From positions 1 through 64,000 of the IMG/VR virus record IMGVR_UViG_3300027867_000003: a stretch of DNA of 64,000 nucleotides, one strand, 5' to 3'. Made by a program: the position numbers and the translations under genes. Every line of letters begins with the position of its first letter. Position 1 is the stretch's first letter. This document shows positions 1-64,000 of the stretch, one piece after another. A model generated the notes under the pieces. It saw only the letters and a program-made list of their open reading frames with translations. It was not told the DNA's origin and did no database searches. Source of the stretch: a virus.

Positions 1-97
1 TTAGACCCTTCTTCACAGCCCCGCTTTCAATTTATCTTCAACATCGGCGAGGGCGGTTTTCTGTCCTCTGGGAGTTCTTCGAGGCATCACATTTTTC

Positions 98-436
98 CTA
101 AGAGATTTGAACGCCTGAGATCGCCATAGTCACGGTGTTCCCAGCACTCGCAGCAGCCCAAATTGAACTGAGGGCAGGCAATATATGCCCAACCAAATCC
201 GTGCCGTTCCAGGTCTCCGTAGCGGCGATGGATCGTTGGGTCGTTATTGCATTCTCCGCACTCGCTGCAACACCGTGAGGAACAATATAAATCGTTACTG
301 TGTGCGCGTTGGCGATATCAGTATTGGTGAACGTGGCTTTGTCGATTCGAGTCCGAATTGACGAACTGGTATAATATTGCACCGGGGCAGCCGTCAATTG
401 AACTGGCGCCACTATGGAAATCGGTGTGATGGACAT
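98..436 (-). CDS. small virion structural protein (tail region)
   Basis: Beta-rich Ala/Thr/Ser/Ile ORF co-oriented with and downstream of the tail genes. Confidence 0.55.
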   Translation of the reverse strand: MSITPISIVAPVQLTAAPVQYYTSSSIRTRIDKATFTNTDIANAHTVTIYIVPHGVAASAENAITTQRSIAATETWNGTDLVGHILPALSSIWAAASAGNTVTMAISGVQIS

Positions 437-445
437 CGACTTATA

Positions 446-643
446 TTAGGTCATAACGAAGACAACAGGGATGAGAGAGATTGTCTCTAGAGAGGCGGTG
501 ATTTCCCGCACTACATCTCTTGAATGCCCCTTCCCTAAATCAACAACCGAAACCTCTCGAACAACGGACCGCACGAAAGCCGTTGGGGTTTCAGTCGAAC
601 TGATTTCCCGCACTACATCGTCAACGAATCCCGTATTTGCCAT
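446..643 (-). CDS. hypothetical protein with three VVRE(I/V) repeats
   Basis: VVREIS, VVREVS, VVREIT; tightly packed in the operon. Confidence 0.5.
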   Translation of the reverse strand: MANTGFVDDVVREISSTETPTAFVRSVVREVSVVDLGKGHSRDVVREITASLETISLIPVVFVMT

Positions 644-644
644 T

Positions 645-2168
645 TTAGCTTGCTATCCCTGGTCCCGCAGTTGCAGCATTAACACCACTTCCGGTCCATG
701 AAGATCCAGTATTTGGGTCCGTGTCGAAGCTAGACGAAACCCACACGGCGCCAGTAGCAAGACCAGTATCGGCAACTGACCCAGTTCCGTCTGTGACGCC
801 GCTTAGGACATGCAACGCTAGCCCACGAGCCCCGGTGTCTAAATGTGCTACAGCCCTAACATCCATCCCCCATACCCTAATAGGAGTCGTCGTCAATGCG
901 GGAAAGGTATATAAATCCTCATTTCCTACAGTTGAGGAACTAATTGACGATGTGTCGTCTGGAGCAACTCTTTGGGCCTCACTTTCCCAATTCGTTGCCG
1001 TCCCCGAGCAATCACCCCAAATCTCATATTCATCTTGCCCTGTCGTCATAGCCGGTGCTGGATTGGGTGCCCCGGCAGAATATGTATTTGCGGCCCGCGC
1101 GGCCAATTTTGTCGTCAAGTCGATTAGGGCATAATTAAGTTGAGTGTCAGTTATGAAGCCGATCCAATATGGTGTTCCCGCCGTCAGAGCTACACCACCG
1201 ACTATTGTGCTGCTCAGAGGCGTTCCATCAACGCAGCCAACAACCTCAGTCCCGGTTCCTAACAATGTATGGGGAGCGCTCGATACCTCGGAATACACGA
1301 CTGACTTGAATTTTGCCCCCGAATTCGTTGTCAATGGAACACAGAAAACACTACCGAGGGTGCAGTTGACGTCCGAAATGCAGCGGACAAGAAATAACGA
1401 TCCTACAATCGTGGCCTGAGTGTTAGTTGTTGAATAAATTGCGTGGGCAGCGATTCCAGCAGGGACTATTAAATTCCCTCCGTTGGTAAATTGAGTTTGA
1501 TAATCCCCCGTTGGCCATTGGGTTTCAATCCGAATAGCGTCTGTACAGAATGTGTCGTCAGTCCCCGACATCAATTGAAGATCGTCAATAGCCATACCCC
1601 CATCACCGCCAGATTCGATTCCAAAGACTTGATAGAGATTAAAATAACTATTCGCACTGACAATAGTATTTCCAGTTCCCGTCAATATGGGAACCGCATC
1701 AAGATAGATGGTATAAGCTCCTGTTGAGCTAAATGTGATGTCGCCACTTAAAACGTGAATAGTGTTCAGATTTATCGAACTCCCACTTGAGGCAATCAGG
1801 GTTCCATTGCCGCGATAGAGGGAAATTCGCCCCGTAGTTTCCACCTTAATGTAACATTGCCGGGTTGCGTTGTCAAAGAAAGCAATTCCATTATGGCCAA
1901 TTAGACCATCATAGAATCTCATTGAGAATAATATTCGGCTATAATTTGCTGTAAGGGTCTTCGAGAGCCAAGTCTGAACACCGTCACCGTTGCTTAGGAG
2001 GGCATATCCTGTTGACGACAACCCCTGCACAACATTAAATGTTCCATTGGTAACGTTGTATTCTTGTTGGAGAAGTTGATTCAATGTCAACTGACCGGGG
2101 CCGCCTAGTATAATGCCGGGCGGCCCATATTTGTCCATACCATCTTTATGGACCGTTACATTGGGCAT
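645..2168 (-). CDS. virion structural / fibre-like beta-sandwich protein
   Basis: 507 aa, Gly/Thr/Ser-rich; C-terminal DPNTGSSWT motif typical of phage virion proteins; located in tail module. Confidence 0.6.
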   Translation of the reverse strand: MPNVTVHKDGMDKYGPPGIILGGPGQLTLNQLLQQEYNVTNGTFNVVQGLSSTGYALLSNGDGVQTWLSKTLTANYSRILFSMRFYDGLIGHNGIAFFDNATRQCYIKVETTGRISLYRGNGTLIASSGSSINLNTIHVLSGDITFSSTGAYTIYLDAVPILTGTGNTIVSANSYFNLYQVFGIESGGDGGMAIDDLQLMSGTDDTFCTDAIRIETQWPTGDYQTQFTNGGNLIVPAGIAAHAIYSTTNTQATIVGSLFLVRCISDVNCTLGSVFCVPLTTNSGAKFKSVVYSEVSSAPHTLLGTGTEVVGCVDGTPLSSTIVGGVALTAGTPYWIGFITDTQLNYALIDLTTKLAARAANTYSAGAPNPAPAMTTGQDEYEIWGDCSGTATNWESEAQRVAPDDTSSISSSTVGNEDLYTFPALTTTPIRVWGMDVRAVAHLDTGARGLALHVLSGVTDGTGSVADTGLATGAVWVSSSFDTDPNTGSSWTGSGVNAATAGPGIAS

Positions 2169-2170
2169 AA

Positions 2171-2812
2171 CTAACCTCGGGTTCCCGAAAGGGTCATGGA
2201 AAACCCCGCAGCCGTAGCATCAGCCACCGCCGGTGCAATAATTCGAAGGACATCGCCCGTCGCAAACGTGGGGGCCAGATTATTGACCGTTGAATAACTT
2301 ATATTAACACTTCCACCCTGAATCGTGGCAGACCCAATATTCTTAAAAGTATCTGGCGTCGCAGCAAGAGCCTGGTCGATATCGAGAACCACTTTAGCCG
2401 TCGGTGCAATCTGTAATGTTCCAGTCGAGCCTTCAAAATTCGCGGGGAAGTTTAGCGCCCGGTCAGTCGTGAAACGAAGAAGGACTTGATTAGCCGCAGG
2501 AACAACTCCACTACCATTATACATGATTATGTCATACGGGGCCGGCGTTGGCGGGGGCGTTGTAGCTTGTTCGACGAGAGACTGAATATATCCTGGGCTC
2601 GGAATCAGATTCTCTAAGTCTGATATTTTCGCATAGACCGTTGGGTCAGGCGCGGGCGCTGGATTGCTCGCCGCGTCCGATGCACCTTGGACATTTGTTA
2701 TTAGGGATTGCAAAAATCGATACCAAGTTTGATTGATCGTTCCATCAAGATTTACTAAGGGTGTCTGAGGGGTTGGTAGGTAAATTGTTGGGGCGGGATT
2801 GGAAGCAGTCAT
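2171..2812 (-). CDS. tail accessory protein (gp26-position)
   Basis: N-terminal PLVNLDGTINQTWYRFLQSL; directly follows the gp10-like gene. Confidence 0.55.
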   Translation of the reverse strand: MTASNPAPTIYLPTPQTPLVNLDGTINQTWYRFLQSLITNVQGASDAASNPAPAPDPTVYAKISDLENLIPSPGYIQSLVEQATTPPPTPAPYDIIMYNGSGVVPAANQVLLRFTTDRALNFPANFEGSTGTLQIAPTAKVVLDIDQALAATPDTFKNIGSATIQGGSVNISYSTVNNLAPTFATGDVLRIIAPAVADATAAGFSMTLSGTRG

Positions 2813-2836
2813 AATTATTCGCTAAAGCGGCCATCA

Positions 2837-4387
2837 TTATTCAAAAGTTGCTCCGACTAAGGCGACAGGGAATTTATCAGCAGAAGATAATTCGAATATC
2901 CGATCATAGCCTTTGGCCATCCTGAGACTTCCGAGACGGTTGAATTTAACTCGGCGAGCGGTCTGACCTACAGGACCGCAGGATTGAATTAACTGAGGCC
3001 CCCAAGTATAACCCCCGTCATCAGACCATCGAAGTGCAACGTTCGGTGGGGAGGAATTCAGGGGCAAATTTGTCGTTCCGATACCGCCCGTTTCCATATC
3101 GATCATCAGATAATTGAATCTTAGGAGCCGCCCCGTTGGGGGTTGCTGAATCGCTCGCCAACTCCGAAGCCAGGCCCGAGTATTTCCGTTGTCGTCGAAG
3201 GTATTTAGATTATAGTAATAGATATTCCCGTTGCGATAATCACCGACCAAACTAAGACCTGCAAAGCTGGCAGCGCAATTACCCCAATGTCGATGAGGAA
3301 GGCCGTCCGTGGAGGAATAGGCGGCCCTTTGATGCCACATAGGAACCCCAGCCATTTGGCTCACAGTGTCATCGTAGACCCACGTTTGATCCCCACTTGG
3401 AGATGAGAGGACATAAAATTGATGCCCCTCTTGTTGGTAACAATATCCTATAGCATCTGACGGGTTGGGCCACGCCTGAATTTGTCGCTCTATCGCGTGA
3501 GTCGATATCCTCTGATAGGAATATTGAATCAACTTAACCACAATTCCCTCGCCCTGGGCATTCTGTGCGAGCATGAAAAACGTTTCACCTGACCGCCTCA
3601 CCGAGCCGGGAGCCAAGCATCCAACTTCCATATGTGGCCCAACCTCTCGGCCGAATGTAAAATTGGGTGTTCCATTATTGTTCCAGACCTCTGTATTTCT
3701 TTGTTTCATTACAAAGATTTCATTACGAGTCGAGATCATTTTGACTATTGGATCTGGCTCAACTGACGCTTGGGCGAACTGAAGAGTGGGCCAATTAGTG
3801 AAATCGACTTCATTCGACTGAAATAGATTATAAGTTCCGGGCTGATTTATGAGTCCAAAGCCGTCGTTCTGAACGATGCTCATTCCGACGAAAATTGCCA
3901 AATCAACCCCATTATCTTCCATTGTGACGAACGTGTCGGAGTTCGTCGGTGTGAAGGGCAGGTTGGCAATAGAAAACCCCGGAACTACAGTTCCTTTGGA
4001 ATATAAATACCCTCCTGGACCGCCGATCCCTGTAGCTGAGATCATAGTTACGTTGAAATTTTGATCGACAGAATATAGGCCGTTCCCGCTTACGACATAG
4101 AGCAGTTGTTGCGGAATTAGGGATGTCCCGGTGGCTCCTGAGCTTAAGGTCGCAATATGCATCTCCCGAATGGGGCCAGTTCCGATGGTGAGAAGGGATG
4201 TTAGTCCGGGGGCTCCATAGAGTGCCCCAATTTCCTTTCCGGTATGCGTTTCGACAATTTCGGGATAAACGTTAATTGCCTGTTGATCGGCCAATCGGCC
4301 CGAACGGGACATATAGGCTGGGCCGAAGATCGGCGACTTAATCGGAAGGGGTTGGTTTTGTTGGCCTAGCATATTCTGTTTAGCCAC
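2837..4387 (-). CDS. P22 gp10-like tail hub / packaged DNA stabilisation protein
   Basis: AINVYPE, RISTHAIE, YQQEGHQFYVL, TWVYD..WHQR, LRWSDDGGYTW and RIFELS motifs. Confidence 0.85.
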   Translation of the reverse strand: MAKQNMLGQQNQPLPIKSPIFGPAYMSRSGRLADQQAINVYPEIVETHTGKEIGALYGAPGLTSLLTIGTGPIREMHIATLSSGATGTSLIPQQLLYVVSGNGLYSVDQNFNVTMISATGIGGPGGYLYSKGTVVPGFSIANLPFTPTNSDTFVTMEDNGVDLAIFVGMSIVQNDGFGLINQPGTYNLFQSNEVDFTNWPTLQFAQASVEPDPIVKMISTRNEIFVMKQRNTEVWNNNGTPNFTFGREVGPHMEVGCLAPGSVRRSGETFFMLAQNAQGEGIVVKLIQYSYQRISTHAIERQIQAWPNPSDAIGYCYQQEGHQFYVLSSPSGDQTWVYDDTVSQMAGVPMWHQRAAYSSTDGLPHRHWGNCAASFAGLSLVGDYRNGNIYYYNLNTFDDNGNTRAWLRSWRAIQQPPTGRLLRFNYLMIDMETGGIGTTNLPLNSSPPNVALRWSDDGGYTWGPQLIQSCGPVGQTARRVKFNRLGSLRMAKGYDRIFELSSADKFPVALVGATFE

Positions 4388-4425
4388 TGATTAAACGCTG
4401 AACGTAATATGCGCCACAGCGAGAC

Positions 4426-4443
4426 CGGCGGCCCTTCGCCGGG
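4426..4443 (-). terminator. GC hairpin, possible terminator or processing site
   Basis: CCGGCG-gccctt-CGCCGG stem-loop just after the stop of ORF 4446-4862; no strong U-tract. Confidence 0.3.
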
Positions 4444-4445
4444 GA

Positions 4446-4862
4446 TCATTTCGACAGCGTGGCGATCCACCGCTTTTCCTTCTCGACCATGACCTGCGCC
4501 GCATAGCCGCGCGCATCAGCCTCGGTTTTCGGGTACACGGGCTCGTCCCGAGTGCCAGGCGAGATCACGCGCGGCGGTTTCTTGTTGGTCTGCGCGGCAA
4601 ACTTCGTGCCTTGGCAGCGGTGGCGTACGGCCTCGGCGGCATTGCACGGCACGCTCTTGTGCGCGATCACGTCGGTTGGGCGGACCAAAACCTGTGTGTA
4701 ACCGAGCGTGTTGTCGGGTGCCTTGACCGTATAGCGGCAGAGCCAGCCGACTTTGGTAATCTCTTGGCAGGCAGCAGTGGGCTGAGCTTTGGCATCAACG
4801 AGAGTAGCTGCCGTGGCTGGTTCTGAGAGCATCAACAACAGAAGCGCGAGAAATCGGATCAT
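4446..4862 (-). CDS. exported hypothetical protein
   Basis: Signal-peptide-like MIRFLALLLLMLSEPATAA; four Cys. Confidence 0.55.
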   Translation of the reverse strand: MIRFLALLLLMLSEPATAATLVDAKAQPTAACQEITKVGWLCRYTVKAPDNTLGYTQVLVRPTDVIAHKSVPCNAAEAVRHRCQGTKFAAQTNKKPPRVISPGTRDEPVYPKTEADARGYAAQVMVEKEKRWIATLSK

Positions 4863-4865
4863 CTT

Positions 4866-6272
4866 TTATTGCTCACAGTGGTAAGAGAAAGTGTCACCCG
4901 AAAAGCTGGCGTTGGCGACCGTAAATCCTGCCGTCGTCGCAGGAGCCATCGTGTAGGCCACGCTGCCGCTGACGGTGCAGTGCGGGGCGGTCGTATAGGC
5001 TGGCGTGCCTGAGAACGTCACGGTACAGCCGGTCGCCGTCGTCCCTTCCGTAACCGTACCTCCGGTATCGCTGGCTGTCGCGTCGAGCGCGGGCGATCCG
5101 CTGCCGCAGGAGGATAGTGTCGGCGCGCTACCAGTGTTGGCAATGTGATCGCCGAAGGAAACGAAGCCCTTGCCTGTTCGGATAGCATAGTTTGATGTTG
5201 ATCCGGTTTGATCTCCAACGAATATGCCATCCCTCTCCGTCGCGGCCCCCGACTCCCCTAGCACGTAAACACCAGCTATCTGATTTACCGTACCACCCGC
5301 ATCAAATGTATCTGCGACTACTCCCGCCAATAAAGTCGTTGTTCCGCCGCTTGACTCCGCAAATCCAAATGCCCCTACCGTTTGATCCGATGCCCCGCCG
5401 AAAATTTCTCCGTAGAACATCCCGCCATAATTTATCCTTATGTTTCCGCTCCCAAAAAACAGCGTTCCAGCATACATGCCTTTTAGGGCGTAGAAATTAT
5501 GACTGTTGCTGGATGGCACGACAAGAGAACCATAAATTTGTTGGTAAGTCTCAAATAAGGTGTCTGTATCTATCGAGGGATCTGCAAGTGCGTATATTGT
5601 AAGAGCGGTATCAAAATCACTGTCCGTCCTAGTCAAAAGGGCATTTAGCGCTAGACTTTGTGCCGTTTCTATTGGATAATTTATATCAAAAGCGTTCCAA
5701 TCTCCATTGCCAACGGCTAAGCCCGACGCGAAAGCGCCCTGGCTAAAGTCAGTCGCTGGTTGTGGAGTATTGCTACCGGATGCGCCTTGATCGTTATAGG
5801 AGGTTCCGCAGGCTATAGAGGCTTCGTATCCACCAACCGTCGTATAATCGGGGTTCGTCAGCCAAATATCGATGCCGGCAGCATTTGCTGGACACGCAGC
5901 AGGCGTAATAACATTGTAGTTCGTGCTGTCGAGCGTTGCATTGCCGGTCGTAATCGTCGTTGAGGGTGAACACGCGCTGGAACCAGTCGGCATTCTAAAG
6001 GCAACGCAATAGGCGTAGGTAGTGCTACCAGCCGTGCCGTGCGTCGTGACGGCCGGGGCAGCGGGGGGCGAAGTGCCGGGGACGTAGAGCAGGTTCGCGG
6101 CGTCGCCGCCGAAAGCGCCGCCGGCGTTGTATTGCACGGCGCCGTTGGTCCCGCCCGGCGTACTGCTGCCGCTGCCGCTCGGATTCCACAAATTTTGAGC
6201 CAAGGCTTCAGACGAAACGGAACTCAGAAAAACCGGGACCAACATGGAATATAAATTAAGTTTGTCCCTCAT
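4866..6272 (-). CDS. tail fibre/spike-like protein with signal-peptide-like N-terminus
   Basis: PGGTNGAVQYNAGGAFGG fibre motif; C-terminal PTLSSCG..GTVTEGTTATGCTVTF..YTTAPHC domain; N-terminus ends ALA-Q. Confidence 0.65.
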   Translation of the reverse strand: MRDKLNLYSMLVPVFLSSVSSEALAQNLWNPSGSGSSTPGGTNGAVQYNAGGAFGGDAANLLYVPGTSPPAAPAVTTHGTAGSTTYAYCVAFRMPTGSSACSPSTTITTGNATLDSTNYNVITPAACPANAAGIDIWLTNPDYTTVGGYEASIACGTSYNDQGASGSNTPQPATDFSQGAFASGLAVGNGDWNAFDINYPIETAQSLALNALLTRTDSDFDTALTIYALADPSIDTDTLFETYQQIYGSLVVPSSNSHNFYALKGMYAGTLFFGSGNIRINYGGMFYGEIFGGASDQTVGAFGFAESSGGTTTLLAGVVADTFDAGGTVNQIAGVYVLGESGAATERDGIFVGDQTGSTSNYAIRTGKGFVSFGDHIANTGSAPTLSSCGSGSPALDATASDTGGTVTEGTTATGCTVTFSGTPAYTTAPHCTVSGSVAYTMAPATTAGFTVANASFSGDTFSYHCEQ

Positions 6273-6598
6273 CGTTGATCCATTGTAACAGGGGTCGATG
6301 TCATGTTGGCAATCCCATTGACCTGCTCCTGTGGGGGGAATTCATTTGAGGGCCACGTCAAACAGGCCCCGAAGGGAACCGTATATGACCCAGCTGAATT
6401 TATCCCAGGAACTGTTGCTCCAAAAGAGATGCCAATATTAGCCGCGGTACTAACGTTGCAAATAGATAGCTTTTGTCTGTTTTGAGCCGGAAAAATTGCC
6501 ATGGTCGGCGTGGTTCCGAGGGTCACTGCGGTTTGGGCCAAAGACTGGCTAGCCCACAAGAATGTTACAGAGAATGTAAATATCTTCCAGATCGACAC
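6269..6598 (-). CDS. small beta-rich protein with signal peptide
   Basis: MSIWKIFTFSVTFLWASQSLA-Q; overlaps both neighbours (translational coupling). Confidence 0.6.
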   Translation of the reverse strand: MSIWKIFTFSVTFLWASQSLAQTAVTLGTTPTMAIFPAQNRQKLSICNVSTAANIGISFGATVPGINSAGSYTVPFGACLTWPSNEFPPQEQVNGIANMTSTPVTMDQR

Positions 6599-7335
6599 TA
6601 GGAACTCCCACCAGGTGCATCTCTATAAATGTTCCAAGTAGCCTTAGATCGACTAACAATCTCGCTATCATATCGCCCTATGGTTTGGCGATAATTCGTT
6701 CTTTTGACATTTCCCTTTGTTACGGCAGCGGATTTAATCAGGGCCGGAGATAAGGCGGCCTCGGGGAAATAGATCGCCAATTCGATTGCCAAATTTCTCT
6801 TAAGGGCAATATCATAGCCCTCGGGGAGATTGGCTTCTTCGTCAAGATCAGGAAACTGTGTAAACGGGAGATAGCTGTCCCAGAAAGCGGTCCATCCAAT
6901 GTTGGGAATTGGGAAGAAATTCAATATGCCCCACGGAAATTGTGGATCGTAGAACAGATACATAGGGACATTCGCATTGACCTGAAGGATGTTCCCAATT
7001 TGGTTCCATTGGTCGCGCTGAATGACAGTAAGGGGATAGCGATTGCCAGTTTGGTCGAGAATATAGGCCGCTCCAGTTCCGTCACGGATTCGAAGTGGTC
7101 TTTGGGCATCAATGTCACCGCCAACGCCGATGGTGTAGGTGTACTTACCAGGTACGAATACAACGGATTGTTCTAGATAGGCGTAAGTTGTCATGGCCTC
7201 ATTAGACCATGAATCCAACATATCATTAAGAACTTCGAATCCCCTAGCCATGTCGGCATCACGCACGACTTCACCGGGGGAATAAATCTGAATAGATTCG
7301 AAACTATCAGTTATGATTCGGCGGGCAGTCGCCAC
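6598..7335 (-). CDS. P22 gp4-like head-tail connector (copy 1)
   Basis: TARRIITDS..IYSPGE..LNDMLDSWSNE; LPEGYDIALKRNLAIEL. Confidence 0.8.
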   Translation of the reverse strand: MATARRIITDSFESIQIYSPGEVVRDADMARGFEVLNDMLDSWSNEAMTTYAYLEQSVVFVPGKYTYTIGVGGDIDAQRPLRIRDGTGAAYILDQTGNRYPLTVIQRDQWNQIGNILQVNANVPMYLFYDPQFPWGILNFFPIPNIGWTAFWDSYLPFTQFPDLDEEANLPEGYDIALKRNLAIELAIYFPEAALSPALIKSAAVTKGNVKRTNYRQTIGRYDSEIVSRSKATWNIYRDAPGGSS

Positions 7336-7346
7336 AGACGCGATTC

Positions 7347-7514
7347 CTACTTCTTCCCACGAACCTTCTTCAAATTGGGATTCTTCTTCTTTGCCCCCGG
7401 CGATGCTCGGCGGGTCGAGGCAGCTAGGATCGCCCCCGCTCGTTCTTCGCTAACACCTTCCTTAGCTGCGATCTTTGATTGAACGGCCTTGAATCCGGGA
7501 TGCCTCTTTGCCAT
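7347..7514 (-). CDS. small basic phage protein (55 aa, not in ORF track)
   Basis: Translated by hand as MAKRHPGFKAVQSKIAAKEGVSEERAGAILAASTRRASPGAKKKNPNLKKVRGKK; AGGAG upstream. Confidence 0.7.
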   Translation of the reverse strand: MAKRHPGFKAVQSKIAAKEGVSEERAGAILAASTRRASPGAKKKNPNLKKVRGKK

Positions 7515-7529
7515 CGATTTTCTCCTGTC

Positions 7530-8246
7530 CTACGGTCTCGGTGCCACCGGCACCTGGGGTTGACTGTTTCGGCGGCTCATCGCTCGACTTAGCCGGTTCG
7601 TTAGAGTTAAGAGGGTCTTTGTCTGCTGAGCTTCAGCCATCAACTCAGGCGAGGCCGGCATTCCATAATATGGGGCCGACTCTTTCGCTAGATTAGTCGT
7701 CAGAGCCAATTGTTCTCCCTGAGAGAGATTATAGTTCGTTGAGGGAAGAGCAAATCCGGTGACGCCATAGAGGCCGGGGAAATTGAGTGTCATAGCTCCG
7801 TTAGGAATCGGAGCGACCCAAATTGTGCCCCACGGAAAAGCCGGATTATAGAACATTGTATTTGGGACACCTGAGAGGCCCGAGGCCCCCGACAGACCCG
7901 CGGCGTTGAAAATGGAATTCCACTCCAATTCTGAGACGGAGTTGACATTCGTTGTTGAGGCACCCGAAGTGACGGTGGCAACCGCAGGACCCATCGCAAC
8001 GCGGAGTGGCCGGGGGGTACTGATGACGGCCCCATTTCCAATCGTATAGCTCTGAGTCGCATTCGCTAAGGCCGCCGAAACAGTTGAAACCGAGAATAGT
8101 TGGATTGAATCATCCAACCACTGATCGATCATATCATTGAGGAGTTGAAGGCCCCGCGACTGATCGGCGTCAGAGATCACTTCACCCGGAGCATAGACTC
8201 CGAGTTTTTGCAGGGCATCGGCAATAATGAGGCTCGCAGTGGTCAT
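7530..8246 (-). CDS. P22 gp4-like head-tail connector (copy 2)
   Basis: TASLIIADAL..VYAPGE..LNDMIDQW; clearly paralogous to 6598-7335. Confidence 0.75.
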   Translation of the reverse strand: MTTASLIIADALQKLGVYAPGEVISDADQSRGLQLLNDMIDQWLDDSIQLFSVSTVSAALANATQSYTIGNGAVISTPRPLRVAMGPAVATVTSGASTTNVNSVSELEWNSIFNAAGLSGASGLSGVPNTMFYNPAFPWGTIWVAPIPNGAMTLNFPGLYGVTGFALPSTNYNLSQGEQLALTTNLAKESAPYYGMPASPELMAEAQQTKTLLTLTNRLSRAMSRRNSQPQVPVAPRP

Positions 8247-9031
8247 GCAACAGATTCCTTATTCCGACGACCGGAAGCAGGCGACGACGGCATTACATGA
8301 GCCTCAGGAGTTTCTGGTTCAGGTTCCTCAGATTTCCACTTCGCCAAAATCGCAGCTTCTTCCTCAGGTGTTTTAGCCAATTCTGATTTATCACTTGGCC
8401 GACCGTTCTGATGAATCCATTTGGGCCATTGAGTCGGATCTAAAGTCGCCGGAAGCCGAGGATCATGAATAAGGACGCCGTTAACGAGGCGCGGATAACT
8501 TGGGTCAGGATCAATGTAATCGACATCAGGGTCTCGTTCAACCAAAATTCCGTTTTCCCACCGGGGATATTGGGTCGGAGTATATTCCTCCTCATTTATC
8601 GAGTCATCTAAAACTGATTCGAGCATTCGGCGATTGTAGTCGCCCGCCGGTTTCCAACCCTTTTCGAGCCACTCAGATTCTTCTTTCGAGTTCTTGACCA
8701 CTACGTCGGGAAATACCTCCGGCTCACCCTTAATAGTAAAGGTTCCAACGATTCGATTATTCTCGACCCTCGGTTCGACCCGAGCCTCAGTAGCATCCTT
8801 GTGGTCGGGATGACGAAGAATCTTCGGATATTCGTGATGGTCGGTCTTAACGGCGGGGGCTTCACCGAAGCAAAGATAGCCGCGAGCCCGATGCTCAGCT
8901 TCCTGAGCGACGCCATTGACCGTGACGTTGGGAAATTGTTCTGGGAAGCCAGGAGCATTCCCAATTCCCAACACGGCATTTCGATGCTGAGGGTGTGTTA
9001 GGACAATCGGATAACCCGGTTCAACGGCCAT
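8243..9031 (-). CDS. hypothetical protein with repeated YP/FP motifs
   Basis: YPIVLTHP, YPKILRHP, YPRW, YPRL, WPKWIH repeats; lies in the head-completion region. Confidence 0.6.
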   Translation of the reverse strand: MAVEPGYPIVLTHPQHRNAVLGIGNAPGFPEQFPNVTVNGVAQEAEHRARGYLCFGEAPAVKTDHHEYPKILRHPDHKDATEARVEPRVENNRIVGTFTIKGEPEVFPDVVVKNSKEESEWLEKGWKPAGDYNRRMLESVLDDSINEEEYTPTQYPRWENGILVERDPDVDYIDPDPSYPRLVNGVLIHDPRLPATLDPTQWPKWIHQNGRPSDKSELAKTPEEEAAILAKWKSEEPEPETPEAHVMPSSPASGRRNKESVA

Positions 9032-9281
9032 TGGGGGACTCCACGGATTTTGTCTTCGCTCTGGGTTTTGTTGTCATTGAATCCTGCTTTTGCTTCTGTT
9101 CCACAAGCTTACCGTAGAGAGCATAGACCTGCCGATAAGGCAGCTGCTCCAGGGCAAGCGCGATCGTGTTAAGCTCAGCCGGTGTTACAACAATCGTGTA
9201 ATCCCGCTCAGGCGATTGTTGGGCGAGGACAGGACTGTAGATTGTCGAGACTAAGATCGCTGTAAGAAGCAATAATCGCAC
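9021..9281 (-). CDS. small helical protein resembling fibre-associated chaperones, with signal peptide
   Basis: ELNTIALALEQLPYRQVYALYGKL; N-terminus MRLLLLTAILVSTIYSPVLA-Q. Confidence 0.55.
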   Translation of the reverse strand: MRLLLLTAILVSTIYSPVLAQQSPERDYTIVVTPAELNTIALALEQLPYRQVYALYGKLVEQKQKQDSMTTKPRAKTKSVESPNGR

Positions 9282-9299
9282 AAAAGGAGCCTCGATCTG

Positions 9300-9767
9300 C
9301 TATTGGGCATAGTGCCAGGCGACAAACATTGGATAAGCAAAATGAGTTGCTTGGGCCGGCGATACGATTGTCGCCGCAACACCACAACTCCCTTTGATCG
9401 GCGAAGCCCCGACGAGTTGCTGGCTCGGCTGCCCATAGCCTGTTGTACCTACAATCATGTTGAAGGTCCAACCAATGCCAGCCAAGTTGGTTGTCGTAAA
9501 AGTCTCTGTTGCCGTGGCGCCGGTGGCATCGGAACCGACAGCGAGAATCAAGCTATCGACGTAGATACAGGAGCTTCCGCTAGAGGGAATTGTGATCGTG
9601 GTTTGAGATTCGTTGACCGAACCGGCCGAAATCAAGACATTAGTTGCTGCGTCGAGTCGAGAGGCGTTTTGCTGAACAGGGGCAGGATTCCCCGCCGTCG
9701 ATTGAGCGAGAGCCAAACTCGGAGTCAAGAACCCGATAATCGCGACGGAGGCGAGTAGTTTCTTCAC
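9300..9767 (-). CDS. exported beta-rich protein
   Basis: Classic signal peptide MKKLLASVAIIGFLTPSLALA-Q; AAGGAG RBS. Confidence 0.7.
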   Translation of the reverse strand: MKKLLASVAIIGFLTPSLALAQSTAGNPAPVQQNASRLDAATNVLISAGSVNESQTTITIPSSGSSCIYVDSLILAVGSDATGATATETFTTTNLAGIGWTFNMIVGTTGYGQPSQQLVGASPIKGSCGVAATIVSPAQATHFAYPMFVAWHYAQ

Positions 9768-9781
9768 AGCGTGTCTCCTTG

Positions 9782-10891
9782 TCAGTAAAAGGGGAGGAAG
9801 ATTGGCTGATTTCTAGGACCGACTAGCTGCAACCAGCCTTGAGGCAGCCAATGAGAGTTCATAGGGCCAAACGGACCAAGGCCAAAGACAGTCTGATTAG
9901 CGTTGGGAACAAAGTTCGCCACGATTCCGCCGACCGAAACTGCGGCCGAATTGAGCAAAGAAGCCAAGGTTGATATAGTCGCGAAGCTAGGCACTGAGTT
10001 GGCGCAGCCATTACTTCCACACATTAAGACCGAATTAGAAACACCGACGTTAGTTGATTGAATTGGATTTGTTCCGTTACCTACGAGAACGGCGTTGGCG
10101 GTTAGAAAATTTGTTCCGATTCCTCCCGAGGCAACACTGAGAGTTCCGAAGCTCGGGTCATTTCCGGGACCATTACTGAGTAAGACTTGGCCCGCTGTCC
10201 CGGTGGGGACGGAGCTAAACGGAAGGGACCCTTCTCCAACTAAGACGTTATGAAGACCGAGAGATGATTGCCCAGAGCCGCCATACGACGGCGATATGAC
10301 ACTACCGTTCCAGACACCAGAAGCTATGGTTCCAACGCCCGTTATTCCAGTCGGACCACTCAAACCTGAGTATGTTCCACTGAGCCGTCCCGATGGCAAG
10401 GTTCCTGATGAAATGTTTGAGGCATTGGTCGTATCGGTTGTGGCGCTAGGAGCAAATGCAGTGCCAGCTAATTTACTAACTGTGACCGTCCCAGCAGCAT
10501 TCATCGACACATCGCCGCCTAAGGACAACGATAGCGGGTCGCTACTGGGACCTTGACCAATTAAAATTTGTCCATTTCCCATCGCTGAAAGGACAGTAAT
10601 CGGGCTTGTACCTTCACCGAGAAGAACGCCGTGGGCAGTTAGAGAATTCTGCCCGGTGCCACCACCGGAGACAATTAGGGGCGTTCCAAGAGAAATTGAA
10701 TTGGCTATAATATTACCCGACATATTGATGGCGGCAATGGCCGTAGAGGAAAATAGAATCGAAGACCCGCTCGCGCCACCACCAGTGCAATTATTTCCAA
10801 GGCAATTAGTCTGCGCGAAAGACAGTGATGGATAGACCAGCCCCAACGCCAAGACCGCAGAGTAAGCGAATTTGTTAATTATCTTAGACAT
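9782..10891 (-). CDS. fibre-like repeat protein with signal peptide
   Basis: Three GG(T/S/I)G...VL(L/V)G(E/N)G repeats typical of fibre shafts; N-terminus ends SFA-Q. Confidence 0.65.
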   Translation of the reverse strand: MSKIINKFAYSAVLALGLVYPSLSFAQTNCLGNNCTGGGASGSSILFSSTAIAAINMSGNIIANSISLGTPLIVSGGGTGQNSLTAHGVLLGEGTSPITVLSAMGNGQILIGQGPSSDPLSLSLGGDVSMNAAGTVTVSKLAGTAFAPSATTDTTNASNISSGTLPSGRLSGTYSGLSGPTGITGVGTIASGVWNGSVISPSYGGSGQSSLGLHNVLVGEGSLPFSSVPTGTAGQVLLSNGPGNDPSFGTLSVASGGIGTNFLTANAVLVGNGTNPIQSTNVGVSNSVLMCGSNGCANSVPSFATISTLASLLNSAAVSVGGIVANFVPNANQTVFGLGPFGPMNSHWLPQGWLQLVGPRNQPIFLPFY

Positions 10892-11780
10892 GGGTCTTTT
10901 GAATCACACGACAGGTATCGTCGATGCGGGTCATTTTGACGGGTTTATCGGCGAAATATTCATCGGTGGCCTTTCGTGATCCGTTCCAGCAACCATAGTC
11001 ATCGATAATTAGAATTCCCCCCAGAGATAATCTGGGCCACAGAACCTCTAGTTCGTGTTTCGTAGATTCATACCAATCGGTGTCGAGACGGACGATCGCA
11101 AAAGAATCGGCGGCGAAGTCACGAAGTGTGTCTTCAACACGGCCCTTGTAATATTCGACGAATTTCTCGGGATATTCCGTAGAGGCCATGTTTCGTTGGA
11201 CGTCTTCAAGCGGCTCCTTAATCCAACCCTCTTTCCACTGAGTCATTGCAGAATTGCCACAGGTATCAATGTCATTGACCCCCGCTGCGGTCATGCCCTC
11301 AAATGTGTCGAATAATTGAATTCGACGGGAAACAGGACCTTTAGCCATATTAGCTAAGGCCATCATCATCGACGAGCCACCCTTCCAGACGCCACATTCT
11401 ATGAAGGACCCAGGAATTTTGCTCCGTTCAACATATTCAACTGTCTTATATAAATCGAAGAGTCTTTCTGCCGACGTGAGCGTAAATGGTTTTACCTTGT
11501 CATAGAGGGGCCAAAAATCTTCATCAAAGTCGGCACATCGAATTCGATCCGCGGGAACAGGCGTCAATAGATGAAGGGCATTAAACAGGATTTCAGGAAC
11601 GATCTCCGCAGCACTGGCACCGACGAATGTAAAGTCGTCATCGAGCGGGCGACTCTTTAGGCTACTCTCAACTGCATCGTTTTCATTGTCTGCGAAGGCT
11701 GCCCCTGCCGCAGTGAGCAGTTGCGTTTGACCCATTGATTTTTTGGCGGCCGTAACAGCAGTTACATAGAACTTACTCAT
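10884..11780 (-). CDS. TylF/MycF/NovP-family O-methyltransferase
   Basis: IPGSFIECGVWKGGS, LFDTFEG, RLDTDWYEST, IIDDYG motifs. Confidence 0.9.
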   Translation of the reverse strand: MSKFYVTAVTAAKKSMGQTQLLTAAGAAFADNENDAVESSLKSRPLDDDFTFVGASAAEIVPEILFNALHLLTPVPADRIRCADFDEDFWPLYDKVKPFTLTSAERLFDLYKTVEYVERSKIPGSFIECGVWKGGSSMMMALANMAKGPVSRRIQLFDTFEGMTAAGVNDIDTCGNSAMTQWKEGWIKEPLEDVQRNMASTEYPEKFVEYYKGRVEDTLRDFAADSFAIVRLDTDWYESTKHELEVLWPRLSLGGILIIDDYGCWNGSRKATDEYFADKPVKMTRIDDTCRVIQKTHV

Positions 11781-12646
11781 TCGGCTGCCTCAGCGGTTTG
11801 TTTGTCAAATTCAGCCTTCATTTCTTTGGCCTTTTGTCTAAATCCATCAAGATTCGGACCTAGAGTTGATCTCCAGACCTTTTGACCCCGATGAGTGAAT
11901 TGGATATCGGGATCAATCCAGACTTCGCCACCCATATCGACCCATTTCTGAGCAAAGGCGTAGTCTTCGCCAGTCCACCATCTGTCGGGAGCGACACCCA
12001 TTTCAAAAATATTTGAATATTCCCCAACCGAATGATCGTGCTCGGTGTCGTAGAATATTCCGCTGATTTTGGTCATTTCCTCCAAAACCCAGCGTTTGAT
12101 TCTCAGAAACCCTGTTGGGACCTTGAAGGCCCTTAGGAGCCCATCTTCGCGCTCAATCAATTTGCCCGTCGCTGTGTCAGCAATTAGATGAACGGGAAAA
12201 TCAAGTTCATCAGACTTCTTGGGATAAATGCCGGCCAAGACACCTTCGGGTCGCCGGATGAATTCAATGACTTTCTCGGCAGGCCATCCCACATCGTCGT
12301 CGATGAAGAAGAAATCACTAGCCTGGGGGAATTTTCTCAGAAAATCCGTCGCCAATTTACTACGGACCTTTGAGAGATACGGATCGCCACCCCGGTAGAG
12401 GCTTCCAAAGGGAATTCCAGCCTCAACGAGTTTGACGAGGGTCCGGGTCCAAGAGTCTAGATATTCGAGACAAACGCTATGATGAAGGGCAGGGGTGGCA
12501 AATAAGACGCCACCAACATTGCTCAATTCTTGCATTGGGGTCTTATATTCATTAGGGTTTGCAACAAGGGGCATCCCCGTGGTTTCGTGTGCAAGTTTCA
12601 AGACCTCATCGAAACCATCGGTGGACTTCTTTTCGTCAGTTGACAT
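11777..12646 (-). CDS. GT-A fold glycosyltransferase-like protein
   Basis: LFATPA, FFFIDDDVGW (DxD), AGIYPKK, VPTGFLRIKR, GEDYAF..W..GG, H(R)G motifs. Confidence 0.75.
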   Translation of the reverse strand: MSTDEKKSTDGFDEVLKLAHETTGMPLVANPNEYKTPMQELSNVGGVLFATPALHHSVCLEYLDSWTRTLVKLVEAGIPFGSLYRGGDPYLSKVRSKLATDFLRKFPQASDFFFIDDDVGWPAEKVIEFIRRPEGVLAGIYPKKSDELDFPVHLIADTATGKLIEREDGLLRAFKVPTGFLRIKRWVLEEMTKISGIFYDTEHDHSVGEYSNIFEMGVAPDRWWTGEDYAFAQKWVDMGGEVWIDPDIQFTHRGQKVWRSTLGPNLDGFRQKAKEMKAEFDKQTAEAAE

Positions 12647-12902
12647 TTGCGGGCCTCATTATGACCTGAGTAAGGATATTTTGTAGCAAATCGTCCTTGA
12701 TTCGATTAACATTGGCATCTAAGAATCTGCATCCTTCAAGACCTGGATCATTCGATTCAGCGTGACCTCTAGTATTTCTAATAGCTTGGTCTTCATCCAT
12801 AGCTATAGTGAGGCAAGCCGAGTGTCGTACTTCATGCCTTTCTCTACCACCTTCTAATTCCGTTACTCTGTCATATAGAAGGGATATGGCAAATAGATCC
12901 AT
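12636..12902 (-). CDS. hypothetical protein
   Basis: 88-aa ORF filling the gap between the two glycosyltransferase-like genes. Confidence 0.45.
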   Translation of the reverse strand: MDLFAISLLYDRVTELEGGRERHEVRHSACLTIAMDEDQAIRNTRGHAESNDPGLEGCRFLDANVNRIKDDLLQNILTQVIMRPANVN

Positions 12903-12903
12903 T

Positions 12904-13785
12904 CTAGGCGGCTTTCTGTAGCTCAGAAATTAGTTTAGGTTCTAGATCGGCAAGAAGGGCGAGGGCTCGGGTCTTGAGTCGCCGATAACGGTCCCCGCCG
13001 TCAGTAGAATTTCCAACTGAGGTCAAAGCTGGATTTGCCCGCATTCCCTCATTGATCCATTGAGAATAGAATTCGATTCGGGGATAACCCCGACGAAGAA
13101 TTTCCTTCCTCCATTCGGGCTCCCGGAACTCGGGATCGTCGATAATTCGACGAGCATCTTGTCGCCGAACAATCTTCAGGGCATCGAAGAGCGTTGACCA
13201 AAAAGCCAAGTCTCGCATTTCTTGAGTTGGCAATTTCTGAGCGATGTCAAGGTGAACATCGGCAAAGGAAATTCGATCAATCAACTTCGCTATATCATCG
13301 ATCCAATGATCCACAAACCAATAGGGAAAATACGGGGGAAAGAAATAGCCCAATTTCGCCGTTAGCTCGTGAGTAAGGGCATAGATTCCGGCAAAAGAGG
13401 CATTTGCCATATGATTTACAACGACACCAATCTTGTCAGGAAATAGACTTGCAGCATCCAAAATCAGTCGATCAAATCCCGGAGTTGCATAGGCGCAGTA
13501 GTCGGCCGAATAGGTATAAACGGAAGAGGGGAACTCTAGGACCCGATTCCATTTCGATCCAATGTCGTCCTCTCGGGGCTTTACCCACGGGATAATTCGG
13601 TCGTCTCGCGGCAGGAAAGGAAGGGCCTCTAGAGAAGCTGAGTCGTCAGAATCGACAGATATGATTAGCTTGGTCGAATTGAGACTTATATTAGGCAGTG
13701 TTCGTCGGACACATTCTAGCATCCGCCCCGGACGACCTCGAGTGCAAAGGTTGATTGCAAGGGTGTCCGGCTCATAAGGCAGCAT
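12904..13785 (-). CDS. glycosyltransferase family 2-like protein
   Basis: TRGRP, ISVDSDD, SKWN, YFPYWFVDHW motifs. Confidence 0.7.
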   Translation of the reverse strand: MLPYEPDTLAINLCTRGRPGRMLECVRRTLPNISLNSTKLIISVDSDDSASLEALPFLPRDDRIIPWVKPREDDIGSKWNRVLEFPSSVYTYSADYCAYATPGFDRLILDAASLFPDKIGVVVNHMANASFAGIYALTHELTAKLGYFFPPYFPYWFVDHWIDDIAKLIDRISFADVHLDIAQKLPTQEMRDLAFWSTLFDALKIVRRQDARRIIDDPEFREPEWRKEILRRGYPRIEFYSQWINEGMRANPALTSVGNSTDGGDRYRRLKTRALALLADLEPKLISELQKAA

Positions 13786-13974
13786 TTACAACGTTCCCCC
13801 TAACCATTTCTTGCAACGTCGGCAATAATTACCGCCAGTCGAGTCGTCGTGCATTGGTGGCCACGGATGCCCGAATAATCGACATAAAAGCCTAGAAAAA
13901 AAGGTGGAGCTGGAATCAAGAAGCATAATTCCAGCTCCAGTCTTCCATAGCAACCACTCTATGGAATTTCGCCC

Positions 13975-15345
13975 TTAGGAACCTGCAACCAAACCGTTTG
14001 CTACTAGGGCGGTCCGAATTGCAGTAAGAAGGTTTGCCGACTGGGCCTCCTGTGGCGAAATGGTCTGAATCCAGCCCGCCCCGGTATCGATGTTTCCAAC
14101 TTGGAAGTTGGCAACCGAATAAACACCGGAGGGCGGCGTCGCCGTCGTTGCGCCCGTGTTGGCAAAAGTCAGATAGAGGGTATTTGCCGCCGAAGTCCGA
14201 GCACCGACTAGGCCGAGACCCGCCGGCATGGTCGAGGGTGGATTGACCCAAACAGGACTATTGACCGTTAGGCCCGTCACGGTGAAGGATTGCTCTGCTG
14301 TGGTCGAAGCAGCAACGCCAGTTGGCGTAAGGGCCGGCGCATAGGTTACGCAGGGGGCCGCCGGATTCGGACGGAATAGCGTAATCCCATATATCTCAGC
14401 AGTCGCTGAGGGCGTGATAGCCGTGGTTGACGTGTTGCCGTAGGTCACAGCCAAGGAGGTTGCCCCTGCAATTCGGGCACCCCCCATAAGGACCGTTGTC
14501 TCAGCTGAGGGCTTAGTGATTCCGACAATTGCGTCGGTCGTCGCGAGGCCAGCAACGGTGTAAGTTAGTTCCTTAACCGTGACAACGCTCTGATTCCCAG
14601 TAATCAGCTCTTCGACCAAAATGTTGTTGTTCGTCGCATCGAGGCCAGCGACTTGCCAAACAGTATAGCCCTCCGATGCAGTCGGTGTCACTGACGACGC
14701 ACCAACATTCATAAATGTAATGCCGACTTGATTCGCTGCTGCGACTCGAACGCCGGCAACATCAAGGCCACCCTGAGAAGAAGGCTTCATAACCTGAACG
14801 ACAGAGCCGGCCTGAATCCCCGGAACAGTGAAGACCTGTTCAGCCGTCGTATTGGGCAAAACGGGAGCCGGCGACAGAGTCACAACGTTCGAGACCATGC
14901 CACGAAGAACAACGGCCCGATAGACTTCACCAGCAGTCGGGCTTACGGCGCCGGAAGAGAGATTCGAGAACGAGACTGCAATAGAGTTTGTTCCACTGAC
15001 GCGGACATTTCCAACCCCAACACCAGCCTGGGCCGTAGGCTTGTTGACATAGATCAGGTCACCAGCTTGAGGAATAACCGAAGCGGTGCCACCAATGACG
15101 GTCGTTAGACCAGTTTCCCAGGTCGAGTTTGCCGCAACAGCATGGGGGGTAGCAACGAAGAAGAAAGTGCCAACCAAGCCAGCAGCTTCGCCCTTGGCGA
15201 CAGCAGCAAACGCGCCACCAGATGCCTGAGGTTGGGGCGTTGCGCCATAAAAAGCGATGAGGTCGGCAGGGCTCTGACCAAGAACTGTGCCAGCCGTATT
15301 CCCGTCGCTGAGCTGACGGACCTGAGTCGAGGAAGAGAGGGGCAT
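13975..15345 (-). CDS. capsid decoration-like protein with four tandem beta-domains
   Basis: N-terminal LSDGN..LGQS..DLIAFYGATP and C-terminal IRTALVANGL flank four roughly 85-90 aa repeats; near the coat gene. Confidence 0.65.
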   Translation of the reverse strand: MPLSSSTQVRQLSDGNTAGTVLGQSPADLIAFYGATPQPQASGGAFAAVAKGEAAGLVGTFFFVATPHAVAANSTWETGLTTVIGGTASVIPQAGDLIYVNKPTAQAGVGVGNVRVSGTNSIAVSFSNLSSGAVSPTAGEVYRAVVLRGMVSNVVTLSPAPVLPNTTAEQVFTVPGIQAGSVVQVMKPSSQGGLDVAGVRVAAANQVGITFMNVGASSVTPTASEGYTVWQVAGLDATNNNILVEELITGNQSVVTVKELTYTVAGLATTDAIVGITKPSAETTVLMGGARIAGATSLAVTYGNTSTTAITPSATAEIYGITLFRPNPAAPCVTYAPALTPTGVAASTTAEQSFTVTGLTVNSPVWVNPPSTMPAGLGLVGARTSAANTLYLTFANTGATTATPPSGVYSVANFQVGNIDTGAGWIQTISPQEAQSANLLTAIRTALVANGLVAGS

Positions 15346-15359
15346 CGAAAGGTCTCCTA

Positions 15360-15665
15360 TTAACCGATGATCGGAACTACGGGCAGAACGGAGGGGTTAG
15401 ACCAGGTCCGCTCTGCCCCAAGTCGGATCTGGTTGTTGATTGCGGCCCGGAATTCGACGGCCAATGAATGGGGAATTTTTGGGCCAACGGGAATTGTGCC
15501 CCGAGTTATGTCATCAACCCAAACCTGATAGAGAGGTTCGGGGATGATATTGGGTCGAAGCATTTCCCGTTGTTCATCTCGGGAGAGCTTGTTAAAAGGA
15601 CGATAATCGGGAAATCCAACCGGAGTCCCCCCACTAGCCCGAACTGAGGGTTTCAGTTTAGTCAT
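15360..15665 (-). CDS. hypothetical protein
   Basis: 101-aa ORF co-oriented in the head operon. Confidence 0.55.
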   Translation of the reverse strand: MTKLKPSVRASGGTPVGFPDYRPFNKLSRDEQREMLRPNIIPEPLYQVWVDDITRGTIPVGPKIPHSLAVEFRAAINNQIRLGAERTWSNPSVLPVVPIIG

Positions 15666-15880
15666 TCAAATAAGTCCCCTATGTCTATTGCCAAGTCGGT
15701 TTTAATCTTTCGGGGACCTCTTGGGGATGATGTGTCGAGAATCGGATCACCCCCTAAATCCCTCCAGCTTCGCCCTTTTCTTGTGTCGGTTATAGTTGGT
15801 TGGCTGATATTATATCGCTTAGCTAGAACGCTGGTTGTAAACAACGAGCCAACTATACCATGAACCGCTGAGCTTGGCAA
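15662..15880 (-). pseudogene. remnant of HNH-type endonuclease C-terminus (HTH) with AIDIGDLF tail
   Basis: LAKRYNISQPTITDTRKGRSW resembles the C-terminal HTH of phage HNH endonucleases; no catalytic domain; AT-rich. Confidence 0.5.
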
Positions 15881-16036
15881 GCCTAATTCTCCATCTAATT
15901 CGGGATAGTATTTAGAACATCATTATCGATAGCAAATAGGGAATACGTCATTGTTTAGGTCGGAGGGTGTCGTATGACTAATCTGGTCGCCAGATACATC
16001 ATACAACACCAATCCGTCCAAACAAGCAAAGTCGGA

Positions 16037-17242
16037 TCAATTCGTGAGTCGAACGCCGAGTTCGGGATAGAAGCTGGACGTTCCGTACAAAATGTCGATG
16101 CGAGCTGGAAAAACGTCGTTCTGAATGTCGAACGCTCTAATAATTCGCATCGAGACGTTCTTATAATTCTCTCTCGCAGCGAAATCAACCCCTTCGGGAA
16201 TTTCCATCGGCACGGTCACGAGCCCGAAGGTGTCGCGAACGAAGGCCAGATTCTGGGCCACGGTGGCATTCTGTGTCCCAAGGACCGTGATAGCAGCGAG
16301 GTTGGCCGGAAGCGCATCGACCGTGGCATAGGGATTCGTGTTCGGCGCGGTGCCGACCACAGAGATCGACGGCGAGATCGGAATCACAGCATTTCCACTT
16401 CCGTCGGAATTAACCGCCGCCGTGACGACAAAGTTCTGGAGATTCCCCGTCGAAACTCGCGATTGCGGATTGATCGCATGGACACCGGCGATCGTGAAGA
16501 CATTGCCGGGGAGCAGAAGATTCGTGACGCTGGCGGTCCAACCATTGGTCACGAGTGACGAGCCGGTTTGGTTGGCGCCATTGACCACGCCGGCCGAAGT
16601 GCCCCAAGCACCGAGGGTCTCGGACTGGACGTTCTGGTCTCCATAAATCTCGAAGTTCGCAATGTTGGCGAGGAAGCCCTTGAGGGCAGGCTCGGCAACG
16701 GAGCGAACATAGAGGGAGATCAGGGCGGCATCAACGGACCAATAAGCGGCCGGATTGAGAACGAGATAGCGTCCGTCCTGCGGCACTGCTCCTTCGTCCA
16801 TCCGTTGGCCAACCGCCGCGACACTAGAATAGGAATTGGGCAAAGTCCCTGTGGTGCCCACTTTATTCCAAACGGCACTCCAATTGCCCATCACGTCGTA
16901 GTCGAGGCGGTTGGCGAGGGCCGCAGCGCCCGGCTTAAGATAGCGTTCGCTGAATTCCTCGATCGTCAGCGTCAGTTCGGTCGAACTGAATTCGAAATCC
17001 ACATGGCGCTGATTGGAAATGGAGATTGAAGTCGACGGCTCAGTGATGTTCTGAATCTGGAGACCTGGTCCAGTCGAAACCGTGAACCGATTGGGTTTGC
17101 GAACTGTCAGGGATGAGCCGATTTTGACGAACTGGTTTTCGAACTGTCGGTTAACCTTGCCGGTCATGACAAGGTTATTTTCGAGGAACACCAGTGTCTC
17201 TTTGCTGATGATGCTCGGGGTCAGAGTATTGTTGGAGGGCAT
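16037..17242 (-). CDS. major capsid protein, P22 coat (gp5) family
   Basis: NTLTPSIISKE, KIGSSLTVRKP, FSERYLKP, RIDILYG..YPEL motifs; GAGGA RBS. Confidence 0.92.
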   Translation of the reverse strand: MPSNNTLTPSIISKETLVFLENNLVMTGKVNRQFENQFVKIGSSLTVRKPNRFTVSTGPGLQIQNITEPSTSISISNQRHVDFEFSSTELTLTIEEFSERYLKPGAAALANRLDYDVMGNWSAVWNKVGTTGTLPNSYSSVAAVGQRMDEGAVPQDGRYLVLNPAAYWSVDAALISLYVRSVAEPALKGFLANIANFEIYGDQNVQSETLGAWGTSAGVVNGANQTGSSLVTNGWTASVTNLLLPGNVFTIAGVHAINPQSRVSTGNLQNFVVTAAVNSDGSGNAVIPISPSISVVGTAPNTNPYATVDALPANLAAITVLGTQNATVAQNLAFVRDTFGLVTVPMEIPEGVDFAARENYKNVSMRIIRAFDIQNDVFPARIDILYGTSSFYPELGVRLTN

Positions 17243-17441
17243 AGGTTAATTCCTCGCGAAGCGAATTGACAAAAGACCAGAGTTTCCAACTCCAGCCAGT
17301 TCTTGGGTTGAGTAACGCCTCCGCGAAGAGGACCGAAGCCCTCGGCCTAGGTTATACCGCCTAGTGTCGGTTGAGTACGACGCCCTCCGGCGAGAAAACG
17401 GACCCGAGATCAGAGTTCCCGGTGAACTCAGTGTTCAGATC

Positions 17442-18578
17442 TTAGTGCAGTTGTCGCCCCGGACGACGCTCAGCCAGAAGCTCACGGCTCCGCCGAGCAC
17501 CATATTCTTCCATCGATTCCTCACTGGGGGACCGCTGAGTAGCAGCCGCAGCAGCCCCGACAATCGGGTTCGGCGGAGGGGGAGGATTGTTATTCACTGG
17601 AGGAGTCGTGGGCGTCGGTGGAGTATTGTCGCTTCCATTCGGGGCCACAGGTGGAGCCAAGGCATTGGTTACAGTCGGCACCGAAGGCGGGGCTAATTTT
17701 GCTGCAATCAACCCAAGTTCGAACGCCTGGGCAGCTGCGTCGGGAACCGGCAATCCAGCCATCGGGTGGCCCTGGGGGAAGACTTGATCCTTGACAACCA
17801 GGCCGGCGATCCTCGATGCCTCGGCGGGATTCTTTCCAAGGAAATAGGCAATATCAGGTCCATTTTCGTGTCGAACGATCGTGTTGACCATTGCGACAGA
17901 GATCGGGAGGCTCGGATTATTTGTGACCTCATAGTAGTCGGGGTATTTTTCGAGAACCGTGGCTTGCTTGACTTCCCAATTTTGACGGAGGGTCTGAGCC
18001 TCAGCCCGGGTACGAGCCTCATATTCCTCTTGAGCCCTGCGATCGAGGGTCTGTTGCTCCGTCTGACGACGAAGGTTCTCAGATTCTTCCTGAATTCGGC
18101 GCATTTCGGCCGCTGTAGTCGCAGCCGCTCGGCGGGCGCCCCAATCGACAAGGGCCTCATCGTAGGCAACCGGATCGGCAAAACTATCTCGGGAGGGCCG
18201 AGGCTCCATAAAGTCGGTAACGGGAACCGCCGGAGTCGGAGCAATTGGGACTGGAGCCGTTTGTCGAGTCAACAACTCTTCATGTCGTTGCATAAGGCGC
18301 CGAAAATCCTCGGATTGCTGATTGACCAGCTGCTCTAGGCGGCGCCTCTCTCCGACTAACTCGGCAATCCGGGGAGCAATCGGCGACCGGGGTTCGTGAG
18401 TTAGGTCGGCAGGACCCGTCGGTGGCGCGGGAGGAGCTACGGTCGGCTCGGGAGTCGGTGGCGCGACGGGATCAGGCACAATGGTCGGTCGATCCGTCGT
18501 TGCACTGAGGGCTGGACCGGAGGGAGCCACTGCGGCATTCGGATTCGGAGTCGGGACTACGGGTTCGTTATCGGCCAT
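17442..18578 (-). CDS. scaffolding protein
   Basis: Pro-rich ends, coiled coil, KYPDY, GPDIAYFLGKNP, SMEEY..RR; sits upstream of the coat gene. Confidence 0.85.
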   Translation of the reverse strand: MADNEPVVPTPNPNAAVAPSGPALSATTDRPTIVPDPVAPPTPEPTVAPPAPPTGPADLTHEPRSPIAPRIAELVGERRRLEQLVNQQSEDFRRLMQRHEELLTRQTAPVPIAPTPAVPVTDFMEPRPSRDSFADPVAYDEALVDWGARRAAATTAAEMRRIQEESENLRRQTEQQTLDRRAQEEYEARTRAEAQTLRQNWEVKQATVLEKYPDYYEVTNNPSLPISVAMVNTIVRHENGPDIAYFLGKNPAEASRIAGLVVKDQVFPQGHPMAGLPVPDAAAQAFELGLIAAKLAPPSVPTVTNALAPPVAPNGSDNTPPTPTTPPVNNNPPPPPNPIVGAAAAATQRSPSEESMEEYGARRSRELLAERRPGRQLH

Positions 18579-18584
18579 CGGTAT

Positions 18585-18815
18585 CTACTTTCGCTTAGAG
18601 GAATTAGAGGATTTCGTGGTCTTCGGCCCCATCCGTGCTACGCGGGCCATTGATTCTTTTTTCTCGGCGGCCAATTTCGCCACACTCGCCATGAGCTTCG
18701 GGTCGCGCTTGATTTCCTCAGCCCGAGTTAAGTGATGAAGGGCATCGTGGGCGGCATAGTCATGTTCGGTTGTTGGCATGACCGAGGCTCTCGTGGGCTT
18801 CGATCGAGATTTCAT
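18585..18815 (-). CDS. small basic protein
   Basis: LTRAEEIKRDPKLM motif; coupled to neighbours. Confidence 0.6.
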   Translation of the reverse strand: MKSRSKPTRASVMPTTEHDYAAHDALHHLTRAEEIKRDPKLMASVAKLAAEKKESMARVARMGPKTTKSSNSSKRK

Positions 18816-20029
18816 TTCAACTCACTGGCGAAGGGATCATGGTCGACCGGAACTAGACGCTCACCATTGCGTCCGATAATTGTGAGATTCGAGGGATCAA
18901 AGATAACATAGTTGTGAGTCGGTTTCCAAAATTTTGCTTCTTTCAATTTCTCTTCCAAATGCGCTATCTTAGGATCGATAACATCTTTTATGAAATTCTC
19001 ATTATAGCCCTTAGGATCGGGATTCCACCTACTCGGCGGATTGTAGCCATGAATGGCACCAAATTCCCCAATTTCTGCATCTGCTTTTTGCTTCTTCATA
19101 TAGTCTAACTGACTCTGTAAATCATACACATTAGGGGGATTTCGGCTTCCTTGATCGAGGTACCGAATTCCCGGAATCCCGGCCTCATGGAGGGCCTTAG
19201 ATGCCAGTTTCCGTGGATCAGGAATATCCCAATCACCCCTCTTCGTATATTCTTGTGTTGCAATATTGTCATATATATCTTGTCCGGACCAATCCCTGTT
19301 TCGAATCGGGTCGAAGTCGAATTTCCTCAGAGTCTCAATGACCTTTGGGCTCTGTTCTTGAAGTGGCTTGTCCCAATGAAGCAGATCTTCTTCGTCGGGC
19401 TTAACATGGACTTCAAGCAATGAAGTAGGATTATTTAATATATCTAGTACTTCCTGAGACTGTTCATGCTGAGGAGTTTTTTCAAGATATAAGTCTAGGG
19501 CTTTTCCAAAGTTGTCATTAGTCTGTTGCAAGTATCTCTCTGCTATGTCTTGAGCTCTACTGCTAGCAAGAACACTTGATCTAGCATATGATTTTGCAAC
19601 ATTCTGGTTGCCGGCAACGTAGTGACCATAGCCATAGGATTGAGCACCCTCGCCCGAGCCAATTGCCTCGTCGCGAAATTCACCGAAGGGATTATGTTCG
19701 ACAGGCTCAAATCGATGCGGGGTTCCATGATAGGCTGTAAAGGCGCCCAAGATGTCGCCCTCAGGAACTAAAGCCGCACCAGTCGGAATTCCAGCACCTG
19801 CCAATCCGAGGGCATAGCCAGGAGCCAATTCGTTGATCTGATTCAGACTATATTTGCCCCGATAAATGTTGGCGGGGGTCGAAACGAAATTTCGAAGAGC
19901 ATTGACGCCAGAGCCAACATCAGTTTTAATTGCATCATATAGACTGGACAATAGGGTTGGATCAACACCAAAGCCAAATCCGACTGCCGGTGTCGGATCA
20001 TTCTGATATGTGACTAGATTATCGGGCAA
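18812..20029 (-). CDS. ADP-ribosyltransferase-like (polyvalent-protein type) domain protein
   Basis: AYHGTPH.F, IGSGEGAQSYGYGHY, GIPGIRYLD, NYVIFD motifs. Confidence 0.65.
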   Translation of the reverse strand: MPDNLVTYQNDPTPAVGFGFGVDPTLLSSLYDAIKTDVGSGVNALRNFVSTPANIYRGKYSLNQINELAPGYALGLAGAGIPTGAALVPEGDILGAFTAYHGTPHRFEPVEHNPFGEFRDEAIGSGEGAQSYGYGHYVAGNQNVAKSYARSSVLASSRAQDIAERYLQQTNDNFGKALDLYLEKTPQHEQSQEVLDILNNPTSLLEVHVKPDEEDLLHWDKPLQEQSPKVIETLRKFDFDPIRNRDWSGQDIYDNIATQEYTKRGDWDIPDPRKLASKALHEAGIPGIRYLDQGSRNPPNVYDLQSQLDYMKKQKADAEIGEFGAIHGYNPPSRWNPDPKGYNENFIKDVIDPKIAHLEEKLKEAKFWKPTHNYVIFDPSNLTIIGRNGERLVPVDHDPFASELK

Positions 20030-20030
20030 C

Positions 20031-23000
20031 TTAGGCAGCCCCGCCTGTCATAACGCGGAGATACTTCCCCGGTCTTGTCGGATCAGGGACATAATAATTG
20101 CCGTCAGGAGCCTGACGAGCGCCAGGGGGGAAACGCCCTTCAGGTCCTGACGGAGCTGACGACGGAGAGGGAGAACCCCCATCAGTTTTCAAATCATCGG
20201 AACCCAGGTTGACTTTCGAGAGATCACCGTAGAGTTGGAGGACATCCGAGGCCAGATTTCGGAGCCCTTCGGCTTCACTGCGGCGATCCTCAGCATGGAC
20301 TCGCTGAGCCTCGGCATTGGCTTTCTGGACAATCGAAAGAAGTTGCGTTTCAAAGGTTCGATTGATCCGCTCTCGGGCGAGAGCACGGTCAGCATTGCGG
20401 TCGTTGACCTGGGCCATTAACTGTTGACGCTCGGCAGTGAGTTTCTGAATTTGTTGCTGCGATTGAGCCAATAGGGCCTGAACCTGAGGCGGAACATCCC
20501 GCATTTCGGGCTGAATCATTCCAGGCGGGAGGGTCTTTGCCAGCCGGGCTGCGATTTCCTCCGCGCCTTCCCAATCCTGATTCTTCGCCACGAGGTCGGC
20601 GATCACTGGGGCCGCAGTTGGAATGGCCCTCAGGAAGTCCATCATGGATTCGACAGTCTCAATTCGCCTAGTAGCGTAGCTGGGGCCAATCGTCACGGCG
20701 ACGCCGTAGCGACCATAAGTCGGATCAAAGGCCCGAGTGACTTTGGCCTGAGCAGAATTCTGTATATCGGAAACAGGTTTCTGCCCACCAGGTTGAATCT
20801 GAAGCTGTTCCTCAGTATCATCGTCACGGAGGATTGTCACAACGCGGCCGGGGCGGGTATAGATCTTTGGAATCAGGTCAACATAGATTTCACCTGTGTG
20901 ACGGAGGCTATGAATCAGGTTATCAATATAATTGAAGCTACCAATATCTCCCGAGCGGCGAAGCTCCCGAAGCGCCCGACCGCTTTCGTCGTACTGACGC
21001 TCTTGAAGGGTTGCGTCGAAACGAACGCCGGTTGTCGCCAACATGTCCTGGGCGGCGCCCATTGCGACATTCACAACACCGGCGGGAATTTGAGCAGGCG
21101 GAATTCGCTGCGGTGGAGGAACCATATGACCGTGGATTTCTTGGGCACGATAGGGAAGGAAAGACAGGTTCTTAGTATTAGATTCCTGCCAAACGCCCTC
21201 ATAGCCTTCTAGCTGGCCTTCTGCGATTAAATAAGGCGATTTAGGAACCAACATCGTTACTTCTGTTTCCATCGTGTTATGTGTTGCAATCATTCCCCTT
21301 CCAGCTAGAAACAGATGAGAAGGACTGTCCACAGAAATACATTTAACGGGAACAGAAGTCACAGATTCTACAGATACTATGCTGTGCCTCTTAGACCTTC
21401 TCTCTTGAAAAGGTCTGACTTTGTTTTGAATAGTTGCTTTCCTTTTAAGTCTAAATACATTTTCATCATGAGGACACGAAAATAAGAAAATATATGCGTC
21501 ACTCCCCTCATAAAGTCTACCTGTTGAAGCATTGACAGTGTTATGTTTCTCCCCAGCTTCCTTAATAATCTTGACTCTTATTCCTAGGGATGCAATAAGT
21601 TCCTCAAAATCCAAGGCTAACTTTTCGTTTGTAGTAGAAAACCCACATTGATTGTTTCGCGGGTTAATAGTTCCATCGGTGTCCATCAATCCTTGTAAAA
21701 GATTCCACCTTTGCTGGATAGAACCTCTAAGATACATTGCGGGTATGTGCTTTTTATTGACTATCAATCCCAACCCAGTAAATAAATGTCTAACACCTAA
21801 AACAGTGAATCTGCAAACCGCGTTATCTCCTCTAATATCATATTTTGTTGAACTCAATCTATATCTCAAATTTGTCAAATTATCTCGCATATTATCTACA
21901 TCAGACACACCAGAGAAAATTATAGGATCATTCTTAGATCCGTCCCCCAACCAAACACCCAATAAATATGGGTCTATGGGAAATTCCATGGAAGGAAGCT
22001 CCAAGGGCAAAGTAGTATAAATAAAATGCTTATCAGGTTCTAGTTCCTTTGTAGTTAAGATTTTATCTGTCCAGATTGTTCCAGCCGCTTTTCGACCAGA
22101 ACGCTCTTCAACCGCCCAGGGATGATCCTCATCAGCAATTATGGATGTCCCACAATTAAAAGTCACTCTAAAACATTTGTGAAACAGATGTGTTGGACTA
22201 ACTCCCTTAACATTACAGATGTCGCCTTTTTCGTCAAAAACTTTATCTCCAACAACTATATCACCAATAGGTTTCCATCCATCTGGAGTTGGAATAGGAG
22301 TATCGATTGCAAGACAGCGACTATAGTTCAGCATCCTCTGTGGATCTTTAGCTTGCCGAATAATTCCCCAGAGCTTTACCCTGCCCTCAATGTCCTGTTC
22401 ATCACCAATGACTTTGACAATCGGAATCCATCGACCTGGCCAAACGGTTTGTTCGAGGATCTGACGCCCTGTGATTTTGTACCATGTTATCTTAGGAACC
22501 AGTGATCTGCGTTTGTCGACGACCTTGAATTGTTGCAGAACCTCGGGGCGAAGCTCGTCGCGCCAACCCTCGAAACCATTTTCTAGGAGAACCAGCTCTC
22601 GGGGCTCTAATTTGGTTTCATAGTATTCCGCAATTCGAACACTATATTGATCGATCCAAGTCTTTAGGCTGTCACCGAAACCGCCTGTGACCCACGGCAT
22701 CGGGTCTGCGTCGGGCCACTGAGCTTTGAATTCATCTCGGTCAATCATCTCTGTGATGAAGCCGAATTTAGCGTCACTTCCGTCTATTTCGGTAGAATCG
22801 GGATCAAGATAAACTGAGTAGGCATTCCTAATGCGTTTACAAACAATGATTTGATCGAAGGTATCGGGGTCAGCATATTCAGTTGTAACTCGCCAGTATC
22901 CCCAACCTTTTCTGACGGCAGACTCGAAGCCAGTGTCATAGGCTCGATCTGCACGACTGTCGCGTTCGATTTCACGAATAAGCCCACGATAAATCCGAGC

Positions 23001-23417
23001 AACTTCAACATCGCTCCGGTCGCCAATCGGATGAATGTCGAGCGTTGGGCGGTTCTGGCGTTGGTCATTCGTAACTTGTTTAACGAGGACTGGAAACTTA
23101 TTGACCGTGAGGCAGGGACGTCGTTCCGAGTTCCTTCGTGCCCGATCGTTGGCGCTCCACTGATCTCCAGCATAGAATTTGTCGTCGTCGAGACCTTCGC
23201 GGCGATTATCGGCCTCAGCCGAGATGCAACGTTCGAGGCGCTTGCGGGCACGAGAGAGGACTTCGGCTTCATCCTCTTGCTGAGATTGATATTCGGCACG
23301 GAGAGGACGCACATTGGAATTATCGTTAAGATCAGTCGGTGAAATTTTATTCATTCCGACGTCGACCTTTGGCAAACTGATCTTGCCACTGTCGCGTGGG
23401 CTATCAGGGTCCTGCAC
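20031..23417 (-). CDS. portal protein (P22-like), intein-containing
   Basis: FYAGDQW, RPCLTVN, GWGYWRV, WPGRWIPIV, AKDPQRMLNY, ESGRA, GPSYATRR motifs. Confidence 0.92.
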   Translation of the reverse strand: MQDPDSPRDSGKISLPKVDVGMNKISPTDLNDNSNVRPLRAEYQSQQEDEAEVLSRARKRLERCISAEADNRREGLDDDKFYAGDQWSANDRARRNSERRPCLTVNKFPVLVKQVTNDQRQNRPTLDIHPIGDRSDVEVARIYRGLIREIERDSRADRAYDTGFESAVRKGWGYWRVTTEYADPDTFDQIIVCKRIRNAYSVYLDPDSTEIDGSDAKFGFITEMIDRDEFKAQWPDADPMPWVTGGFGDSLKTWIDQYSVRIAEYYETKLEPRELVLLENGFEGWRDELRPEVLQQFKVVDKRRSLVPKITWYKITGRQILEQTVWPGRWIPIVKVIGDEQDIEGRVKLWGIIRQAKDPQRMLNYSRCLAIDTPIPTPDGWKPIGDIVVGDKVFDEKGDICNVKGVSPTHLFHKCFRVTFNCGTSIIADEDHPWAVEERSGRKAAGTIWTDKILTTKELEPDKHFIYTTLPLELPSMEFPIDPYLLGVWLGDGSKNDPIIFSGVSDVDNMRDNLTNLRYRLSSTKYDIRGDNAVCRFTVLGVRHLFTGLGLIVNKKHIPAMYLRGSIQQRWNLLQGLMDTDGTINPRNNQCGFSTTNEKLALDFEELIASLGIRVKIIKEAGEKHNTVNASTGRLYEGSDAYIFLFSCPHDENVFRLKRKATIQNKVRPFQERRSKRHSIVSVESVTSVPVKCISVDSPSHLFLAGRGMIATHNTMETEVTMLVPKSPYLIAEGQLEGYEGVWQESNTKNLSFLPYRAQEIHGHMVPPPQRIPPAQIPAGVVNVAMGAAQDMLATTGVRFDATLQERQYDESGRALRELRRSGDIGSFNYIDNLIHSLRHTGEIYVDLIPKIYTRPGRVVTILRDDDTEEQLQIQPGGQKPVSDIQNSAQAKVTRAFDPTYGRYGVAVTIGPSYATRRIETVESMMDFLRAIPTAAPVIADLVAKNQDWEGAEEIAARLAKTLPPGMIQPEMRDVPPQVQALLAQSQQQIQKLTAERQQLMAQVNDRNADRALARERINRTFETQLLSIVQKANAEAQRVHAEDRRSEAEGLRNLASDVLQLYGDLSKVNLGSDDLKTDGGSPSPSSAPSGPEGRFPPGARQAPDGNYYVPDPTRPGKYLRVMTGGAA
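21276..22316 (-). mobile_element. intein with LAGLIDADG homing endonuclease (347 aa)
   Basis: Begins CLAIDTPIPT, ends THN followed by Thr; LLGVWLGDG and LQGLMDTDG blocks; AT-rich relative to exteins. Confidence 0.93.
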
Positions 23418-23431
23418 AGAGGTTATCCGCC

Positions 23432-23668
23432 TTAAATCTCACTGTGAATTCGGGTCATCAATTCACCAATTTTGTCCATTCGTGAATGAAGCCTACGGAT
23501 AAGATCAAGGGTCGTGGGAACTTCGCCCCCTGTGGGAGCAACCGAGACTCCAACGTCTGTTCCATCGATGTGTTTGGCAAGAAATTTGGTAATGGAGGAA
23601 ATGTGGTCCATTAACCGCTGATCGAGGGATTGGAGTTCTCCGGTAATCGAGGGTTTGATGTCGGGCAT
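23432..23668 (-). CDS. hypothetical protein
   Basis: 78-aa helical ORF in the operon. Confidence 0.5.
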   Translation of the reverse strand: MPDIKPSITGELQSLDQRLMDHISSITKFLAKHIDGTDVGVSVAPTGGEVPTTLDLIRRLHSRMDKIGELMTRIHSEI

Positions 23669-23828
23669 TAGCTAATATCCCTTTCCGCCACCACCAGAGC
23701 CGCGGCTTCGGGTGGCCTTGGGCTTATCGCTTTGAAGAGCTTTTGGGGTCTTCATCGGCTTTGATTGCTTTGGAAGTCGGACGGTCTTTGGCTTATATGA
23801 GACGAAGGCAGATTTCTGTCGGGCCATT

Positions 23829-24083
23829 CTAGGAATTCCTAACTAGGACTTCGCACGGGGGAAACCCGGCTTCGATAACAGCTTCTATAGACGAGAGGGC
23901 CTTTTCGCGCGCCTCGCGGAGGGATTTCCCAATCGGAGGCTTTGAGATCACGGCGAAGTATTCTCCATTCCGGCCATCTGAGACAGAGATTCGGAGAGCC
24001 TGAGAATCGAGAATTGGGGAATAGAAACTGAATTCACTGTATGTGAGCTTTGGTCGATCGCCCGATTTTTCCTCGTCGGTCAT
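23829..24083 (-). CDS. hypothetical protein
   Basis: Probable start MTDEEK overlapping the upstream stop. Confidence 0.55.
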   Translation of the reverse strand: MTDEEKSGDRPKLTYSEFSFYSPILDSQALRISVSDGRNGEYFAVISKPPIGKSLREAREKALSSIEAVIEAGFPPCEVLVRNS

Positions 24084-24328
24084 TGATCTTTTCCAACGAC
24101 AACCGGAACTAAGGTCGTCTGATTCGCGGCTGATAAGAGGGCAAATTTGGCCCGGTCCAAGATCCACGAGGCACGTTCAACGGTCATATCGGGGCCGCTC
24201 GTGATGACGAGAGCACCACTGGATAATTCGGATAGAATTAGAACCGAGGTTGGAGAAGACCTAATAACGGCCGTTAGGGCCGAGTCGGCCGACAGATGAA
24301 CATTGGAAATCGGAGCCGAGTCAAGCAT
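24080..24328 (-). CDS. hypothetical protein
   Basis: Probable start MLDSAP; ERASWILDRAK. Confidence 0.5.
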   Translation of the reverse strand: MLDSAPISNVHLSADSALTAVIRSSPTSVLILSELSSGALVITSGPDMTVERASWILDRAKFALLSAANQTTLVPVVVGKDQ

Positions 24329-24524
24329 GGGTTTTCCGCTTAGGAATCCAACCTCCGAGGAGAATGTAGGCAATACCACCCAAGATATAAGGAAGGGTAA
24401 AGACCGAGCCGATGACAATAGCTAGAAGGGCAACCATGATTAGGGAATTCGTAATAACGGTCAGCACGACTCCACCGCCGAATAAGAGGCAGGCGGCGAT
24501 AATTAGAAGAAGGAAAACGATCAA
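24321..24524 (-). CDS. small membrane protein
   Basis: Almost entirely hydrophobic with a basic C-terminal tail. Confidence 0.55.
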   Translation of the reverse strand: MIVFLLLIIAACLLFGGGVVLTVITNSLIMVALLAIVIGSVFTLPYILGGIAYILLGGWIPKRKTHA

Positions 24525-24724
24525 CGAATTATTCCCTGTGGACCGTTGGCGTTTCGCTTTTGGCGAAGCCGATTTTCGGAATCCCTGCCCCAGTCAGGCA
24601 TCGAAGGGTCATGTTGAGTCTGGAGAGATCGGCCATGTTTGTCGACAGGAAAGTTTTCCTTTGGCTGGGGCCACGAGCGACCTGGATGGGTCTTGAAAGG
24701 CTTTTCTTCGTGCGGAGCGGGCAT
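24521..24724 (-). CDS. hypothetical protein
   Basis: AAGGA RBS; coupled to the next gene. Confidence 0.5.
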   Translation of the reverse strand: MPAPHEEKPFKTHPGRSWPQPKENFPVDKHGRSLQTQHDPSMPDWGRDSENRLRQKRNANGPQGIIR

Positions 24725-25221
24725 CAGAGGTAGTTCCTTTGACCTAAGTTCTCAAGGCATACAACGCACGGGGCCGGGGCAAACGACTGTTGGTTCTCCC
24801 TCACGACAGAGAATAACCCCATCGTGAGGGACCAAGGCAACACGGTGCAACTTTGCTGTAGCAGATGATTTGTTGGCCCAGTTACGGTTCCCCACCATCT
24901 TTAACGACCGCTTGTGGCGAATCGAACTACATTGCATCATGCAGACTATAGAACCAAGGCGCTTTGGTAGTAGCAGCAGTGGTAGTGATGGCGATGGGCA
25001 TAAGCCCAGCCACGTTTGCGGTCGCGGGTAGCGAACCGCCCTGCTCCACACCAACCGCCCCGCGCCGACTTAGGTGGGGGTTCACGAGAGTCGAAATTCT
25101 CGCGCCCCGGGCCAAAGGCCCCACGCTGGACTAATGCAGCAGTTTTGATCGACAAGTTGAGCCCACCGGAGCGACAGACAGGCGCCTCATTCAGTCGCAT
25201 GTCTTGGCCCATTCCTGCGTT

Positions 25222-25527
25222 CTAGTCCTGACTGCCAGTCAATGTGCGATTCTCTGACTCGGTCGATTGATTGAGCCAAGGAACCGATTTGCCGCCGTTA
25301 GGTTGGTCCTCAAGGGCTTCTATAGCCTTTCGGGCCTGACGCCGGACAAATTCTCGAATCTCCTCGCTAGTTGATTCCCATCGGGGTGGGAAATTGCCGG
25401 TTGCCAAACGACGCCAATTGGCATAATAAATTGCTTGAGCGACAACGTCGAGCTTTGGGTGATCGAATTGATCGGGCATTTTATCGTCCATTGTTGATGG
25501 ATCTAGGTGTTGAGCTTTTCGAACCAA
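25222..25527 (-). CDS. hypothetical protein
   Basis: VAQAIY..W..RRQARKAI motif common in small phage proteins. Confidence 0.5.
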   Translation of the reverse strand: MVRKAQHLDPSTMDDKMPDQFDHPKLDVVAQAIYYANWRRLATGNFPPRWESTSEEIREFVRRQARKAIEALEDQPNGGKSVPWLNQSTESENRTLTGSQD

Positions 25528-25742
25528 ATGGGGACTTTTTGCCAGCGAAGGCCAGCGGCCGCGACGAAGCCGAGGGACGCAAGATCACCGGAAGATAATT
25601 TCTTCGGGAGTCGGTCGTCGTTGGGCTTGTAGATGATTTCAATCTGACGGCCGAGGGTTCGCTCGCAATGGAGGTTCCAGGCCCGTAAGTCAAGGGGTTG
25701 GCTCCGAGGACCAAGAAATATGGGAACTCCAGGTCTATTCAT
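25503..25742 (-). CDS. hypothetical protein
   Basis: 79-aa ORF after terL. Confidence 0.45.
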   Translation of the reverse strand: MNRPGVPIFLGPRSQPLDLRAWNLHCERTLGRQIEIIYKPNDDRLPKKLSSGDLASLGFVAAAGLRWQKVPIWFEKLNT

Positions 25743-25809
25743 AAGGAATCCAGGGTTTCGAGAACAGAATGAATAAAGAGAACGAGAATCAGGATAATGA
25801 GGCTGCCCA

Positions 25810-27243
25810 TCAATGGACCATCCAGCTGAGGTCGGAGACGTTCGACTCTATGGATGTCGATCTGACGAACCTCCGAAGCTTCGGGGTTCGGACCATCTGG
25901 AGGCCCCGGCCAATCAAAGAACAGACGTCGACGCCGTCATCATGACGGCCACTGGGAAACGAGGTTAGCTGGTGCAACAAATCTCCTTTCCAGCGGGCAT
26001 TCTTCGGGAGAAAGACCTTCCCCATAGACGCTTTTGCCTGGAAGCTTTTGCAACGGGTTGGTTTGTCGTTGATCGAGGGGAGCCACTCAATTCGGCATTC
26101 AGCGTTTCGCTCGGTCATCCGGGCCGTTAGAAAGGGCTCGACCGATCTCCTGATGGGGCCGCTTTCGCCGAACCACAATTCAGGATCGTGGTCGAGGATC
26201 AAATCGCATTGCTTCTCGATCCAAATATCTGGGGTAGTTTGGCCGCGCCACCAGTCGGTGATATAGATATTTCCCATTGAGTCGAGATTGAAGATACCGT
26301 GTTCGGTGAAATCGCCGTGGCCTTCGGTGACGGCATAGTCGGAGGCCCCATAGGCAATCGTGTTTGCCGGAAGGGCGTCGTATTCGCCGAACCAAGAGGC
26401 TTTGAAATAGTCGCCTTCCTCAGAGACGGGGCGCTGTTGATAGAGGGCTTGCCAACTCCTGGCGTCAAGTTTTGCGACCTCAACCATCTTAGGCGTGAAC
26501 CACTCGGGCCATAGGAGAACCCCGGGTCTTCGACCCAAGGGATCGTCGACGTGGGCTTCCATGCCCAGCTCAACCACGGTCCATTGATCTGCTTCTCGGT
26601 CGAGAATTCGCCCCGCCAGATCCCGTTCGTGCCACCGAGTTGTGACAATGATCTGAGCCGCCTTCGGCTTGAGGCGGGTCAGGAAGTCAGAGATGTACCA
26701 GTCGTAGGTCCGTTCTTGGGCTCGAAGGGAATCGGCTTCTTCCCGACCTTTGGTCGGGTCGTCGATCAGGCCGATGTCGGCCCTTCGACCTGTAATGGCA
26801 ACGCCAACGCCGGCGGCAAAATACTCACCGTCGAGTTCTGTTGACCAATAGGAAACGGCTTTTGAGTCGCGGGCGATGCTGACGCCAAAGAGGGCCGCGT
26901 GGTCAGGGCGGGAGAACAGATTTCGAACCCGTCGGCCGAAGCGATCCGCTAGGTCCTGTGTATGCGAACAGGCTAAAATGGCCTTCGTCGGATTTCGGCC
27001 GAGATACCATGACGGAAAGACCATTGAACAATAGAAACTTTTCCCACTACCTGGGGGTTCGCAGATCATCAGTTTGTCGATTTTGCCGACTTCCACGGCT
27101 TCAAGGTGCCGCAGAATTAGTCTGTGATGTTGAGCGGGCGTGACGCCTAAGTCCATGTATTCGACGTAGTCGGCAATCGAGGCCCGTGCGACGGAACGGA
27201 GTTCCAATTCACGAAGGGCCTCAGGTGGACTTAGGAAGGGCAT
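25810..27243 (-). CDS. terL: terminase large subunit
   Basis: PPGSGKS Walker A, LIDDP Walker B, TTRWHE motif III, ASDYA and FPSGRHDDGVD nuclease motifs. Confidence 0.93.
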   Translation of the reverse strand: MPFLSPPEALRELELRSVARASIADYVEYMDLGVTPAQHHRLILRHLEAVEVGKIDKLMICEPPGSGKSFYCSMVFPSWYLGRNPTKAILACSHTQDLADRFGRRVRNLFSRPDHAALFGVSIARDSKAVSYWSTELDGEYFAAGVGVAITGRRADIGLIDDPTKGREEADSLRAQERTYDWYISDFLTRLKPKAAQIIVTTRWHERDLAGRILDREADQWTVVELGMEAHVDDPLGRRPGVLLWPEWFTPKMVEVAKLDARSWQALYQQRPVSEEGDYFKASWFGEYDALPANTIAYGASDYAVTEGHGDFTEHGIFNLDSMGNIYITDWWRGQTTPDIWIEKQCDLILDHDPELWFGESGPIRRSVEPFLTARMTERNAECRIEWLPSINDKPTRCKSFQAKASMGKVFLPKNARWKGDLLHQLTSFPSGRHDDGVDVCSLIGRGLQMVRTPKLRRFVRSTSIESNVSDLSWMVH

Positions 27244-27450
27244 CGATGATCGGTCTCAGAGGTCCTGCTAGGCCGCCGCCGGGGGCGTATCGGCGGCTGT
27301 GGCCGATTGAAGGGCCGTGATGGCGGAATTGAGGGCGTCGATGGCGGCCGTGATTTTCTCCTGATTAGAAACAATGAGACGGAGCCACGAGATCAGGCTC
27401 CACGAGGGAGGATATTGGGGAACCTGAGCCAATGGCTGGTTGCCTGAGGG

Positions 27451-27705
27451 CTATTGGTCGAGCTTGCGACCGCCGCCGGAGCCGCCGAGAAACGGCGGCG
27501 GATCGCGGTCCTGGGTGTGGGGATTCGTCGGGGCCGAGGTCATGATTTCGACCTTAGAGCGGGTCGGGCGGGAGCCGCTACCGACGGCGGTGTCTTGGGG
27601 CATCGAGCCGCCGTGTTCCTGCGGCATCGACGGGACATCGTGGATGATGTGGCCGCCCTTGGACATCATTTTGCCGGTGTGCGGATCGGGGCGATTAGAG
27701 GCCAT
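27451..27705 (-). CDS. hypothetical disordered protein
   Basis: AAAGGA RBS; GC-rich third codon positions. Confidence 0.55.
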   Translation of the reverse strand: MASNRPDPHTGKMMSKGGHIIHDVPSMPQEHGGSMPQDTAVGSGSRPTRSKVEIMTSAPTNPHTQDRDPPPFLGGSGGGRKLDQ

Positions 27706-27737
27706 GATGGGAGGTCCTTTCTGAGGCCGGGGGGAGT

Positions 27738-27965
27738 TTAAGGGAGTTGACCCGTAGTAATCCCCAAGGCGGGGTCAATGTAGTTCACGACATAGCCTTG
27801 GGACTTATAGAAGGCAATTTCGTTGCGAAGTGCGTCGAGAGATCCAACACCGAGAACTCTGGTCGGGCCGGTGGGAGTTGACTGGACACCATTGATGGTG
27901 ATTATTATTGATGGCGAGGTCCCCGCCGGGGATTTTGACTTCGTGATGCTAATGGTGCCGGCCAC
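27738..27965 (-). CDS. hypothetical protein
   Basis: GAGGA RBS; 75 aa. Confidence 0.55.
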   Translation of the reverse strand: MAGTISITKSKSPAGTSPSIIITINGVQSTPTGPTRVLGVGSLDALRNEIAFYKSQGYVVNYIDPALGITTGQLP

Positions 27966-28262
27966 TGATAGGTCCTCAGTTAAAGGGGGGTTTCACGGAT
28001 TTGTTGTGCGGGCTGTTAGGCTCGTCGAACTCGCGGCCGTCGAAACTGTTGTGGACGATGATACCATCGTCGATGAATGGATGACAGGGACAATCGACGC
28101 TGAAGGCGTGTTCCTGAAGATCTTCTATAGGAGTTACGTGTCGAGAGCCGTCTTCGAATATGTCGGCGCGCCACGGTTTCAGATCGAGCGCCGAGAGATT
28201 TCACTTGCCATAGGGGACTCCAGGGTTAGAGTTGCGTTTGATGATTGAGTGGTGGCTTGATT

Positions 28263-29189
28263 CTAGGTTCTTTCATAGTGAATCCTCGAGCGGATTATGT
28301 CGAAACGACAGATATAGGAATCGTAGCCCTCGTGAAAGGTAGCGAGGAATCGAACGGGAACTTTCTCACCCTCAACCCCTATTACGTCTTCGGGGATTCC
28401 AAGATGAGCTAAAGTGTCATTGGGCCGAATGCATTCTATGAGATATGATGCAAGGGAGGGTGCAAGTTCCTCAACCTTAGCAATGAATTTGCGCCAAACT
28501 GGCTCTCGGACCTCAGCCATGAATTGGCGCGACTGAAGGCTCAGTTGTTCCCATTCGTCTCCGTGTTTGACAACTTCATCGGAGGTCGTGAAAACTATAT
28601 TGTCCCGATTTAATGTGCCCCTAATATAAGTTTCAATTAGGGCCATTACACGTTTGGCGTCCTCGGCCTTTGCACCCTGTCTATCTTCAATAGGTGCGTG
28701 CTTCGTTTCGAGATTTGGGATGAGCTTTTCGATTTGGATTTCACCGCCGCAGCCAACGTCGTATTTTATGGCGATGGCGACGGCCTCGGGAGCGGTTGCA
28801 CCGGCGGCCATTGCGCCTATTAGGGTGTATTCTGCGCCGCCTTCGACATAGAAATCGGCCTTTGGATTTCTGATAGCGCGGCCCTGATAATCGACACAAA
28901 TGACTTCACCATTGGTGCGGACGATTATGGCGCCAAAGCCGCCGACTCGGTCGCCACATTTTGGATCAAATAGCTCACTGTGGCAGTCATTTTCGATCCA
29001 GTTATCTACGGCGCCGGACAGAATTAGGCCCTGGAAGATTTGGTTTGTCCCGGCTTGCCCCGCTGCCGCGCCCATTGTGCCGGATTCGGTGTTTCGGACA
29101 ATCTTGCGATTATAGCCGCGAACTGAATCGCCCCCTAGAGTCAGGGTGTCGGCGGCCATGATTCCGTCGCGATAAGCGATTGCAGTCAT
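28263..29189 (-). CDS. HslV/proteasome-beta-like Ntn-hydrolase fused to an unknown C-terminal domain
   Basis: M-TAIAYRDGIMAADT start, RKI, GAMAAGATAPEAVAIAIKYD..CGG. Confidence 0.7.
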   Translation of the reverse strand: MTAIAYRDGIMAADTLTLGGDSVRGYNRKIVRNTESGTMGAAAGQAGTNQIFQGLILSGAVDNWIENDCHSELFDPKCGDRVGGFGAIIVRTNGEVICVDYQGRAIRNPKADFYVEGGAEYTLIGAMAAGATAPEAVAIAIKYDVGCGGEIQIEKLIPNLETKHAPIEDRQGAKAEDAKRVMALIETYIRGTLNRDNIVFTTSDEVVKHGDEWEQLSLQSRQFMAEVREPVWRKFIAKVEELAPSLASYLIECIRPNDTLAHLGIPEDVIGVEGEKVPVRFLATFHEGYDSYICRFDIIRSRIHYERT

Positions 29190-29440
29190 AGGCTTGGCTC
29201 ATATAGACGTGGGTCGTTCTCGGGATCGGCGTTGTTAAGGATGTCGTCGCGGGCCTGTTGAAGCATTGTTATGATTTCATTGATTTCATCGGGTGTGCAT
29301 TGTGAATGTTCCACGTCGGGGAACTACGAAATCAATATGTCCGCAGAGTGTTCCGGCAGCTTTGAATGTTGCTCTGGGGAGCCGAGTTTCAAATAACCTT
29401 GCCTCGTAAAGAGGCTTTCTTAAAGACGTAATCTTGGAGG

Positions 29441-30226
29441 TCAATGGGGGCCTCCCATGTAGAGCCTATTTTCCCCAAGATCGATCTGGGCGATGAGGGC
29501 CAGTTCGCGGTCGGACATCAGCCGAGGGTCGCGGTTCTGGTTGTCGGGATCAATGGAGTCGTCCAGTGGTTCGCAGAGATAGAGGGCGCGGAAGAGATAG
29601 TCCGGGAGGTCCTTTTTGATTTCCTCGATCTCGGATTCGTCAAGAATATTGGTCTCTTCCATGACATTGAGATAGGTGATTTTTCTATATTGAGAGTCTG
29701 GAAGATCGCCGGCTTCGGATCTGCGGCACATGTTATAGAACCAATTGTTCTTGTCTCTGACGGAGCCCATGATGACCGCGGGGGCCTTTAGGGCCATCAG
29801 ATTTGACCGTAGTTGGTGCCAGGCGGATTCGGAAACTTGGGGACCGATGGTTTGACTAGCACCGTCGATTACGAGGCCCCAGATGTCCTCGGAAATGATA
29901 TTACTGTCGGCAGAACGGAAGACCAACAGAGTTCCCGAGGAAGCGATGATCGTTGGCGTTGGGGCTTCACGGCTTTGGAAGGATCGTATGGGAAGATTTT
30001 GGCGAACCCGGTTGAAGGCGACCCGGGTCTGCTCTGAACTGGGGGTGACGAACCAATAGGTCTGACCGGGTTTGCCGAGAAACCCCCATTCGAGAATTCG
30101 GGCTATGCCGGCGGCGGTCATGCCGGACTTTGTTGATGCTTCGAGGAGGGTCCAGCGTTTGTCGGTAAAGATGGCCGCCTGCTGACGGGGATAGAGATAG
30201 GGCCTGGTGTAGACTAGATCGGTCAC
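29441..30226 (-). CDS. degenerate terminase-ATPase-like protein without nuclease domain
   Basis: LYPRQ, EASTKSGMT (Walker A K>M), WFVTP, LVIDGA (Walker B E>G), NWFY, FRALY; start GTG 30226 inferred. Confidence 0.7.
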   Translation of the reverse strand: MTDLVYTRPYLYPRQQAAIFTDKRWTLLEASTKSGMTAAGIARILEWGFLGKPGQTYWFVTPSSEQTRVAFNRVRQNLPIRSFQSREAPTPTIIASSGTLLVFRSADSNIISEDIWGLVIDGASQTIGPQVSESAWHQLRSNLMALKAPAVIMGSVRDKNNWFYNMCRRSEAGDLPDSQYRKITYLNVMEETNILDESEIEEIKKDLPDYLFRALYLCEPLDDSIDPDNQNRDPRLMSDRELALIAQIDLGENRLYMGGPH

Positions 30227-30406
30227 AGTCGGAACCTGAAGGCTGTCAAAAGGATCGGCCCGGAACCGCGGGGACCGAAGTCCGGGAGGCTCAACGGGCC
30301 GATAAGTCTGTCCCACCACAAGAGAGAAGGGGCGCCAGAGCCGAGGATGTACCGCGAGGCACAAGATGCAGGCTCACATCTGGCTTACTCGGTTTTGAAG
30401 GGGGTG

Positions 30407-30877
30407 TCAAGCCCCAATTTTCGCCGAGGCCCATTCGGCGAGGAAGGAGCCTATTAGGCATACCTTATCGTGGGGTGCATTCTCTGCGACAACTGATAGT
30501 CCTTTTTCGTGCCACCGCTTAACTTGGCGACGATCGCTTTCTAGAATCTTGGCTATTCCGAGCCACTGATGTATATAGCGCCCCGTGACTGGATTGACTA
30601 AAGCTCTAAGCTGAAGAACACGACGGCGCTTAGGATCTGAATCTGCAAGGGGAAGGCTGAGAATTTGGTCCATTATGGGGATTTCGGCGGCTGAGGGAGC
30701 CATTGCAGATATTCGCATCTGGCCGCGGAACTCCAGGACTTGGAATTTTTCTAAATTATAATCAGGCCAGGCAACATGAAAGTCAGCTGGGCGTAGTCCT
30801 ACGGAGGGCATTGCCATCAACCGACCTCCGGCCCATTCAAGCCACCACTGAAGTTGCTCTGGGTCTAGTTTTCCCAC
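30407..30877 (-). CDS. DUF6362-like / antiterminator-Q-like late regulator
   Basis: AGGRLMAMP...WP, PSAAEI..MD, C-terminal HTH-like WLGIAKIL..DRRQVKRWH. Confidence 0.6.
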   Translation of the reverse strand: MGKLDPEQLQWWLEWAGGRLMAMPSVGLRPADFHVAWPDYNLEKFQVLEFRGQMRISAMAPSAAEIPIMDQILSLPLADSDPKRRRVLQLRALVNPVTGRYIHQWLGIAKILESDRRQVKRWHEKGLSVVAENAPHDKVCLIGSFLAEWASAKIGA

Positions 30878-30889
30878 GGTTGGATCTTC

Positions 30890-31345
30890 CTAGAACCTGA
30901 GGGGGGTTGTCTCTAGCCACTGAAACAGGTGTGGGGGGCGGATTTCTCGCCAGTCGAGAAGCGGCTTTGGGGCCTCAGGTGAGAGGCGCTTGACGACGAC
31001 CAAAGGCACAGTGCTTTTATTTAGGGCCTTTGTGACGACGGGGCAATAGAGATCAGTGAGCTTGGGAAGCGCAGAAGAGATCCAGGTATATTTAACTTCG
31101 ATAACGATGATAAATCGGCCCGAAGGATCATGGAGAAGAACGTCTGGGCTACAGGCGTTGGGGCCTTCGATGTCGTCGACATAGGAGAACCAGGGATTGA
31201 ATTCGATTTGGAAATCTGTTTCGGTTATGGCTTTCTGTAGGGATTTTTGAAATCGTCTCTCGTAGCGAAGTCCGAGGACGATACCGGGCTTTTGAGATCG
31301 GGATGGTCGATGAAGTCGGGGGCATCGTTGGGCAGAGATAATCAC
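30890..31345 (-). CDS. PD-(D/E)XK nuclease
   Basis: GLRYE, SPDVLL, IEVK motifs. Confidence 0.65.
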   Translation of the reverse strand: MIISAQRCPRLHRPSRSQKPGIVLGLRYERRFQKSLQKAITETDFQIEFNPWFSYVDDIEGPNACSPDVLLHDPSGRFIIVIEVKYTWISSALPKLTDLYCPVVTKALNKSTVPLVVVKRLSPEAPKPLLDWREIRPPHLFQWLETTPLRF

Positions 31346-31941
31346 TCGGGCTTCTCCGCCCCTGGGATTTCGTTCCCGTCTTGATCGATCGTCTTACGGA
31401 TGTCCCGAGGCCCCATGTTAAAGGTGACGTTGACCGGGGCAGCTGGGAGCGTGTTGGCCGTCTTGGGAGGCGCCACTGTACGGTCGAAACCGAAGGCCCC
31501 GATTTGACGAAGTTCGCCAATTGGGAGCGTTTCGGCCTTTGCTGGGTCATCCAATCTTTCTTGGAGAATATCGGTTGCGGTTTCGGCGAGAATTCGAAGC
31601 TTTGTCTGAACCCTCTCGATTTCCTGCAAACTTCCTTCGGTGACCTGTTCGCGATAATAGTCGCAAAGGTGATTGAACGACGGGTCGGCCTGGAGTTGGG
31701 TAATTCGCTGGGGGGTGCAGCCAACTAGGAAGGCCGTTTCGCGGACGTTTTTGCCACTAGCAAGATGTCTTGCGGCCGCGTGATGAGAGGCTTTGAGGCG
31801 CTGAATGGGAGGAACTGAGACTGGGGTTCGGGGCTCAGATGAAAGGCGAGCGATGTCCTCGGCCGTTAGTTCGCGTTCGACGGTCATAATGAGCCCGGTT
31901 CCGCCGGGGCGACCTCGGGAAGGGAGAAGATCATGGGCCAT
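31342..31941 (-). CDS. HTH protein, terminase small subunit candidate
   Basis: HHAAARHLASG..ETAFLVGCTPQRITQLQADPSF HTH followed by helices; GGAAGGGG RBS. Confidence 0.55.
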   Translation of the reverse strand: MAHDLLPSRGRPGGTGLIMTVERELTAEDIARLSSEPRTPVSVPPIQRLKASHHAAARHLASGKNVRETAFLVGCTPQRITQLQADPSFNHLCDYYREQVTEGSLQEIERVQTKLRILAETATDILQERLDDPAKAETLPIGELRQIGAFGFDRTVAPPKTANTLPAAPVNVTFNMGPRDIRKTIDQDGNEIPGAEKPE

Positions 31942-31958
31942 GAGGGTTCCCCCTTCCC

Positions 31959-32294
31959 TTAGGTCGCAGAGCGAGGGCTGATCGACAATCGAATCTCGGC
32001 GCCGTAGCCGACGCGGCCCACCCGCGGGGGTCGGTTGGTCCAAGCGTCGAGGATTCCCGACGTTGCTGACAGGCGGGTCCAACGATAGAATCGGCCGCCC
32101 ATTTTCCCTGCTTCGCGAATGGCTAAGGTGAGAACCTCGTCACCCTCGCCCGAGACATTGATCGAAATCGTTGGATCGACTCCTTCGACCTCACCGTTGA
32201 GAACCAGCCATGCGGAATGGCTCTCAGGGAGGGAGGAAGAGGAACCAACGTCGGGGTCGAAGGGTTGGTTTTCGACCAAATTAAGGTGGGTCAT
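31959..32294 (-). CDS. hypothetical protein
   Basis: AAAGGA RBS. Confidence 0.5.
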   Translation of the reverse strand: MTHLNLVENQPFDPDVGSSSSLPESHSAWLVLNGEVEGVDPTISINVSGEGDEVLTLAIREAGKMGGRFYRWTRLSATSGILDAWTNRPPRVGRVGYGAEIRLSISPRSAT

Positions 32295-32558
32295 GGAAAG
32301 GGTCCTTTGGACAATTGGTTTCGCGGCTGGAGAGCGGGAGTTCGGGCGACTGTAGAACGGTTGGCATTGGTCTTGGTTCCTTTGGTTAGATTGGGCCGAC
32401 TGTCCCCCCTAAGGCATACAATGTTTCCGAATTACTTCTGGGGTCAAAAATTGCTCGCGATTTGGGAGAGTCCCTGGTCAGGGTGTGGGTATCCTGGTCC
32501 AGAGGACTCCGTTTTCTGAGACGGGTCCTCGGACCTAAGATACAACCGAAAGGTCTGT

Positions 32559-32777
32559 TCACCCACCTAGGGGCGGTTGTCTTGTTCGCGGCTTGCGAAC
32601 CAAAGTCATTTCCCAAAAACGGACCGGCTCTTGCGACGGAAACTTGTGTAGTTCAATGAAGGCATATAGGCGATTATCGTTATAATACTCAATCGCCTGT
32701 TTTCGGTTGTCGAAAAACTCTGCCATTCCATTATAGCAAAGTTCTACCATATAACGTTTTGTCTTTGTGGTGGTCAT
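32559..32777 (-). CDS. hypothetical protein
   Basis: AT-rich 72-aa ORF. Confidence 0.4.
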   Translation of the reverse strand: MTTTKTKRYMVELCYNGMAEFFDNRKQAIEYYNDNRLYAFIELHKFPSQEPVRFWEMTLVRKPRTRQPPLGG

Positions 32778-32803
32778 CTTTCCGGCCCTTTCGCGTGAAA
32801 GAT

Positions 32804-32827
32804 GGGAGGGAACAACTGTTCCCTCCC
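32804..32827 (-). terminator. stem-loop / intrinsic terminator
   Basis: GGGAGGGAACA-ac-TGTTCCCTCCC perfect inverted repeat downstream of ORF 32842-33429. Confidence 0.65.
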
Positions 32828-32841
32828 TCGTTGCGCCCGTC

Positions 32842-33429
32842 TTAAAGGGCGATGTCGATGGCGGCGTCGGTCTTAGGCGCGACCTTCGCGCGCTTGCGAT
32901 CCTTCGCCGGGACGATTGCCCGACCGGACTCCTGCGCCGATTTCACGGCATTGGCGAAAATCCGGCTGCGGTGCTTCTCGGCCGTCTGCTCGACCACCAA
33001 CTTGCGCGCGTCCTTCTCGACCTTCGTGGCGTCCTTGCCGAGTTCGCCGAGCTTGCCGTCGACCGCATTAGCGACCGCGACGAAGTAGGCTGCCTCGTGC
33101 GCGTCGTTGTTCTTCGCGCTCGGCCCGTTGCCCGCGTACAGCTTGTCGATTGCCGATTGCAGGCTCTCGCCGTCGTAGTTCTGTCCGACGCGGTTGCGGG
33201 CGTATTCAGCCCACGACTGGAACAGATAGGGGCGGGCGGCCGGCTCGACGTTGGCGAAACCGGCGAGCGCCCGAAGGACGGCCAACATGCCGTTGACTTC
33301 GATCTCGACCTGATTGTCGTGGATGCCGAACTTGCGCGCCGCAGCGGCGGCCAGCCAGGCCTCATGATCAGGATTGGCCTCGCCAGCCGGCTCTACGGGG
33401 CGCACGTGGCTCTGTGTGCTCTGTGCCAT
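32842..33429 (-). CDS. hypothetical protein with AIDIAL tail
   Basis: Very GC-rich third positions; ends RKRAKVAPKTDAAIDIAL. Confidence 0.75.
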   Translation of the reverse strand: MAQSTQSHVRPVEPAGEANPDHEAWLAAAAARKFGIHDNQVEIEVNGMLAVLRALAGFANVEPAARPYLFQSWAEYARNRVGQNYDGESLQSAIDKLYAGNGPSAKNNDAHEAAYFVAVANAVDGKLGELGKDATKVEKDARKLVVEQTAEKHRSRIFANAVKSAQESGRAIVPAKDRKRAKVAPKTDAAIDIAL

Positions 33430-33818
33430 GATGTTTTGCCTTCTCTCTCATTGGATGGCTCGGGCGGGCTTGCCCGAGCTTCTGTGCCAGCGGTAGCCGC
33501 ACTGGCGCGGGTGGCGCGGCGGCCGAACCGCCCGTATCGAAACCACGATTGGGAGTATAGCCTCGCGCGCGCGTGAAGGGAAGAAAATCGCAGCCGGGAG
33601 CCACGGTGTTTTTGCATAGCTTCGGCGGCGTTGGGGGCGCGCAGCGCCGCCGAATGCATGGCTCGGGAAGCTCGATTGTCGAACCCCCGCGTCGTCCAGA
33701 AGATCGGGCTTTCTCGACTTGCGAACCCCTCGCATCGCCGGGGGCGAAGCTGCCTTATAACATAGGCAAAAACAAAAAATCGACGGGGGATTTTCTCCAA
33801 CATAGGGATCATTGCCTC

Positions 33819-34410
33819 TTAACATATCTCCCGACCTAATTTTTGGGGCGCCCCTGGGGTAGGTGATTGTCGGGAGATCGGGCGCTACTTAACATTGGCC
33901 CCTGTTAATGGTAGATTATACTAGATAGTAACACTGGCCTCCGATATTAAAGGGCATGTGTTCGGGGGTATGACGGGTCCGGGGGGCGGATTGGGCATAC
34001 AACCTCCGTTTGTCGAAATAGCTATTTTGTAGAAACAGTCTCTTCGACCTCAGAGTTCTTTCGACCTAAGTCCATTGTATGCCTCTTCTAAAAAAAGAAA
34101 AAAAAAATAAAAAAAAAATATAAAAAATATATACATACAAAGGCACTTCGACCTTGGGGAAGCTTCGACCTAACTTCCTTACAAAGTCGGAACAAGGTTC
34201 CCGACTAACCAAGGTTGTATGCCCAATAGGCCAGACCCCTTTGTAAATGGCCTGTAAACAGGGAATACCCGGTTTAACATCGGACGGGTTTAATCAAGTC
34301 CAGTATTCCCCCCTATCAACCACTCCCATTGTATGCTCCCTAACCCCCTTCCACCTCGCCCACATGCCCTTTAACATTGCCCCCGATTATCACTACCCAG
34401 TATACTCCCC
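33819..34410. promoter_or_regulatory. divergent control region / candidate origin
   Basis: Strand switch; A-tract 34090-34133; four TTCGACCT; nested 16-bp and 14-bp inverted repeats; four TTAACAT boxes. Confidence 0.65.
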
Positions 34411-34470
34411 CATCAGGGCGAATTTTCCCGACCTTCACAACCCATCCCTATATATAGGAGAACTCCAGTC

Positions 34471-34977
34471 ATGCCCATCTCCCAGGACCGCATGATGAAT
34501 TTGATCCGCGCTGCCGACTTCCTCCTTAGCCGATTCAAACAGATGGATCATCAAGCCGATGTCCTGAGCGTCGAGGCCCGAGGAGCAATCACAGAGATCA
34601 GGTCCTTTGGCCTCAACCCCGATCATCCTTCCTGGGGTCCCATAGGACGACTTATCAGCGCCGCTGAAACCCTCAGCAACATTATAAATACCGAGGTTCC
34701 GATAAACCACATCATCACGATCGCCGAGGAAAGAGGTCACTTCAACTCCCGTGCCGCGGCAAACGTCCGCGCCCGGAAATACCAGCGTCGAAAGCGCGGC
34801 CTCGACCCCAACGCTGAGCCCCCACTACGGCAGCAGCGGATCGACTCTCGATCCCCTGAAGCCAACCCCGTGTCACCCGACACCTATATACCTCCCAATT
34901 CCAGCCAAATCGAAGAAAGACTCCGATCAACAGGGCTTTTCGACTCCGACGGAAACATCATCCCAGGGAAGATATAG
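34471..34977 (+). CDS. hypothetical early protein
   Basis: AGGAG RBS; first gene of the right arm; basic ARKYQRRKR patch. Confidence 0.75.
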   Translation: MPISQDRMMNLIRAADFLLSRFKQMDHQADVLSVEARGAITEIRSFGLNPDHPSWGPIGRLISAAETLSNIINTEVPINHIITIAEERGHFNSRAAANVRARKYQRRKRGLDPNAEPPLRQQRIDSRSPEANPVSPDTYIPPNSSQIEERLRSTGLFDSDGNIIPGKI

Positions 34978-34988
34978 GATAAACGAAA

Positions 34989-35624
34989 ATGATAAACATT
35001 CAAGACATAGAAATTGTTATCCCCGATGTTTATACATTTATAGAAAATAATAACATATGTGCCTACTGCGGGGAAAAGCAATATTGTCACGATCATTTTC
35101 TACCAATTTCTGTGCAGAAGGTATTAAAACCTATATTATATACCAAGAATGCTGAATTTTTAATACCATCTTGCTACGAATGTAACAGCCTAGTTGCCTG
35201 CATACCGTTTGCCACGGTAAGCCACAAAATCGCTCATGTATCTAAGATTTACGAGAACCGTTCAGTATCGAATAGTCAATTTTGGACCGACGAGCAGAAG
35301 AGCAGTTTTGCATACAGGGCTTTGTGGTCTATAGCTAGCAATCCAAATATAAAAGAGCTTATAAAAATAAGATTGGATTTGCCTAAGTTGGGAACTCCTG
35401 AATGCAACTATCTAATTGAACAGGTTTTAGGAACTCCAATGCCCATAATAGTTAAAAAGTCCATCATACGCGGCTTGACCCAGTTTTCCACAACCATTAG
35501 TTGTGCGTTCAAGGTACGATTCAATTCAAATCCAAAACGCAAGGTATATCAACAGCTTACTGATCCTAAATTCCCCTTGTATGCCTCCCCCCCACTATGC
35601 TACCATGCTCCCGAGGCAATCTAG
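34989..35624 (+). CDS. HNH endonuclease
   Basis: CAYCG..DHFLP..LIPSCYECN; AT-rich. Confidence 0.75.
   Translation: MINIQDIEIVIPDVYTFIENNNICAYCGEKQYCHDHFLPISVQKVLKPILYTKNAEFLIPSCYECNSLVACIPFATVSHKIAHVSKIYENRSVSNSQFWTDEQKSSFAYRALWSIASNPNIKELIKIRLDLPKLGTPECNYLIEQVLGTPMPIIVKKSIIRGLTQFSTTISCAFKVRFNSNPKRKVYQQLTDPKFPLYASPPLCYHAPEAI
35577..35606 (+). promoter_or_regulatory. sigma70-like promoter candidate
   Basis: TTGTAT-N18-TACCAT with TG extension upstream of ORF 35693. Confidence 0.35.
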
Positions 35625-35692
35625 CCTCGACCAACCGGAGACGCTGAAATGCCCGCTCCTCATAAGATCACACTGCTACAGGAGACCCATTG

Positions 35693-36217
35693 ATGACCCC
35701 CGGCCTCCCGACCGTAGTCCTTTGCCTCCGCCCCGACGGGACAATCCAAGCCGAGGCGCCCGGAGCCAACGGAACCAGGGTCAAGTTGGACGACTCCCTG
35801 CTGCGGAATCTTCCCCCCCAGTATCAAGACTCCCTAGTTGAACAGCAGAACCGTCTGCGGCGCAAAGCCCAAGACGAAGCCCTTGAACGTAATCGCTGGG
35901 TCTTCAACTATGTCGCCGAGACTCACAACCACGGCTCCGAGTCGGGCGAAGCCTTTGCCCGTCGAACCGTCGGCCGCACTGTCCGAACCCCTCAGGGCAT
36001 TCGAAATGTCCTCGCCCGCTCTGGCTTTTCGAAGGCCGAGATCGACCTTATGGAATCTCGGGGCGAGCTGACGGGGAGCGCCTTTTTCTCGTCGATCGAA
36101 ACCGAGGACCGCATTGCCCGCATGAGGGAGACGGGAGAATCGACAGCCAAGGTCAAGCGGGCCAAATCCGGCCCCGTCGACCTGTCTCAGGCCGTCGACA
36201 TCACAGACTTGTTCTAG
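35693..36217 (+). CDS. hypothetical protein with QAVDITDLF tail
   Basis: AGGAG RBS; C-terminal motif. Confidence 0.75.
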   Translation: MTPGLPTVVLCLRPDGTIQAEAPGANGTRVKLDDSLLRNLPPQYQDSLVEQQNRLRRKAQDEALERNRWVFNYVAETHNHGSESGEAFARRTVGRTVRTPQGIRNVLARSGFSKAEIDLMESRGELTGSAFFSSIETEDRIARMRETGESTAKVKRAKSGPVDLSQAVDITDLF

Positions 36218-36227
36218 GGAGAAGGAC

Positions 36228-36512
36228 ATGGTAAAAGTAACCTGTTTAGGTCTAGGCTCAGAGTCGCCCCCAACGACTAAGGAAATACCCTCTCAAGATC
36301 AATACGGCCCTCACATGTCTACTCAGGGCGTCCAAGTTCTTATACCACTTAGTGCCTATGAACGACTCGTAAACTGGGCAAGTGTCAGACGAACATTGAA
36401 TGGCGTTCTGTCATCTAATGAAGATAGCCTAGACGAACTGCACGACATCAGTTCTGCACTGGCAGAATGCCACGAAGCAATTCGTCAGCATTGGAAGGGG
36501 ATTTCCCAGTGA
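36228..36512 (+). CDS. hypothetical protein flanked by direct repeats
   Basis: AAGGA RBS; bracketed by roughly 33-bp imperfect repeats. Confidence 0.55.
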   Translation: MVKVTCLGLGSESPPTTKEIPSQDQYGPHMSTQGVQVLIPLSAYERLVNWASVRRTLNGVLSSNEDSLDELHDISSALAECHEAIRQHWKGISQ

Positions 36513-36580
36513 CCGAAATCGGCGTGAAGCGGGCCCATCGACATCACAGACCTTGTTCTAGCAGAAGGACAGACCCTCAA

Positions 36581-36784
36581 ATGTCAGAACTATTCTCCGT
36601 TGGAAACTGCCGCGTGGTTAGGATAAGCCCCTATAGGTGGCAAGTCATCGACGACATAGATCGTATCCTCCTGAGCACAGCATACCGAGGGATCGCAGAT
36701 CGCTTCAAAGAAACTTATAACCATCGCGGCAGCGAGTTCAACCTAACGACCGGCAAAGAGCAAGAGAAGGATCAAAGCCGATGA
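36581..36784 (+). CDS. hypothetical protein
   Basis: Start MSELFSV after AAGGA. Confidence 0.55.
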   Translation: MSELFSVGNCRVVRISPYRWQVIDDIDRILLSTAYRGIADRFKETYNHRGSEFNLTTGKEQEKDQSR

Positions 36785-37248
36785 CCAATCATGTCGCCTT
36801 AGACGAATACCACAGACGATCTCAGGTTCTCCACGACTTCACCGTCGACGAATATGGGGTCATCCAAGATCCCGGAAAATTCGAAGGTCAGATGCTCTAC
36901 GTCCCAGTCTTCTGGTCCTATGTCCTCGATGGCTGTGGCGAAGATGATCCCGACGACGAAACGGCCGCTTGGTTCGACATCGAAGAATCTGATCTCGCCG
37001 AGTTTCCCGAACTCACGGGTGTCTCAAAGGTCCGTCTCTATGAATCCGACACCGGATTTGTCATCTGTGAGTGCTTCACGCAGGACGAACTCGCGGATCT
37101 GGAAGCGAGCCCAAAATCGTCCATTCGTTGTCCCGACTGCGAAATGCTCTCGATCAACGGCGTTCCGTGCCACGAAACCGGATGTCCCAATTCCCGAAAG
37201 CAGTGGAACCCCGAGACCGAGGAATGGACCTCGGAGGACAACCTCTAA
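36781..37248 (+). CDS. acidic protein with C-terminal Cys/His zinc-binding motif
   Basis: PGKFEG; CPDCEMLSINGVPCHETGCPN. Confidence 0.7.
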   Translation: MTNHVALDEYHRRSQVLHDFTVDEYGVIQDPGKFEGQMLYVPVFWSYVLDGCGEDDPDDETAAWFDIEESDLAEFPELTGVSKVRLYESDTGFVICECFTQDELADLEASPKSSIRCPDCEMLSINGVPCHETGCPNSRKQWNPETEEWTSEDNL

Positions 37249-37493
37249 TGTCCATCTTCACCCGACGCCACTACATCTGGCTCGCCGAAGTCGGTCGACA
37301 GATGATCGCCGCCGACCTCGATCGAAGCTCTAAGATCGACAAATGTATCCAAGTCCTCGCAACGGCTCTCGAAGCCGAATCTCCCGCCTTCAACCACGAC
37401 AGATTCATGAAGGCCATTTACGACCCCTCGGTCGACCTTTCAACCTCTAACGAAATGGAAACGAGCGATGTCCGTTCCACAAAGAGCCGCTGA
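37248..37493 (+). CDS. small early protein (paralog of 40844-41104)
   Basis: FTRRHY...ESPAFNHDRFMKA; GGAGG RBS. Confidence 0.7.
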   Translation: MSIFTRRHYIWLAEVGRQMIAADLDRSSKIDKCIQVLATALEAESPAFNHDRFMKAIYDPSVDLSTSNEMETSDVRSTKSR

Positions 37494-39168
37494 ACTATAC
37501 GCCGAGATCGAACGTCTGATCGGCCCCCCAAGGCCCTACGATCGAGAAAGTCAGAAGAATCCCCGATCCGACACCGAAGTCCGTCTCCTTCGTCAGTGGC
37601 TAATCGCCAAGGGCGTCCCTGAGGCCGCAGCCTATCGCGCCTCGACCTACGTCCTCAACGGTGCTTGGAACGGTCAGGATAGATACATCCGTCCAATGAT
37701 CGAAGAGGCGACTACGAAGACCGCATCTCGTCGTCGGACCTCAGCTGCTATTGACATCGGCGACGCCTTCGCGCCATCGGAGATCGACCAACATCTCGGT
37801 GTTCCAAAATCAAGGCCAGTCGCCCCAGACAGCCGCGAGACCAAGTCCTCCATCTTCGACGACTCCGCCGCCGACGACCTCGAACGTGAGATAACTCAGC
37901 GTCTGTCGGCCCGATTCGAAGCCCAGCGTCAGGACGACCTAAGGAGGATCAAAAGCCTCTCCGAGGCCCTGAGTTGCCGAGAGTCGGAAGTCGAACTGGC
38001 TGAAACCGAGGCTCGTCGTCAGGCTGAAGCCGCCATCGCCGACAATCAAAAGAAGATCGCCGCTGCAACCGAGGCACTCAGGGCAACAGCTCTATTGCTC
38101 GAAGCTGACGAAACAATCGCTCCCTCGACCCGAGAAGAGGCCGCTGGAGCACTGCGCCAGTCGGCCAATCTTCTCGAAGGCCGCGAAACGGCGATCGAAG
38201 GTCCGAAGTCCGAGGCTCCTGCAATCAGCACCGAGCCCCAGATCCCAGATACCCGGACAATCGCAGCCCGCGACCTATTTGGCAATGCTATCGGCGACGG
38301 CCTCCTAGTTCCCCGCTTCGCCGAAAGGACGGAATTCGTCCCCGCGATCGACCCCGATTACGTCTTCGACCCCGAGACGACCTTTTCCATCCTTCTCGGT
38401 TTCACCGCGAATCGACGGGTCTTAATCAGCGGCAAACACGGCACCGGCAAGACCAGTCACGTCGAACAGGTTGCCGCGAGACTGAATTGGCCCTTTGTGA
38501 GACTGAACCTAGATGGTCATATCAGCCGAACCGACCTAATTGGCCGCGACGCAATCGTCATCGAATCAGGATTGCAGAAAACCGCCTTCAAAGAGGGCAT
38601 TCTCCCTTGGTCGATGCAACAGCCAATGGCCCTCTGCCTCGACGAATACGACGCCGGACGACCCGATGTCCTATTCGTCGTCCAACGGCTTTTGGAAGCT
38701 GATGGTCGATTGACCATTGCCGAGCAAAATCGCGTCATCGAGCCGCATGAGGCATTCAGACTATTTGCAACCGCGAACACCGTCGGCTTGGGAGATTCCT
38801 CCGGTCTTTATCACGGAACCAATCCCCTCAATGCTGCCCAGATGGACCGTTGGTCAATCGTCGTCAAGCTCGACTATCTGCCCGCCGAGCACGAATGCCG
38901 GATAATCAAATCCAAATGCCCCACGCTTCGCGACGACACGATCGCCTCAATGGTAAATGTTGCCTCAGCAGTCCGAAAGCTCTTCGCCGCCGGAAAGATC
39001 TCGACCGTCATGAGCCCCCGCACCGTCATTATCTGGGCCGAAAACGCCGGTCTGATGCACAACGATCTTCGGCGGGCTTTCACCATGACCTTTCTGAACA
39101 AATGTGACGAAACCGAACAGCCCGACATCCTGAGCTGTTTCGACACCGCCTTCGGCCGGAGGCCGTGA
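37468..39168 (+). CDS. cobS: CobS-like AAA+ ATPase with phage-specific N-terminal extension
   Basis: YVFDPETT, GKHGTGKT, QVAARLNWP, LDEYDAGRPDV, FRLFATANTVG, QMDRW, MSPRT. Confidence 0.88.
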   Translation: MSVPQRAAELYAEIERLIGPPRPYDRESQKNPRSDTEVRLLRQWLIAKGVPEAAAYRASTYVLNGAWNGQDRYIRPMIEEATTKTASRRRTSAAIDIGDAFAPSEIDQHLGVPKSRPVAPDSRETKSSIFDDSAADDLEREITQRLSARFEAQRQDDLRRIKSLSEALSCRESEVELAETEARRQAEAAIADNQKKIAAATEALRATALLLEADETIAPSTREEAAGALRQSANLLEGRETAIEGPKSEAPAISTEPQIPDTRTIAARDLFGNAIGDGLLVPRFAERTEFVPAIDPDYVFDPETTFSILLGFTANRRVLISGKHGTGKTSHVEQVAARLNWPFVRLNLDGHISRTDLIGRDAIVIESGLQKTAFKEGILPWSMQQPMALCLDEYDAGRPDVLFVVQRLLEADGRLTIAEQNRVIEPHEAFRLFATANTVGLGDSSGLYHGTNPLNAAQMDRWSIVVKLDYLPAEHECRIIKSKCPTLRDDTIASMVNVASAVRKLFAAGKISTVMSPRTVIIWAENAGLMHNDLRRAFTMTFLNKCDETEQPDILSCFDTAFGRRP

Positions 39169-40505
39169 TGTCCAATCCTGCATCGCTCGCCCTCCGAAAA
39201 CTAGCCGCGGTCCTCGACGACCTAAGCCCAGAGAACCAAGAGCCCGAGAACCAAGACCCCTGTGGGGATGAGAATAACGAAGATCAAAAAAAGGACTCCG
39301 AGGACGAAGGTGGCGCGAGTGATTCATCTGACTCGGATGGCGAAGACAGTGACGATGAAGATGACGGGGAGGATGATCCTGAGACTGATCCTGAGGCTTC
39401 AGACAACCCAACTGAAAGTTCGGCTAAAAGCCCCCCAACGGAAAAAAGCCCCCAACCATCAGCACCGACATCGAAACCTCTACCTCCTGCGCTCGACCAA
39501 CTCGTCGCCGCCATCATTCAGCGACCCGATGACCCCTCAGATTGTCCTCCTGATGGCCCGCTTCTCCTGATCGAACCCGAGAACGAGGAATATAAGATCC
39601 GTGACAAATCAAAGGACCGCACCATCCGGGCCGAAGATGGCTTCAGAGAATTCCACATCGACAAACAGAAGCATCGTCAAATGCTCGACGACCTCCTGCC
39701 CGATTCTCATAGCCTCGTCTCTCGTCTCTCGGCTCGCCTCCAACGGTCGATCCAGGCCCTCCAGACCCGGAGTTGGCAGTTCGACCTCGATGACGGCCAT
39801 CTCGACCCAAGTAGATTGGCTCGCATAGTCGCCAGTCCCCTAAGTCCTGTAGCCTATAAACAGGAAAAAGAGGCTCTGTTCAAAGAAACCACCGTCACTC
39901 TGTTAATCGACAACTCGGGCTCGATGGACCATGGTGGCAAAATCAATCTGGCCGCTACGACGGCCGACATCCTAACTCGCTGTCTCGAACGCTGCGGCGT
40001 CTCTGTCGAAGTCCTCGGCTTCACCGCCTCCGACAGCGGCAGACGACGCCATGTCCGTGGTCATCGTTGCAGCAGCCTCTTTCACATCATCTATAAATCC
40101 GCCACCATTCCATATCGTCGAACCAAAGACAACTTCGGCTTCATCATTGCCTCAAAGCCTGTCGTTCAAAATGTCGACGGGGAGGCCCTCGTCTGGGCCT
40201 ACAACCGCCTTATTCTCCGACCTCAGGAACGCAAAATCCTCATCGTTTTGTCGGACGGCGAGCCAGCCGACGGCTGCTCAGATTCCCGGCTTCTCGACTC
40301 CCATCTCCGTCAGATGATCCGCGAGATCGAAAGTCGAAATCTCGTCGAACTCCTCGCCATCGGCCTCGGCCATAATGTGACCCAATACTATCGCCACGCC
40401 ATTATGATCCACGATTTCGCAACCCTTCCTACGGTCCTTCTTAACGAACTCCATCCCATGTTAACGAAGGTCCGAGACAAAAACCCGAAACGCCGTGCGG
40501 CCTAA
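39168..40505 (+). CDS. cobT: CobT-like vWA protein
   Basis: Acidic linker, SWQFDLDDG.LD, VTLLIDNSGSM (MIDAS), EVLGFT, NVDGEAL, LSDGEP. Confidence 0.85.
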   Translation: MSNPASLALRKLAAVLDDLSPENQEPENQDPCGDENNEDQKKDSEDEGGASDSSDSDGEDSDDEDDGEDDPETDPEASDNPTESSAKSPPTEKSPQPSAPTSKPLPPALDQLVAAIIQRPDDPSDCPPDGPLLLIEPENEEYKIRDKSKDRTIRAEDGFREFHIDKQKHRQMLDDLLPDSHSLVSRLSARLQRSIQALQTRSWQFDLDDGHLDPSRLARIVASPLSPVAYKQEKEALFKETTVTLLIDNSGSMDHGGKINLAATTADILTRCLERCGVSVEVLGFTASDSGRRRHVRGHRCSSLFHIIYKSATIPYRRTKDNFGFIIASKPVVQNVDGEALVWAYNRLILRPQERKILIVLSDGEPADGCSDSRLLDSHLRQMIREIESRNLVELLAIGLGHNVTQYYRHAIMIHDFATLPTVLLNELHPMLTKVRDKNPKRRAA

Positions 40506-40535
40506 GAAACCTGTCTCAAGAAAGGAACTCACCAA

Positions 40536-40838
40536 ATGACCAATCCTACCGACGCCGTTCTCTCCCTCGTCGACGCAATGGAACGGGCGAAACAGAACAA
40601 GGCTACCGATGACGAAAAGCAATCTATCGACCATCAGGTAACCCTCTGTCAAAAGATCGACGAACTCTGCTACGAAATGGCCCAGAGGAAGATTCTCAGT
40701 GGTGAGGAAATCCTAAACTGTTTGGCCATCACTTTGGGAATGTGTATCAAGACCAACCGAAACGGTGGCCCCACAACCGGCCTCCTGATCGCGGTTCCCC
40801 TCTGCCAAAAGATCCTCAACATCTCGACGGAGGACTAA
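40536..40838 (+). CDS. hypothetical protein
   Basis: AAAGGA RBS. Confidence 0.65.
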   Translation: MTNPTDAVLSLVDAMERAKQNKATDDEKQSIDHQVTLCQKIDELCYEMAQRKILSGEEILNCLAITLGMCIKTNRNGGPTTGLLIAVPLCQKILNISTED

Positions 40839-40843
40839 AACCC

Positions 40844-41104
40844 GTGGCCATCTTTTCCAAACGTCACTATGAAGCAATCGCCCAAGCAATTCGAAAGGAG
40901 ATCGAACTGCAACAACAGGAATGCGACAAACTCAGGATCAACGATCCCGATGTCGAAGACAAAGCCTCTCAGGACCGCGACGCCTGTTATTGCGCTGGGG
41001 CCTTGGACATGAGCGCCAATATCCGTCAGGCCCTGGCGGAACTCTTCAAATCCGACAACCCTGCCTTCAATGCTGACCGTTTCCTAAAAGCGAGCAGCAA
41101 CTAA
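40844..41104 (+). CDS. small early protein (paralog of 37248-37493)
   Basis: FSKRHYEAIA...DNPAFNADRFLKA; GGAGG RBS. Confidence 0.7.
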   Translation: MAIFSKRHYEAIAQAIRKEIELQQQECDKLRINDPDVEDKASQDRDACYCAGALDMSANIRQALAELFKSDNPAFNADRFLKASSN

Positions 41105-41134
41105 TCCCCGTTTCTCATCTTGGGAGTCAGAGCA

Positions 41135-42013
41135 ATGGTCTCAAAGAACGCAAAAGCCCCCGAGGCAACTGGAATTTCCCTCACCAAAGGCGATCTTCTG
41201 AATCGCCCCGGAACATTTCTAATGATCCCCACAGGAGAACTTAAAGTCGATTCCGAATACCAACGCCCCTTAACAGGCAGTCGAGTCGATCGACTTGCCA
41301 ACGACTGGAATTGGATCGCGTGTGGCGTCTTAACTGTCGCTCTTCGCGGTCCCGGGAGTGGCGATTACTATCTAATCGACGGTCAACACCGTTGGGCCGC
41401 CGCTCGGAGAGCCGAAATTTCCGAACTCCCTTGCATGGTCTTTGAAACATCCGAACATACCGACGAAGCCCGAGGCTTTCTTGACGCGAACACGAATCGA
41501 AAATCGATGGCCGTTTTAGACAAATACCGCGCCATGCTAGTCATCGAAGACCCAGTTGCCTTGAAAGTTAAGGACCTACTAACTCAAGCCAACCGCGATC
41601 CGGTTCTCAGCTATAGCGGTCGAAGCAACCAACCCTCAACTATGGGTCGCGCTTTCAACGCCCTTGATTATCTAATGTCAGCAGTTAGAACCGACAGCGA
41701 GGCCATAGAACGCATTTGGCCCCTAATGATCGAAGTCTCCGACGGCCGACTCCTCACCAAACGCCTCATTCAAGGCTTCTTCTATATTGAACGCTATTTA
41801 TCAAACGCCTCAATTACCGAACGTCTCTGGCGTCGACGAATCCTTCAAATCGGATATGATTTGCTTCACAAATCCATCGACGAAACCTGTTCTTTCGAGG
41901 GCCGCTCGGGATCTGCAATTTGTGCCCAAGGAATTCTTAGAGCACTCAATAAAGGTCTCAGGAACAAACTCAGAATCAATGTCACGCAAGAGCCCGAGAA
42001 CCAAGATGAGTGA
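41135..42013 (+). CDS. ParB/Srx-like (DUF6551-type) protein
   Basis: LKVDSEYQR, LIDGQHR, EARGF..N motifs. Confidence 0.75.
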   Translation: MVSKNAKAPEATGISLTKGDLLNRPGTFLMIPTGELKVDSEYQRPLTGSRVDRLANDWNWIACGVLTVALRGPGSGDYYLIDGQHRWAAARRAEISELPCMVFETSEHTDEARGFLDANTNRKSMAVLDKYRAMLVIEDPVALKVKDLLTQANRDPVLSYSGRSNQPSTMGRAFNALDYLMSAVRTDSEAIERIWPLMIEVSDGRLLTKRLIQGFFYIERYLSNASITERLWRRRILQIGYDLLHKSIDETCSFEGRSGSAICAQGILRALNKGLRNKLRINVTQEPENQDE

Positions 42014-42038
42014 GAAAAATCCAAGCGGAGGACCTCAA

Positions 42039-42461
42039 ATGACGATCAATGAGACAAAATCTCTCCTTCAATCCCATCATATCGTCGGAAGCCGCTATCG
42101 ACCTCCCGCGAGAGCCCTTCTTGACGCCATTGCTGTCGGAACCCCCCTGACGCTTCGCGCAGAACCAACCAATGCTGTCGACCCAAACGCCATCGCGGTT
42201 TATCTCAAGACCGCAGATATTGGCGACCGAGCCTGGGTGAAGCTCGACGGAACCCTCAGATGGTATGACACAGACATCATGACTGTGATGTCTGAATCTG
42301 AGTATCACGTCGGCTATATCGCCGCTGCCATTGCCGCGGTTCTCAGGTCTCAGGGCTTTCCTGACACGGATGTCCCCGGGAAATTCGCGATCTCTCCTCG
42401 TGGCACACCGAAGGTCGAATTCACCTTCATCTCTCAGAAACAGGAGCCTCAAGATGCCTAA
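42039..42461 (+). CDS. HIRAN-domain protein
   Basis: IVGSRYR, LRAEPTNAVDPNAIAV, VGYI. Confidence 0.75.
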   Translation: MTINETKSLLQSHHIVGSRYRPPARALLDAIAVGTPLTLRAEPTNAVDPNAIAVYLKTADIGDRAWVKLDGTLRWYDTDIMTVMSESEYHVGYIAAAIAAVLRSQGFPDTDVPGKFAISPRGTPKVEFTFISQKQEPQDA

Positions 42462-42978
42462 CTGGACCGCGAACCAACTCACAGTCGAAGGCGACAAAGA
42501 CGAAATCACGAGGTTCCTCGACAGCGTCAAGAGCCCTGTGCAGGACTTCGACTTCAACCAAATCATTCCAATGCCCAAGATACTACTAAACACAGGCTCA
42601 GGAGCCTGGGAGATCGACGGCCAGAGAGTCTCATCTTGGTACGCGGAAGAAGGAGGAAAGCGTCGACTCTTTACTCCTGAGGAACAACAAGAACTCGAGT
42701 CCATCGGCCACAACAATTGGTATAGTTGGTCCGTAGCTAATTGGGGCTGTAAATGGAACGCCACCAACCTAGAAGTGGACAGCGACAGCTATGAAGACGA
42801 AGCCGTCATAGAATTTAACACCCCTTGGTCACCTCCGACACCAATTCTATTAGCCCTTCGGGAGCAGTATCCGACTCTGGAATTCAAGCTCCGCTATCGT
42901 CTCGAAGACGACAATCCATTTCCCCACGATGCCGATGAAGACAAAGGCACCCAAGAAACAACCCGACTCGCGGCTTGA
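42454..42978 (+). CDS. YubB/DUF1281 ferredoxin-like domain protein
   Basis: MPNW..N.L, FDFNQIIPMP, WYSW...NWGCKWNA, FNTPWSPP. Confidence 0.8.
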   Translation: MPNWTANQLTVEGDKDEITRFLDSVKSPVQDFDFNQIIPMPKILLNTGSGAWEIDGQRVSSWYAEEGGKRRLFTPEEQQELESIGHNNWYSWSVANWGCKWNATNLEVDSDSYEDEAVIEFNTPWSPPTPILLALREQYPTLEFKLRYRLEDDNPFPHDADEDKGTQETTRLAA

Positions 42979-43389
42979 CCGCGCAGCGGGAAGTGAGAAC
43001 CCATGAAAGGAAACCCCTCAATGAATCCCGAACTCAAGTCCCTCTGGATCGCAGCCCTCAGAAGACAGTCGTACATTTGGCCCAGAAACCAAAAGCCCCC
43101 AGATCAGGAGCCCCATCAAATGTCCGAAATCCGAGCCCGTGATGTCGTTGCCGACGCCCTCAGCCTCGGCCTCGCTTTCATAACTGCGATCCTCGTTGTC
43201 GCAGTCATCTGGCTCTCCCTCATCCTCATCGGAGTCGACTAATATGAAGGCCAATTCTCTGAAATATGTCCTCCATCCGTGGAAATCCTGGGAAGAGGCC
43301 CAAAAGAAGCGACAAAAAAGAGCCCAAGAAACCTTCAACATCCTTCATAAATGGCTGACCGAAGCGCTCGCTGGCATCGGGGAGGCTCA

Positions 43390-43773
43390 GTGAGAGACCC
43401 GGGTCGAACACGTCCGAGCGATGTCGCAGCGTATCGGAGTCAGAAGACCATGACCGACGAACCCCCATTCGAGCCCCTCGTGCTCAATGAGTCGATTATC
43501 CGAGACTCAGTGGCCTCTGGCAATGTCGATCGACTGATCTCGCTCTTTCAATTCCTAAAAGACGGCCGCGACCGCGCCGAATTTCAGGTCAAATGTCTCG
43601 AACACCAGATCGCGTTGCTCGAAAAAGCCACCAAAGCGATCACGGAACCCTTGAGACCTGCAACTCGGTCAAACGAAAAAGATGTTTTCATCACCCCTAA
43701 TCGTCCCACAGGTCCAAAGACCAAACCAGTAACCGAGGATCCTCTGTCGGCCGCGATCGACATAGACCTCTAA
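43390..43773 (+). CDS. hypothetical protein with AAIDIDL tail
   Basis: Coiled coil followed by the C-terminal motif; start could be 43390 or 43450. Confidence 0.65.
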   Translation: MRDPGRTRPSDVAAYRSQKTMTDEPPFEPLVLNESIIRDSVASGNVDRLISLFQFLKDGRDRAEFQVKCLEHQIALLEKATKAITEPLRPATRSNEKDVFITPNRPTGPKTKPVTEDPLSAAIDIDL

Positions 43774-43790
43774 AAACAGGAGAATCCCCA

Positions 43791-43976
43791 ATGCAGATAG
43801 ACATAGAGATAAAAGAAGACGAAATCAGGCAAATTCTATCCGACTATATTGCCACCAGATTCGGCGTATCATTAGACCCAAAGAAGCTTCATATTGAAGT
43901 AAGATCAAAGAAAAATTATAAATCCGAATGGGAAGTCGCAGACTTTCGAATGAAGGCAAATATAACAGGACAATAA
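43791..43976 (+). CDS. hypothetical protein
   Basis: AGGAG RBS; AT-rich. Confidence 0.65.
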   Translation: MQIDIEIKEDEIRQILSDYIATRFGVSLDPKKLHIEVRSKKNYKSEWEVADFRMKANITGQ

Positions 43977-44012
43977 ATCACAATAAATCACACACTTATC
44001 GGAGCCGCTACA

Positions 44013-44285
44013 ATGTCCCGTCGAAACAAATACGAACTCACTGATCTGAGGATCGAATTCGACGACCTCAGGACCCAGAAGCGAGAAGCCGAGTTTCTGT
44101 GGAAAATCGCCTCAGAGTTCCGGTGGCCCACCCCAGTCCTCGATCATCTAGGCGATCGGTGCAACAACCTGTCCAATGCTCTCGCTGTCATCGAACATGA
44201 AATGGACTACGAAGGCATCCACGAACCGGCGGAACCTGCGACCCATCGGCTCTATTTCTCCAGAAAGAAGGAGTTCTTCCTATGA
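44013..44285 (+). CDS. hypothetical protein
   Basis: GGAG RBS. Confidence 0.6.
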   Translation: MSRRNKYELTDLRIEFDDLRTQKREAEFLWKIASEFRWPTPVLDHLGDRCNNLSNALAVIEHEMDYEGIHEPAEPATHRLYFSRKKEFFL

Positions 44286-44497
44286 GAGGAACCAAACGAT
44301 CGACCTCAGTTCGCCGGAAACATCGCCTATACGTCGACGTTACATTCAGTTCCCCCGTCTCCCGCCGAAAAGCTGCTTATGGGCTTCGATTAGTCCTCGA
44401 TGATCGTCTTGACCTCCAAGCCAAGCCCGTTTGGGCCTATGACGGAAGTCCCTATATCGATAAACTTTCAATCAAGGAAAAGGACAAAAGAGGCTGA
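44282..44497 (+). CDS. hypothetical protein
   Basis: AAGGAG RBS; ATGA overlap. Confidence 0.6.
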   Translation: MRGTKRSTSVRRKHRLYVDVTFSSPVSRRKAAYGLRLVLDDRLDLQAKPVWAYDGSPYIDKLSIKEKDKRG

Positions 44498-44611
44498 GGC
44501 GATCGGTTGTATGCACTCTCCGCTCGCCGGATCGTATGCCCCCTCCGCCGCCCTTGCCATCGCCCCTCCCCTCCATTATCATCCCAACCAACCACCAAAG
44601 GCCACACCCCA

Positions 44612-45043
44612 ATGCCCGACCAACCAACCACCCCAACGAAAGAACAAGAACTCCCCAACGAGAAATCCGAAATCGAGACTGAGATCCTTCTCTCCGACAA
44701 AAAGACCTTCTCTGCCGACGAACTAGAAGCCGGCTCCATCCGCTATGGCAATCGCGGCATATGGCTACTTCCCCTTCGATCGGGCAATCTGGCCCTCTTC
44801 GACAGGGGATTTAATCTAATCTCGATAATTGACGATCTTCCCACAGCGGCCGAGATCAGTCTCCTGGCTCAAGAATCCGAGGCTCGTTGTCGAGCCGACA
44901 TGAGGGCCTACGAATTAAGTCATTTCTTGGGCGAGCCGTCGGACAGACAACTCGTTCGAGACATTCGCCGGGCCGAACGAACCCCAGTTCCCCGATCACC
45001 AAAACAGTCCCCGCTATCTCAGGCCATCGACATCGACCTCTAA
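44612..45043 (+). CDS. hypothetical protein with QAIDIDL tail
   Basis: Start MPDQPT inferred; C-terminal motif. Confidence 0.7.
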   Translation: MPDQPTTPTKEQELPNEKSEIETEILLSDKKTFSADELEAGSIRYGNRGIWLLPLRSGNLALFDRGFNLISIIDDLPTAAEISLLAQESEARCRADMRAYELSHFLGEPSDRQLVRDIRRAERTPVPRSPKQSPLSQAIDIDL

Positions 45044-45061
45044 GAAGAGGAATCCTTCCCT

Positions 45062-45340
45062 ATGCCCCAAATTCAATCAATCAGCCTCGCAGACCTCATC
45101 GACCACGAGTCCCGCCGAATCGCAATCGACCTAATTCAACAGAAACTCGAATCCGAGGGACTCCCTCTCCCAAAGGACAGCAGCCTCGCAGTCCACGTTG
45201 ACCAAATTCTCCTTCTCAGGCCCGAGATCAGAACTCAGGCCGAGAAAGTCGTTCTCGCCCGCCAAGACGCCTTTACAGAGAGCCTCCAAGCTATCGGAAT
45301 CGAAGTCCAGATCGTCGAACCCATCGACATCGACCTCTGA
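45062..45340 (+). CDS. hypothetical protein with PIDIDL tail
   Basis: GAGGA RBS; C-terminal motif. Confidence 0.7.
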   Translation: MPQIQSISLADLIDHESRRIAIDLIQQKLESEGLPLPKDSSLAVHVDQILLLRPEIRTQAEKVVLARQDAFTESLQAIGIEVQIVEPIDIDL

Positions 45341-45354
45341 GGAACAAACCAAAC

Positions 45355-45624
45355 ATGGTGAAACGAGCGCTACGTCGACACCAAGCACAGTCCCATATGC
45401 GGCGCCGATTAAAAGAAGACCGTAATCAACATTACGCCAATCTGACCTGCCTCTGTTGGACTGATCCCCGAACGATGGCGCGGTTCAAAGAACAGCCGTG
45501 CCGTTGCAGTTGTTACGGCTGCGGTAATCCACGGTATCAGGTAAAGGGGGAGGAACGCTTTACGATGCAAGAACGCCGACACCTATTGAGCGATGACAGA
45601 GCCTTAGAGGCCAATCTAAAATGA
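45355..45624 (+). CDS. small Cys-rich basic protein
   Basis: PCRCSCYGCGNPR...TMQERR. Confidence 0.65.
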   Translation: MVKRALRRHQAQSHMRRRLKEDRNQHYANLTCLCWTDPRTMARFKEQPCRCSCYGCGNPRYQVKGEERFTMQERRHLLSDDRALEANLK

Positions 45625-45887
45625 CCCAATTATCTAACATAGCCCGCTCAATTCTCCGACAAGCTGCTTTATCCGAATTCGGCCTAGAGATCGGGATTAC
45701 GGCAACGTCAGACAAGATCATCACACCGGCCCTACGGGCGAAGCAAATTCTATATCGCTTTAAGTCCGAAGATGCTGATTTCTCGAATCTCCGAATTGAT
45801 CTCAGTCCCACCGATCCCGACAAATATCTCTGGATCATCAACACAGGACCTCGAATTCCGACCACAGCTCTGGAGATCGACCTCTGA
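45621..45887 (+). CDS. hypothetical protein with ALEIDL tail
   Basis: Coupled ORF; C-terminal motif variant. Confidence 0.7.
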   Translation: MTQLSNIARSILRQAALSEFGLEIGITATSDKIITPALRAKQILYRFKSEDADFSNLRIDLSPTDPDKYLWIINTGPRIPTTALEIDL

Positions 45888-46105
45888 TGCCCTCTCCTAG
45901 CGAACAACCTCTAGAGCGTGTCTGCATCCGGCTCTATAAGGCCGACTACGAAGCCATCCGCCAAATGGCCGAGACAATCGGAACAACCGGCGGAATAAAT
46001 ACCATCATTCGTGAAATCGTCCATCGCTATATCAAGGGCGTCAGAGACCTAGAGAGGCGAAACATCGACGAATTGAACCGAAGAACCCCAGAACAGAATC
46101 CATAG
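45887..46105 (+). CDS. ribbon-helix-helix-like protein
   Basis: RVCIRLYKADYEAIR...INTIIREIV. Confidence 0.55.
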   Translation: MPSPSEQPLERVCIRLYKADYEAIRQMAETIGTTGGINTIIREIVHRYIKGVRDLERRNIDELNRRTPEQNP

Positions 46106-46122
46106 GAAAGGGACCACCTTCG

Positions 46123-46335
46123 ATGCCCCGCTACATCACCCACGCCCGAGATACCCGAGAACTTCTGGCCGAGTTCCAGAGCGACATAACCCGGCGACTC
46201 GATACCCTCGACGGAATCCTAAAAACCATGAAACCCAACGCGGCAGAATCGAGCCGAATAAGTCGCGCCCGGCGCGAATTGCTCGACCTACAAGACTACT
46301 GGCGGAACATCGAAATCGGGGGAGATCGCGAATGA
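46123..46335 (+). CDS. hypothetical protein
   Basis: Purine-rich RBS; coupled to the next gene. Confidence 0.6.
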   Translation: MPRYITHARDTRELLAEFQSDITRRLDTLDGILKTMKPNAAESSRISRARRELLDLQDYWRNIEIGGDRE

Positions 46336-46604
46336 CCGACAGCGAAGCCCCAACCTCTCCTCTCACAGAGGCGACCCCCGATTCCGTCGACGAACTCCTG
46401 GATCTGATGAATCGTTCGATGGTTGCCGGAATGCCCGAAGCCATTACGGACGACAAATTGGTCAAACTAATCGCAGCCTATCGGCGCCAAGCTGAGAATT
46501 GGCTCATTCAGGAAGCCGAAAAGCGTGCCGCCGGCCCCCGAAAGCGCCAACCAAAGACCTTCGACACCAGCCAAGCCATCGACATCGGCGACCTCTTCCA
46601 ATGA
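46332..46604 (+). CDS. hypothetical protein with QAIDIGDLFQ tail
   Basis: GGAG RBS; C-terminal motif. Confidence 0.7.
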   Translation: MTDSEAPTSPLTEATPDSVDELLDLMNRSMVAGMPEAITDDKLVKLIAAYRRQAENWLIQEAEKRAAGPRKRQPKTFDTSQAIDIGDLFQ

Positions 46605-47722
46605 CTGAGATCATAGACAACAATGAACCCGAACCACTAAGCCTTGGAAAGCAAATGGTAGAATCTATGACAATTCATTCTGAAATCGAGATAGATTCAA
46701 TGACCGATGGCACAGGTCTGACGAGCCTCGAAGCCACAGTTCTAGAGGCCCAGCGACAGTCCTCTGAGGCCCTGTCTTCCGAAGGCCGACAATCCTTCTC
46801 GACCAAAATCCCCAACCTTCAGATTGCCTGGGATTCGACGAGCCTCAACGATCTAAAAAAGTGCCCCCGCTATTATCAATATTCCATGGTCCTAGGTTAC
46901 GGAAGTCCATTCGCTAATGCTCATCTGACCTTCGGTGGCCTTTTCGCCAAATCACTAGAAACCTATAATCGCCTGATGGCAAAAACCGACTCCGATCACG
47001 AAAAAGCCCTAATTGAAGTCATTCGCTTTCTAGTTTCCGCCACTTGGGACTCCGAGATAAATCGTCCTTGGGTATCCGACGAGCCAACAAAGTCCCGCGA
47101 TACCCTTCTCCGCACCGTTATTTGGTATCTCGATTTCTTCAAAACCGATTCACTGAAAACCCTGACCTTTCCTGATGGAACCCCCGCAGTTGAGGTTCCG
47201 TTTAGACTCCATTTAGGCGATATTGATCTCTTTGCCCCAAGTGGCGAGGAATTCCTGCTCTGCGGTTATCTCGACAAAATCGTCATTTGGAACGACGGAA
47301 TCTACATAGTCGACCAGAAGACAACCAAATCCCCCCTCGATGATACTTATTTCAAACAATATAATCCACATAATCAGATGACCCTATATTCCATTGCTGG
47401 AAAAACAGTTCTAGAACACGAAATCGACGGAGTTATCATCGACGCGGCACAGATTCTCGTCGAAGGGACCCGATTTAGACGGCGCCCAATTCCAAGGTCT
47501 ACAGAACAGCTTGAAGAATGGCTCGTCGATCTGAAATATTATCTCAAAGAAGCCATAACTTATGCCATTGACAATCACTGGCCAATGCGAGAATCGTCTT
47601 GTGGCTTCGGTCGGAATCAATGCACCTTTCGCCCCGTCTGCTCCGCAGATCCGTCGGCCCGACAGGAAATGCTCGACAGCTTCTATGTCAGGAGAATCTG
47701 GAACCCCCTAGAGACCCGCTAA
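46601..47722 (+). CDS. PD-(D/E)XK (RecB/Cas4-like) exonuclease
   Basis: DSTSL..KKCPRYY, GYLDK..IVDQKTT, QMTLY, C..C.F.PVC. Confidence 0.85.
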   Translation: MTEIIDNNEPEPLSLGKQMVESMTIHSEIEIDSMTDGTGLTSLEATVLEAQRQSSEALSSEGRQSFSTKIPNLQIAWDSTSLNDLKKCPRYYQYSMVLGYGSPFANAHLTFGGLFAKSLETYNRLMAKTDSDHEKALIEVIRFLVSATWDSEINRPWVSDEPTKSRDTLLRTVIWYLDFFKTDSLKTLTFPDGTPAVEVPFRLHLGDIDLFAPSGEEFLLCGYLDKIVIWNDGIYIVDQKTTKSPLDDTYFKQYNPHNQMTLYSIAGKTVLEHEIDGVIIDAAQILVEGTRFRRRPIPRSTEQLEEWLVDLKYYLKEAITYAIDNHWPMRESSCGFGRNQCTFRPVCSADPSARQEMLDSFYVRRIWNPLETR

Positions 47723-47745
47723 TCATCAACCAAAGGACCTCTCCA

Positions 47746-48012
47746 ATGGGCTACTACATCAACCCGCCATCCGAGACCAAAGAACAGTGGCTTCAAAAGC
47801 ATGGAACCCCCGTTCACGGTGACGTGGTCCTCTCTCACGACTTCTCAGGACCAACCCTTCCGGTTTGCCTCGTCGATAACGGACCCTTCACCGCCGCCGG
47901 CATAGCTTTCGACGCAGGCGAACTCCGAGCCTTCGGTCACCCCGACCGCAGACCCAAATCTTGGTTCCTCGTCAGCCGAGAGGACCTAGAGCCATATTAT
48001 AGAGGGAAATAA
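47746..48012 (+). CDS. hypothetical protein
   Basis: MGYYINP; VCLVDNGPFTAAGI. Confidence 0.65.
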   Translation: MGYYINPPSETKEQWLQKHGTPVHGDVVLSHDFSGPTLPVCLVDNGPFTAAGIAFDAGELRAFGHPDRRPKSWFLVSREDLEPYYRGK

Positions 48013-48015
48013 CCG

Positions 48016-48462
48016 ATGCCCGTCTTCGCCCTCATCGACCCAAAGGCCCGATCAATCGACCTAGAGGATTTCCCTAGCTACGATCTAGCTCTCGACAAAG
48101 TTGGGCTAAAAGCTGGTTCCGTCGACTTCGGCACCGTGGCTCAGTGGAAAGACGGTCGAAATCTCTCAATCATCGTCTATGAATGGAGCCTCATGGACAG
48201 CGACCCTGAAGCCTATTTCGCCTGCAACGGACGTCTCTACAATGGCCCCGCCGTGATGTATATGTCCGACGCCGAGGGTGAGACAATCGACTTCTCGCCG
48301 GCCTTGGCCGAACACTTCAAGGCCGACTGTTCTCACTTCCTCTGGCTCAGTTCGGTCGAAGCCGCCGAAAAGGCCATCATGGAGAACAAAGTCATTCGAC
48401 CCCAGACGGCCATCAACGGAGTTCCAACGTGGCAATGGAATAAGCCGAAGGAGTCTGTCTGA
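48016..48462 (+). CDS. hypothetical protein
   Basis: LIDPKARSI start; RBS. Confidence 0.65.
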   Translation: MPVFALIDPKARSIDLEDFPSYDLALDKVGLKAGSVDFGTVAQWKDGRNLSIIVYEWSLMDSDPEAYFACNGRLYNGPAVMYMSDAEGETIDFSPALAEHFKADCSHFLWLSSVEAAEKAIMENKVIRPQTAINGVPTWQWNKPKESV

Positions 48463-48463
48463 G

Positions 48464-49450
48464 ATGCCCAGCCTCCTTGATCCAATCTCCGAATCCGCCA
48501 AGATCCTCCTAATCGGAGATCAGTCGGCCGGAAAGACCGGGGCAAAAGCCAGCCTCATCGCAATGGGCTATAAGCTCCTGATGATCGACACCGACAAAGG
48601 CTTCAAAATCCTCAGAGCCCTCTTGACCGATTCTCGATATCCATATAAAGCCTATATGGAAAAACATGGCATCCGACCTGAGGAAAATATCAGCTACATT
48701 CCGATTGACGTCCCGATGGACTTCAAATCCGAGAACATCAAAGGGACTCAGTGGAACATTCTAAGTCCTATGTCGTCGTCTGCCTGGTCAACCGTCATCA
48801 ATCTCCTTCGTGAGTGGAAAGACGGTCAGAAGTCCTGGGGCTCTATCAACGACTGGGACAGCGACACAATTCTCGACTTCGACACCATGTCAACATTGGC
48901 TGAGATTGCCAAATATTGGGTCCAAGACATGAACGGCCATCTTGGAGCCCTCGTCGACGATCACGGCCGAGACACCGGCGGGGCGCAAGAAATGATAATG
49001 CGCCTGATGACCAAAGTCACATCATCATCGGTGCGATGTAATGTCATCATCACAGCACATATAAAGCGAGTCGACATGTCAGCCGATGTCCCCCAGTCCC
49101 CAGAACAGAGGCTCAGAGAAAAAAAGGCCATCGACCCAAAGGGCTTTCCCGCCGTTATCGGACAGGCCGTCAGTCCATATATCGGAAAGAAATTCAACGA
49201 CCAATTCATCGTCAAACAAGACGGCGACGGCAACCGAGGAACCCGAAGAATCTACACCGTGCCAACTGACAACGTTGGGGCCAAGAACTCCGTCTATCTT
49301 GAACCATCTTATGACCTTACCAGTGGCCTCGCCGAAATATTCTGCGCCCTTCAATACAAAGACCCCCCAACGGATCTCATTAACGCCATGAAACCGAAGT
49401 CAGAAGGCCCACCCCCAGGTCCCATCGCCAGTGGCTTTGGAAAACGATAA
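48464..49450 (+). CDS. AAA_24 / Sak4-like P-loop ATPase
   Basis: KILLIGDQSAGKT, IDTDKG, DFDTMS, NVIITAH; between exonuclease and SSB-like gene. Confidence 0.8.
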   Translation: MPSLLDPISESAKILLIGDQSAGKTGAKASLIAMGYKLLMIDTDKGFKILRALLTDSRYPYKAYMEKHGIRPEENISYIPIDVPMDFKSENIKGTQWNILSPMSSSAWSTVINLLREWKDGQKSWGSINDWDSDTILDFDTMSTLAEIAKYWVQDMNGHLGALVDDHGRDTGGAQEMIMRLMTKVTSSSVRCNVIITAHIKRVDMSADVPQSPEQRLREKKAIDPKGFPAVIGQAVSPYIGKKFNDQFIVKQDGDGNRGTRRIYTVPTDNVGAKNSVYLEPSYDLTSGLAEIFCALQYKDPPTDLINAMKPKSEGPPPGPIASGFGKR

Positions 49451-49467
49451 CCCAAGGACAATTCTCA

Positions 49468-49665
49468 ATGATCCCCTCTCCTGATATTCCCCCCGGCTAC
49501 TATCTGGTCCAAAAGGGCCGCTATCCCTCCGGTCAGCCTGCTTGGCGCGTTGCTCGTTGGATGCCGCAGGCTGAGACGTGGGAACTCAACAGCCCTTGGT
49601 TCGACCATCCCGGTCACTACGTCGCCGCAGGCTATTTCGACGACATCGGAACCAAGGTAGCATAG
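49468..49665 (+). CDS. hypothetical protein
   Basis: AAGGA RBS. Confidence 0.5.
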   Translation: MIPSPDIPPGYYLVQKGRYPSGQPAWRVARWMPQAETWELNSPWFDHPGHYVAAGYFDDIGTKVA

Positions 49666-49830
49666 GACAGAGCCCATGACCTTCAAACGCCAGACACAAT
49701 TCGAGACCCTTAAATCGGGTCTCTCCCGCTCTACCGACGGCCCAACAGTGGCCGCAGTAGAAAGAGCACAGAATTCAGAATCTCCTGAATCTCCTGCTCT
49801 CCTTCAACCCACCGAAAGGACCTAATTCCT

Positions 49831-50322
49831 ATGGCCGAACCAATGGACCTTCGCGATCTGCTTGACGCCCCAGGGACATCGTTTCCTGACCGCCCGAGTC
49901 TCCCCGGCTCAAAGACCTTCTACGGGAAGCTCCTTTCCGTCGAAGCAACTCACAGCCAGGTGAAGGGAACCCCTGCGTTCCGCTTCAACGTCCGTCTCAC
50001 GGACCCTGGTTCCGATGTTCCCAAGCCCGCCCTCGACGCAATCACGGGCGCCGGTTTCAACCTCAGCGACTACCAGGTCTACTATGACTTCTGGCTGACC
50101 CCCGGCTCCATGTCCATGCTGTGGCGCTTTCTGGAAGGTGGTGGTTTCGACCGGAACAAGGGCCTCCGGGAGCAGATGAAGCTCGACGACAGTTATAACC
50201 CCACCGCCGATACCAACGACCTGTTCCGGGGCATGGACATCATCTGCCGAACCCAACAGGCGAACGACCAGGGGCGGGTCTTCAGCAACCTCGACATGAT
50301 TGCCTTCAGGAAAGCCGCCTAA
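49831..50322 (+). CDS. SSB-like / OB-fold protein
   Basis: Follows the ATPase; LPG..FYG, FWLT, optimised codon usage. Confidence 0.55.
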   Translation: MAEPMDLRDLLDAPGTSFPDRPSLPGSKTFYGKLLSVEATHSQVKGTPAFRFNVRLTDPGSDVPKPALDAITGAGFNLSDYQVYYDFWLTPGSMSMLWRFLEGGGFDRNKGLREQMKLDDSYNPTADTNDLFRGMDIICRTQQANDQGRVFSNLDMIAFRKAA

Positions 50323-50613
50323 GAGATCCGTTCTCCCTCTTCGGAACGGACGATGACAAATGGACCCTTGTTATCTGTCCGTCCTCACCCGGCAAACGGC
50401 AGCCGGGCCGAAGAAAGTCGCGACAGGCCGGAAAGACGGCCACCCCCCTTCGGAGACCTAAGAATGCCCCCGTCGAATCCATTTGCCTAAATCCGGGCAG
50501 CTCGTTCTTCGAACAATGGACAACCGGCACCGATTCCTGTTCGCACCACAGGACCGGAAGCCCCGTCGACGAACCCCGGAGACAAACCCCATGACAGGAA
50601 AGGACCCCCGTCA

Positions 50614-50784
50614 ATGATCTGGGAATACAAAATACTCGACCCCGGAGCTGAGGTCAATCTCAATGAACTCCAATCCGAGCTAAATTCCCTCGGCCTCAAT
50701 CGCTGGGAACTCGTCGGCTTCGACGACACCATGATGATCCTCAAACGAATCCGAGACGACTGGCAAAGAAAGGACGAGAGATAG
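50614..50784 (+). CDS. DUF4177-like small protein (not in ORF track)
   Basis: Hand translation MIWEYKIL...LNSLGLNRWELVG...LKR. Confidence 0.65.
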   Translation: MIWEYKILDPGAEVNLNELQSELNSLGLNRWELVGFDDTMMILKRIRDDWQRKDER

Positions 50785-50787
50785 ACC

Positions 50788-52212
50788 ATGTCTCGTGATC
50801 TCGATCCCCGGAAAATCATAGTCCGAAATCGCCAACGGAAGGACCTCGGAAATCTGACATCCCTAGAGAACTCCATAAAGACCCGAGGCCAGATTCATCC
50901 AATCGTCGTTCGAACCGAGCCCGATGATTCGATTGTCCTGATGGTCGGTGGCCGAAGGCTCCAGGCTTGCATCAATCTCGGCATCCCCGTCAAGGCCGAC
51001 TTCTGGGACGACCTCGACGACACAACGGCCAAAGCCGTTGAACTAGAGGAAAACATAAAGCGAAGCGATCTGTCGTGGCGCGATCACGCCACAGCGGTCG
51101 GCGAACTCCATCAATTATACAAAGACACCCGCCCGGATTGGACTGTCCAGAAAACCGCAAGCGAAATTAGCATGGCCCCCAGCCAGATTCATCTAATTCT
51201 CACCGTATTCAAGAACCTCGCTTCGCCCCTCTTGAACAATTCCCAGAGTCTCGACCAATCTTATTCAATCCTTCAGAACACAGCTGAACGCAAAACGGCC
51301 CAAATCGTCGCCGACATAATTTCAGCGAGCAAAGAGATCTTCGACTCAGCATCGAATTCACAGGAGAAAAACAATGAAAGAGACTCTATTGGCCCTGACG
51401 GCAGGGATGATAGTGGGGTTAATAATGTCACCAATGGTCAAGGACTTATCAATTCAGAGAAGGATGATGCTGATAGCCATTCCAGCAATCTTAGCAGGAG
51501 TCTTAGTTCAACGTCTATATCACCCAAAATAATTCTGAATACCAATTTCCTCACCTGGGTCGCCAAATACAGCGGGCCTCAGTTCAACCTCATTCACTGC
51601 GACTTCCCATATAGCATCCAATATGACAGCTATGCAAAATCCATCTCTAGCACAACCGAAGATTATGATTTCTCCGGCTTCTTCGACCTCCTCGACCCGC
51701 TCGTCGAAAACATCAATAAGATCGCCTCCTATTCATCGCACATCATGTTCTGGTTTTCTATGAAATTCTACGAACAAACGAAACAAAAACTCGAATCCAG
51801 TGGTCTCTATGTCCACGACCATCCCCTAATCTGGCACAAGACTGACAACGCCGGCATCATTCCGGGTAGAGACAATGCCTTTCCCCGCCGGGTCTACGAG
51901 ACAGCATTTCTATGTTCCCGTGGTCGAAGAACCCTCGTCAAATCTCTCTCAAATACCTATGGATGTCCAACATCCGATAAACCGATTCATCCCTCTCAGA
52001 AGCCCGAGCCGATGCTAAGGCACTTTTTCTCAATGCTCATAGACGAAACAACCGATTTCTTCGACCCCACCTGCGGCAGCGGCACTGCGCTCAGGGCCGC
52101 CGACGCCGTCGGAGCCCGCTCGGTCCTCGGTGTTGAAATCGACCCTGCTTACGCCGCCTCAGCCGAAAGCGCCTTCCAGACATCCTGGCTACTCCGAAAA
52201 GCAATAAGATGA
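50788..52212 (+). CDS. ParB-N domain fused to N4/N6 DNA methyltransferase
   Basis: RQRK, GQIHPI, GGRRL, ELEENIKR; then DFPY, HPSQKP, DPTCGSGT (beta-class order). Confidence 0.85.
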   Translation: MSRDLDPRKIIVRNRQRKDLGNLTSLENSIKTRGQIHPIVVRTEPDDSIVLMVGGRRLQACINLGIPVKADFWDDLDDTTAKAVELEENIKRSDLSWRDHATAVGELHQLYKDTRPDWTVQKTASEISMAPSQIHLILTVFKNLASPLLNNSQSLDQSYSILQNTAERKTAQIVADIISASKEIFDSASNSQEKNNERDSIGPDGRDDSGVNNVTNGQGLINSEKDDADSHSSNLSRSLSSTSISPKIILNTNFLTWVAKYSGPQFNLIHCDFPYSIQYDSYAKSISSTTEDYDFSGFFDLLDPLVENINKIASYSSHIMFWFSMKFYEQTKQKLESSGLYVHDHPLIWHKTDNAGIIPGRDNAFPRRVYETAFLCSRGRRTLVKSLSNTYGCPTSDKPIHPSQKPEPMLRHFFSMLIDETTDFFDPTCGSGTALRAADAVGARSVLGVEIDPAYAASAESAFQTSWLLRKAIR

Positions 52213-52949
52213 ACGCTTATTACAACGAAATAGACACCTATTGTTCTAAATGGCTAGAACGGTTAATTTCGTCCAATGTGCTACCACAGGGCATAGTAGA
52301 TAATAGAAGTATAATAATGGCTAACTATGTTAACTTAGGACTATTTAACCAATGCCATTTCTTTGCCGGAATTGGCGGATGGCCTCTAGCTTTGCGGATG
52401 TCAAATTGGCCTAAAGACGAGCCCATTTGGACCGGAAGTTGCCCATGTCAACCGTTTTCTATAGCGAGCCCAAATCGGAGTAGAACAGCCGATGACCGAC
52501 ATCAATGGCCCAACTTCTTCCAACTCATCGAAAAGCATCGACCTTCAACAGTCTTTGGAGAGCAAGTTGCAGGAATGGATGGCCTGTCATGGTTCACCGA
52601 TATCAGGAATGACCTTGAAGGAATTGACTATGCTGTTGGGGCCGCGAATTTGCCAGCTATCGGGGCACCCCACAGGAGAAGCAGAATCTTCTGGGTGGCC
52701 CACTCCAGCCGCAAGAGATTGGAAGGACCTCTCTTTACGAGAGAAAGGTTATTCGTTGCAGCGCAGGAGGCATCAGCCTTCAACAGTCACCACGGCTTAC
52801 GAACGCGGTTTAACGACAGCCCAAATCCCGCATCTACTCTGTCATATCATGGGATTTCCCGACCTATGGATATTGTGCGCGCCTTTGGAAACTCGATAGT
52901 TCCTCAAACAGCTACAATATTCATAAACCTAATTACAGAATGCCTCTAA
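52209..52949 (+). CDS. DNA cytosine-5 methyltransferase
   Basis: FFAGIGG, SCPCQPFS, GEQV, PH.R.R, GNSIVP; AT-rich. Confidence 0.85.
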   Translation: MNAYYNEIDTYCSKWLERLISSNVLPQGIVDNRSIIMANYVNLGLFNQCHFFAGIGGWPLALRMSNWPKDEPIWTGSCPCQPFSIASPNRSRTADDRHQWPNFFQLIEKHRPSTVFGEQVAGMDGLSWFTDIRNDLEGIDYAVGAANLPAIGAPHRRSRIFWVAHSSRKRLEGPLFTRERLFVAAQEASAFNSHHGLRTRFNDSPNPASTLSYHGISRPMDIVRAFGNSIVPQTATIFINLITECL

Positions 52950-53158
52950 GAAAGATTTCCCAAATGACCCTCTTTCTAGTTGCCTATTTCATTCTCAACA
53001 TAACCATCGCGTTCAAATTCCTCATCGACAGCCCGGGTCTAAAACAGAGTGTCGCCTTCATCTGTGCCTATCTTATAGCCCTTGTCGGAATTCCCGTCCT
53101 AATTGCAATCTTCATCAAAGTCAGTTTCGATCGCCTCTATAACAGAAAACCCCTTTGA
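52940..53158 (+). CDS. small two-TM membrane protein
   Basis: Two hydrophobic stretches. Confidence 0.5.
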   Translation: MPLRKISQMTLFLVAYFILNITIAFKFLIDSPGLKQSVAFICAYLIALVGIPVLIAIFIKVSFDRLYNRKPL

Positions 53159-53174
53159 AAGGCAACTTAGAGAT

Positions 53175-54518
53175 ATGAAGGTCGTTATAGTCGGCGAAGC
53201 CTGGGGGAGGCATGAAGAACAGATGTCCCATGCCCTCGTAGGACCCTCGGGTCGCGAATTGACCCTCGAACTCGGTATCTCCGGCCTCGCCCCCTTCATG
53301 CAAATTCAATGTCATGAATGCAAAGAGATGGTCGACTTCACCGACGGCACCTGCGATAATTGCAAAAGTCGCATCTGGCCCAATGAATTCCATCTTCTCG
53401 ACTATTGGAAGAAACTGCGAACCGAACATGGTATTGCCGTCACCAACGTCTTCAACCGAAGGCCGTTTGCCCTTTATAATTTCCCCGACATCGGCTGGTC
53501 AACTTGCAAGATCATCGAAGATCGCGGAAAGTTTAGCAAAATTAAGCGCCTCTCCGACGACACCGAGCACACCGTCATCACAAAATCTGTCATCCAGAAT
53601 GACCTCGGTGGCTTCTTTTCTCCCGAGAGACAGACCCCGATGCCCCCGTGGAAAGCATCAAAGATAGTCAGCGGAACACACCTAAAGCGCGAGTTCTTCC
53701 ATCACGTCGAGAGCCTATGGACGGAAATCCGCGACCTCGACCCGACATTGATCCTCTGTCTCGGCAACGCCGCCTGCTGGGCCATCCTAGGTCAGACAAA
53801 AATCACCGCCCTCCGCGGCACAGTTTCTATGAGTGCGAAGGACCTGACAGGATTTGAGAAGAAATGCCTCGCAACTTTTCATCCTGCCGCCGTCCTTCGC
53901 GCCCCTCCCATGCGAGCGAGCGTCATTCCCGACCTGACGAAGGCCAAACGCGAAGCCGAGTTCCCCGAAATACGACGCCCCGAACGATGGCTGACAATCC
54001 CGAGTCCCAACGAGGCCGGAATAAAAGAAGGCTATGAATGGTTAAAACGACCGACTCAATCGTATTCCTGCGACATCGAAACAATCAAACGTCAAATATC
54101 TATCATCGGTTTTGGAAGATCCCCCTCAGATGCCCTGGTTATCCCCTTTAGGGATGCAAACGTCGATAACCAAGGTCATATCGTCGATGTCGGAAAGATC
54201 GCCACTGATCTCGGATTCCCTTCAACCAATATAAATTATTGGCCCACTCCGGAACTAGAATTCGAAGCCTGGAAACTCGCTATAGCAGCCCTCCAATCAG
54301 ACAAAGAGAAGATATTCCAAAACGGTATATATGATTTATCTTATATGGTCGGAATGGGCATATTTCCAAAGAACATCGCCCACGATACGATGTTGTGGCA
54401 TCATAGTCGATTCATTGAACTACCTAAGAGCTTAGGATTTTTAGGCTCTATATACTGTAATGAAATTTCGTGGAAACAGATGTCCCGACACAGCAACTCT
54501 CTAAAAAGAGACGAATAA
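53175..54518 (+). CDS. uracil-DNA-glycosylase-like domain fused to partial 3'-5' exonuclease
   Basis: VGEAWG..E, VGPSG, TNVF, LGN.A, TFHPAA; DIET (ExoI), QNGIYD (ExoII), HDTM. Confidence 0.85.
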   Translation: MKVVIVGEAWGRHEEQMSHALVGPSGRELTLELGISGLAPFMQIQCHECKEMVDFTDGTCDNCKSRIWPNEFHLLDYWKKLRTEHGIAVTNVFNRRPFALYNFPDIGWSTCKIIEDRGKFSKIKRLSDDTEHTVITKSVIQNDLGGFFSPERQTPMPPWKASKIVSGTHLKREFFHHVESLWTEIRDLDPTLILCLGNAACWAILGQTKITALRGTVSMSAKDLTGFEKKCLATFHPAAVLRAPPMRASVIPDLTKAKREAEFPEIRRPERWLTIPSPNEAGIKEGYEWLKRPTQSYSCDIETIKRQISIIGFGRSPSDALVIPFRDANVDNQGHIVDVGKIATDLGFPSTNINYWPTPELEFEAWKLAIAALQSDKEKIFQNGIYDLSYMVGMGIFPKNIAHDTMLWHHSRFIELPKSLGFLGSIYCNEISWKQMSRHSNSLKRDE

Positions 54519-54520
54519 CC

Positions 54521-55999
54521 ATGCCAACAATAGCGTTCCACGAGATCGAAATTAATAAAGCCAATCAGGCCATATATTGCGGCGGGGACAATTTTCTCAC
54601 CAAAGAGATAGACCAAGTCAGGCAGAATTTGCGAGACAATGACACTCTCATATATGATCTTGAGCGAGCCCTGCAAGGCCCCGTCCTAGAACTAATGCTC
54701 CGAGGCTTCCGCGTCGACATAGACGAACGCGATAAGGCCATAGAGCTAGTCACACAGAAGCGAGCCTCAGTCGAGAAAATCCTCTCCGCCATCATAACAG
54801 CGATCCAGGGTTCCTATGATCCCAAGTTCCCCCGATCAGACAAACAACTGCGAACTCTGTTCTACGATCATATGAGGCTAATTCCAATTGAAAAGCACAT
54901 AAACGGTGAGACCAAGAGACCAATGGACAGAGAGACATTGGAGAAACTCGAACTCCAAGATAAGTGGGCCGCCCCCATCATCAATGCAATTCTCCAGTTT
55001 CGCGATCATTCGAAGTCCCTCGAAGTCCTCGAAAAGGAAATCGACTCCGATTTCCGCTGGCGATGCTCATATAATATCGGAGGGACAAATACGGGTCGTT
55101 TTAGTAGTTCCAAATCCCCCTTTGGAACAGCCAGTAATTTTCAAAATATTCATGAGGACCTTAGACGGGTCTTCATCCCCGATTCGGGATATAAGCTCTA
55201 TGGCATCGATAAGGCCCAGAGCGAATCTCACGACGTCGCCTGGTTCTGCGGTACAATTTTAGGCGACTGGACCTATCTCGACGCCTGCCAATCAGGCGAC
55301 TTACATACCTTCGTAACCCGCATGTGCTATCCTGATTGGGCCTGGACCGGAGACCTTAGAAAGGACCGTGCTTTAGCTGAACGTCGTTTTTATCGTCTCT
55401 TCACCTATCGTGACGTCTCAAAGCGCGTCGGCCATGCTACGAACTACCTTGGAACTCCCAAAGAGATTTCTCGACAAACTCGGCTACCCCAGAATATTGC
55501 TGAGGAATTCCAAGAACGCTATTTCACCGCCTTCCCGTGCATCCCGCAGATGCACCAATGGATTTCTCAAGAACTTCAACGCCACAGATTCTTAGTCAAT
55601 TCCTTCGGTCGCAGGAGAGACTTCTTCGACCGTCCAGATAGCCGCGAGACACTGAAATCGGCTGTCGCCTATATGTTTCAATCAGCGACCGCAGACGCCT
55701 TGAATTTGGGTATGTACCGTCTTTGGAAGAACATGAGAAGCAAAGTCCAACTCCTCTCCCAGCTTCACGATGCCGTTTACTTCCAAGCCCCCATCACGGA
55801 CGAAGAATCCGAAAGAACCCTAATCCGTGAATGCGTCAATTGGGTTCAGATCACCCAGAGAGATCCGAAATCAGGTCGCTCTATGACCATCCCAGGAGAG
55901 CCGGTCGGCGGCTTCAATTGGGCCCACCGATTTAGAATCCGAGAAGACGGCACGAAGGAAGAATGGAACAAACATGGCCTAGACTCAATTAGGATCTAA
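54521..55999 (+). CDS. family A DNA polymerase
   Basis: TGRFSSS, NFQNI, DKAQSE (motif A), R..SKRVGHATNY (motif B), QLHDA (motif C). Confidence 0.92.
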   Translation: MPTIAFHEIEINKANQAIYCGGDNFLTKEIDQVRQNLRDNDTLIYDLERALQGPVLELMLRGFRVDIDERDKAIELVTQKRASVEKILSAIITAIQGSYDPKFPRSDKQLRTLFYDHMRLIPIEKHINGETKRPMDRETLEKLELQDKWAAPIINAILQFRDHSKSLEVLEKEIDSDFRWRCSYNIGGTNTGRFSSSKSPFGTASNFQNIHEDLRRVFIPDSGYKLYGIDKAQSESHDVAWFCGTILGDWTYLDACQSGDLHTFVTRMCYPDWAWTGDLRKDRALAERRFYRLFTYRDVSKRVGHATNYLGTPKEISRQTRLPQNIAEEFQERYFTAFPCIPQMHQWISQELQRHRFLVNSFGRRRDFFDRPDSRETLKSAVAYMFQSATADALNLGMYRLWKNMRSKVQLLSQLHDAVYFQAPITDEESERTLIRECVNWVQITQRDPKSGRSMTIPGEPVGGFNWAHRFRIREDGTKEEWNKHGLDSIRI

Positions 56000-56003
56000 A
56001 GAA

Positions 56004-56390
56004 ATGGAAATCGTAGAACCCGGTCACTGGTTTAAGCTGAACAACTATTCCGGGATTTCAGAGAGCACAACTTTGTCGAAATCTCAATTAGTTTTCATGC
56101 ATAGAGTTGGTGACAATTACCCAGGAAACCACGGCTATCCGTATGATGGGACAAATTGTCAGGAAGTCCTAAGAGCCTTGATTCACCGTTGCATTTACTT
56201 AAATGGTCAGATTCCTTGCCGAGAAACAGAGAACATAATCGAGAATCTTCGTTATAGTCTAATCTTGTTCGAAGAAAGAGCAGCTAGGGTTCACGGACTA
56301 AAACTCCCCCCAAATCTTCCAAAAGATATAGAAAATACACCAACTTGCCGCCAGTGCGGTCATATAGTATGTAATCACAAGAAATTCTGA
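56004..56390 (+). CDS. Tad1-like helical protein (possible nucleotide sponge)
   Basis: GTNCQEVLRALIHR..L...PCRE.....L..SL..FEER pattern. Confidence 0.45.
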   Translation: MEIVEPGHWFKLNNYSGISESTTLSKSQLVFMHRVGDNYPGNHGYPYDGTNCQEVLRALIHRCIYLNGQIPCRETENIIENLRYSLILFEERAARVHGLKLPPNLPKDIENTPTCRQCGHIVCNHKKF

Positions 56391-56417
56391 ATCTGAGGAT
56401 CGAGAAAATTTGCCCAG

Positions 56418-56597
56418 ATGCCTTCTGACTGGATCACCGACTTTGTGGCATCCACAGAGACCATGCGAAGCCCGGATTCATTTCGCCTTTGGGGCGGCAT
56501 CGCCACAATTGCCGCCGTTCTCGAACGCCGCGTATGGACGGAGACCGACGTCGACAAACTGAAGAGGTTAGGAAAATGTCTAGAAAAAGGTGTATAA
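56418..56597 (+). pseudogene. orphaned 5' fragment of the helicase-like gene
   Basis: MPSDWITDFVASTETMRSPDSFRLWGGIATIAAVLERRVWTETDVDKL matches the N-terminus of 57119-58327. Confidence 0.85.
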
Positions 56598-57106
56598 TCT
56601 GCGGTAATCCCGTTCATGGGAATGGGCTGTGCTCGAAACACTATCAGCGCCAACGCTTTCATGGAGACCCAAATATAATCTTAACTGTTCAAAATAAGGG
56701 GCTATTATGTAGCATTGAAGCTTGCAAAAAATCAGCTTTCACGAAAGGATTCTGCCGACAACACTACGACTCTATCACGGTATACGGCCGGGTCGACTTA
56801 ATAAGACGAGAAAAAGGAACAGGATCTATACATAGCGGCTACGTTTTCATAACTGTAAATGGAGAACAGGTCAGAGAGCACATATATTTAGCTGAAAAAG
56901 CATTAGGAAGAAAATTACCAGAAGGGGCGGTTGTCCATCACATGAATGAAGACGGAACCGACAATCATACTCCATTCAATTTAGTAATCTGTCCAGATAG
57001 AGCCTATCATAACCTACTTCATACCAGAATGCGGCAACTAAGTGGAGTCCCAGCTGTACGACGCAGAAAATCTATTACTGAACATGCTATAGACATTGAT
57101 CTATAG
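56576..57106 (+). CDS. HNH homing endonuclease with HAIDIDL tail
   Basis: C..CG..GLCSKHY repeats; REHI..AEKALGR.L...VVHHMNE..DN..NL..C...H. Confidence 0.85.
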   Translation: MSRKRCIICGNPVHGNGLCSKHYQRQRFHGDPNIILTVQNKGLLCSIEACKKSAFTKGFCRQHYDSITVYGRVDLIRREKGTGSIHSGYVFITVNGEQVREHIYLAEKALGRKLPEGAVVHHMNEDGTDNHTPFNLVICPDRAYHNLLHTRMRQLSGVPAVRRRKSITEHAIDIDL

Positions 57107-57118
57107 ACCACTTTCTAG

Positions 57119-58327
57119 ATGTCAGACTGGATAGAATCTTTTATGGATTCAACTTCCTCCCTTAGGAGTCCCGACTCATTCCGACTGTGGACCGGAATAA
57201 GCATATTAGCGTCTGTTCTAGAACGACGAGTATGGACAGAAACAGATATAGATAAACTGCACCCTAATTTGTATGTTGTACTGGCTGGAGGTCCAGCCAG
57301 CGGAAAAACTAACATGATAAAGAGATCCAGAGCCATGCTAGCTCCAATTAAAGGACTATTCCTCGGTCCCGACGCCCCAACAAAAGCCTCGTTCATCGAC
57401 TCTCTCGAAGCCTCCGCCAAAGTCAGTACCAACGGCAGCGGGATGACCATCTTCTCTGCTATGACCGTTCTCTGCGAAGAATTCGGCGTCTTGATTCCGA
57501 AATACGACGACAGTTTCCTCGCAACCCTCAGCAAACTCTATGACAACGGCCCCATTCACACAGAGCCTCGGCGATCCGTCAAAAGCTCCCGGATCGAGAA
57601 CCCCACAGTCAATATCCTCGCCGCCGCCACCCCAGCAGCGTTATCGACTTTTCCCGAGGCCGCCTGGGGTGAGGGATTCACCAGCCGCGTCGTCTTTGTC
57701 TACGGAACCACTCCCGAAGTATATCGCGACATGTTCGCCAAGAGACCCGAGTCCGACATAGAGAGCCTTCAGAAGGAACTCGATCGCCTCTTCAACGAAC
57801 TCCACGGTCCATTTGAATGGGAAGACGAGGCCCAAGACGCCATCAGACATTGGTTCAACGACGAGAAACTGGCCCCCACCCCAACCTATGGACGGTTGGT
57901 CAATTATCTTGGCCGCCGAAACGAACACACGATGAAGTTATCTATGATCTCCGCGGTCTCTGCGGGCAACGGCCTCACCGTGACATTGAGCGACTTTCTC
58001 CGAGGCCGCCAGTGGCTCCTAGACGCGGAGGAAATGATGCCGGATGTCTTTAGAGCGATGAAACAGAAATCAGATACTCAGCTCATTCAGGACATGCACC
58101 AAGCCATGTGGCAAGAATATGCCAAAATCGCCCGCGACAAACGAGTCGATATGGACGAATCCTGGATGTGGAACTATCTCCGAGAGAAAGTCACCAGTGA
58201 CAAAATCAAAACTATCATCACAGCCGCCGAGAAGTCCGGACTCATTCGCCCATCAGGACTTCTCCCCGGCAAATGGGCACCAGCACCTATTGACCTCGCA
58301 ACCGGCGGAACCAAAGAAAGAACCTAA
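57119..58327 (+). CDS. DUF3987/YfjI-like P-loop helicase (primase-helicase component)
   Basis: PNLYVVLAGGPASGKT, EEFG, LYD, GFTSRVVFV. Confidence 0.75.
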   Translation: MSDWIESFMDSTSSLRSPDSFRLWTGISILASVLERRVWTETDIDKLHPNLYVVLAGGPASGKTNMIKRSRAMLAPIKGLFLGPDAPTKASFIDSLEASAKVSTNGSGMTIFSAMTVLCEEFGVLIPKYDDSFLATLSKLYDNGPIHTEPRRSVKSSRIENPTVNILAAATPAALSTFPEAAWGEGFTSRVVFVYGTTPEVYRDMFAKRPESDIESLQKELDRLFNELHGPFEWEDEAQDAIRHWFNDEKLAPTPTYGRLVNYLGRRNEHTMKLSMISAVSAGNGLTVTLSDFLRGRQWLLDAEEMMPDVFRAMKQKSDTQLIQDMHQAMWQEYAKIARDKRVDMDESWMWNYLREKVTSDKIKTIITAAEKSGLIRPSGLLPGKWAPAPIDLATGGTKERT

Positions 58328-58520
58328 GAAATGACCGCACTTGTCGTTGGAATCGGCTTCTCAACCTTCGGTATAGGAGCCGAACTAATAGCCTTAGTAT
58401 TTATACTAAGGACAAGAAGATCAGATGATATAGCAGGGCTAACATTTGCAGCCATGCTTGGCTGTCTAATCGCCTTCATCGGTGCCACACTCATCATCGG
58501 CTAAGAAAGGAACCTCATTG

Positions 58521-58829
58521 ATGCCTCGTTTAACCGACGCCGAAGCCCAGAGAATAAGAAACAAATACACAAAGATACCCGGAATCACCAACCTGCGTGA
58601 CAGGATATGGATCTTGGTCCATCCAAATGGTGCCGAAATCGCCTTCACGGACTATAATCAGGAAATAACAGGCCACACAGACAACGCCGAAGAATTCCCC
58701 GAACTGGGTGAATTCATTCACTATGGCGGCAATGCCTACTACGTTGTCGGTGAGGCAAATCGCCGGGGATTCTACGTCATCGACGGCGGGCCACACGAGC
58801 CAAAGAAAGGCCCTAAGAAATGTTACTAG
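58521..58829 (+). CDS. hypothetical protein
   Basis: AAAGGA RBS. Confidence 0.55.
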   Translation: MPRLTDAEAQRIRNKYTKIPGITNLRDRIWILVHPNGAEIAFTDYNQEITGHTDNAEEFPELGEFIHYGGNAYYVVGEANRRGFYVIDGGPHEPKKGPKKCY

Positions 58830-59059
58830 TCCGTAAGTTGAAAGAGTTTCGCAATTTGAACTTCAAATGCAACGTTTCGGGATGCAGCAACCCTGCCACG
58901 TTCCGCGGGACATATAAGACACAGTTACACAGCAACGGCCAAATCATAAGCGGCGAACAAGAGTACCAATACTGCACCGCCCACATACCCAAGAACCAAG
59001 AAGGAAGTCTTTGGAAAGAAATACGAGAAGAAATGTCTACCCTATCCAAAACCATTTAA
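58820..59059 (+). CDS. small zinc-finger-like protein
   Basis: CNVSGC...YCTAH. Confidence 0.55.
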   Translation: MLLVRKLKEFRNLNFKCNVSGCSNPATFRGTYKTQLHSNGQIISGEQEYQYCTAHIPKNQEGSLWKEIREEMSTLSKTI

Positions 59060-59077
59060 CGCAGAAGGCTACGCCTA

Positions 59078-59302
59078 ATGCCCGACTTCATCATTCACGT
59101 TCCCGACTGGATCTTCAAATCGTCCCTCCGAGCGCGGAATTGGCTCATCGAGTCATTCGACAGCGCGGTCGGCCGGGGCTCCATCGACATCAGGCCCCTA
59201 GACAAAACTCTGATCCAACATGCCATAGACGAGCTATCCCAATCAAACTACGCCACCAGCTGGGACGTAGCAAAGGACCTAAAGGAGGTATTTTCCAAAT
59301 GA
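59078..59302 (+). CDS. hypothetical protein
   Basis: GAAGG RBS. Confidence 0.55.
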   Translation: MPDFIIHVPDWIFKSSLRARNWLIESFDSAVGRGSIDIRPLDKTLIQHAIDELSQSNYATSWDVAKDLKEVFSK

Positions 59303-59390
59303 CCGCCGAATCCCCTGGCTATGATTGAAAATCTGCACCGCTGAACGTAGGTTCACTGAATTGATCTCGCAGGATTCCAGGGAAGGGAAA

Positions 59391-60224
59391 ATGACCGCTG
59401 TTGATAACAGAGCCAAACGGGCGAACGATGTCCAAAGGATCGTGGGCAGCCTTCCGCTATTAGTTGCGGTCGTCGAAAAGACCGTTAAACTAGACGCTCA
59501 CGGCTTCGGCATTTGCCCCTTTCATAAGGAAGACACGCCCAGCTTTCACGTCTTTCAAAGCAGTAGGTCCTCTCGTGCCAGATACTATTGCTTTGGATGC
59601 AACGCCAAGGGCGACATATTCGACTATATATCTCGTATTCATGGAATGGATTTCAATACAGCCCTGGTTAAATTGTCTAGTCCAAATGTCCTAGATCAGC
59701 TGCCGGTTATTTCTCCCTCCCTGGAACCTGCGAAATCCCAGCCCGATGAAACATTGAGAAGTCTCTTAGATATTTCAGTTGAAGAACTGACAGAGCCTGA
59801 GCCTAAGTTACCCGACGATTCAGCTAAAACAATATCTTGTGAATCTGATTGCCCAAGGTATGCAGAAATTCGAGAAGATTATGACCTCCTATTAGGAGAG
59901 TATCATTCTCTCAGAGCCAAATTGAATATAGGGGATTTTCAACCGTCTGTAGAAAAGACACCGGTTCATGTAGATCCGATTCGTGGCCTAGAATGGCAAA
60001 TAAGACTATTTATTCATAACTTGGAAAGCGAACAGGTTGAAACTAAGGTGAAGGAACATTACAACAAGATATATATTGAGGCTCTAAACATGGTCCTTAG
60101 TTGGATTCCAGGACAAATATATAATCAGTCAGAGAAGCGTAGTGAAAAGGACAATTCGACAGAAGTGCCAGAACCAAATTTGGAAAGTATTAGATTCACC
60201 TACGACATCAAGAAAGGCATCTAA
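59391..60224 (+). CDS. CHC2 zinc-finger protein (DnaG N-terminal-like, no TOPRIM)
   Basis: CPFHKEDTPSF..YYCFGC..GDIF..I....F..A. Confidence 0.75.
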   Translation: MTAVDNRAKRANDVQRIVGSLPLLVAVVEKTVKLDAHGFGICPFHKEDTPSFHVFQSSRSSRARYYCFGCNAKGDIFDYISRIHGMDFNTALVKLSSPNVLDQLPVISPSLEPAKSQPDETLRSLLDISVEELTEPEPKLPDDSAKTISCESDCPRYAEIREDYDLLLGEYHSLRAKLNIGDFQPSVEKTPVHVDPIRGLEWQIRLFIHNLESEQVETKVKEHYNKIYIEALNMVLSWIPGQIYNQSEKRSEKDNSTEVPEPNLESIRFTYDIKKGI

Positions 60225-60228
60225 GATC

Positions 60229-61047
60229 GTGCCCACACTCATCCGAACCTCCATAAAAGACCCCTCGCTCGTTGCCCGGGTCTCCCAATTCCTCCAGGAC
60301 CTCGGTCTTCCGACCTGGATCACCGAATTGGGCGAGGGAAAGCGGCGTTTAGTCAGCCCCAAGGACCTAGAGGCCATCAGACGGCTCGCTGGGGAGGGCA
60401 GAACGACCCGCGAAATCGCCATCGAAATAGGATTCAAGGCCCCTACTGTCCGGGCCGCAATGATCCGACATAAGATCCCAGCTGGCGTCAGACCCGGAGG
60501 TAGGCCAAAATTCCCCGACAAAGAAATCGAAGCCGCATTAGCTGGGGTGAGGAGCCTAAAAGAAGCGACACGTCGAAGTGGAATTCCTCGGTCAACTTTG
60601 AGCCGCCGGCGCCAAGGAGAGTCAACCTATATTCCTAGAACCGCTATCGACCACCCCGCGGTTGAATCAATCCGAAATCACATAGCCCTAGGTAAAACGA
60701 TCTCTGAGACAGCAAACATCCTAGGCATGAAACGCTCAACTGTAGCTAGGATAATGTCGACTCGGGGAATTAAAAGCCTGAATAAACCCGGCGGCCGAGC
60801 GAGACCAACAGTAGCCGTTCCTCTGCCTAAGAAGTTGAGAACAGCGACTAAATCGAAGCCTCGTCGAACAACCAAGGTGATTCCGATGCCACCTAAGGTC
60901 ATTGATCTCGCTGATCGGGAGGCCCTGATTGCAGAGGCCGTTGCAGCTGGTCGTGTAACCCGAATAACCCCGGCTGAGACTGCCGACTACAACACCCTCG
61001 TGGCCCGGTCAAAGGGCCGTGGTTGGAAAAGCAAAGGAATCCGATGA
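60229..61047 (+). CDS. multi-HTH DNA-binding protein
   Basis: TTREIAIEIG, SLKEATRRSGIPRSTL, TISETANILGMKRSTV. Confidence 0.7.
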   Translation: MPTLIRTSIKDPSLVARVSQFLQDLGLPTWITELGEGKRRLVSPKDLEAIRRLAGEGRTTREIAIEIGFKAPTVRAAMIRHKIPAGVRPGGRPKFPDKEIEAALAGVRSLKEATRRSGIPRSTLSRRRQGESTYIPRTAIDHPAVESIRNHIALGKTISETANILGMKRSTVARIMSTRGIKSLNKPGGRARPTVAVPLPKKLRTATKSKPRRTTKVIPMPPKVIDLADREALIAEAVAAGRVTRITPAETADYNTLVARSKGRGWKSKGIR

Positions 61048-61400
61048 TGCCCCTTGTAGAATTCCCTGAAGTCGATCCCATTCAATCTGAGATCACTGAG
61101 CCTGAGGTCCTAAGGGCGGCCCGCCAGAGACTTCGAGAACTAACCGCCAACGTCACTCTAGCTGATCTGAGTTCTATTGATGAGAATCTTCGAATCATCG
61201 CCTATCATCTTCGAAACGCAAGCCGAGAGCCGTGGAAACCCCCGGTTCAAAACAGTCCCCTGAAGTTCATACGGTGCAAAACCTGCGGCAAGGGTCCGAT
61301 GGACGCGCCGCTCTATAGAAATCGCCCCGACGCCAATGATTGGAGCTGTCCCGACCATCTTCCACCAGTCCCCGGATTTCGAATCGGTGACCCTCACTAG
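61044..61400 (+). CDS. hypothetical zinc-binding protein
   Basis: CKTCG...WSCPDH. Confidence 0.55.
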   Translation: MMPLVEFPEVDPIQSEITEPEVLRAARQRLRELTANVTLADLSSIDENLRIIAYHLRNASREPWKPPVQNSPLKFIRCKTCGKGPMDAPLYRNRPDANDWSCPDHLPPVPGFRIGDPH

Positions 61401-61443
61401 CCCCGCAATCCAGAGTTCATCAAGCAATCGAAAGGAGATTAAG

Positions 61444-62058
61444 ATGCCAATGGACCACAATTCCGATTCCATCGACTCCATCGATGTCGGTCATGGAAAG
61501 ATCAGAATCGGTGCCGTGGTTACAATAGTCAACAGACCGGGGCGAAGATACATAGTTTCGTCAATAAATCCGACCTTGCTAACGGCGAACCTAAGTGACA
61601 ACGGCAATGGGTATTATGTCGCCGTTGGGACCTATGATCTAGAGAACCTGAGACCAATAGTAGAGGACCCAAGTATCCTTTGCCTCTGTTATGCGAATGG
61701 GTGCCCTCACAAAGATGAATGCAACGCTGCTGGCTGTTGCACTGAGGCCCGGCTGACCGGCCGCCCACCACCCCATATAGAGCACGCCCTAAAGCCGCCT
61801 AAATCAACTCGTCCGCCTTTAGTTACCGTCTCCGGCGATGGACAAAAGATCTTCCTATACGACCGAGAGTTATCTCCCGAGAGAGCTAAAGAATTGATAG
61901 AGGAATTAGAAACTGCAATGCAAAAAGCGCGCCGAAATAGTCGCTTGACCGAGTTAATGCAAAAGGCTGTTAGTGACTTCGAAACTCTGACACGGGAGCA
62001 GCAGGAGAAAATCCTAGAAACGCAGCGCCTGAGTTGGGCCAAACAGATGTTTGACTGA
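61444..62058 (+). CDS. hypothetical protein
   Basis: AAGGAG RBS; Cys cluster. Confidence 0.6.
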   Translation: MPMDHNSDSIDSIDVGHGKIRIGAVVTIVNRPGRRYIVSSINPTLLTANLSDNGNGYYVAVGTYDLENLRPIVEDPSILCLCYANGCPHKDECNAAGCCTEARLTGRPPPHIEHALKPPKSTRPPLVTVSGDGQKIFLYDRELSPERAKELIEELETAMQKARRNSRLTELMQKAVSDFETLTREQQEKILETQRLSWAKQMFD

Positions 62059-62407
62059 GAGATGGAGGATCGTCGTCATGGCAAAAATAATTACCGAAGC
62101 CCTAAAGTGCTGCATCTGCCTATCGACGTTCACTAGTATTCGAAGACCCAAGGATCGCCGACCTGTAACCTGCGGTACGCCCAATTGCGTCGCCTTGGCT
62201 CGTGGTCGGCACACCGTTGTCAATGACAGTGAATCTCAGTGGCGTGAATTAAGTTCATGGGGGAATATTGAATTTCCCTCCGATCCCGATCCTGGGGACG
62301 GAGGTCCATTGAATCTCCCCCTTCCAATCCATAGTTCCTTCCGATCTTTGACAGGGAACTCGAGTCAATTGGCCCTCCAATCCCCCTTAGCAGGAATAGA
62401 ACCATGA
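62051..62407 (+). CDS. hypothetical zinc-binding protein
   Basis: CCIC...TCG..NC. Confidence 0.55.
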   Translation: MTERWRIVVMAKIITEALKCCICLSTFTSIRRPKDRRPVTCGTPNCVALARGRHTVVNDSESQWRELSSWGNIEFPSDPDPGDGGPLNLPLPIHSSFRSLTGNSSQLALQSPLAGIEP

Positions 62408-62721
62408 CAAAAGATGACGAAATTCGACTCGCCCAAGTGATCCGCGACAAGGGCTCGTTGAGCGAGGACGCCTTTGGCATAGCAGGAGAACTAGCCTTCG
62501 TCCTGAGGCTGCTGCGGGAGGCAACAGAGTGGCGCGACATTGCGACCCTCGACCATCTTTTTGATCTGGTATTGTTGTCCAACAACTTAGACTGTTGGAT
62601 CGGCTACCGAAGATTTGGAGAGGATAGCTGGGAATGGGGGACAAACGAGGAGGACATGTCAGACCTCGTGCCTACTAAATGGCTCCCCCTGCCCGCGCCC
62701 CCGAAGGCGCAAGGCCGATGA
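62404..62721 (+). CDS. DUF551-like protein
   Basis: WRDIAT...PTKWLPLPAPP. Confidence 0.65.
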   Translation: MTKDDEIRLAQVIRDKGSLSEDAFGIAGELAFVLRLLREATEWRDIATLDHLFDLVLLSNNLDCWIGYRRFGEDSWEWGTNEEDMSDLVPTKWLPLPAPPKAQGR

Positions 62722-63350
62722 CCGAGGAAGAGGCGATCGAGCGGGCCGAATGGGTATGGGCCGAAGAAAGCTGCGTAAGACTCGGTGCTACGATTAAAAA
62801 CGGTTGCGTGCAAATCGACATTTGTGACGAGCACGGCAAGCCAATCGCATCTGCAACGGTCGCACCGTATCGGTGGCGACGCATCGCCGCCTACCTCGCC
62901 GCGATGGCCGAAGCGCCGCCGACTTCGTGGACGTGCTTCCATTGTGGTGAGACCTTCACGGATAGCTTGGCCGCACTGGAACATTTCGGGCCTAGTGGGA
63001 TGTCGGACGCGGCTTGTCAAATTGACATCAAAGCCTTCCGAGAAATGGAGGAATTTACCGCACGATGCCGTGCCGAGGACAGCGATACGGACCGTGCCAT
63101 GTACCGGATGCGGGCCGAGAACACCGTCGCATTACGCCGTGAGGAGGAAGCTGGTTACGCAAAAGGTCTGGCCGATGCCCGCAAAGAACTGGCCGAAGCA
63201 CCGCCGAGCGAGGCGGAGGTCGAGAGTGCGCTAGCGGCCTACTTTCCCAACCGAGGCAAGAATGGCTTTTCGCCAGCCGAGAAGGAACACATGCGCGCCG
63301 CCTTCATGGCTGCTCGCCGCGCCCGTTCGCAGGAGATGAAAGATGGCTGA
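62718..63350 (+). CDS. hypothetical protein with C2H-type zinc motif
   Basis: WTCFHCGETF..A.EHFG. Confidence 0.65.
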   Translation: MTEEEAIERAEWVWAEESCVRLGATIKNGCVQIDICDEHGKPIASATVAPYRWRRIAAYLAAMAEAPPTSWTCFHCGETFTDSLAALEHFGPSGMSDAACQIDIKAFREMEEFTARCRAEDSDTDRAMYRMRAENTVALRREEEAGYAKGLADARKELAEAPPSEAEVESALAAYFPNRGKNGFSPAEKEHMRAAFMAARRARSQEMKDG

Positions 63351-63509
63351 GCGCGATAGCATCGGCATCTGGCCGTGCCCGGCCTGTGGTGCCGCTAACC
63401 TCGCTGAAGGCTGGTACAAATGTCTTGAAGATACCGATCACGGTGATTGCGCGCATAACGTCTTAGAAACCCCCTGCCCGAATGACGACTTGTTCGACGG
63501 AGATGAAAG

Positions 63510-63869
63510 ATGACTGACGCCCCGATCGCCGAACAGAAGCTCTCTACACTTCGCAAGGCGCTCACATTGCTAACCTATCGAACCAATGCAGAAAAAGACC
63601 GTGATTGGGCACTCGCCGAACTCGCCGAACTCGCCGCCCTCGACGCTCCGCCGCAGCCCGACCTCGCGGAGATCGGCATGGAGGAACTACGAAAAGCGCA
63701 AACACCCTATCACGCTTCACGGGAAGCGATGCTCGCCGCCTACGCCGCGATGCTCAAGCGCGACCCGAAGGTGCGGGAGCTGATCGGGGCGGCACAGGAG
63801 TACGCCGATAAAGCTGTATCGACGGATCGCCTCCGCGCCGCCCTCGCAGCCTTGGAGAATGAACCATGA
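63510..63869 (+). CDS. hypothetical protein
   Basis: GGAG RBS; GC-rich. Confidence 0.6.
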   Translation: MTDAPIAEQKLSTLRKALTLLTYRTNAEKDRDWALAELAELAALDAPPQPDLAEIGMEELRKAQTPYHASREAMLAAYAAMLKRDPKVRELIGAAQEYADKAVSTDRLRAALAALENEP

Positions 63870-64000
63870 CCGACCTCACCCCGGCCGAGATCATCGCGGC
63901 GATCTACCTAGCCGGCTTCCCGTTCCTCTGGGCGCTGCTGTTCCGACGACCGGCCTGCGCGCTGTTCCGCGCCTTCGGGCTGCTATTCGTGGCCGTCGTG

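Follow-up and report, generated by a model that had tools for sequence, protein, structure and literature searches.

The DNA analysed here, a window of 64,000 nucleotides, comes from an uncultured soil phage in which nine unrelated ORFs have an A-I-D-I-(G)-D-L-(F) peptide at their C-termini. These nine copies, together with a tenth inside CobS, were all found where the initial annotation had placed them. The carriers and related copies are as follows.

15662–15880, minus strand: small HNH-like ORF of the virion operon, 72 aa, AT-rich (46% GC), ending ...RKIKTDLAIDIGDLFE (tip LAIDIGDLFE)
32842–33429, minus strand: ORFan carrier, 195 aa, ending ...RKRAKVAPKTDAAIDIAL (tip AAIDIAL)
35690–36217, plus strand: ORFan carrier, 175 aa, ending ...KRAKSGPVDLSQAVDITDLF (tip QAVDITDLF)
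36535–36571, plus strand: DNA relic comprising tail, stop and ribosome-binding site, sharing 76% identity with 36192–36228, with one extra C
37747–37770, plus strand: internal tag copy RRRTSAAIDIGDAF (AAIDIGDAF), residues 94–101 of CobS
43351–43773, plus strand: ORFan carrier, 140 aa, ending ...KTKPVTEDPLSAAIDIDL (tip AAIDIDL)
44507–45043, plus strand: ORFan carrier, ending ...RSPKQSPLSQAIDIDL (tip QAIDIDL)
45062–45340, plus strand: ORFan carrier, 92 aa, ending ...IVEPIDIDL and lacking the basic patch
45621–45887, plus strand: weak variant carrier, 88 aa, ending ...TTALEIDL, the weakest of the nine
46332–46604, plus strand: the carrier termed X, 90 aa, tip QAIDIGDLFQ, tip codons at 46575–46601
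56489–57106, plus strand: HNH endonuclease with HNH family matches, AT-rich (44% GC), with ...RRRKSITEHAIDIDL appended (tip HAIDIDL)
63343–63513, plus strand: possible additional weak carrier, 56 aa, ending ...NDDLFDGDER

With their tails removed the carriers showed no detectable relationship to one another, in agreement with their earlier description as unrelated, and their coding scores exceeded those of overlapping ORFs. For example, 32842–33429, which is followed by a GC-rich hairpin, scored above the opposite-strand ORF 32767–33576. The carrier at 44507–45043 is called as a 143 aa protein in a public collection, so its start is likely to lie near 44612, and a homologue search with it returned only itself. 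A homologue of the weak variant 45621–45887, in the related locus L039, has no tail at its end. L039 was also the sole relative among the 28 loci returned by a scan for AIDIDL followed by a stop, while scanning with back-translated AIDIGDLF gave only internal, unrelated matches. A near-identity search of phage records with this phage gave no match, pattern scans of viral contigs for CobS and PolA returned distant relatives only or none, and a single MAG contig, carrying the label Saccharibacteria, came out of a scan of genome contigs and is too little for naming a host. Among sequencing runs, one DNA run from a soil metagenome was listed, probably that of the source sample, and no RNA run. No tRNA genes were found.

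Selection on the tail peptide

When the complete genome (84,797 bp) was translated in all six frames, the pattern [AP][IV]DI.?[DA][LA] matched 10 times, with eight of these matches no more than two residues from a stop, compared with means of 0.12 matches in total and 0.005 at C-termini over 200 shuffles. A pattern-free count of 4-mers in the last 10 residues of the 126 called genes was likewise headed by AIDI (6), DIDL (4) and IDID (4), against a maximum of 3 in random internal windows, and the tail is thus enriched over background. The basic patch described alongside it is real but modest: carriers have a mean of 3.7 K/R at positions -25 to -7 compared with 2.5 in other genes (P = 0.025), and two carriers have none.

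The codons of the tail differ synonymously and track the GC content of each gene, with ATA/ATT in the HNH genes of 44–46% GC (GCT ATA GAC ATT GAT CTA in 56489–57106) and ATC elsewhere, and pairs of AIDI copies, of which there are six, are ~2 synonymous changes apart. Since the codons follow the composition of their own gene, selection is acting on the peptide. This upholds the earlier claim that the peptide, rather than a DNA repeat, is selected, and that AT-rich HNH genes bear it.

We considered whether the tail, stop and ribosome-binding site might instead form a DNA-level recombination joint for shuffling gene cassettes, homogenised by phage annealing and encoding a peptide of little function. 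Such a joint would fit the relic at 36535–36571, a 37-nt repeat of all three elements that flanks the ORF 36228–36512 and is not read as a tail peptide, and five tail copies lie within three mismatches of one 18-mer. However, copies in the AT-rich genes differ at 5–6 of 18 bases, all synonymous, nothing past the stop codon is conserved except ordinary ribosome-binding sites, tail-like DNA matches occur solely in frame at gene ends, and orthologues of X at 20–35% identity still have the tip. A DNA joint is therefore very improbable, and the tail is under peptide-level selection.

The X family, dialects and portability

X lies directly upstream of a replication-recombination module whose conserved members are candidate phage-encoded readers of the tail.

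46622–50322, plus strand: conserved neighbours of X (exonuclease, ATPase, SSB-like protein)
46622–47722, plus strand: Cas4-like exonuclease, just downstream of X
48278–49450, plus strand: Sak4-like AAA_24 ATPase
49831–50322, plus strand: OB-fold SSB-like protein with no disordered tail

This module also includes a split PolA. The SSB-like protein is predicted to be a fully folded OB fold (pLDDT 94), with neither a disordered linker nor an acidic tip, and its structure best matches PrgE and bacterial SSBs. An AF2 model of X contains two helices (H19–32 and H40–66) followed by a low-confidence, non-helical tail (residues 67–90, pLDDT 57–64), which comprises the basic disordered linker and the tip QAIDIGDLFQ. 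Orthologues occupy the equivalent position in 67 related loci, where they are syntenic with the exonuclease, Sak4 and SSB, and the family comprises 2,556 representative clusters. Every orthologue checked, from the 67 loci and from 150 diverse representatives, ends in a basic linker and an acidic-hydrophobic tip (consensus LSLDDLGL); one to three residues may trail the tip. X had no Pfam or PHROG match, its profile found nothing significant among PDB sequences, and the ESM Atlas held no usable match. Cluster look-up returned solely the label "hypothetical protein", and no longer, fused forms were found, the latter being weak evidence. X is the founding carrier and represents a new family outside Pfam and PHROGs.

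Each related phage has its own tip dialect, and unrelated ORFs elsewhere in its genome share it. Of 29 non-redundant genomes, 7 contained an X tip that best matched other ORF ends of its own genome (P = 4.6e-5). LSLEDLGL occurs three times in L092, L089 uses DEEDAGF, and Caulobacter phage Kuura has IDDLF/IDDLL tips. In Kuura (OQ067476) these lie on gp036, the X orthologue (...LNIDDLFSE), and on gp051 (...LSIDDLLSTL), and its module proteins are gp035 (exonuclease), gp032 (Sak4-like), gp031 (SSB-like), gp029/gp026 (polymerase) and gp025 (primase). In L068 a family-A polymerase ending ...SLLDLPIE adjoins an X ending ...DLLKDLPI, while most polymerase tails in the family read RKR..GL.R[VI][LF]. 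By these comparisons the tails co-vary within genomes. The contrast between related phages is sharp (AIDIDL, VDVESLI, ANEDIL, DEEDAGF), and AT-rich genes retain the exact local dialect.

Homologues of 56489–57106 in nine related loci end directly after the HNH domain, with no tail, and from such gene ends we conclude that the tail is portable between proteins. Among the relatives, X orthologues keep a tail and these HNH homologues do not. The internal tag in CobS (ORF 37468–39168) lies within an N-terminal extension of ~280 aa, with CobS homology beginning near residue 285, and this extension resembles a small carrier that has become joined to the AAA+ gene. Taken together, the synonymous codons, HNH portability, conservation in X orthologues and within-genome co-variation support the earlier proposal that the tail behaves as a short linear docking motif. 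A literature search on the tip strings gave nothing relevant.

Candidate readers of the tail

We propose that the tail serves as a short linear docking peptide that is portable between proteins, in which a disordered basic linker would precede an alternating hydrophobic/acidic tip of the general form PHI-x-PHI-x-(x)-[DE]-L-PHI, represented in this phage by A-I-D-I-(G)-D-L-(F). Its original owner would be X, as part of the replication-recombination module, and in each lineage it would have been copied onto early-region ORFans, homing HNH nucleases and the CobS AAA+ ATPase, and in one relative also onto a DNA polymerase. A common reader would then hold all carriers at DNA that is being replicated or recombined, and it is probable that one such reader exists. 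The reading we tentatively place first in full, a portable, X-derived docking peptide with the host beta sliding clamp as its one reader, is possible but less likely than not.

The CobS and CobT genes sit among the carriers and had been suggested as the hub. In this case the phage MoxR-type AAA+ and vWA pair would read the tails, the vWA metal site holding the conserved Asp, and vWA MIDAS sites are known to bind acidic ligand residues. However, CobS/CobT are absent from all related loci, including the complete Kuura genome, and these relatives nevertheless have X and further carriers, which argues that the pair is not the reader. Four unrelated cobS-bearing viral loci have no shared ends, and CobS itself bears the tag. 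As a general reader, CobS/CobT is close to refuted.

C-terminal degrons such as those of ssrA and MuA are established in bacteria, and a disordered, hydrophobic-ended C-terminal peptide on early, potentially toxic proteins such as HNH nucleases could in principle pass them to a host protease (ClpXP, ClpAP, Lon or FtsH) for timed removal. This is improbable, as the tail is acidic, ends I-D-L, D-L-F-E or D-L-F-Q and has no likeness to LAA-type or RRKKAI-type signals. Furthermore, two proteins that keep it, a core module protein (2,556 clusters) and a DNA polymerase, would hardly be produced only to be degraded, and neither an HslV-like nor any other protease was found among the scanned ORFs of the window.

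For the host beta clamp, our tentative first choice of reader, the tip may occupy the clamp peptide pocket, between domains II and III of DnaN, much as the PHI-x-[L/M]-(x)-[F/L] segment of a clamp motif does. In favour of the host clamp, the complete phage genome has no beta or gp45 clamp gene of its own, and the tails tolerate trailing residues, an internal position and tandem copies. The replicative polymerases of T4 and E. coli both hold their clamps through an extreme C-terminal peptide. The canonical clamp-binding motif takes the form Q-PHI-x-[L/M]-[F/L] or Q-PHI-x-[L/M]-x-[F/L], in which terminal LGL and LF are interchangeable and LF alone binds the clamp; delta carries AMSLF with a Q in front, and LQLELDF was picked out by phage display (PMC11139829). 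In addition, MuC/Mor of phage Mu engage the host clamp through terminal motifs, either Q-x-D-L-F or DLF by itself (PMC12867686). AIDIDL fits PHI-x-PHI-x-L, the X family alternates between ...DLGL and ...DLF, and the disordered terminus typical of clamp motifs is seen in the AF2 model of X (residues 67–90). Position 2 is aliphatic (I, V or L) and followed by D or E in 9/9 tails, in keeping with the clamp motif, whose third position accepts any residue and favours Asp. Gln at motif position 1 is absent, with A, P or L there, and lies one residue upstream in only three of the nine, as it does in delta (QAMSLF). In the short form I-D-L, position 4 holds Ile instead of Leu/Met, and position 6 holds Leu. 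The long form, ending D-L-F, is in a different register from the clamp motif, while the family consensus ending D-L-G-L fits; in L-S-L-D-D-L-G-L, however, Asp stands where the clamp motif needs an aliphatic residue, and only the second half, which fills subsite I, fits. Likewise, the RKR..GL.R[VI][LF] ends of most polymerases in the family do not resemble clamp motifs. A complex prediction pairing X with two copies of E. coli DnaN (score 0.01, mark 0.32) carries no weight either way.

Few bacterial sites are as well conserved as the clamp pocket. The sharp dialect differences, together with AT-rich genes keeping the local dialect, suggest a narrow, fast-evolving reader, which is easier to envisage as a phage protein. 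A co-evolving protein of the conserved module, the Sak4-like AAA_24 ATPase being the likeliest, is our second choice of reader, possible though doubtful; other candidates of this kind are the Cas4-like exonuclease, a primase, a ParB-methyltransferase and the helical domain of X. The tip would then stand in for an SSB C-terminal tip, because the SSB of these phages has none. In phage HK620, Sak4 is bound and stimulated by its cognate SSB only if the SSB retains its six C-terminal residues (PMC5928155), and the DDLGL, DDLGF and DEEDAGF tips are similar in layout to D-D-[IL]-P-F. Dialects that are lineage-specific yet common to unrelated proteins, the synteny of X with the exonuclease, Sak4 and SSB in the 67 loci, and the lack of a disordered linker or acidic tip in the module SSB are all in keeping with such a reader. 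In its broadest form, which we hold to be similarly doubtful, a large PolA/Sak4 phage group would have a replication-recombination factory built around an undescribed phage-encoded reader that co-evolves with the portable tag, with X replacing the missing SSB tip and incoming genes, homing endonucleases included, gaining access through the local dialect. Against a reader within the module, there is no clear reason for ~10 proteins, CobS and homing nucleases included, to dock on a recombinase; the tails tolerate one to three trailing residues and an internal position, where SSB tips need a free terminal Phe; and the stretch before the tip is basic, not acidic. The exonuclease tree forces ~3 dialect switches, which are too few for a test of co-evolution.

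In T4, T7 and bacteria, many enzymes are wired to one hub by shared docking peptides. The tails would extend this logic to a large, unstudied phage group with lineage-specific tags that mobile HNH nucleases, one AAA+ ATPase and a polymerase have acquired. Were the host clamp the reader, ~10 phage proteins would be loaded onto the host replication hub, which would point to a way of taking over the host and of tying phage functions to replication. Should a phage protein be the reader instead, the tag would represent a new organising principle for the viral replisome and could be reused for cargo recruitment. Caulobacter phage Kuura is cultured and bears the system, which opens the question to bench testing.

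Comparison with known systems

The tails resemble the beta-clamp-binding motifs (QL[SD]LF) of bacterial polymerases, Hda, MutS/L and Mu MuC/Mor in being short peptides at disordered termini of many unrelated DNA-handling proteins, with a tip of PHI-x-PHI-x-L or D-L-F and the same LGL/LF alternation (PMC11139829). MuC/Mor provide a precedent for phage proteins that use the host clamp (PMC12867686), for which the present tails are candidates. Unlike clamp motifs, however, they have no position-1 Gln, carry Ile for Leu/Met, show a family consensus that does not match the first motif half, and form lineage-specific dialects.

With the tips of SSB (DDDIPF), T7 gp2.5/gp4 and HK620 SSB they share an acidic-hydrophobic tip on a disordered linker that serves as a handle in replication and recombination, and, as in the HK620 SSB/Sak4 case, a Sak4-family protein is encoded next door (PMC5928155). 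However, the carriers are not OB folds and the module SSB-like protein is itself tail-less; the tails also have no Pro-Phe, have basic residues before the tip and tolerate trailing residues.

The remaining parallel is with the gp45-binding C-termini of T4/RB69 (gp43, gp33, gp55) and with PIP-box peptides. The sequences are dissimilar and there is no gp45-like or PCNA-like gene here, the complete genome having no match to PF09116, PF00712 or PF02768 for a clamp of the gp45 or beta type. Nevertheless, in both cases one hydrophobic/acidic C-terminal peptide is found on several unrelated phage proteins, a polymerase included. The T4/RB69 and PIP-box peptides dock on one ring-shaped hub, and the core of the present tail has h-x-x-a-a spacing (I-G-D-L-F).

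A shared C-terminal tail on unrelated carriers

The window phage comes from a soil metagenome and its record is complete (84,797 bp); the window is its first 64 kb, with minus-strand virion genes to ~34 kb and plus-strand early and replication genes from 34 to 64 kb. Genes were called by a simple procedure of our own. A search of deposited phages gave no close relative. The nearest TerL proteins are those of Pseudanabaena and Microcystis phages (38–48% identity).

The initial annotation had described nine C-terminal tails (A-I-D-I-(G)-D-L-(F)) and an internal copy in CobS, all of which were found where it placed them. Using six-frame translation of the whole genome, [AP][IV]DI.?[DA][LA] gave 10 matches, eight of them within two residues of a stop, compared with a mean of 0.12 in shuffled genomes. 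When no pattern was preset, AIDI (6), DIDL (4) and IDID (4) were the most frequent 4-mers among the ten C-terminal residues of the 126 called genes; in 500 samplings of internal windows the maximum for any 4-mer was three. The carriers had been regarded as unrelated ORFs, and with tails removed they indeed showed no similarity to one another; their coding scores exceeded those of the ORFs overlapping them. Two are HNH nucleases and the others have no Pfam or PHROG family match. A basic patch was present in seven of the nine carriers, but its enrichment was only modest (P = 0.025).

Features in or beside the carriers:
37468-39168: CobS, with an N-terminal extension of ~280 residues (small domain, tag, then long helical/charged linker) before the AAA+ domain; matches to phage CobS homologues begin only near residue 270–290
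32795-32841, minus strand: perfect 10-bp GC-rich hairpin (GGGAGGGAAC ... GTTCCCTCCC) directly 3' of the stop of ORF 32842-33429, which looks like a terminator closing the minus-strand block
36192-36228 and 36535-36571: 37-nt direct repeat (tail codons, stop and ribosome-binding site), 76% identical with one extra C, flanking ORF 36228-36512

One 18-mer matches five copies, all in genes of normal GC, with at most three mismatches; the copies in the two AT-rich HNH genes (44–46% GC) differ from it at five to six positions, every one synonymous. All tail DNA matches are in frame at gene ends, and past the stop codon there is no conservation except ordinary ribosome-binding sites. The evidence favours selection on the peptide rather than the DNA, which upholds the earlier argument from synonymous codons. 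A mostly DNA-level explanation of the shared ends retains a minor share of the probability. The one exception is the 37-nt repeat, which indicates that tail-coding DNA also participates in cassette recombination, and which looks like either a cassette-insertion scar or a carrier whose tail was lost behind two in-frame TGA codons.

The founding family and its dialects

Scanning with a back-translated sequence led to the viral contig L039 (14.7 kb), which has a Cas4-like exonuclease and a Sak4-like ATPase in common with the window (30–45% identity), and an alignment of the two exonucleases led on to 80 viral loci and a single cultured phage, Caulobacter phage Kuura. These relatives, mostly represented by loci of ≤20 kb, have in common the exonuclease, an AAA_24/Sak4-like ATPase, a ~150-aa protein, a ParB-methyltransferase fusion, a split family-A polymerase and a primase.

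Genes of the module and its surroundings:
46332-46604, plus strand: X, the founding carrier, immediately upstream of the exonuclease
41120-42013: ParB-like protein
41787-42461: HIRAN-domain protein
49831-50322: the ~150-aa core protein (163 aa), conserved and lacking a family match
50788-52212: ParB-methyltransferase fusion, conserved across the group
53103-54518 and 54470-55999: exonuclease and polymerase genes of the family-A polymerase, split throughout the group (L040 6880-9817; L057 13584-16929), sometimes with small ORFs or an HNH gene inserted between them

Orthologues of X occupy the equivalent place in 67 loci and keep the tail, as the docking proposal had anticipated for related phages. 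The C-terminus of all of them is a basic linker followed by an acidic-hydrophobic tip, with the family consensus PHI-S-L-[DE]-D-L-G-L, variants including ...DLDL, ...DIEI, ...DLF and ...DLGF, with occasional tandem copies and 1–3 trailing residues. A profile search with X gave 2,556 representative clusters, all of 64–127 residues, and members had no convincing match in Pfam or PHROGs; the family is widespread among uncultured phages and lacks an entry in either. In the AF2 model of X, a tail of low confidence comes after two predicted helices. Its N-terminus carries a conserved S-L-[DE]-E-L-F-x-R-D-P-L, itself resembling a D-L-F-type motif.

The X tip of each genome reappears on other, unrelated ORFs of that genome.

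Lineage-specific dialects of the tip
Window: AIDI(G)DL(F)
L092: three LSLEDLGL-type ends
L120: LSLDDLGL, LSLEDLGL
L089: DEEDAGF, DDEDAGF
L057 group: VDELLSGLD, FDELLEGLE
L040: VDVESLI, VDVDSL
Kuura: LNIDDLFSE, LSIDDLLSTL

When each genome's own X tip and the tips of 28 other genomes were scored against its other ORF ends, the genome's own tip outscored all others in 7/29 genomes (binomial P = 4.6e-5), with a mean rank of 9.9 against 15 expected. The family-A polymerase of L068 (Pfam DNA_pol_A) terminates in ...SLLDLPIE and the adjoining X in ...DLLKDLPI. Tails are both gained and lost: HNH homologues in nine loci end directly after the nuclease domain, and 45621-45887 has a tail-less homologue in L039.

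The 37-kb contig L120 (CAZWFX010000021.1), assigned to a Saccharibacteria MAG, encodes the module together with three tails of the form ...L[DE]DLGL; the assignment either hints at the host of that sub-lineage or reflects mis-binning of phage DNA. Many relatives encode, upstream of the module, a UvrD-like helicase ending ...L-A-N-L-E-D-F (L063 4366-5922; homologues in L039, L057 and L069), with no counterpart in the window phage. A second class of tail also occurs: the C-terminus of most polymerases is a basic patch plus G-L-x-R-[VI]-[LF] (L045, L060, L062, L063, L066, L069, L070), and in one clade (L081, L103, L108, L110) ...RR[VIF] closes X and other ORFs, the usual tip being retained internally. 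These ends suggest a second docking peptide within the same module.

Candidate readers of the tail

Portability, dialects, conservation and apparent peptide-level selection are the properties of a short linear motif that a common, putative partner would read, and the docking proposal fits them. Among the hubs suggested, the CobST machine is ruled out as family-wide reader because no relative has CobS or CobT, yet their tails are present. That the tail is a degron seems very improbable; no protease gene was found among the ORFs scanned.

No clamp gene was found in the phage genome, and the best-fitting known reader is the host beta clamp, a reading that is plausible but short of probable. In a recent review the canonical clamp motifs are Q-PHI-x-[L/M]-[F/L] and Q-PHI-x-[L/M]-x-[F/L], terminal LGL and LF are interchangeable and LF alone binds; delta lacks the Gln, having AMSLF after a Q, and LQLELDF emerged from phage display (PMC11139829). 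MuC and Mor of phage Mu engage the E. coli clamp through a terminal Q-x-D-L-F or through DLF alone (PMC12867686). AIDIDL has a similar PHI-x-PHI-x-L layout, and ...DLGL alternates with ...DLF across the tail family. A tag at the extreme C-terminus of a polymerase is also typical of clamp systems. However, the tails lack the Gln, and the family consensus does not fit the motif's first half. Dialects this sharp would also not be expected of a pocket conserved to such a degree, the more so as even AT-rich genes adhere exactly to the local one.

These misfits favour the main rival, a co-evolving phage-encoded reader, which we nevertheless consider rather unlikely. The Sak4-like ATPase would be its obvious candidate. 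In HK620, Sak4 depends on the six C-terminal residues of its SSB (PMC5928155). The 49831-50322 protein is confidently predicted to adopt an OB fold (pLDDT 94), with PrgE and bacterial SSBs as nearest solved structures, and it lacks both an acidic tip and a disordered C-terminal linker; the SSB here has no tail, while X bears a tip. Other host partners appear improbable, and the remainder falls to the mostly DNA-level explanation, the CobS/CobT machine and explanations we have not thought of.

Comparison with known docking tails

The tip strings had no description in the literature searched. Shared docking tails are themselves established: in T4 those of gp43, gp33 and gp55 dock on gp45, in T7 those of gp2.5 and gp4 dock on the polymerase, and bacterial SSB and the beta clamp are further established cases. 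New here are the phage group, a founding family that has no annotation, an explicit test of the dialects, and a tag captured by homing nucleases, CobS and a polymerase.
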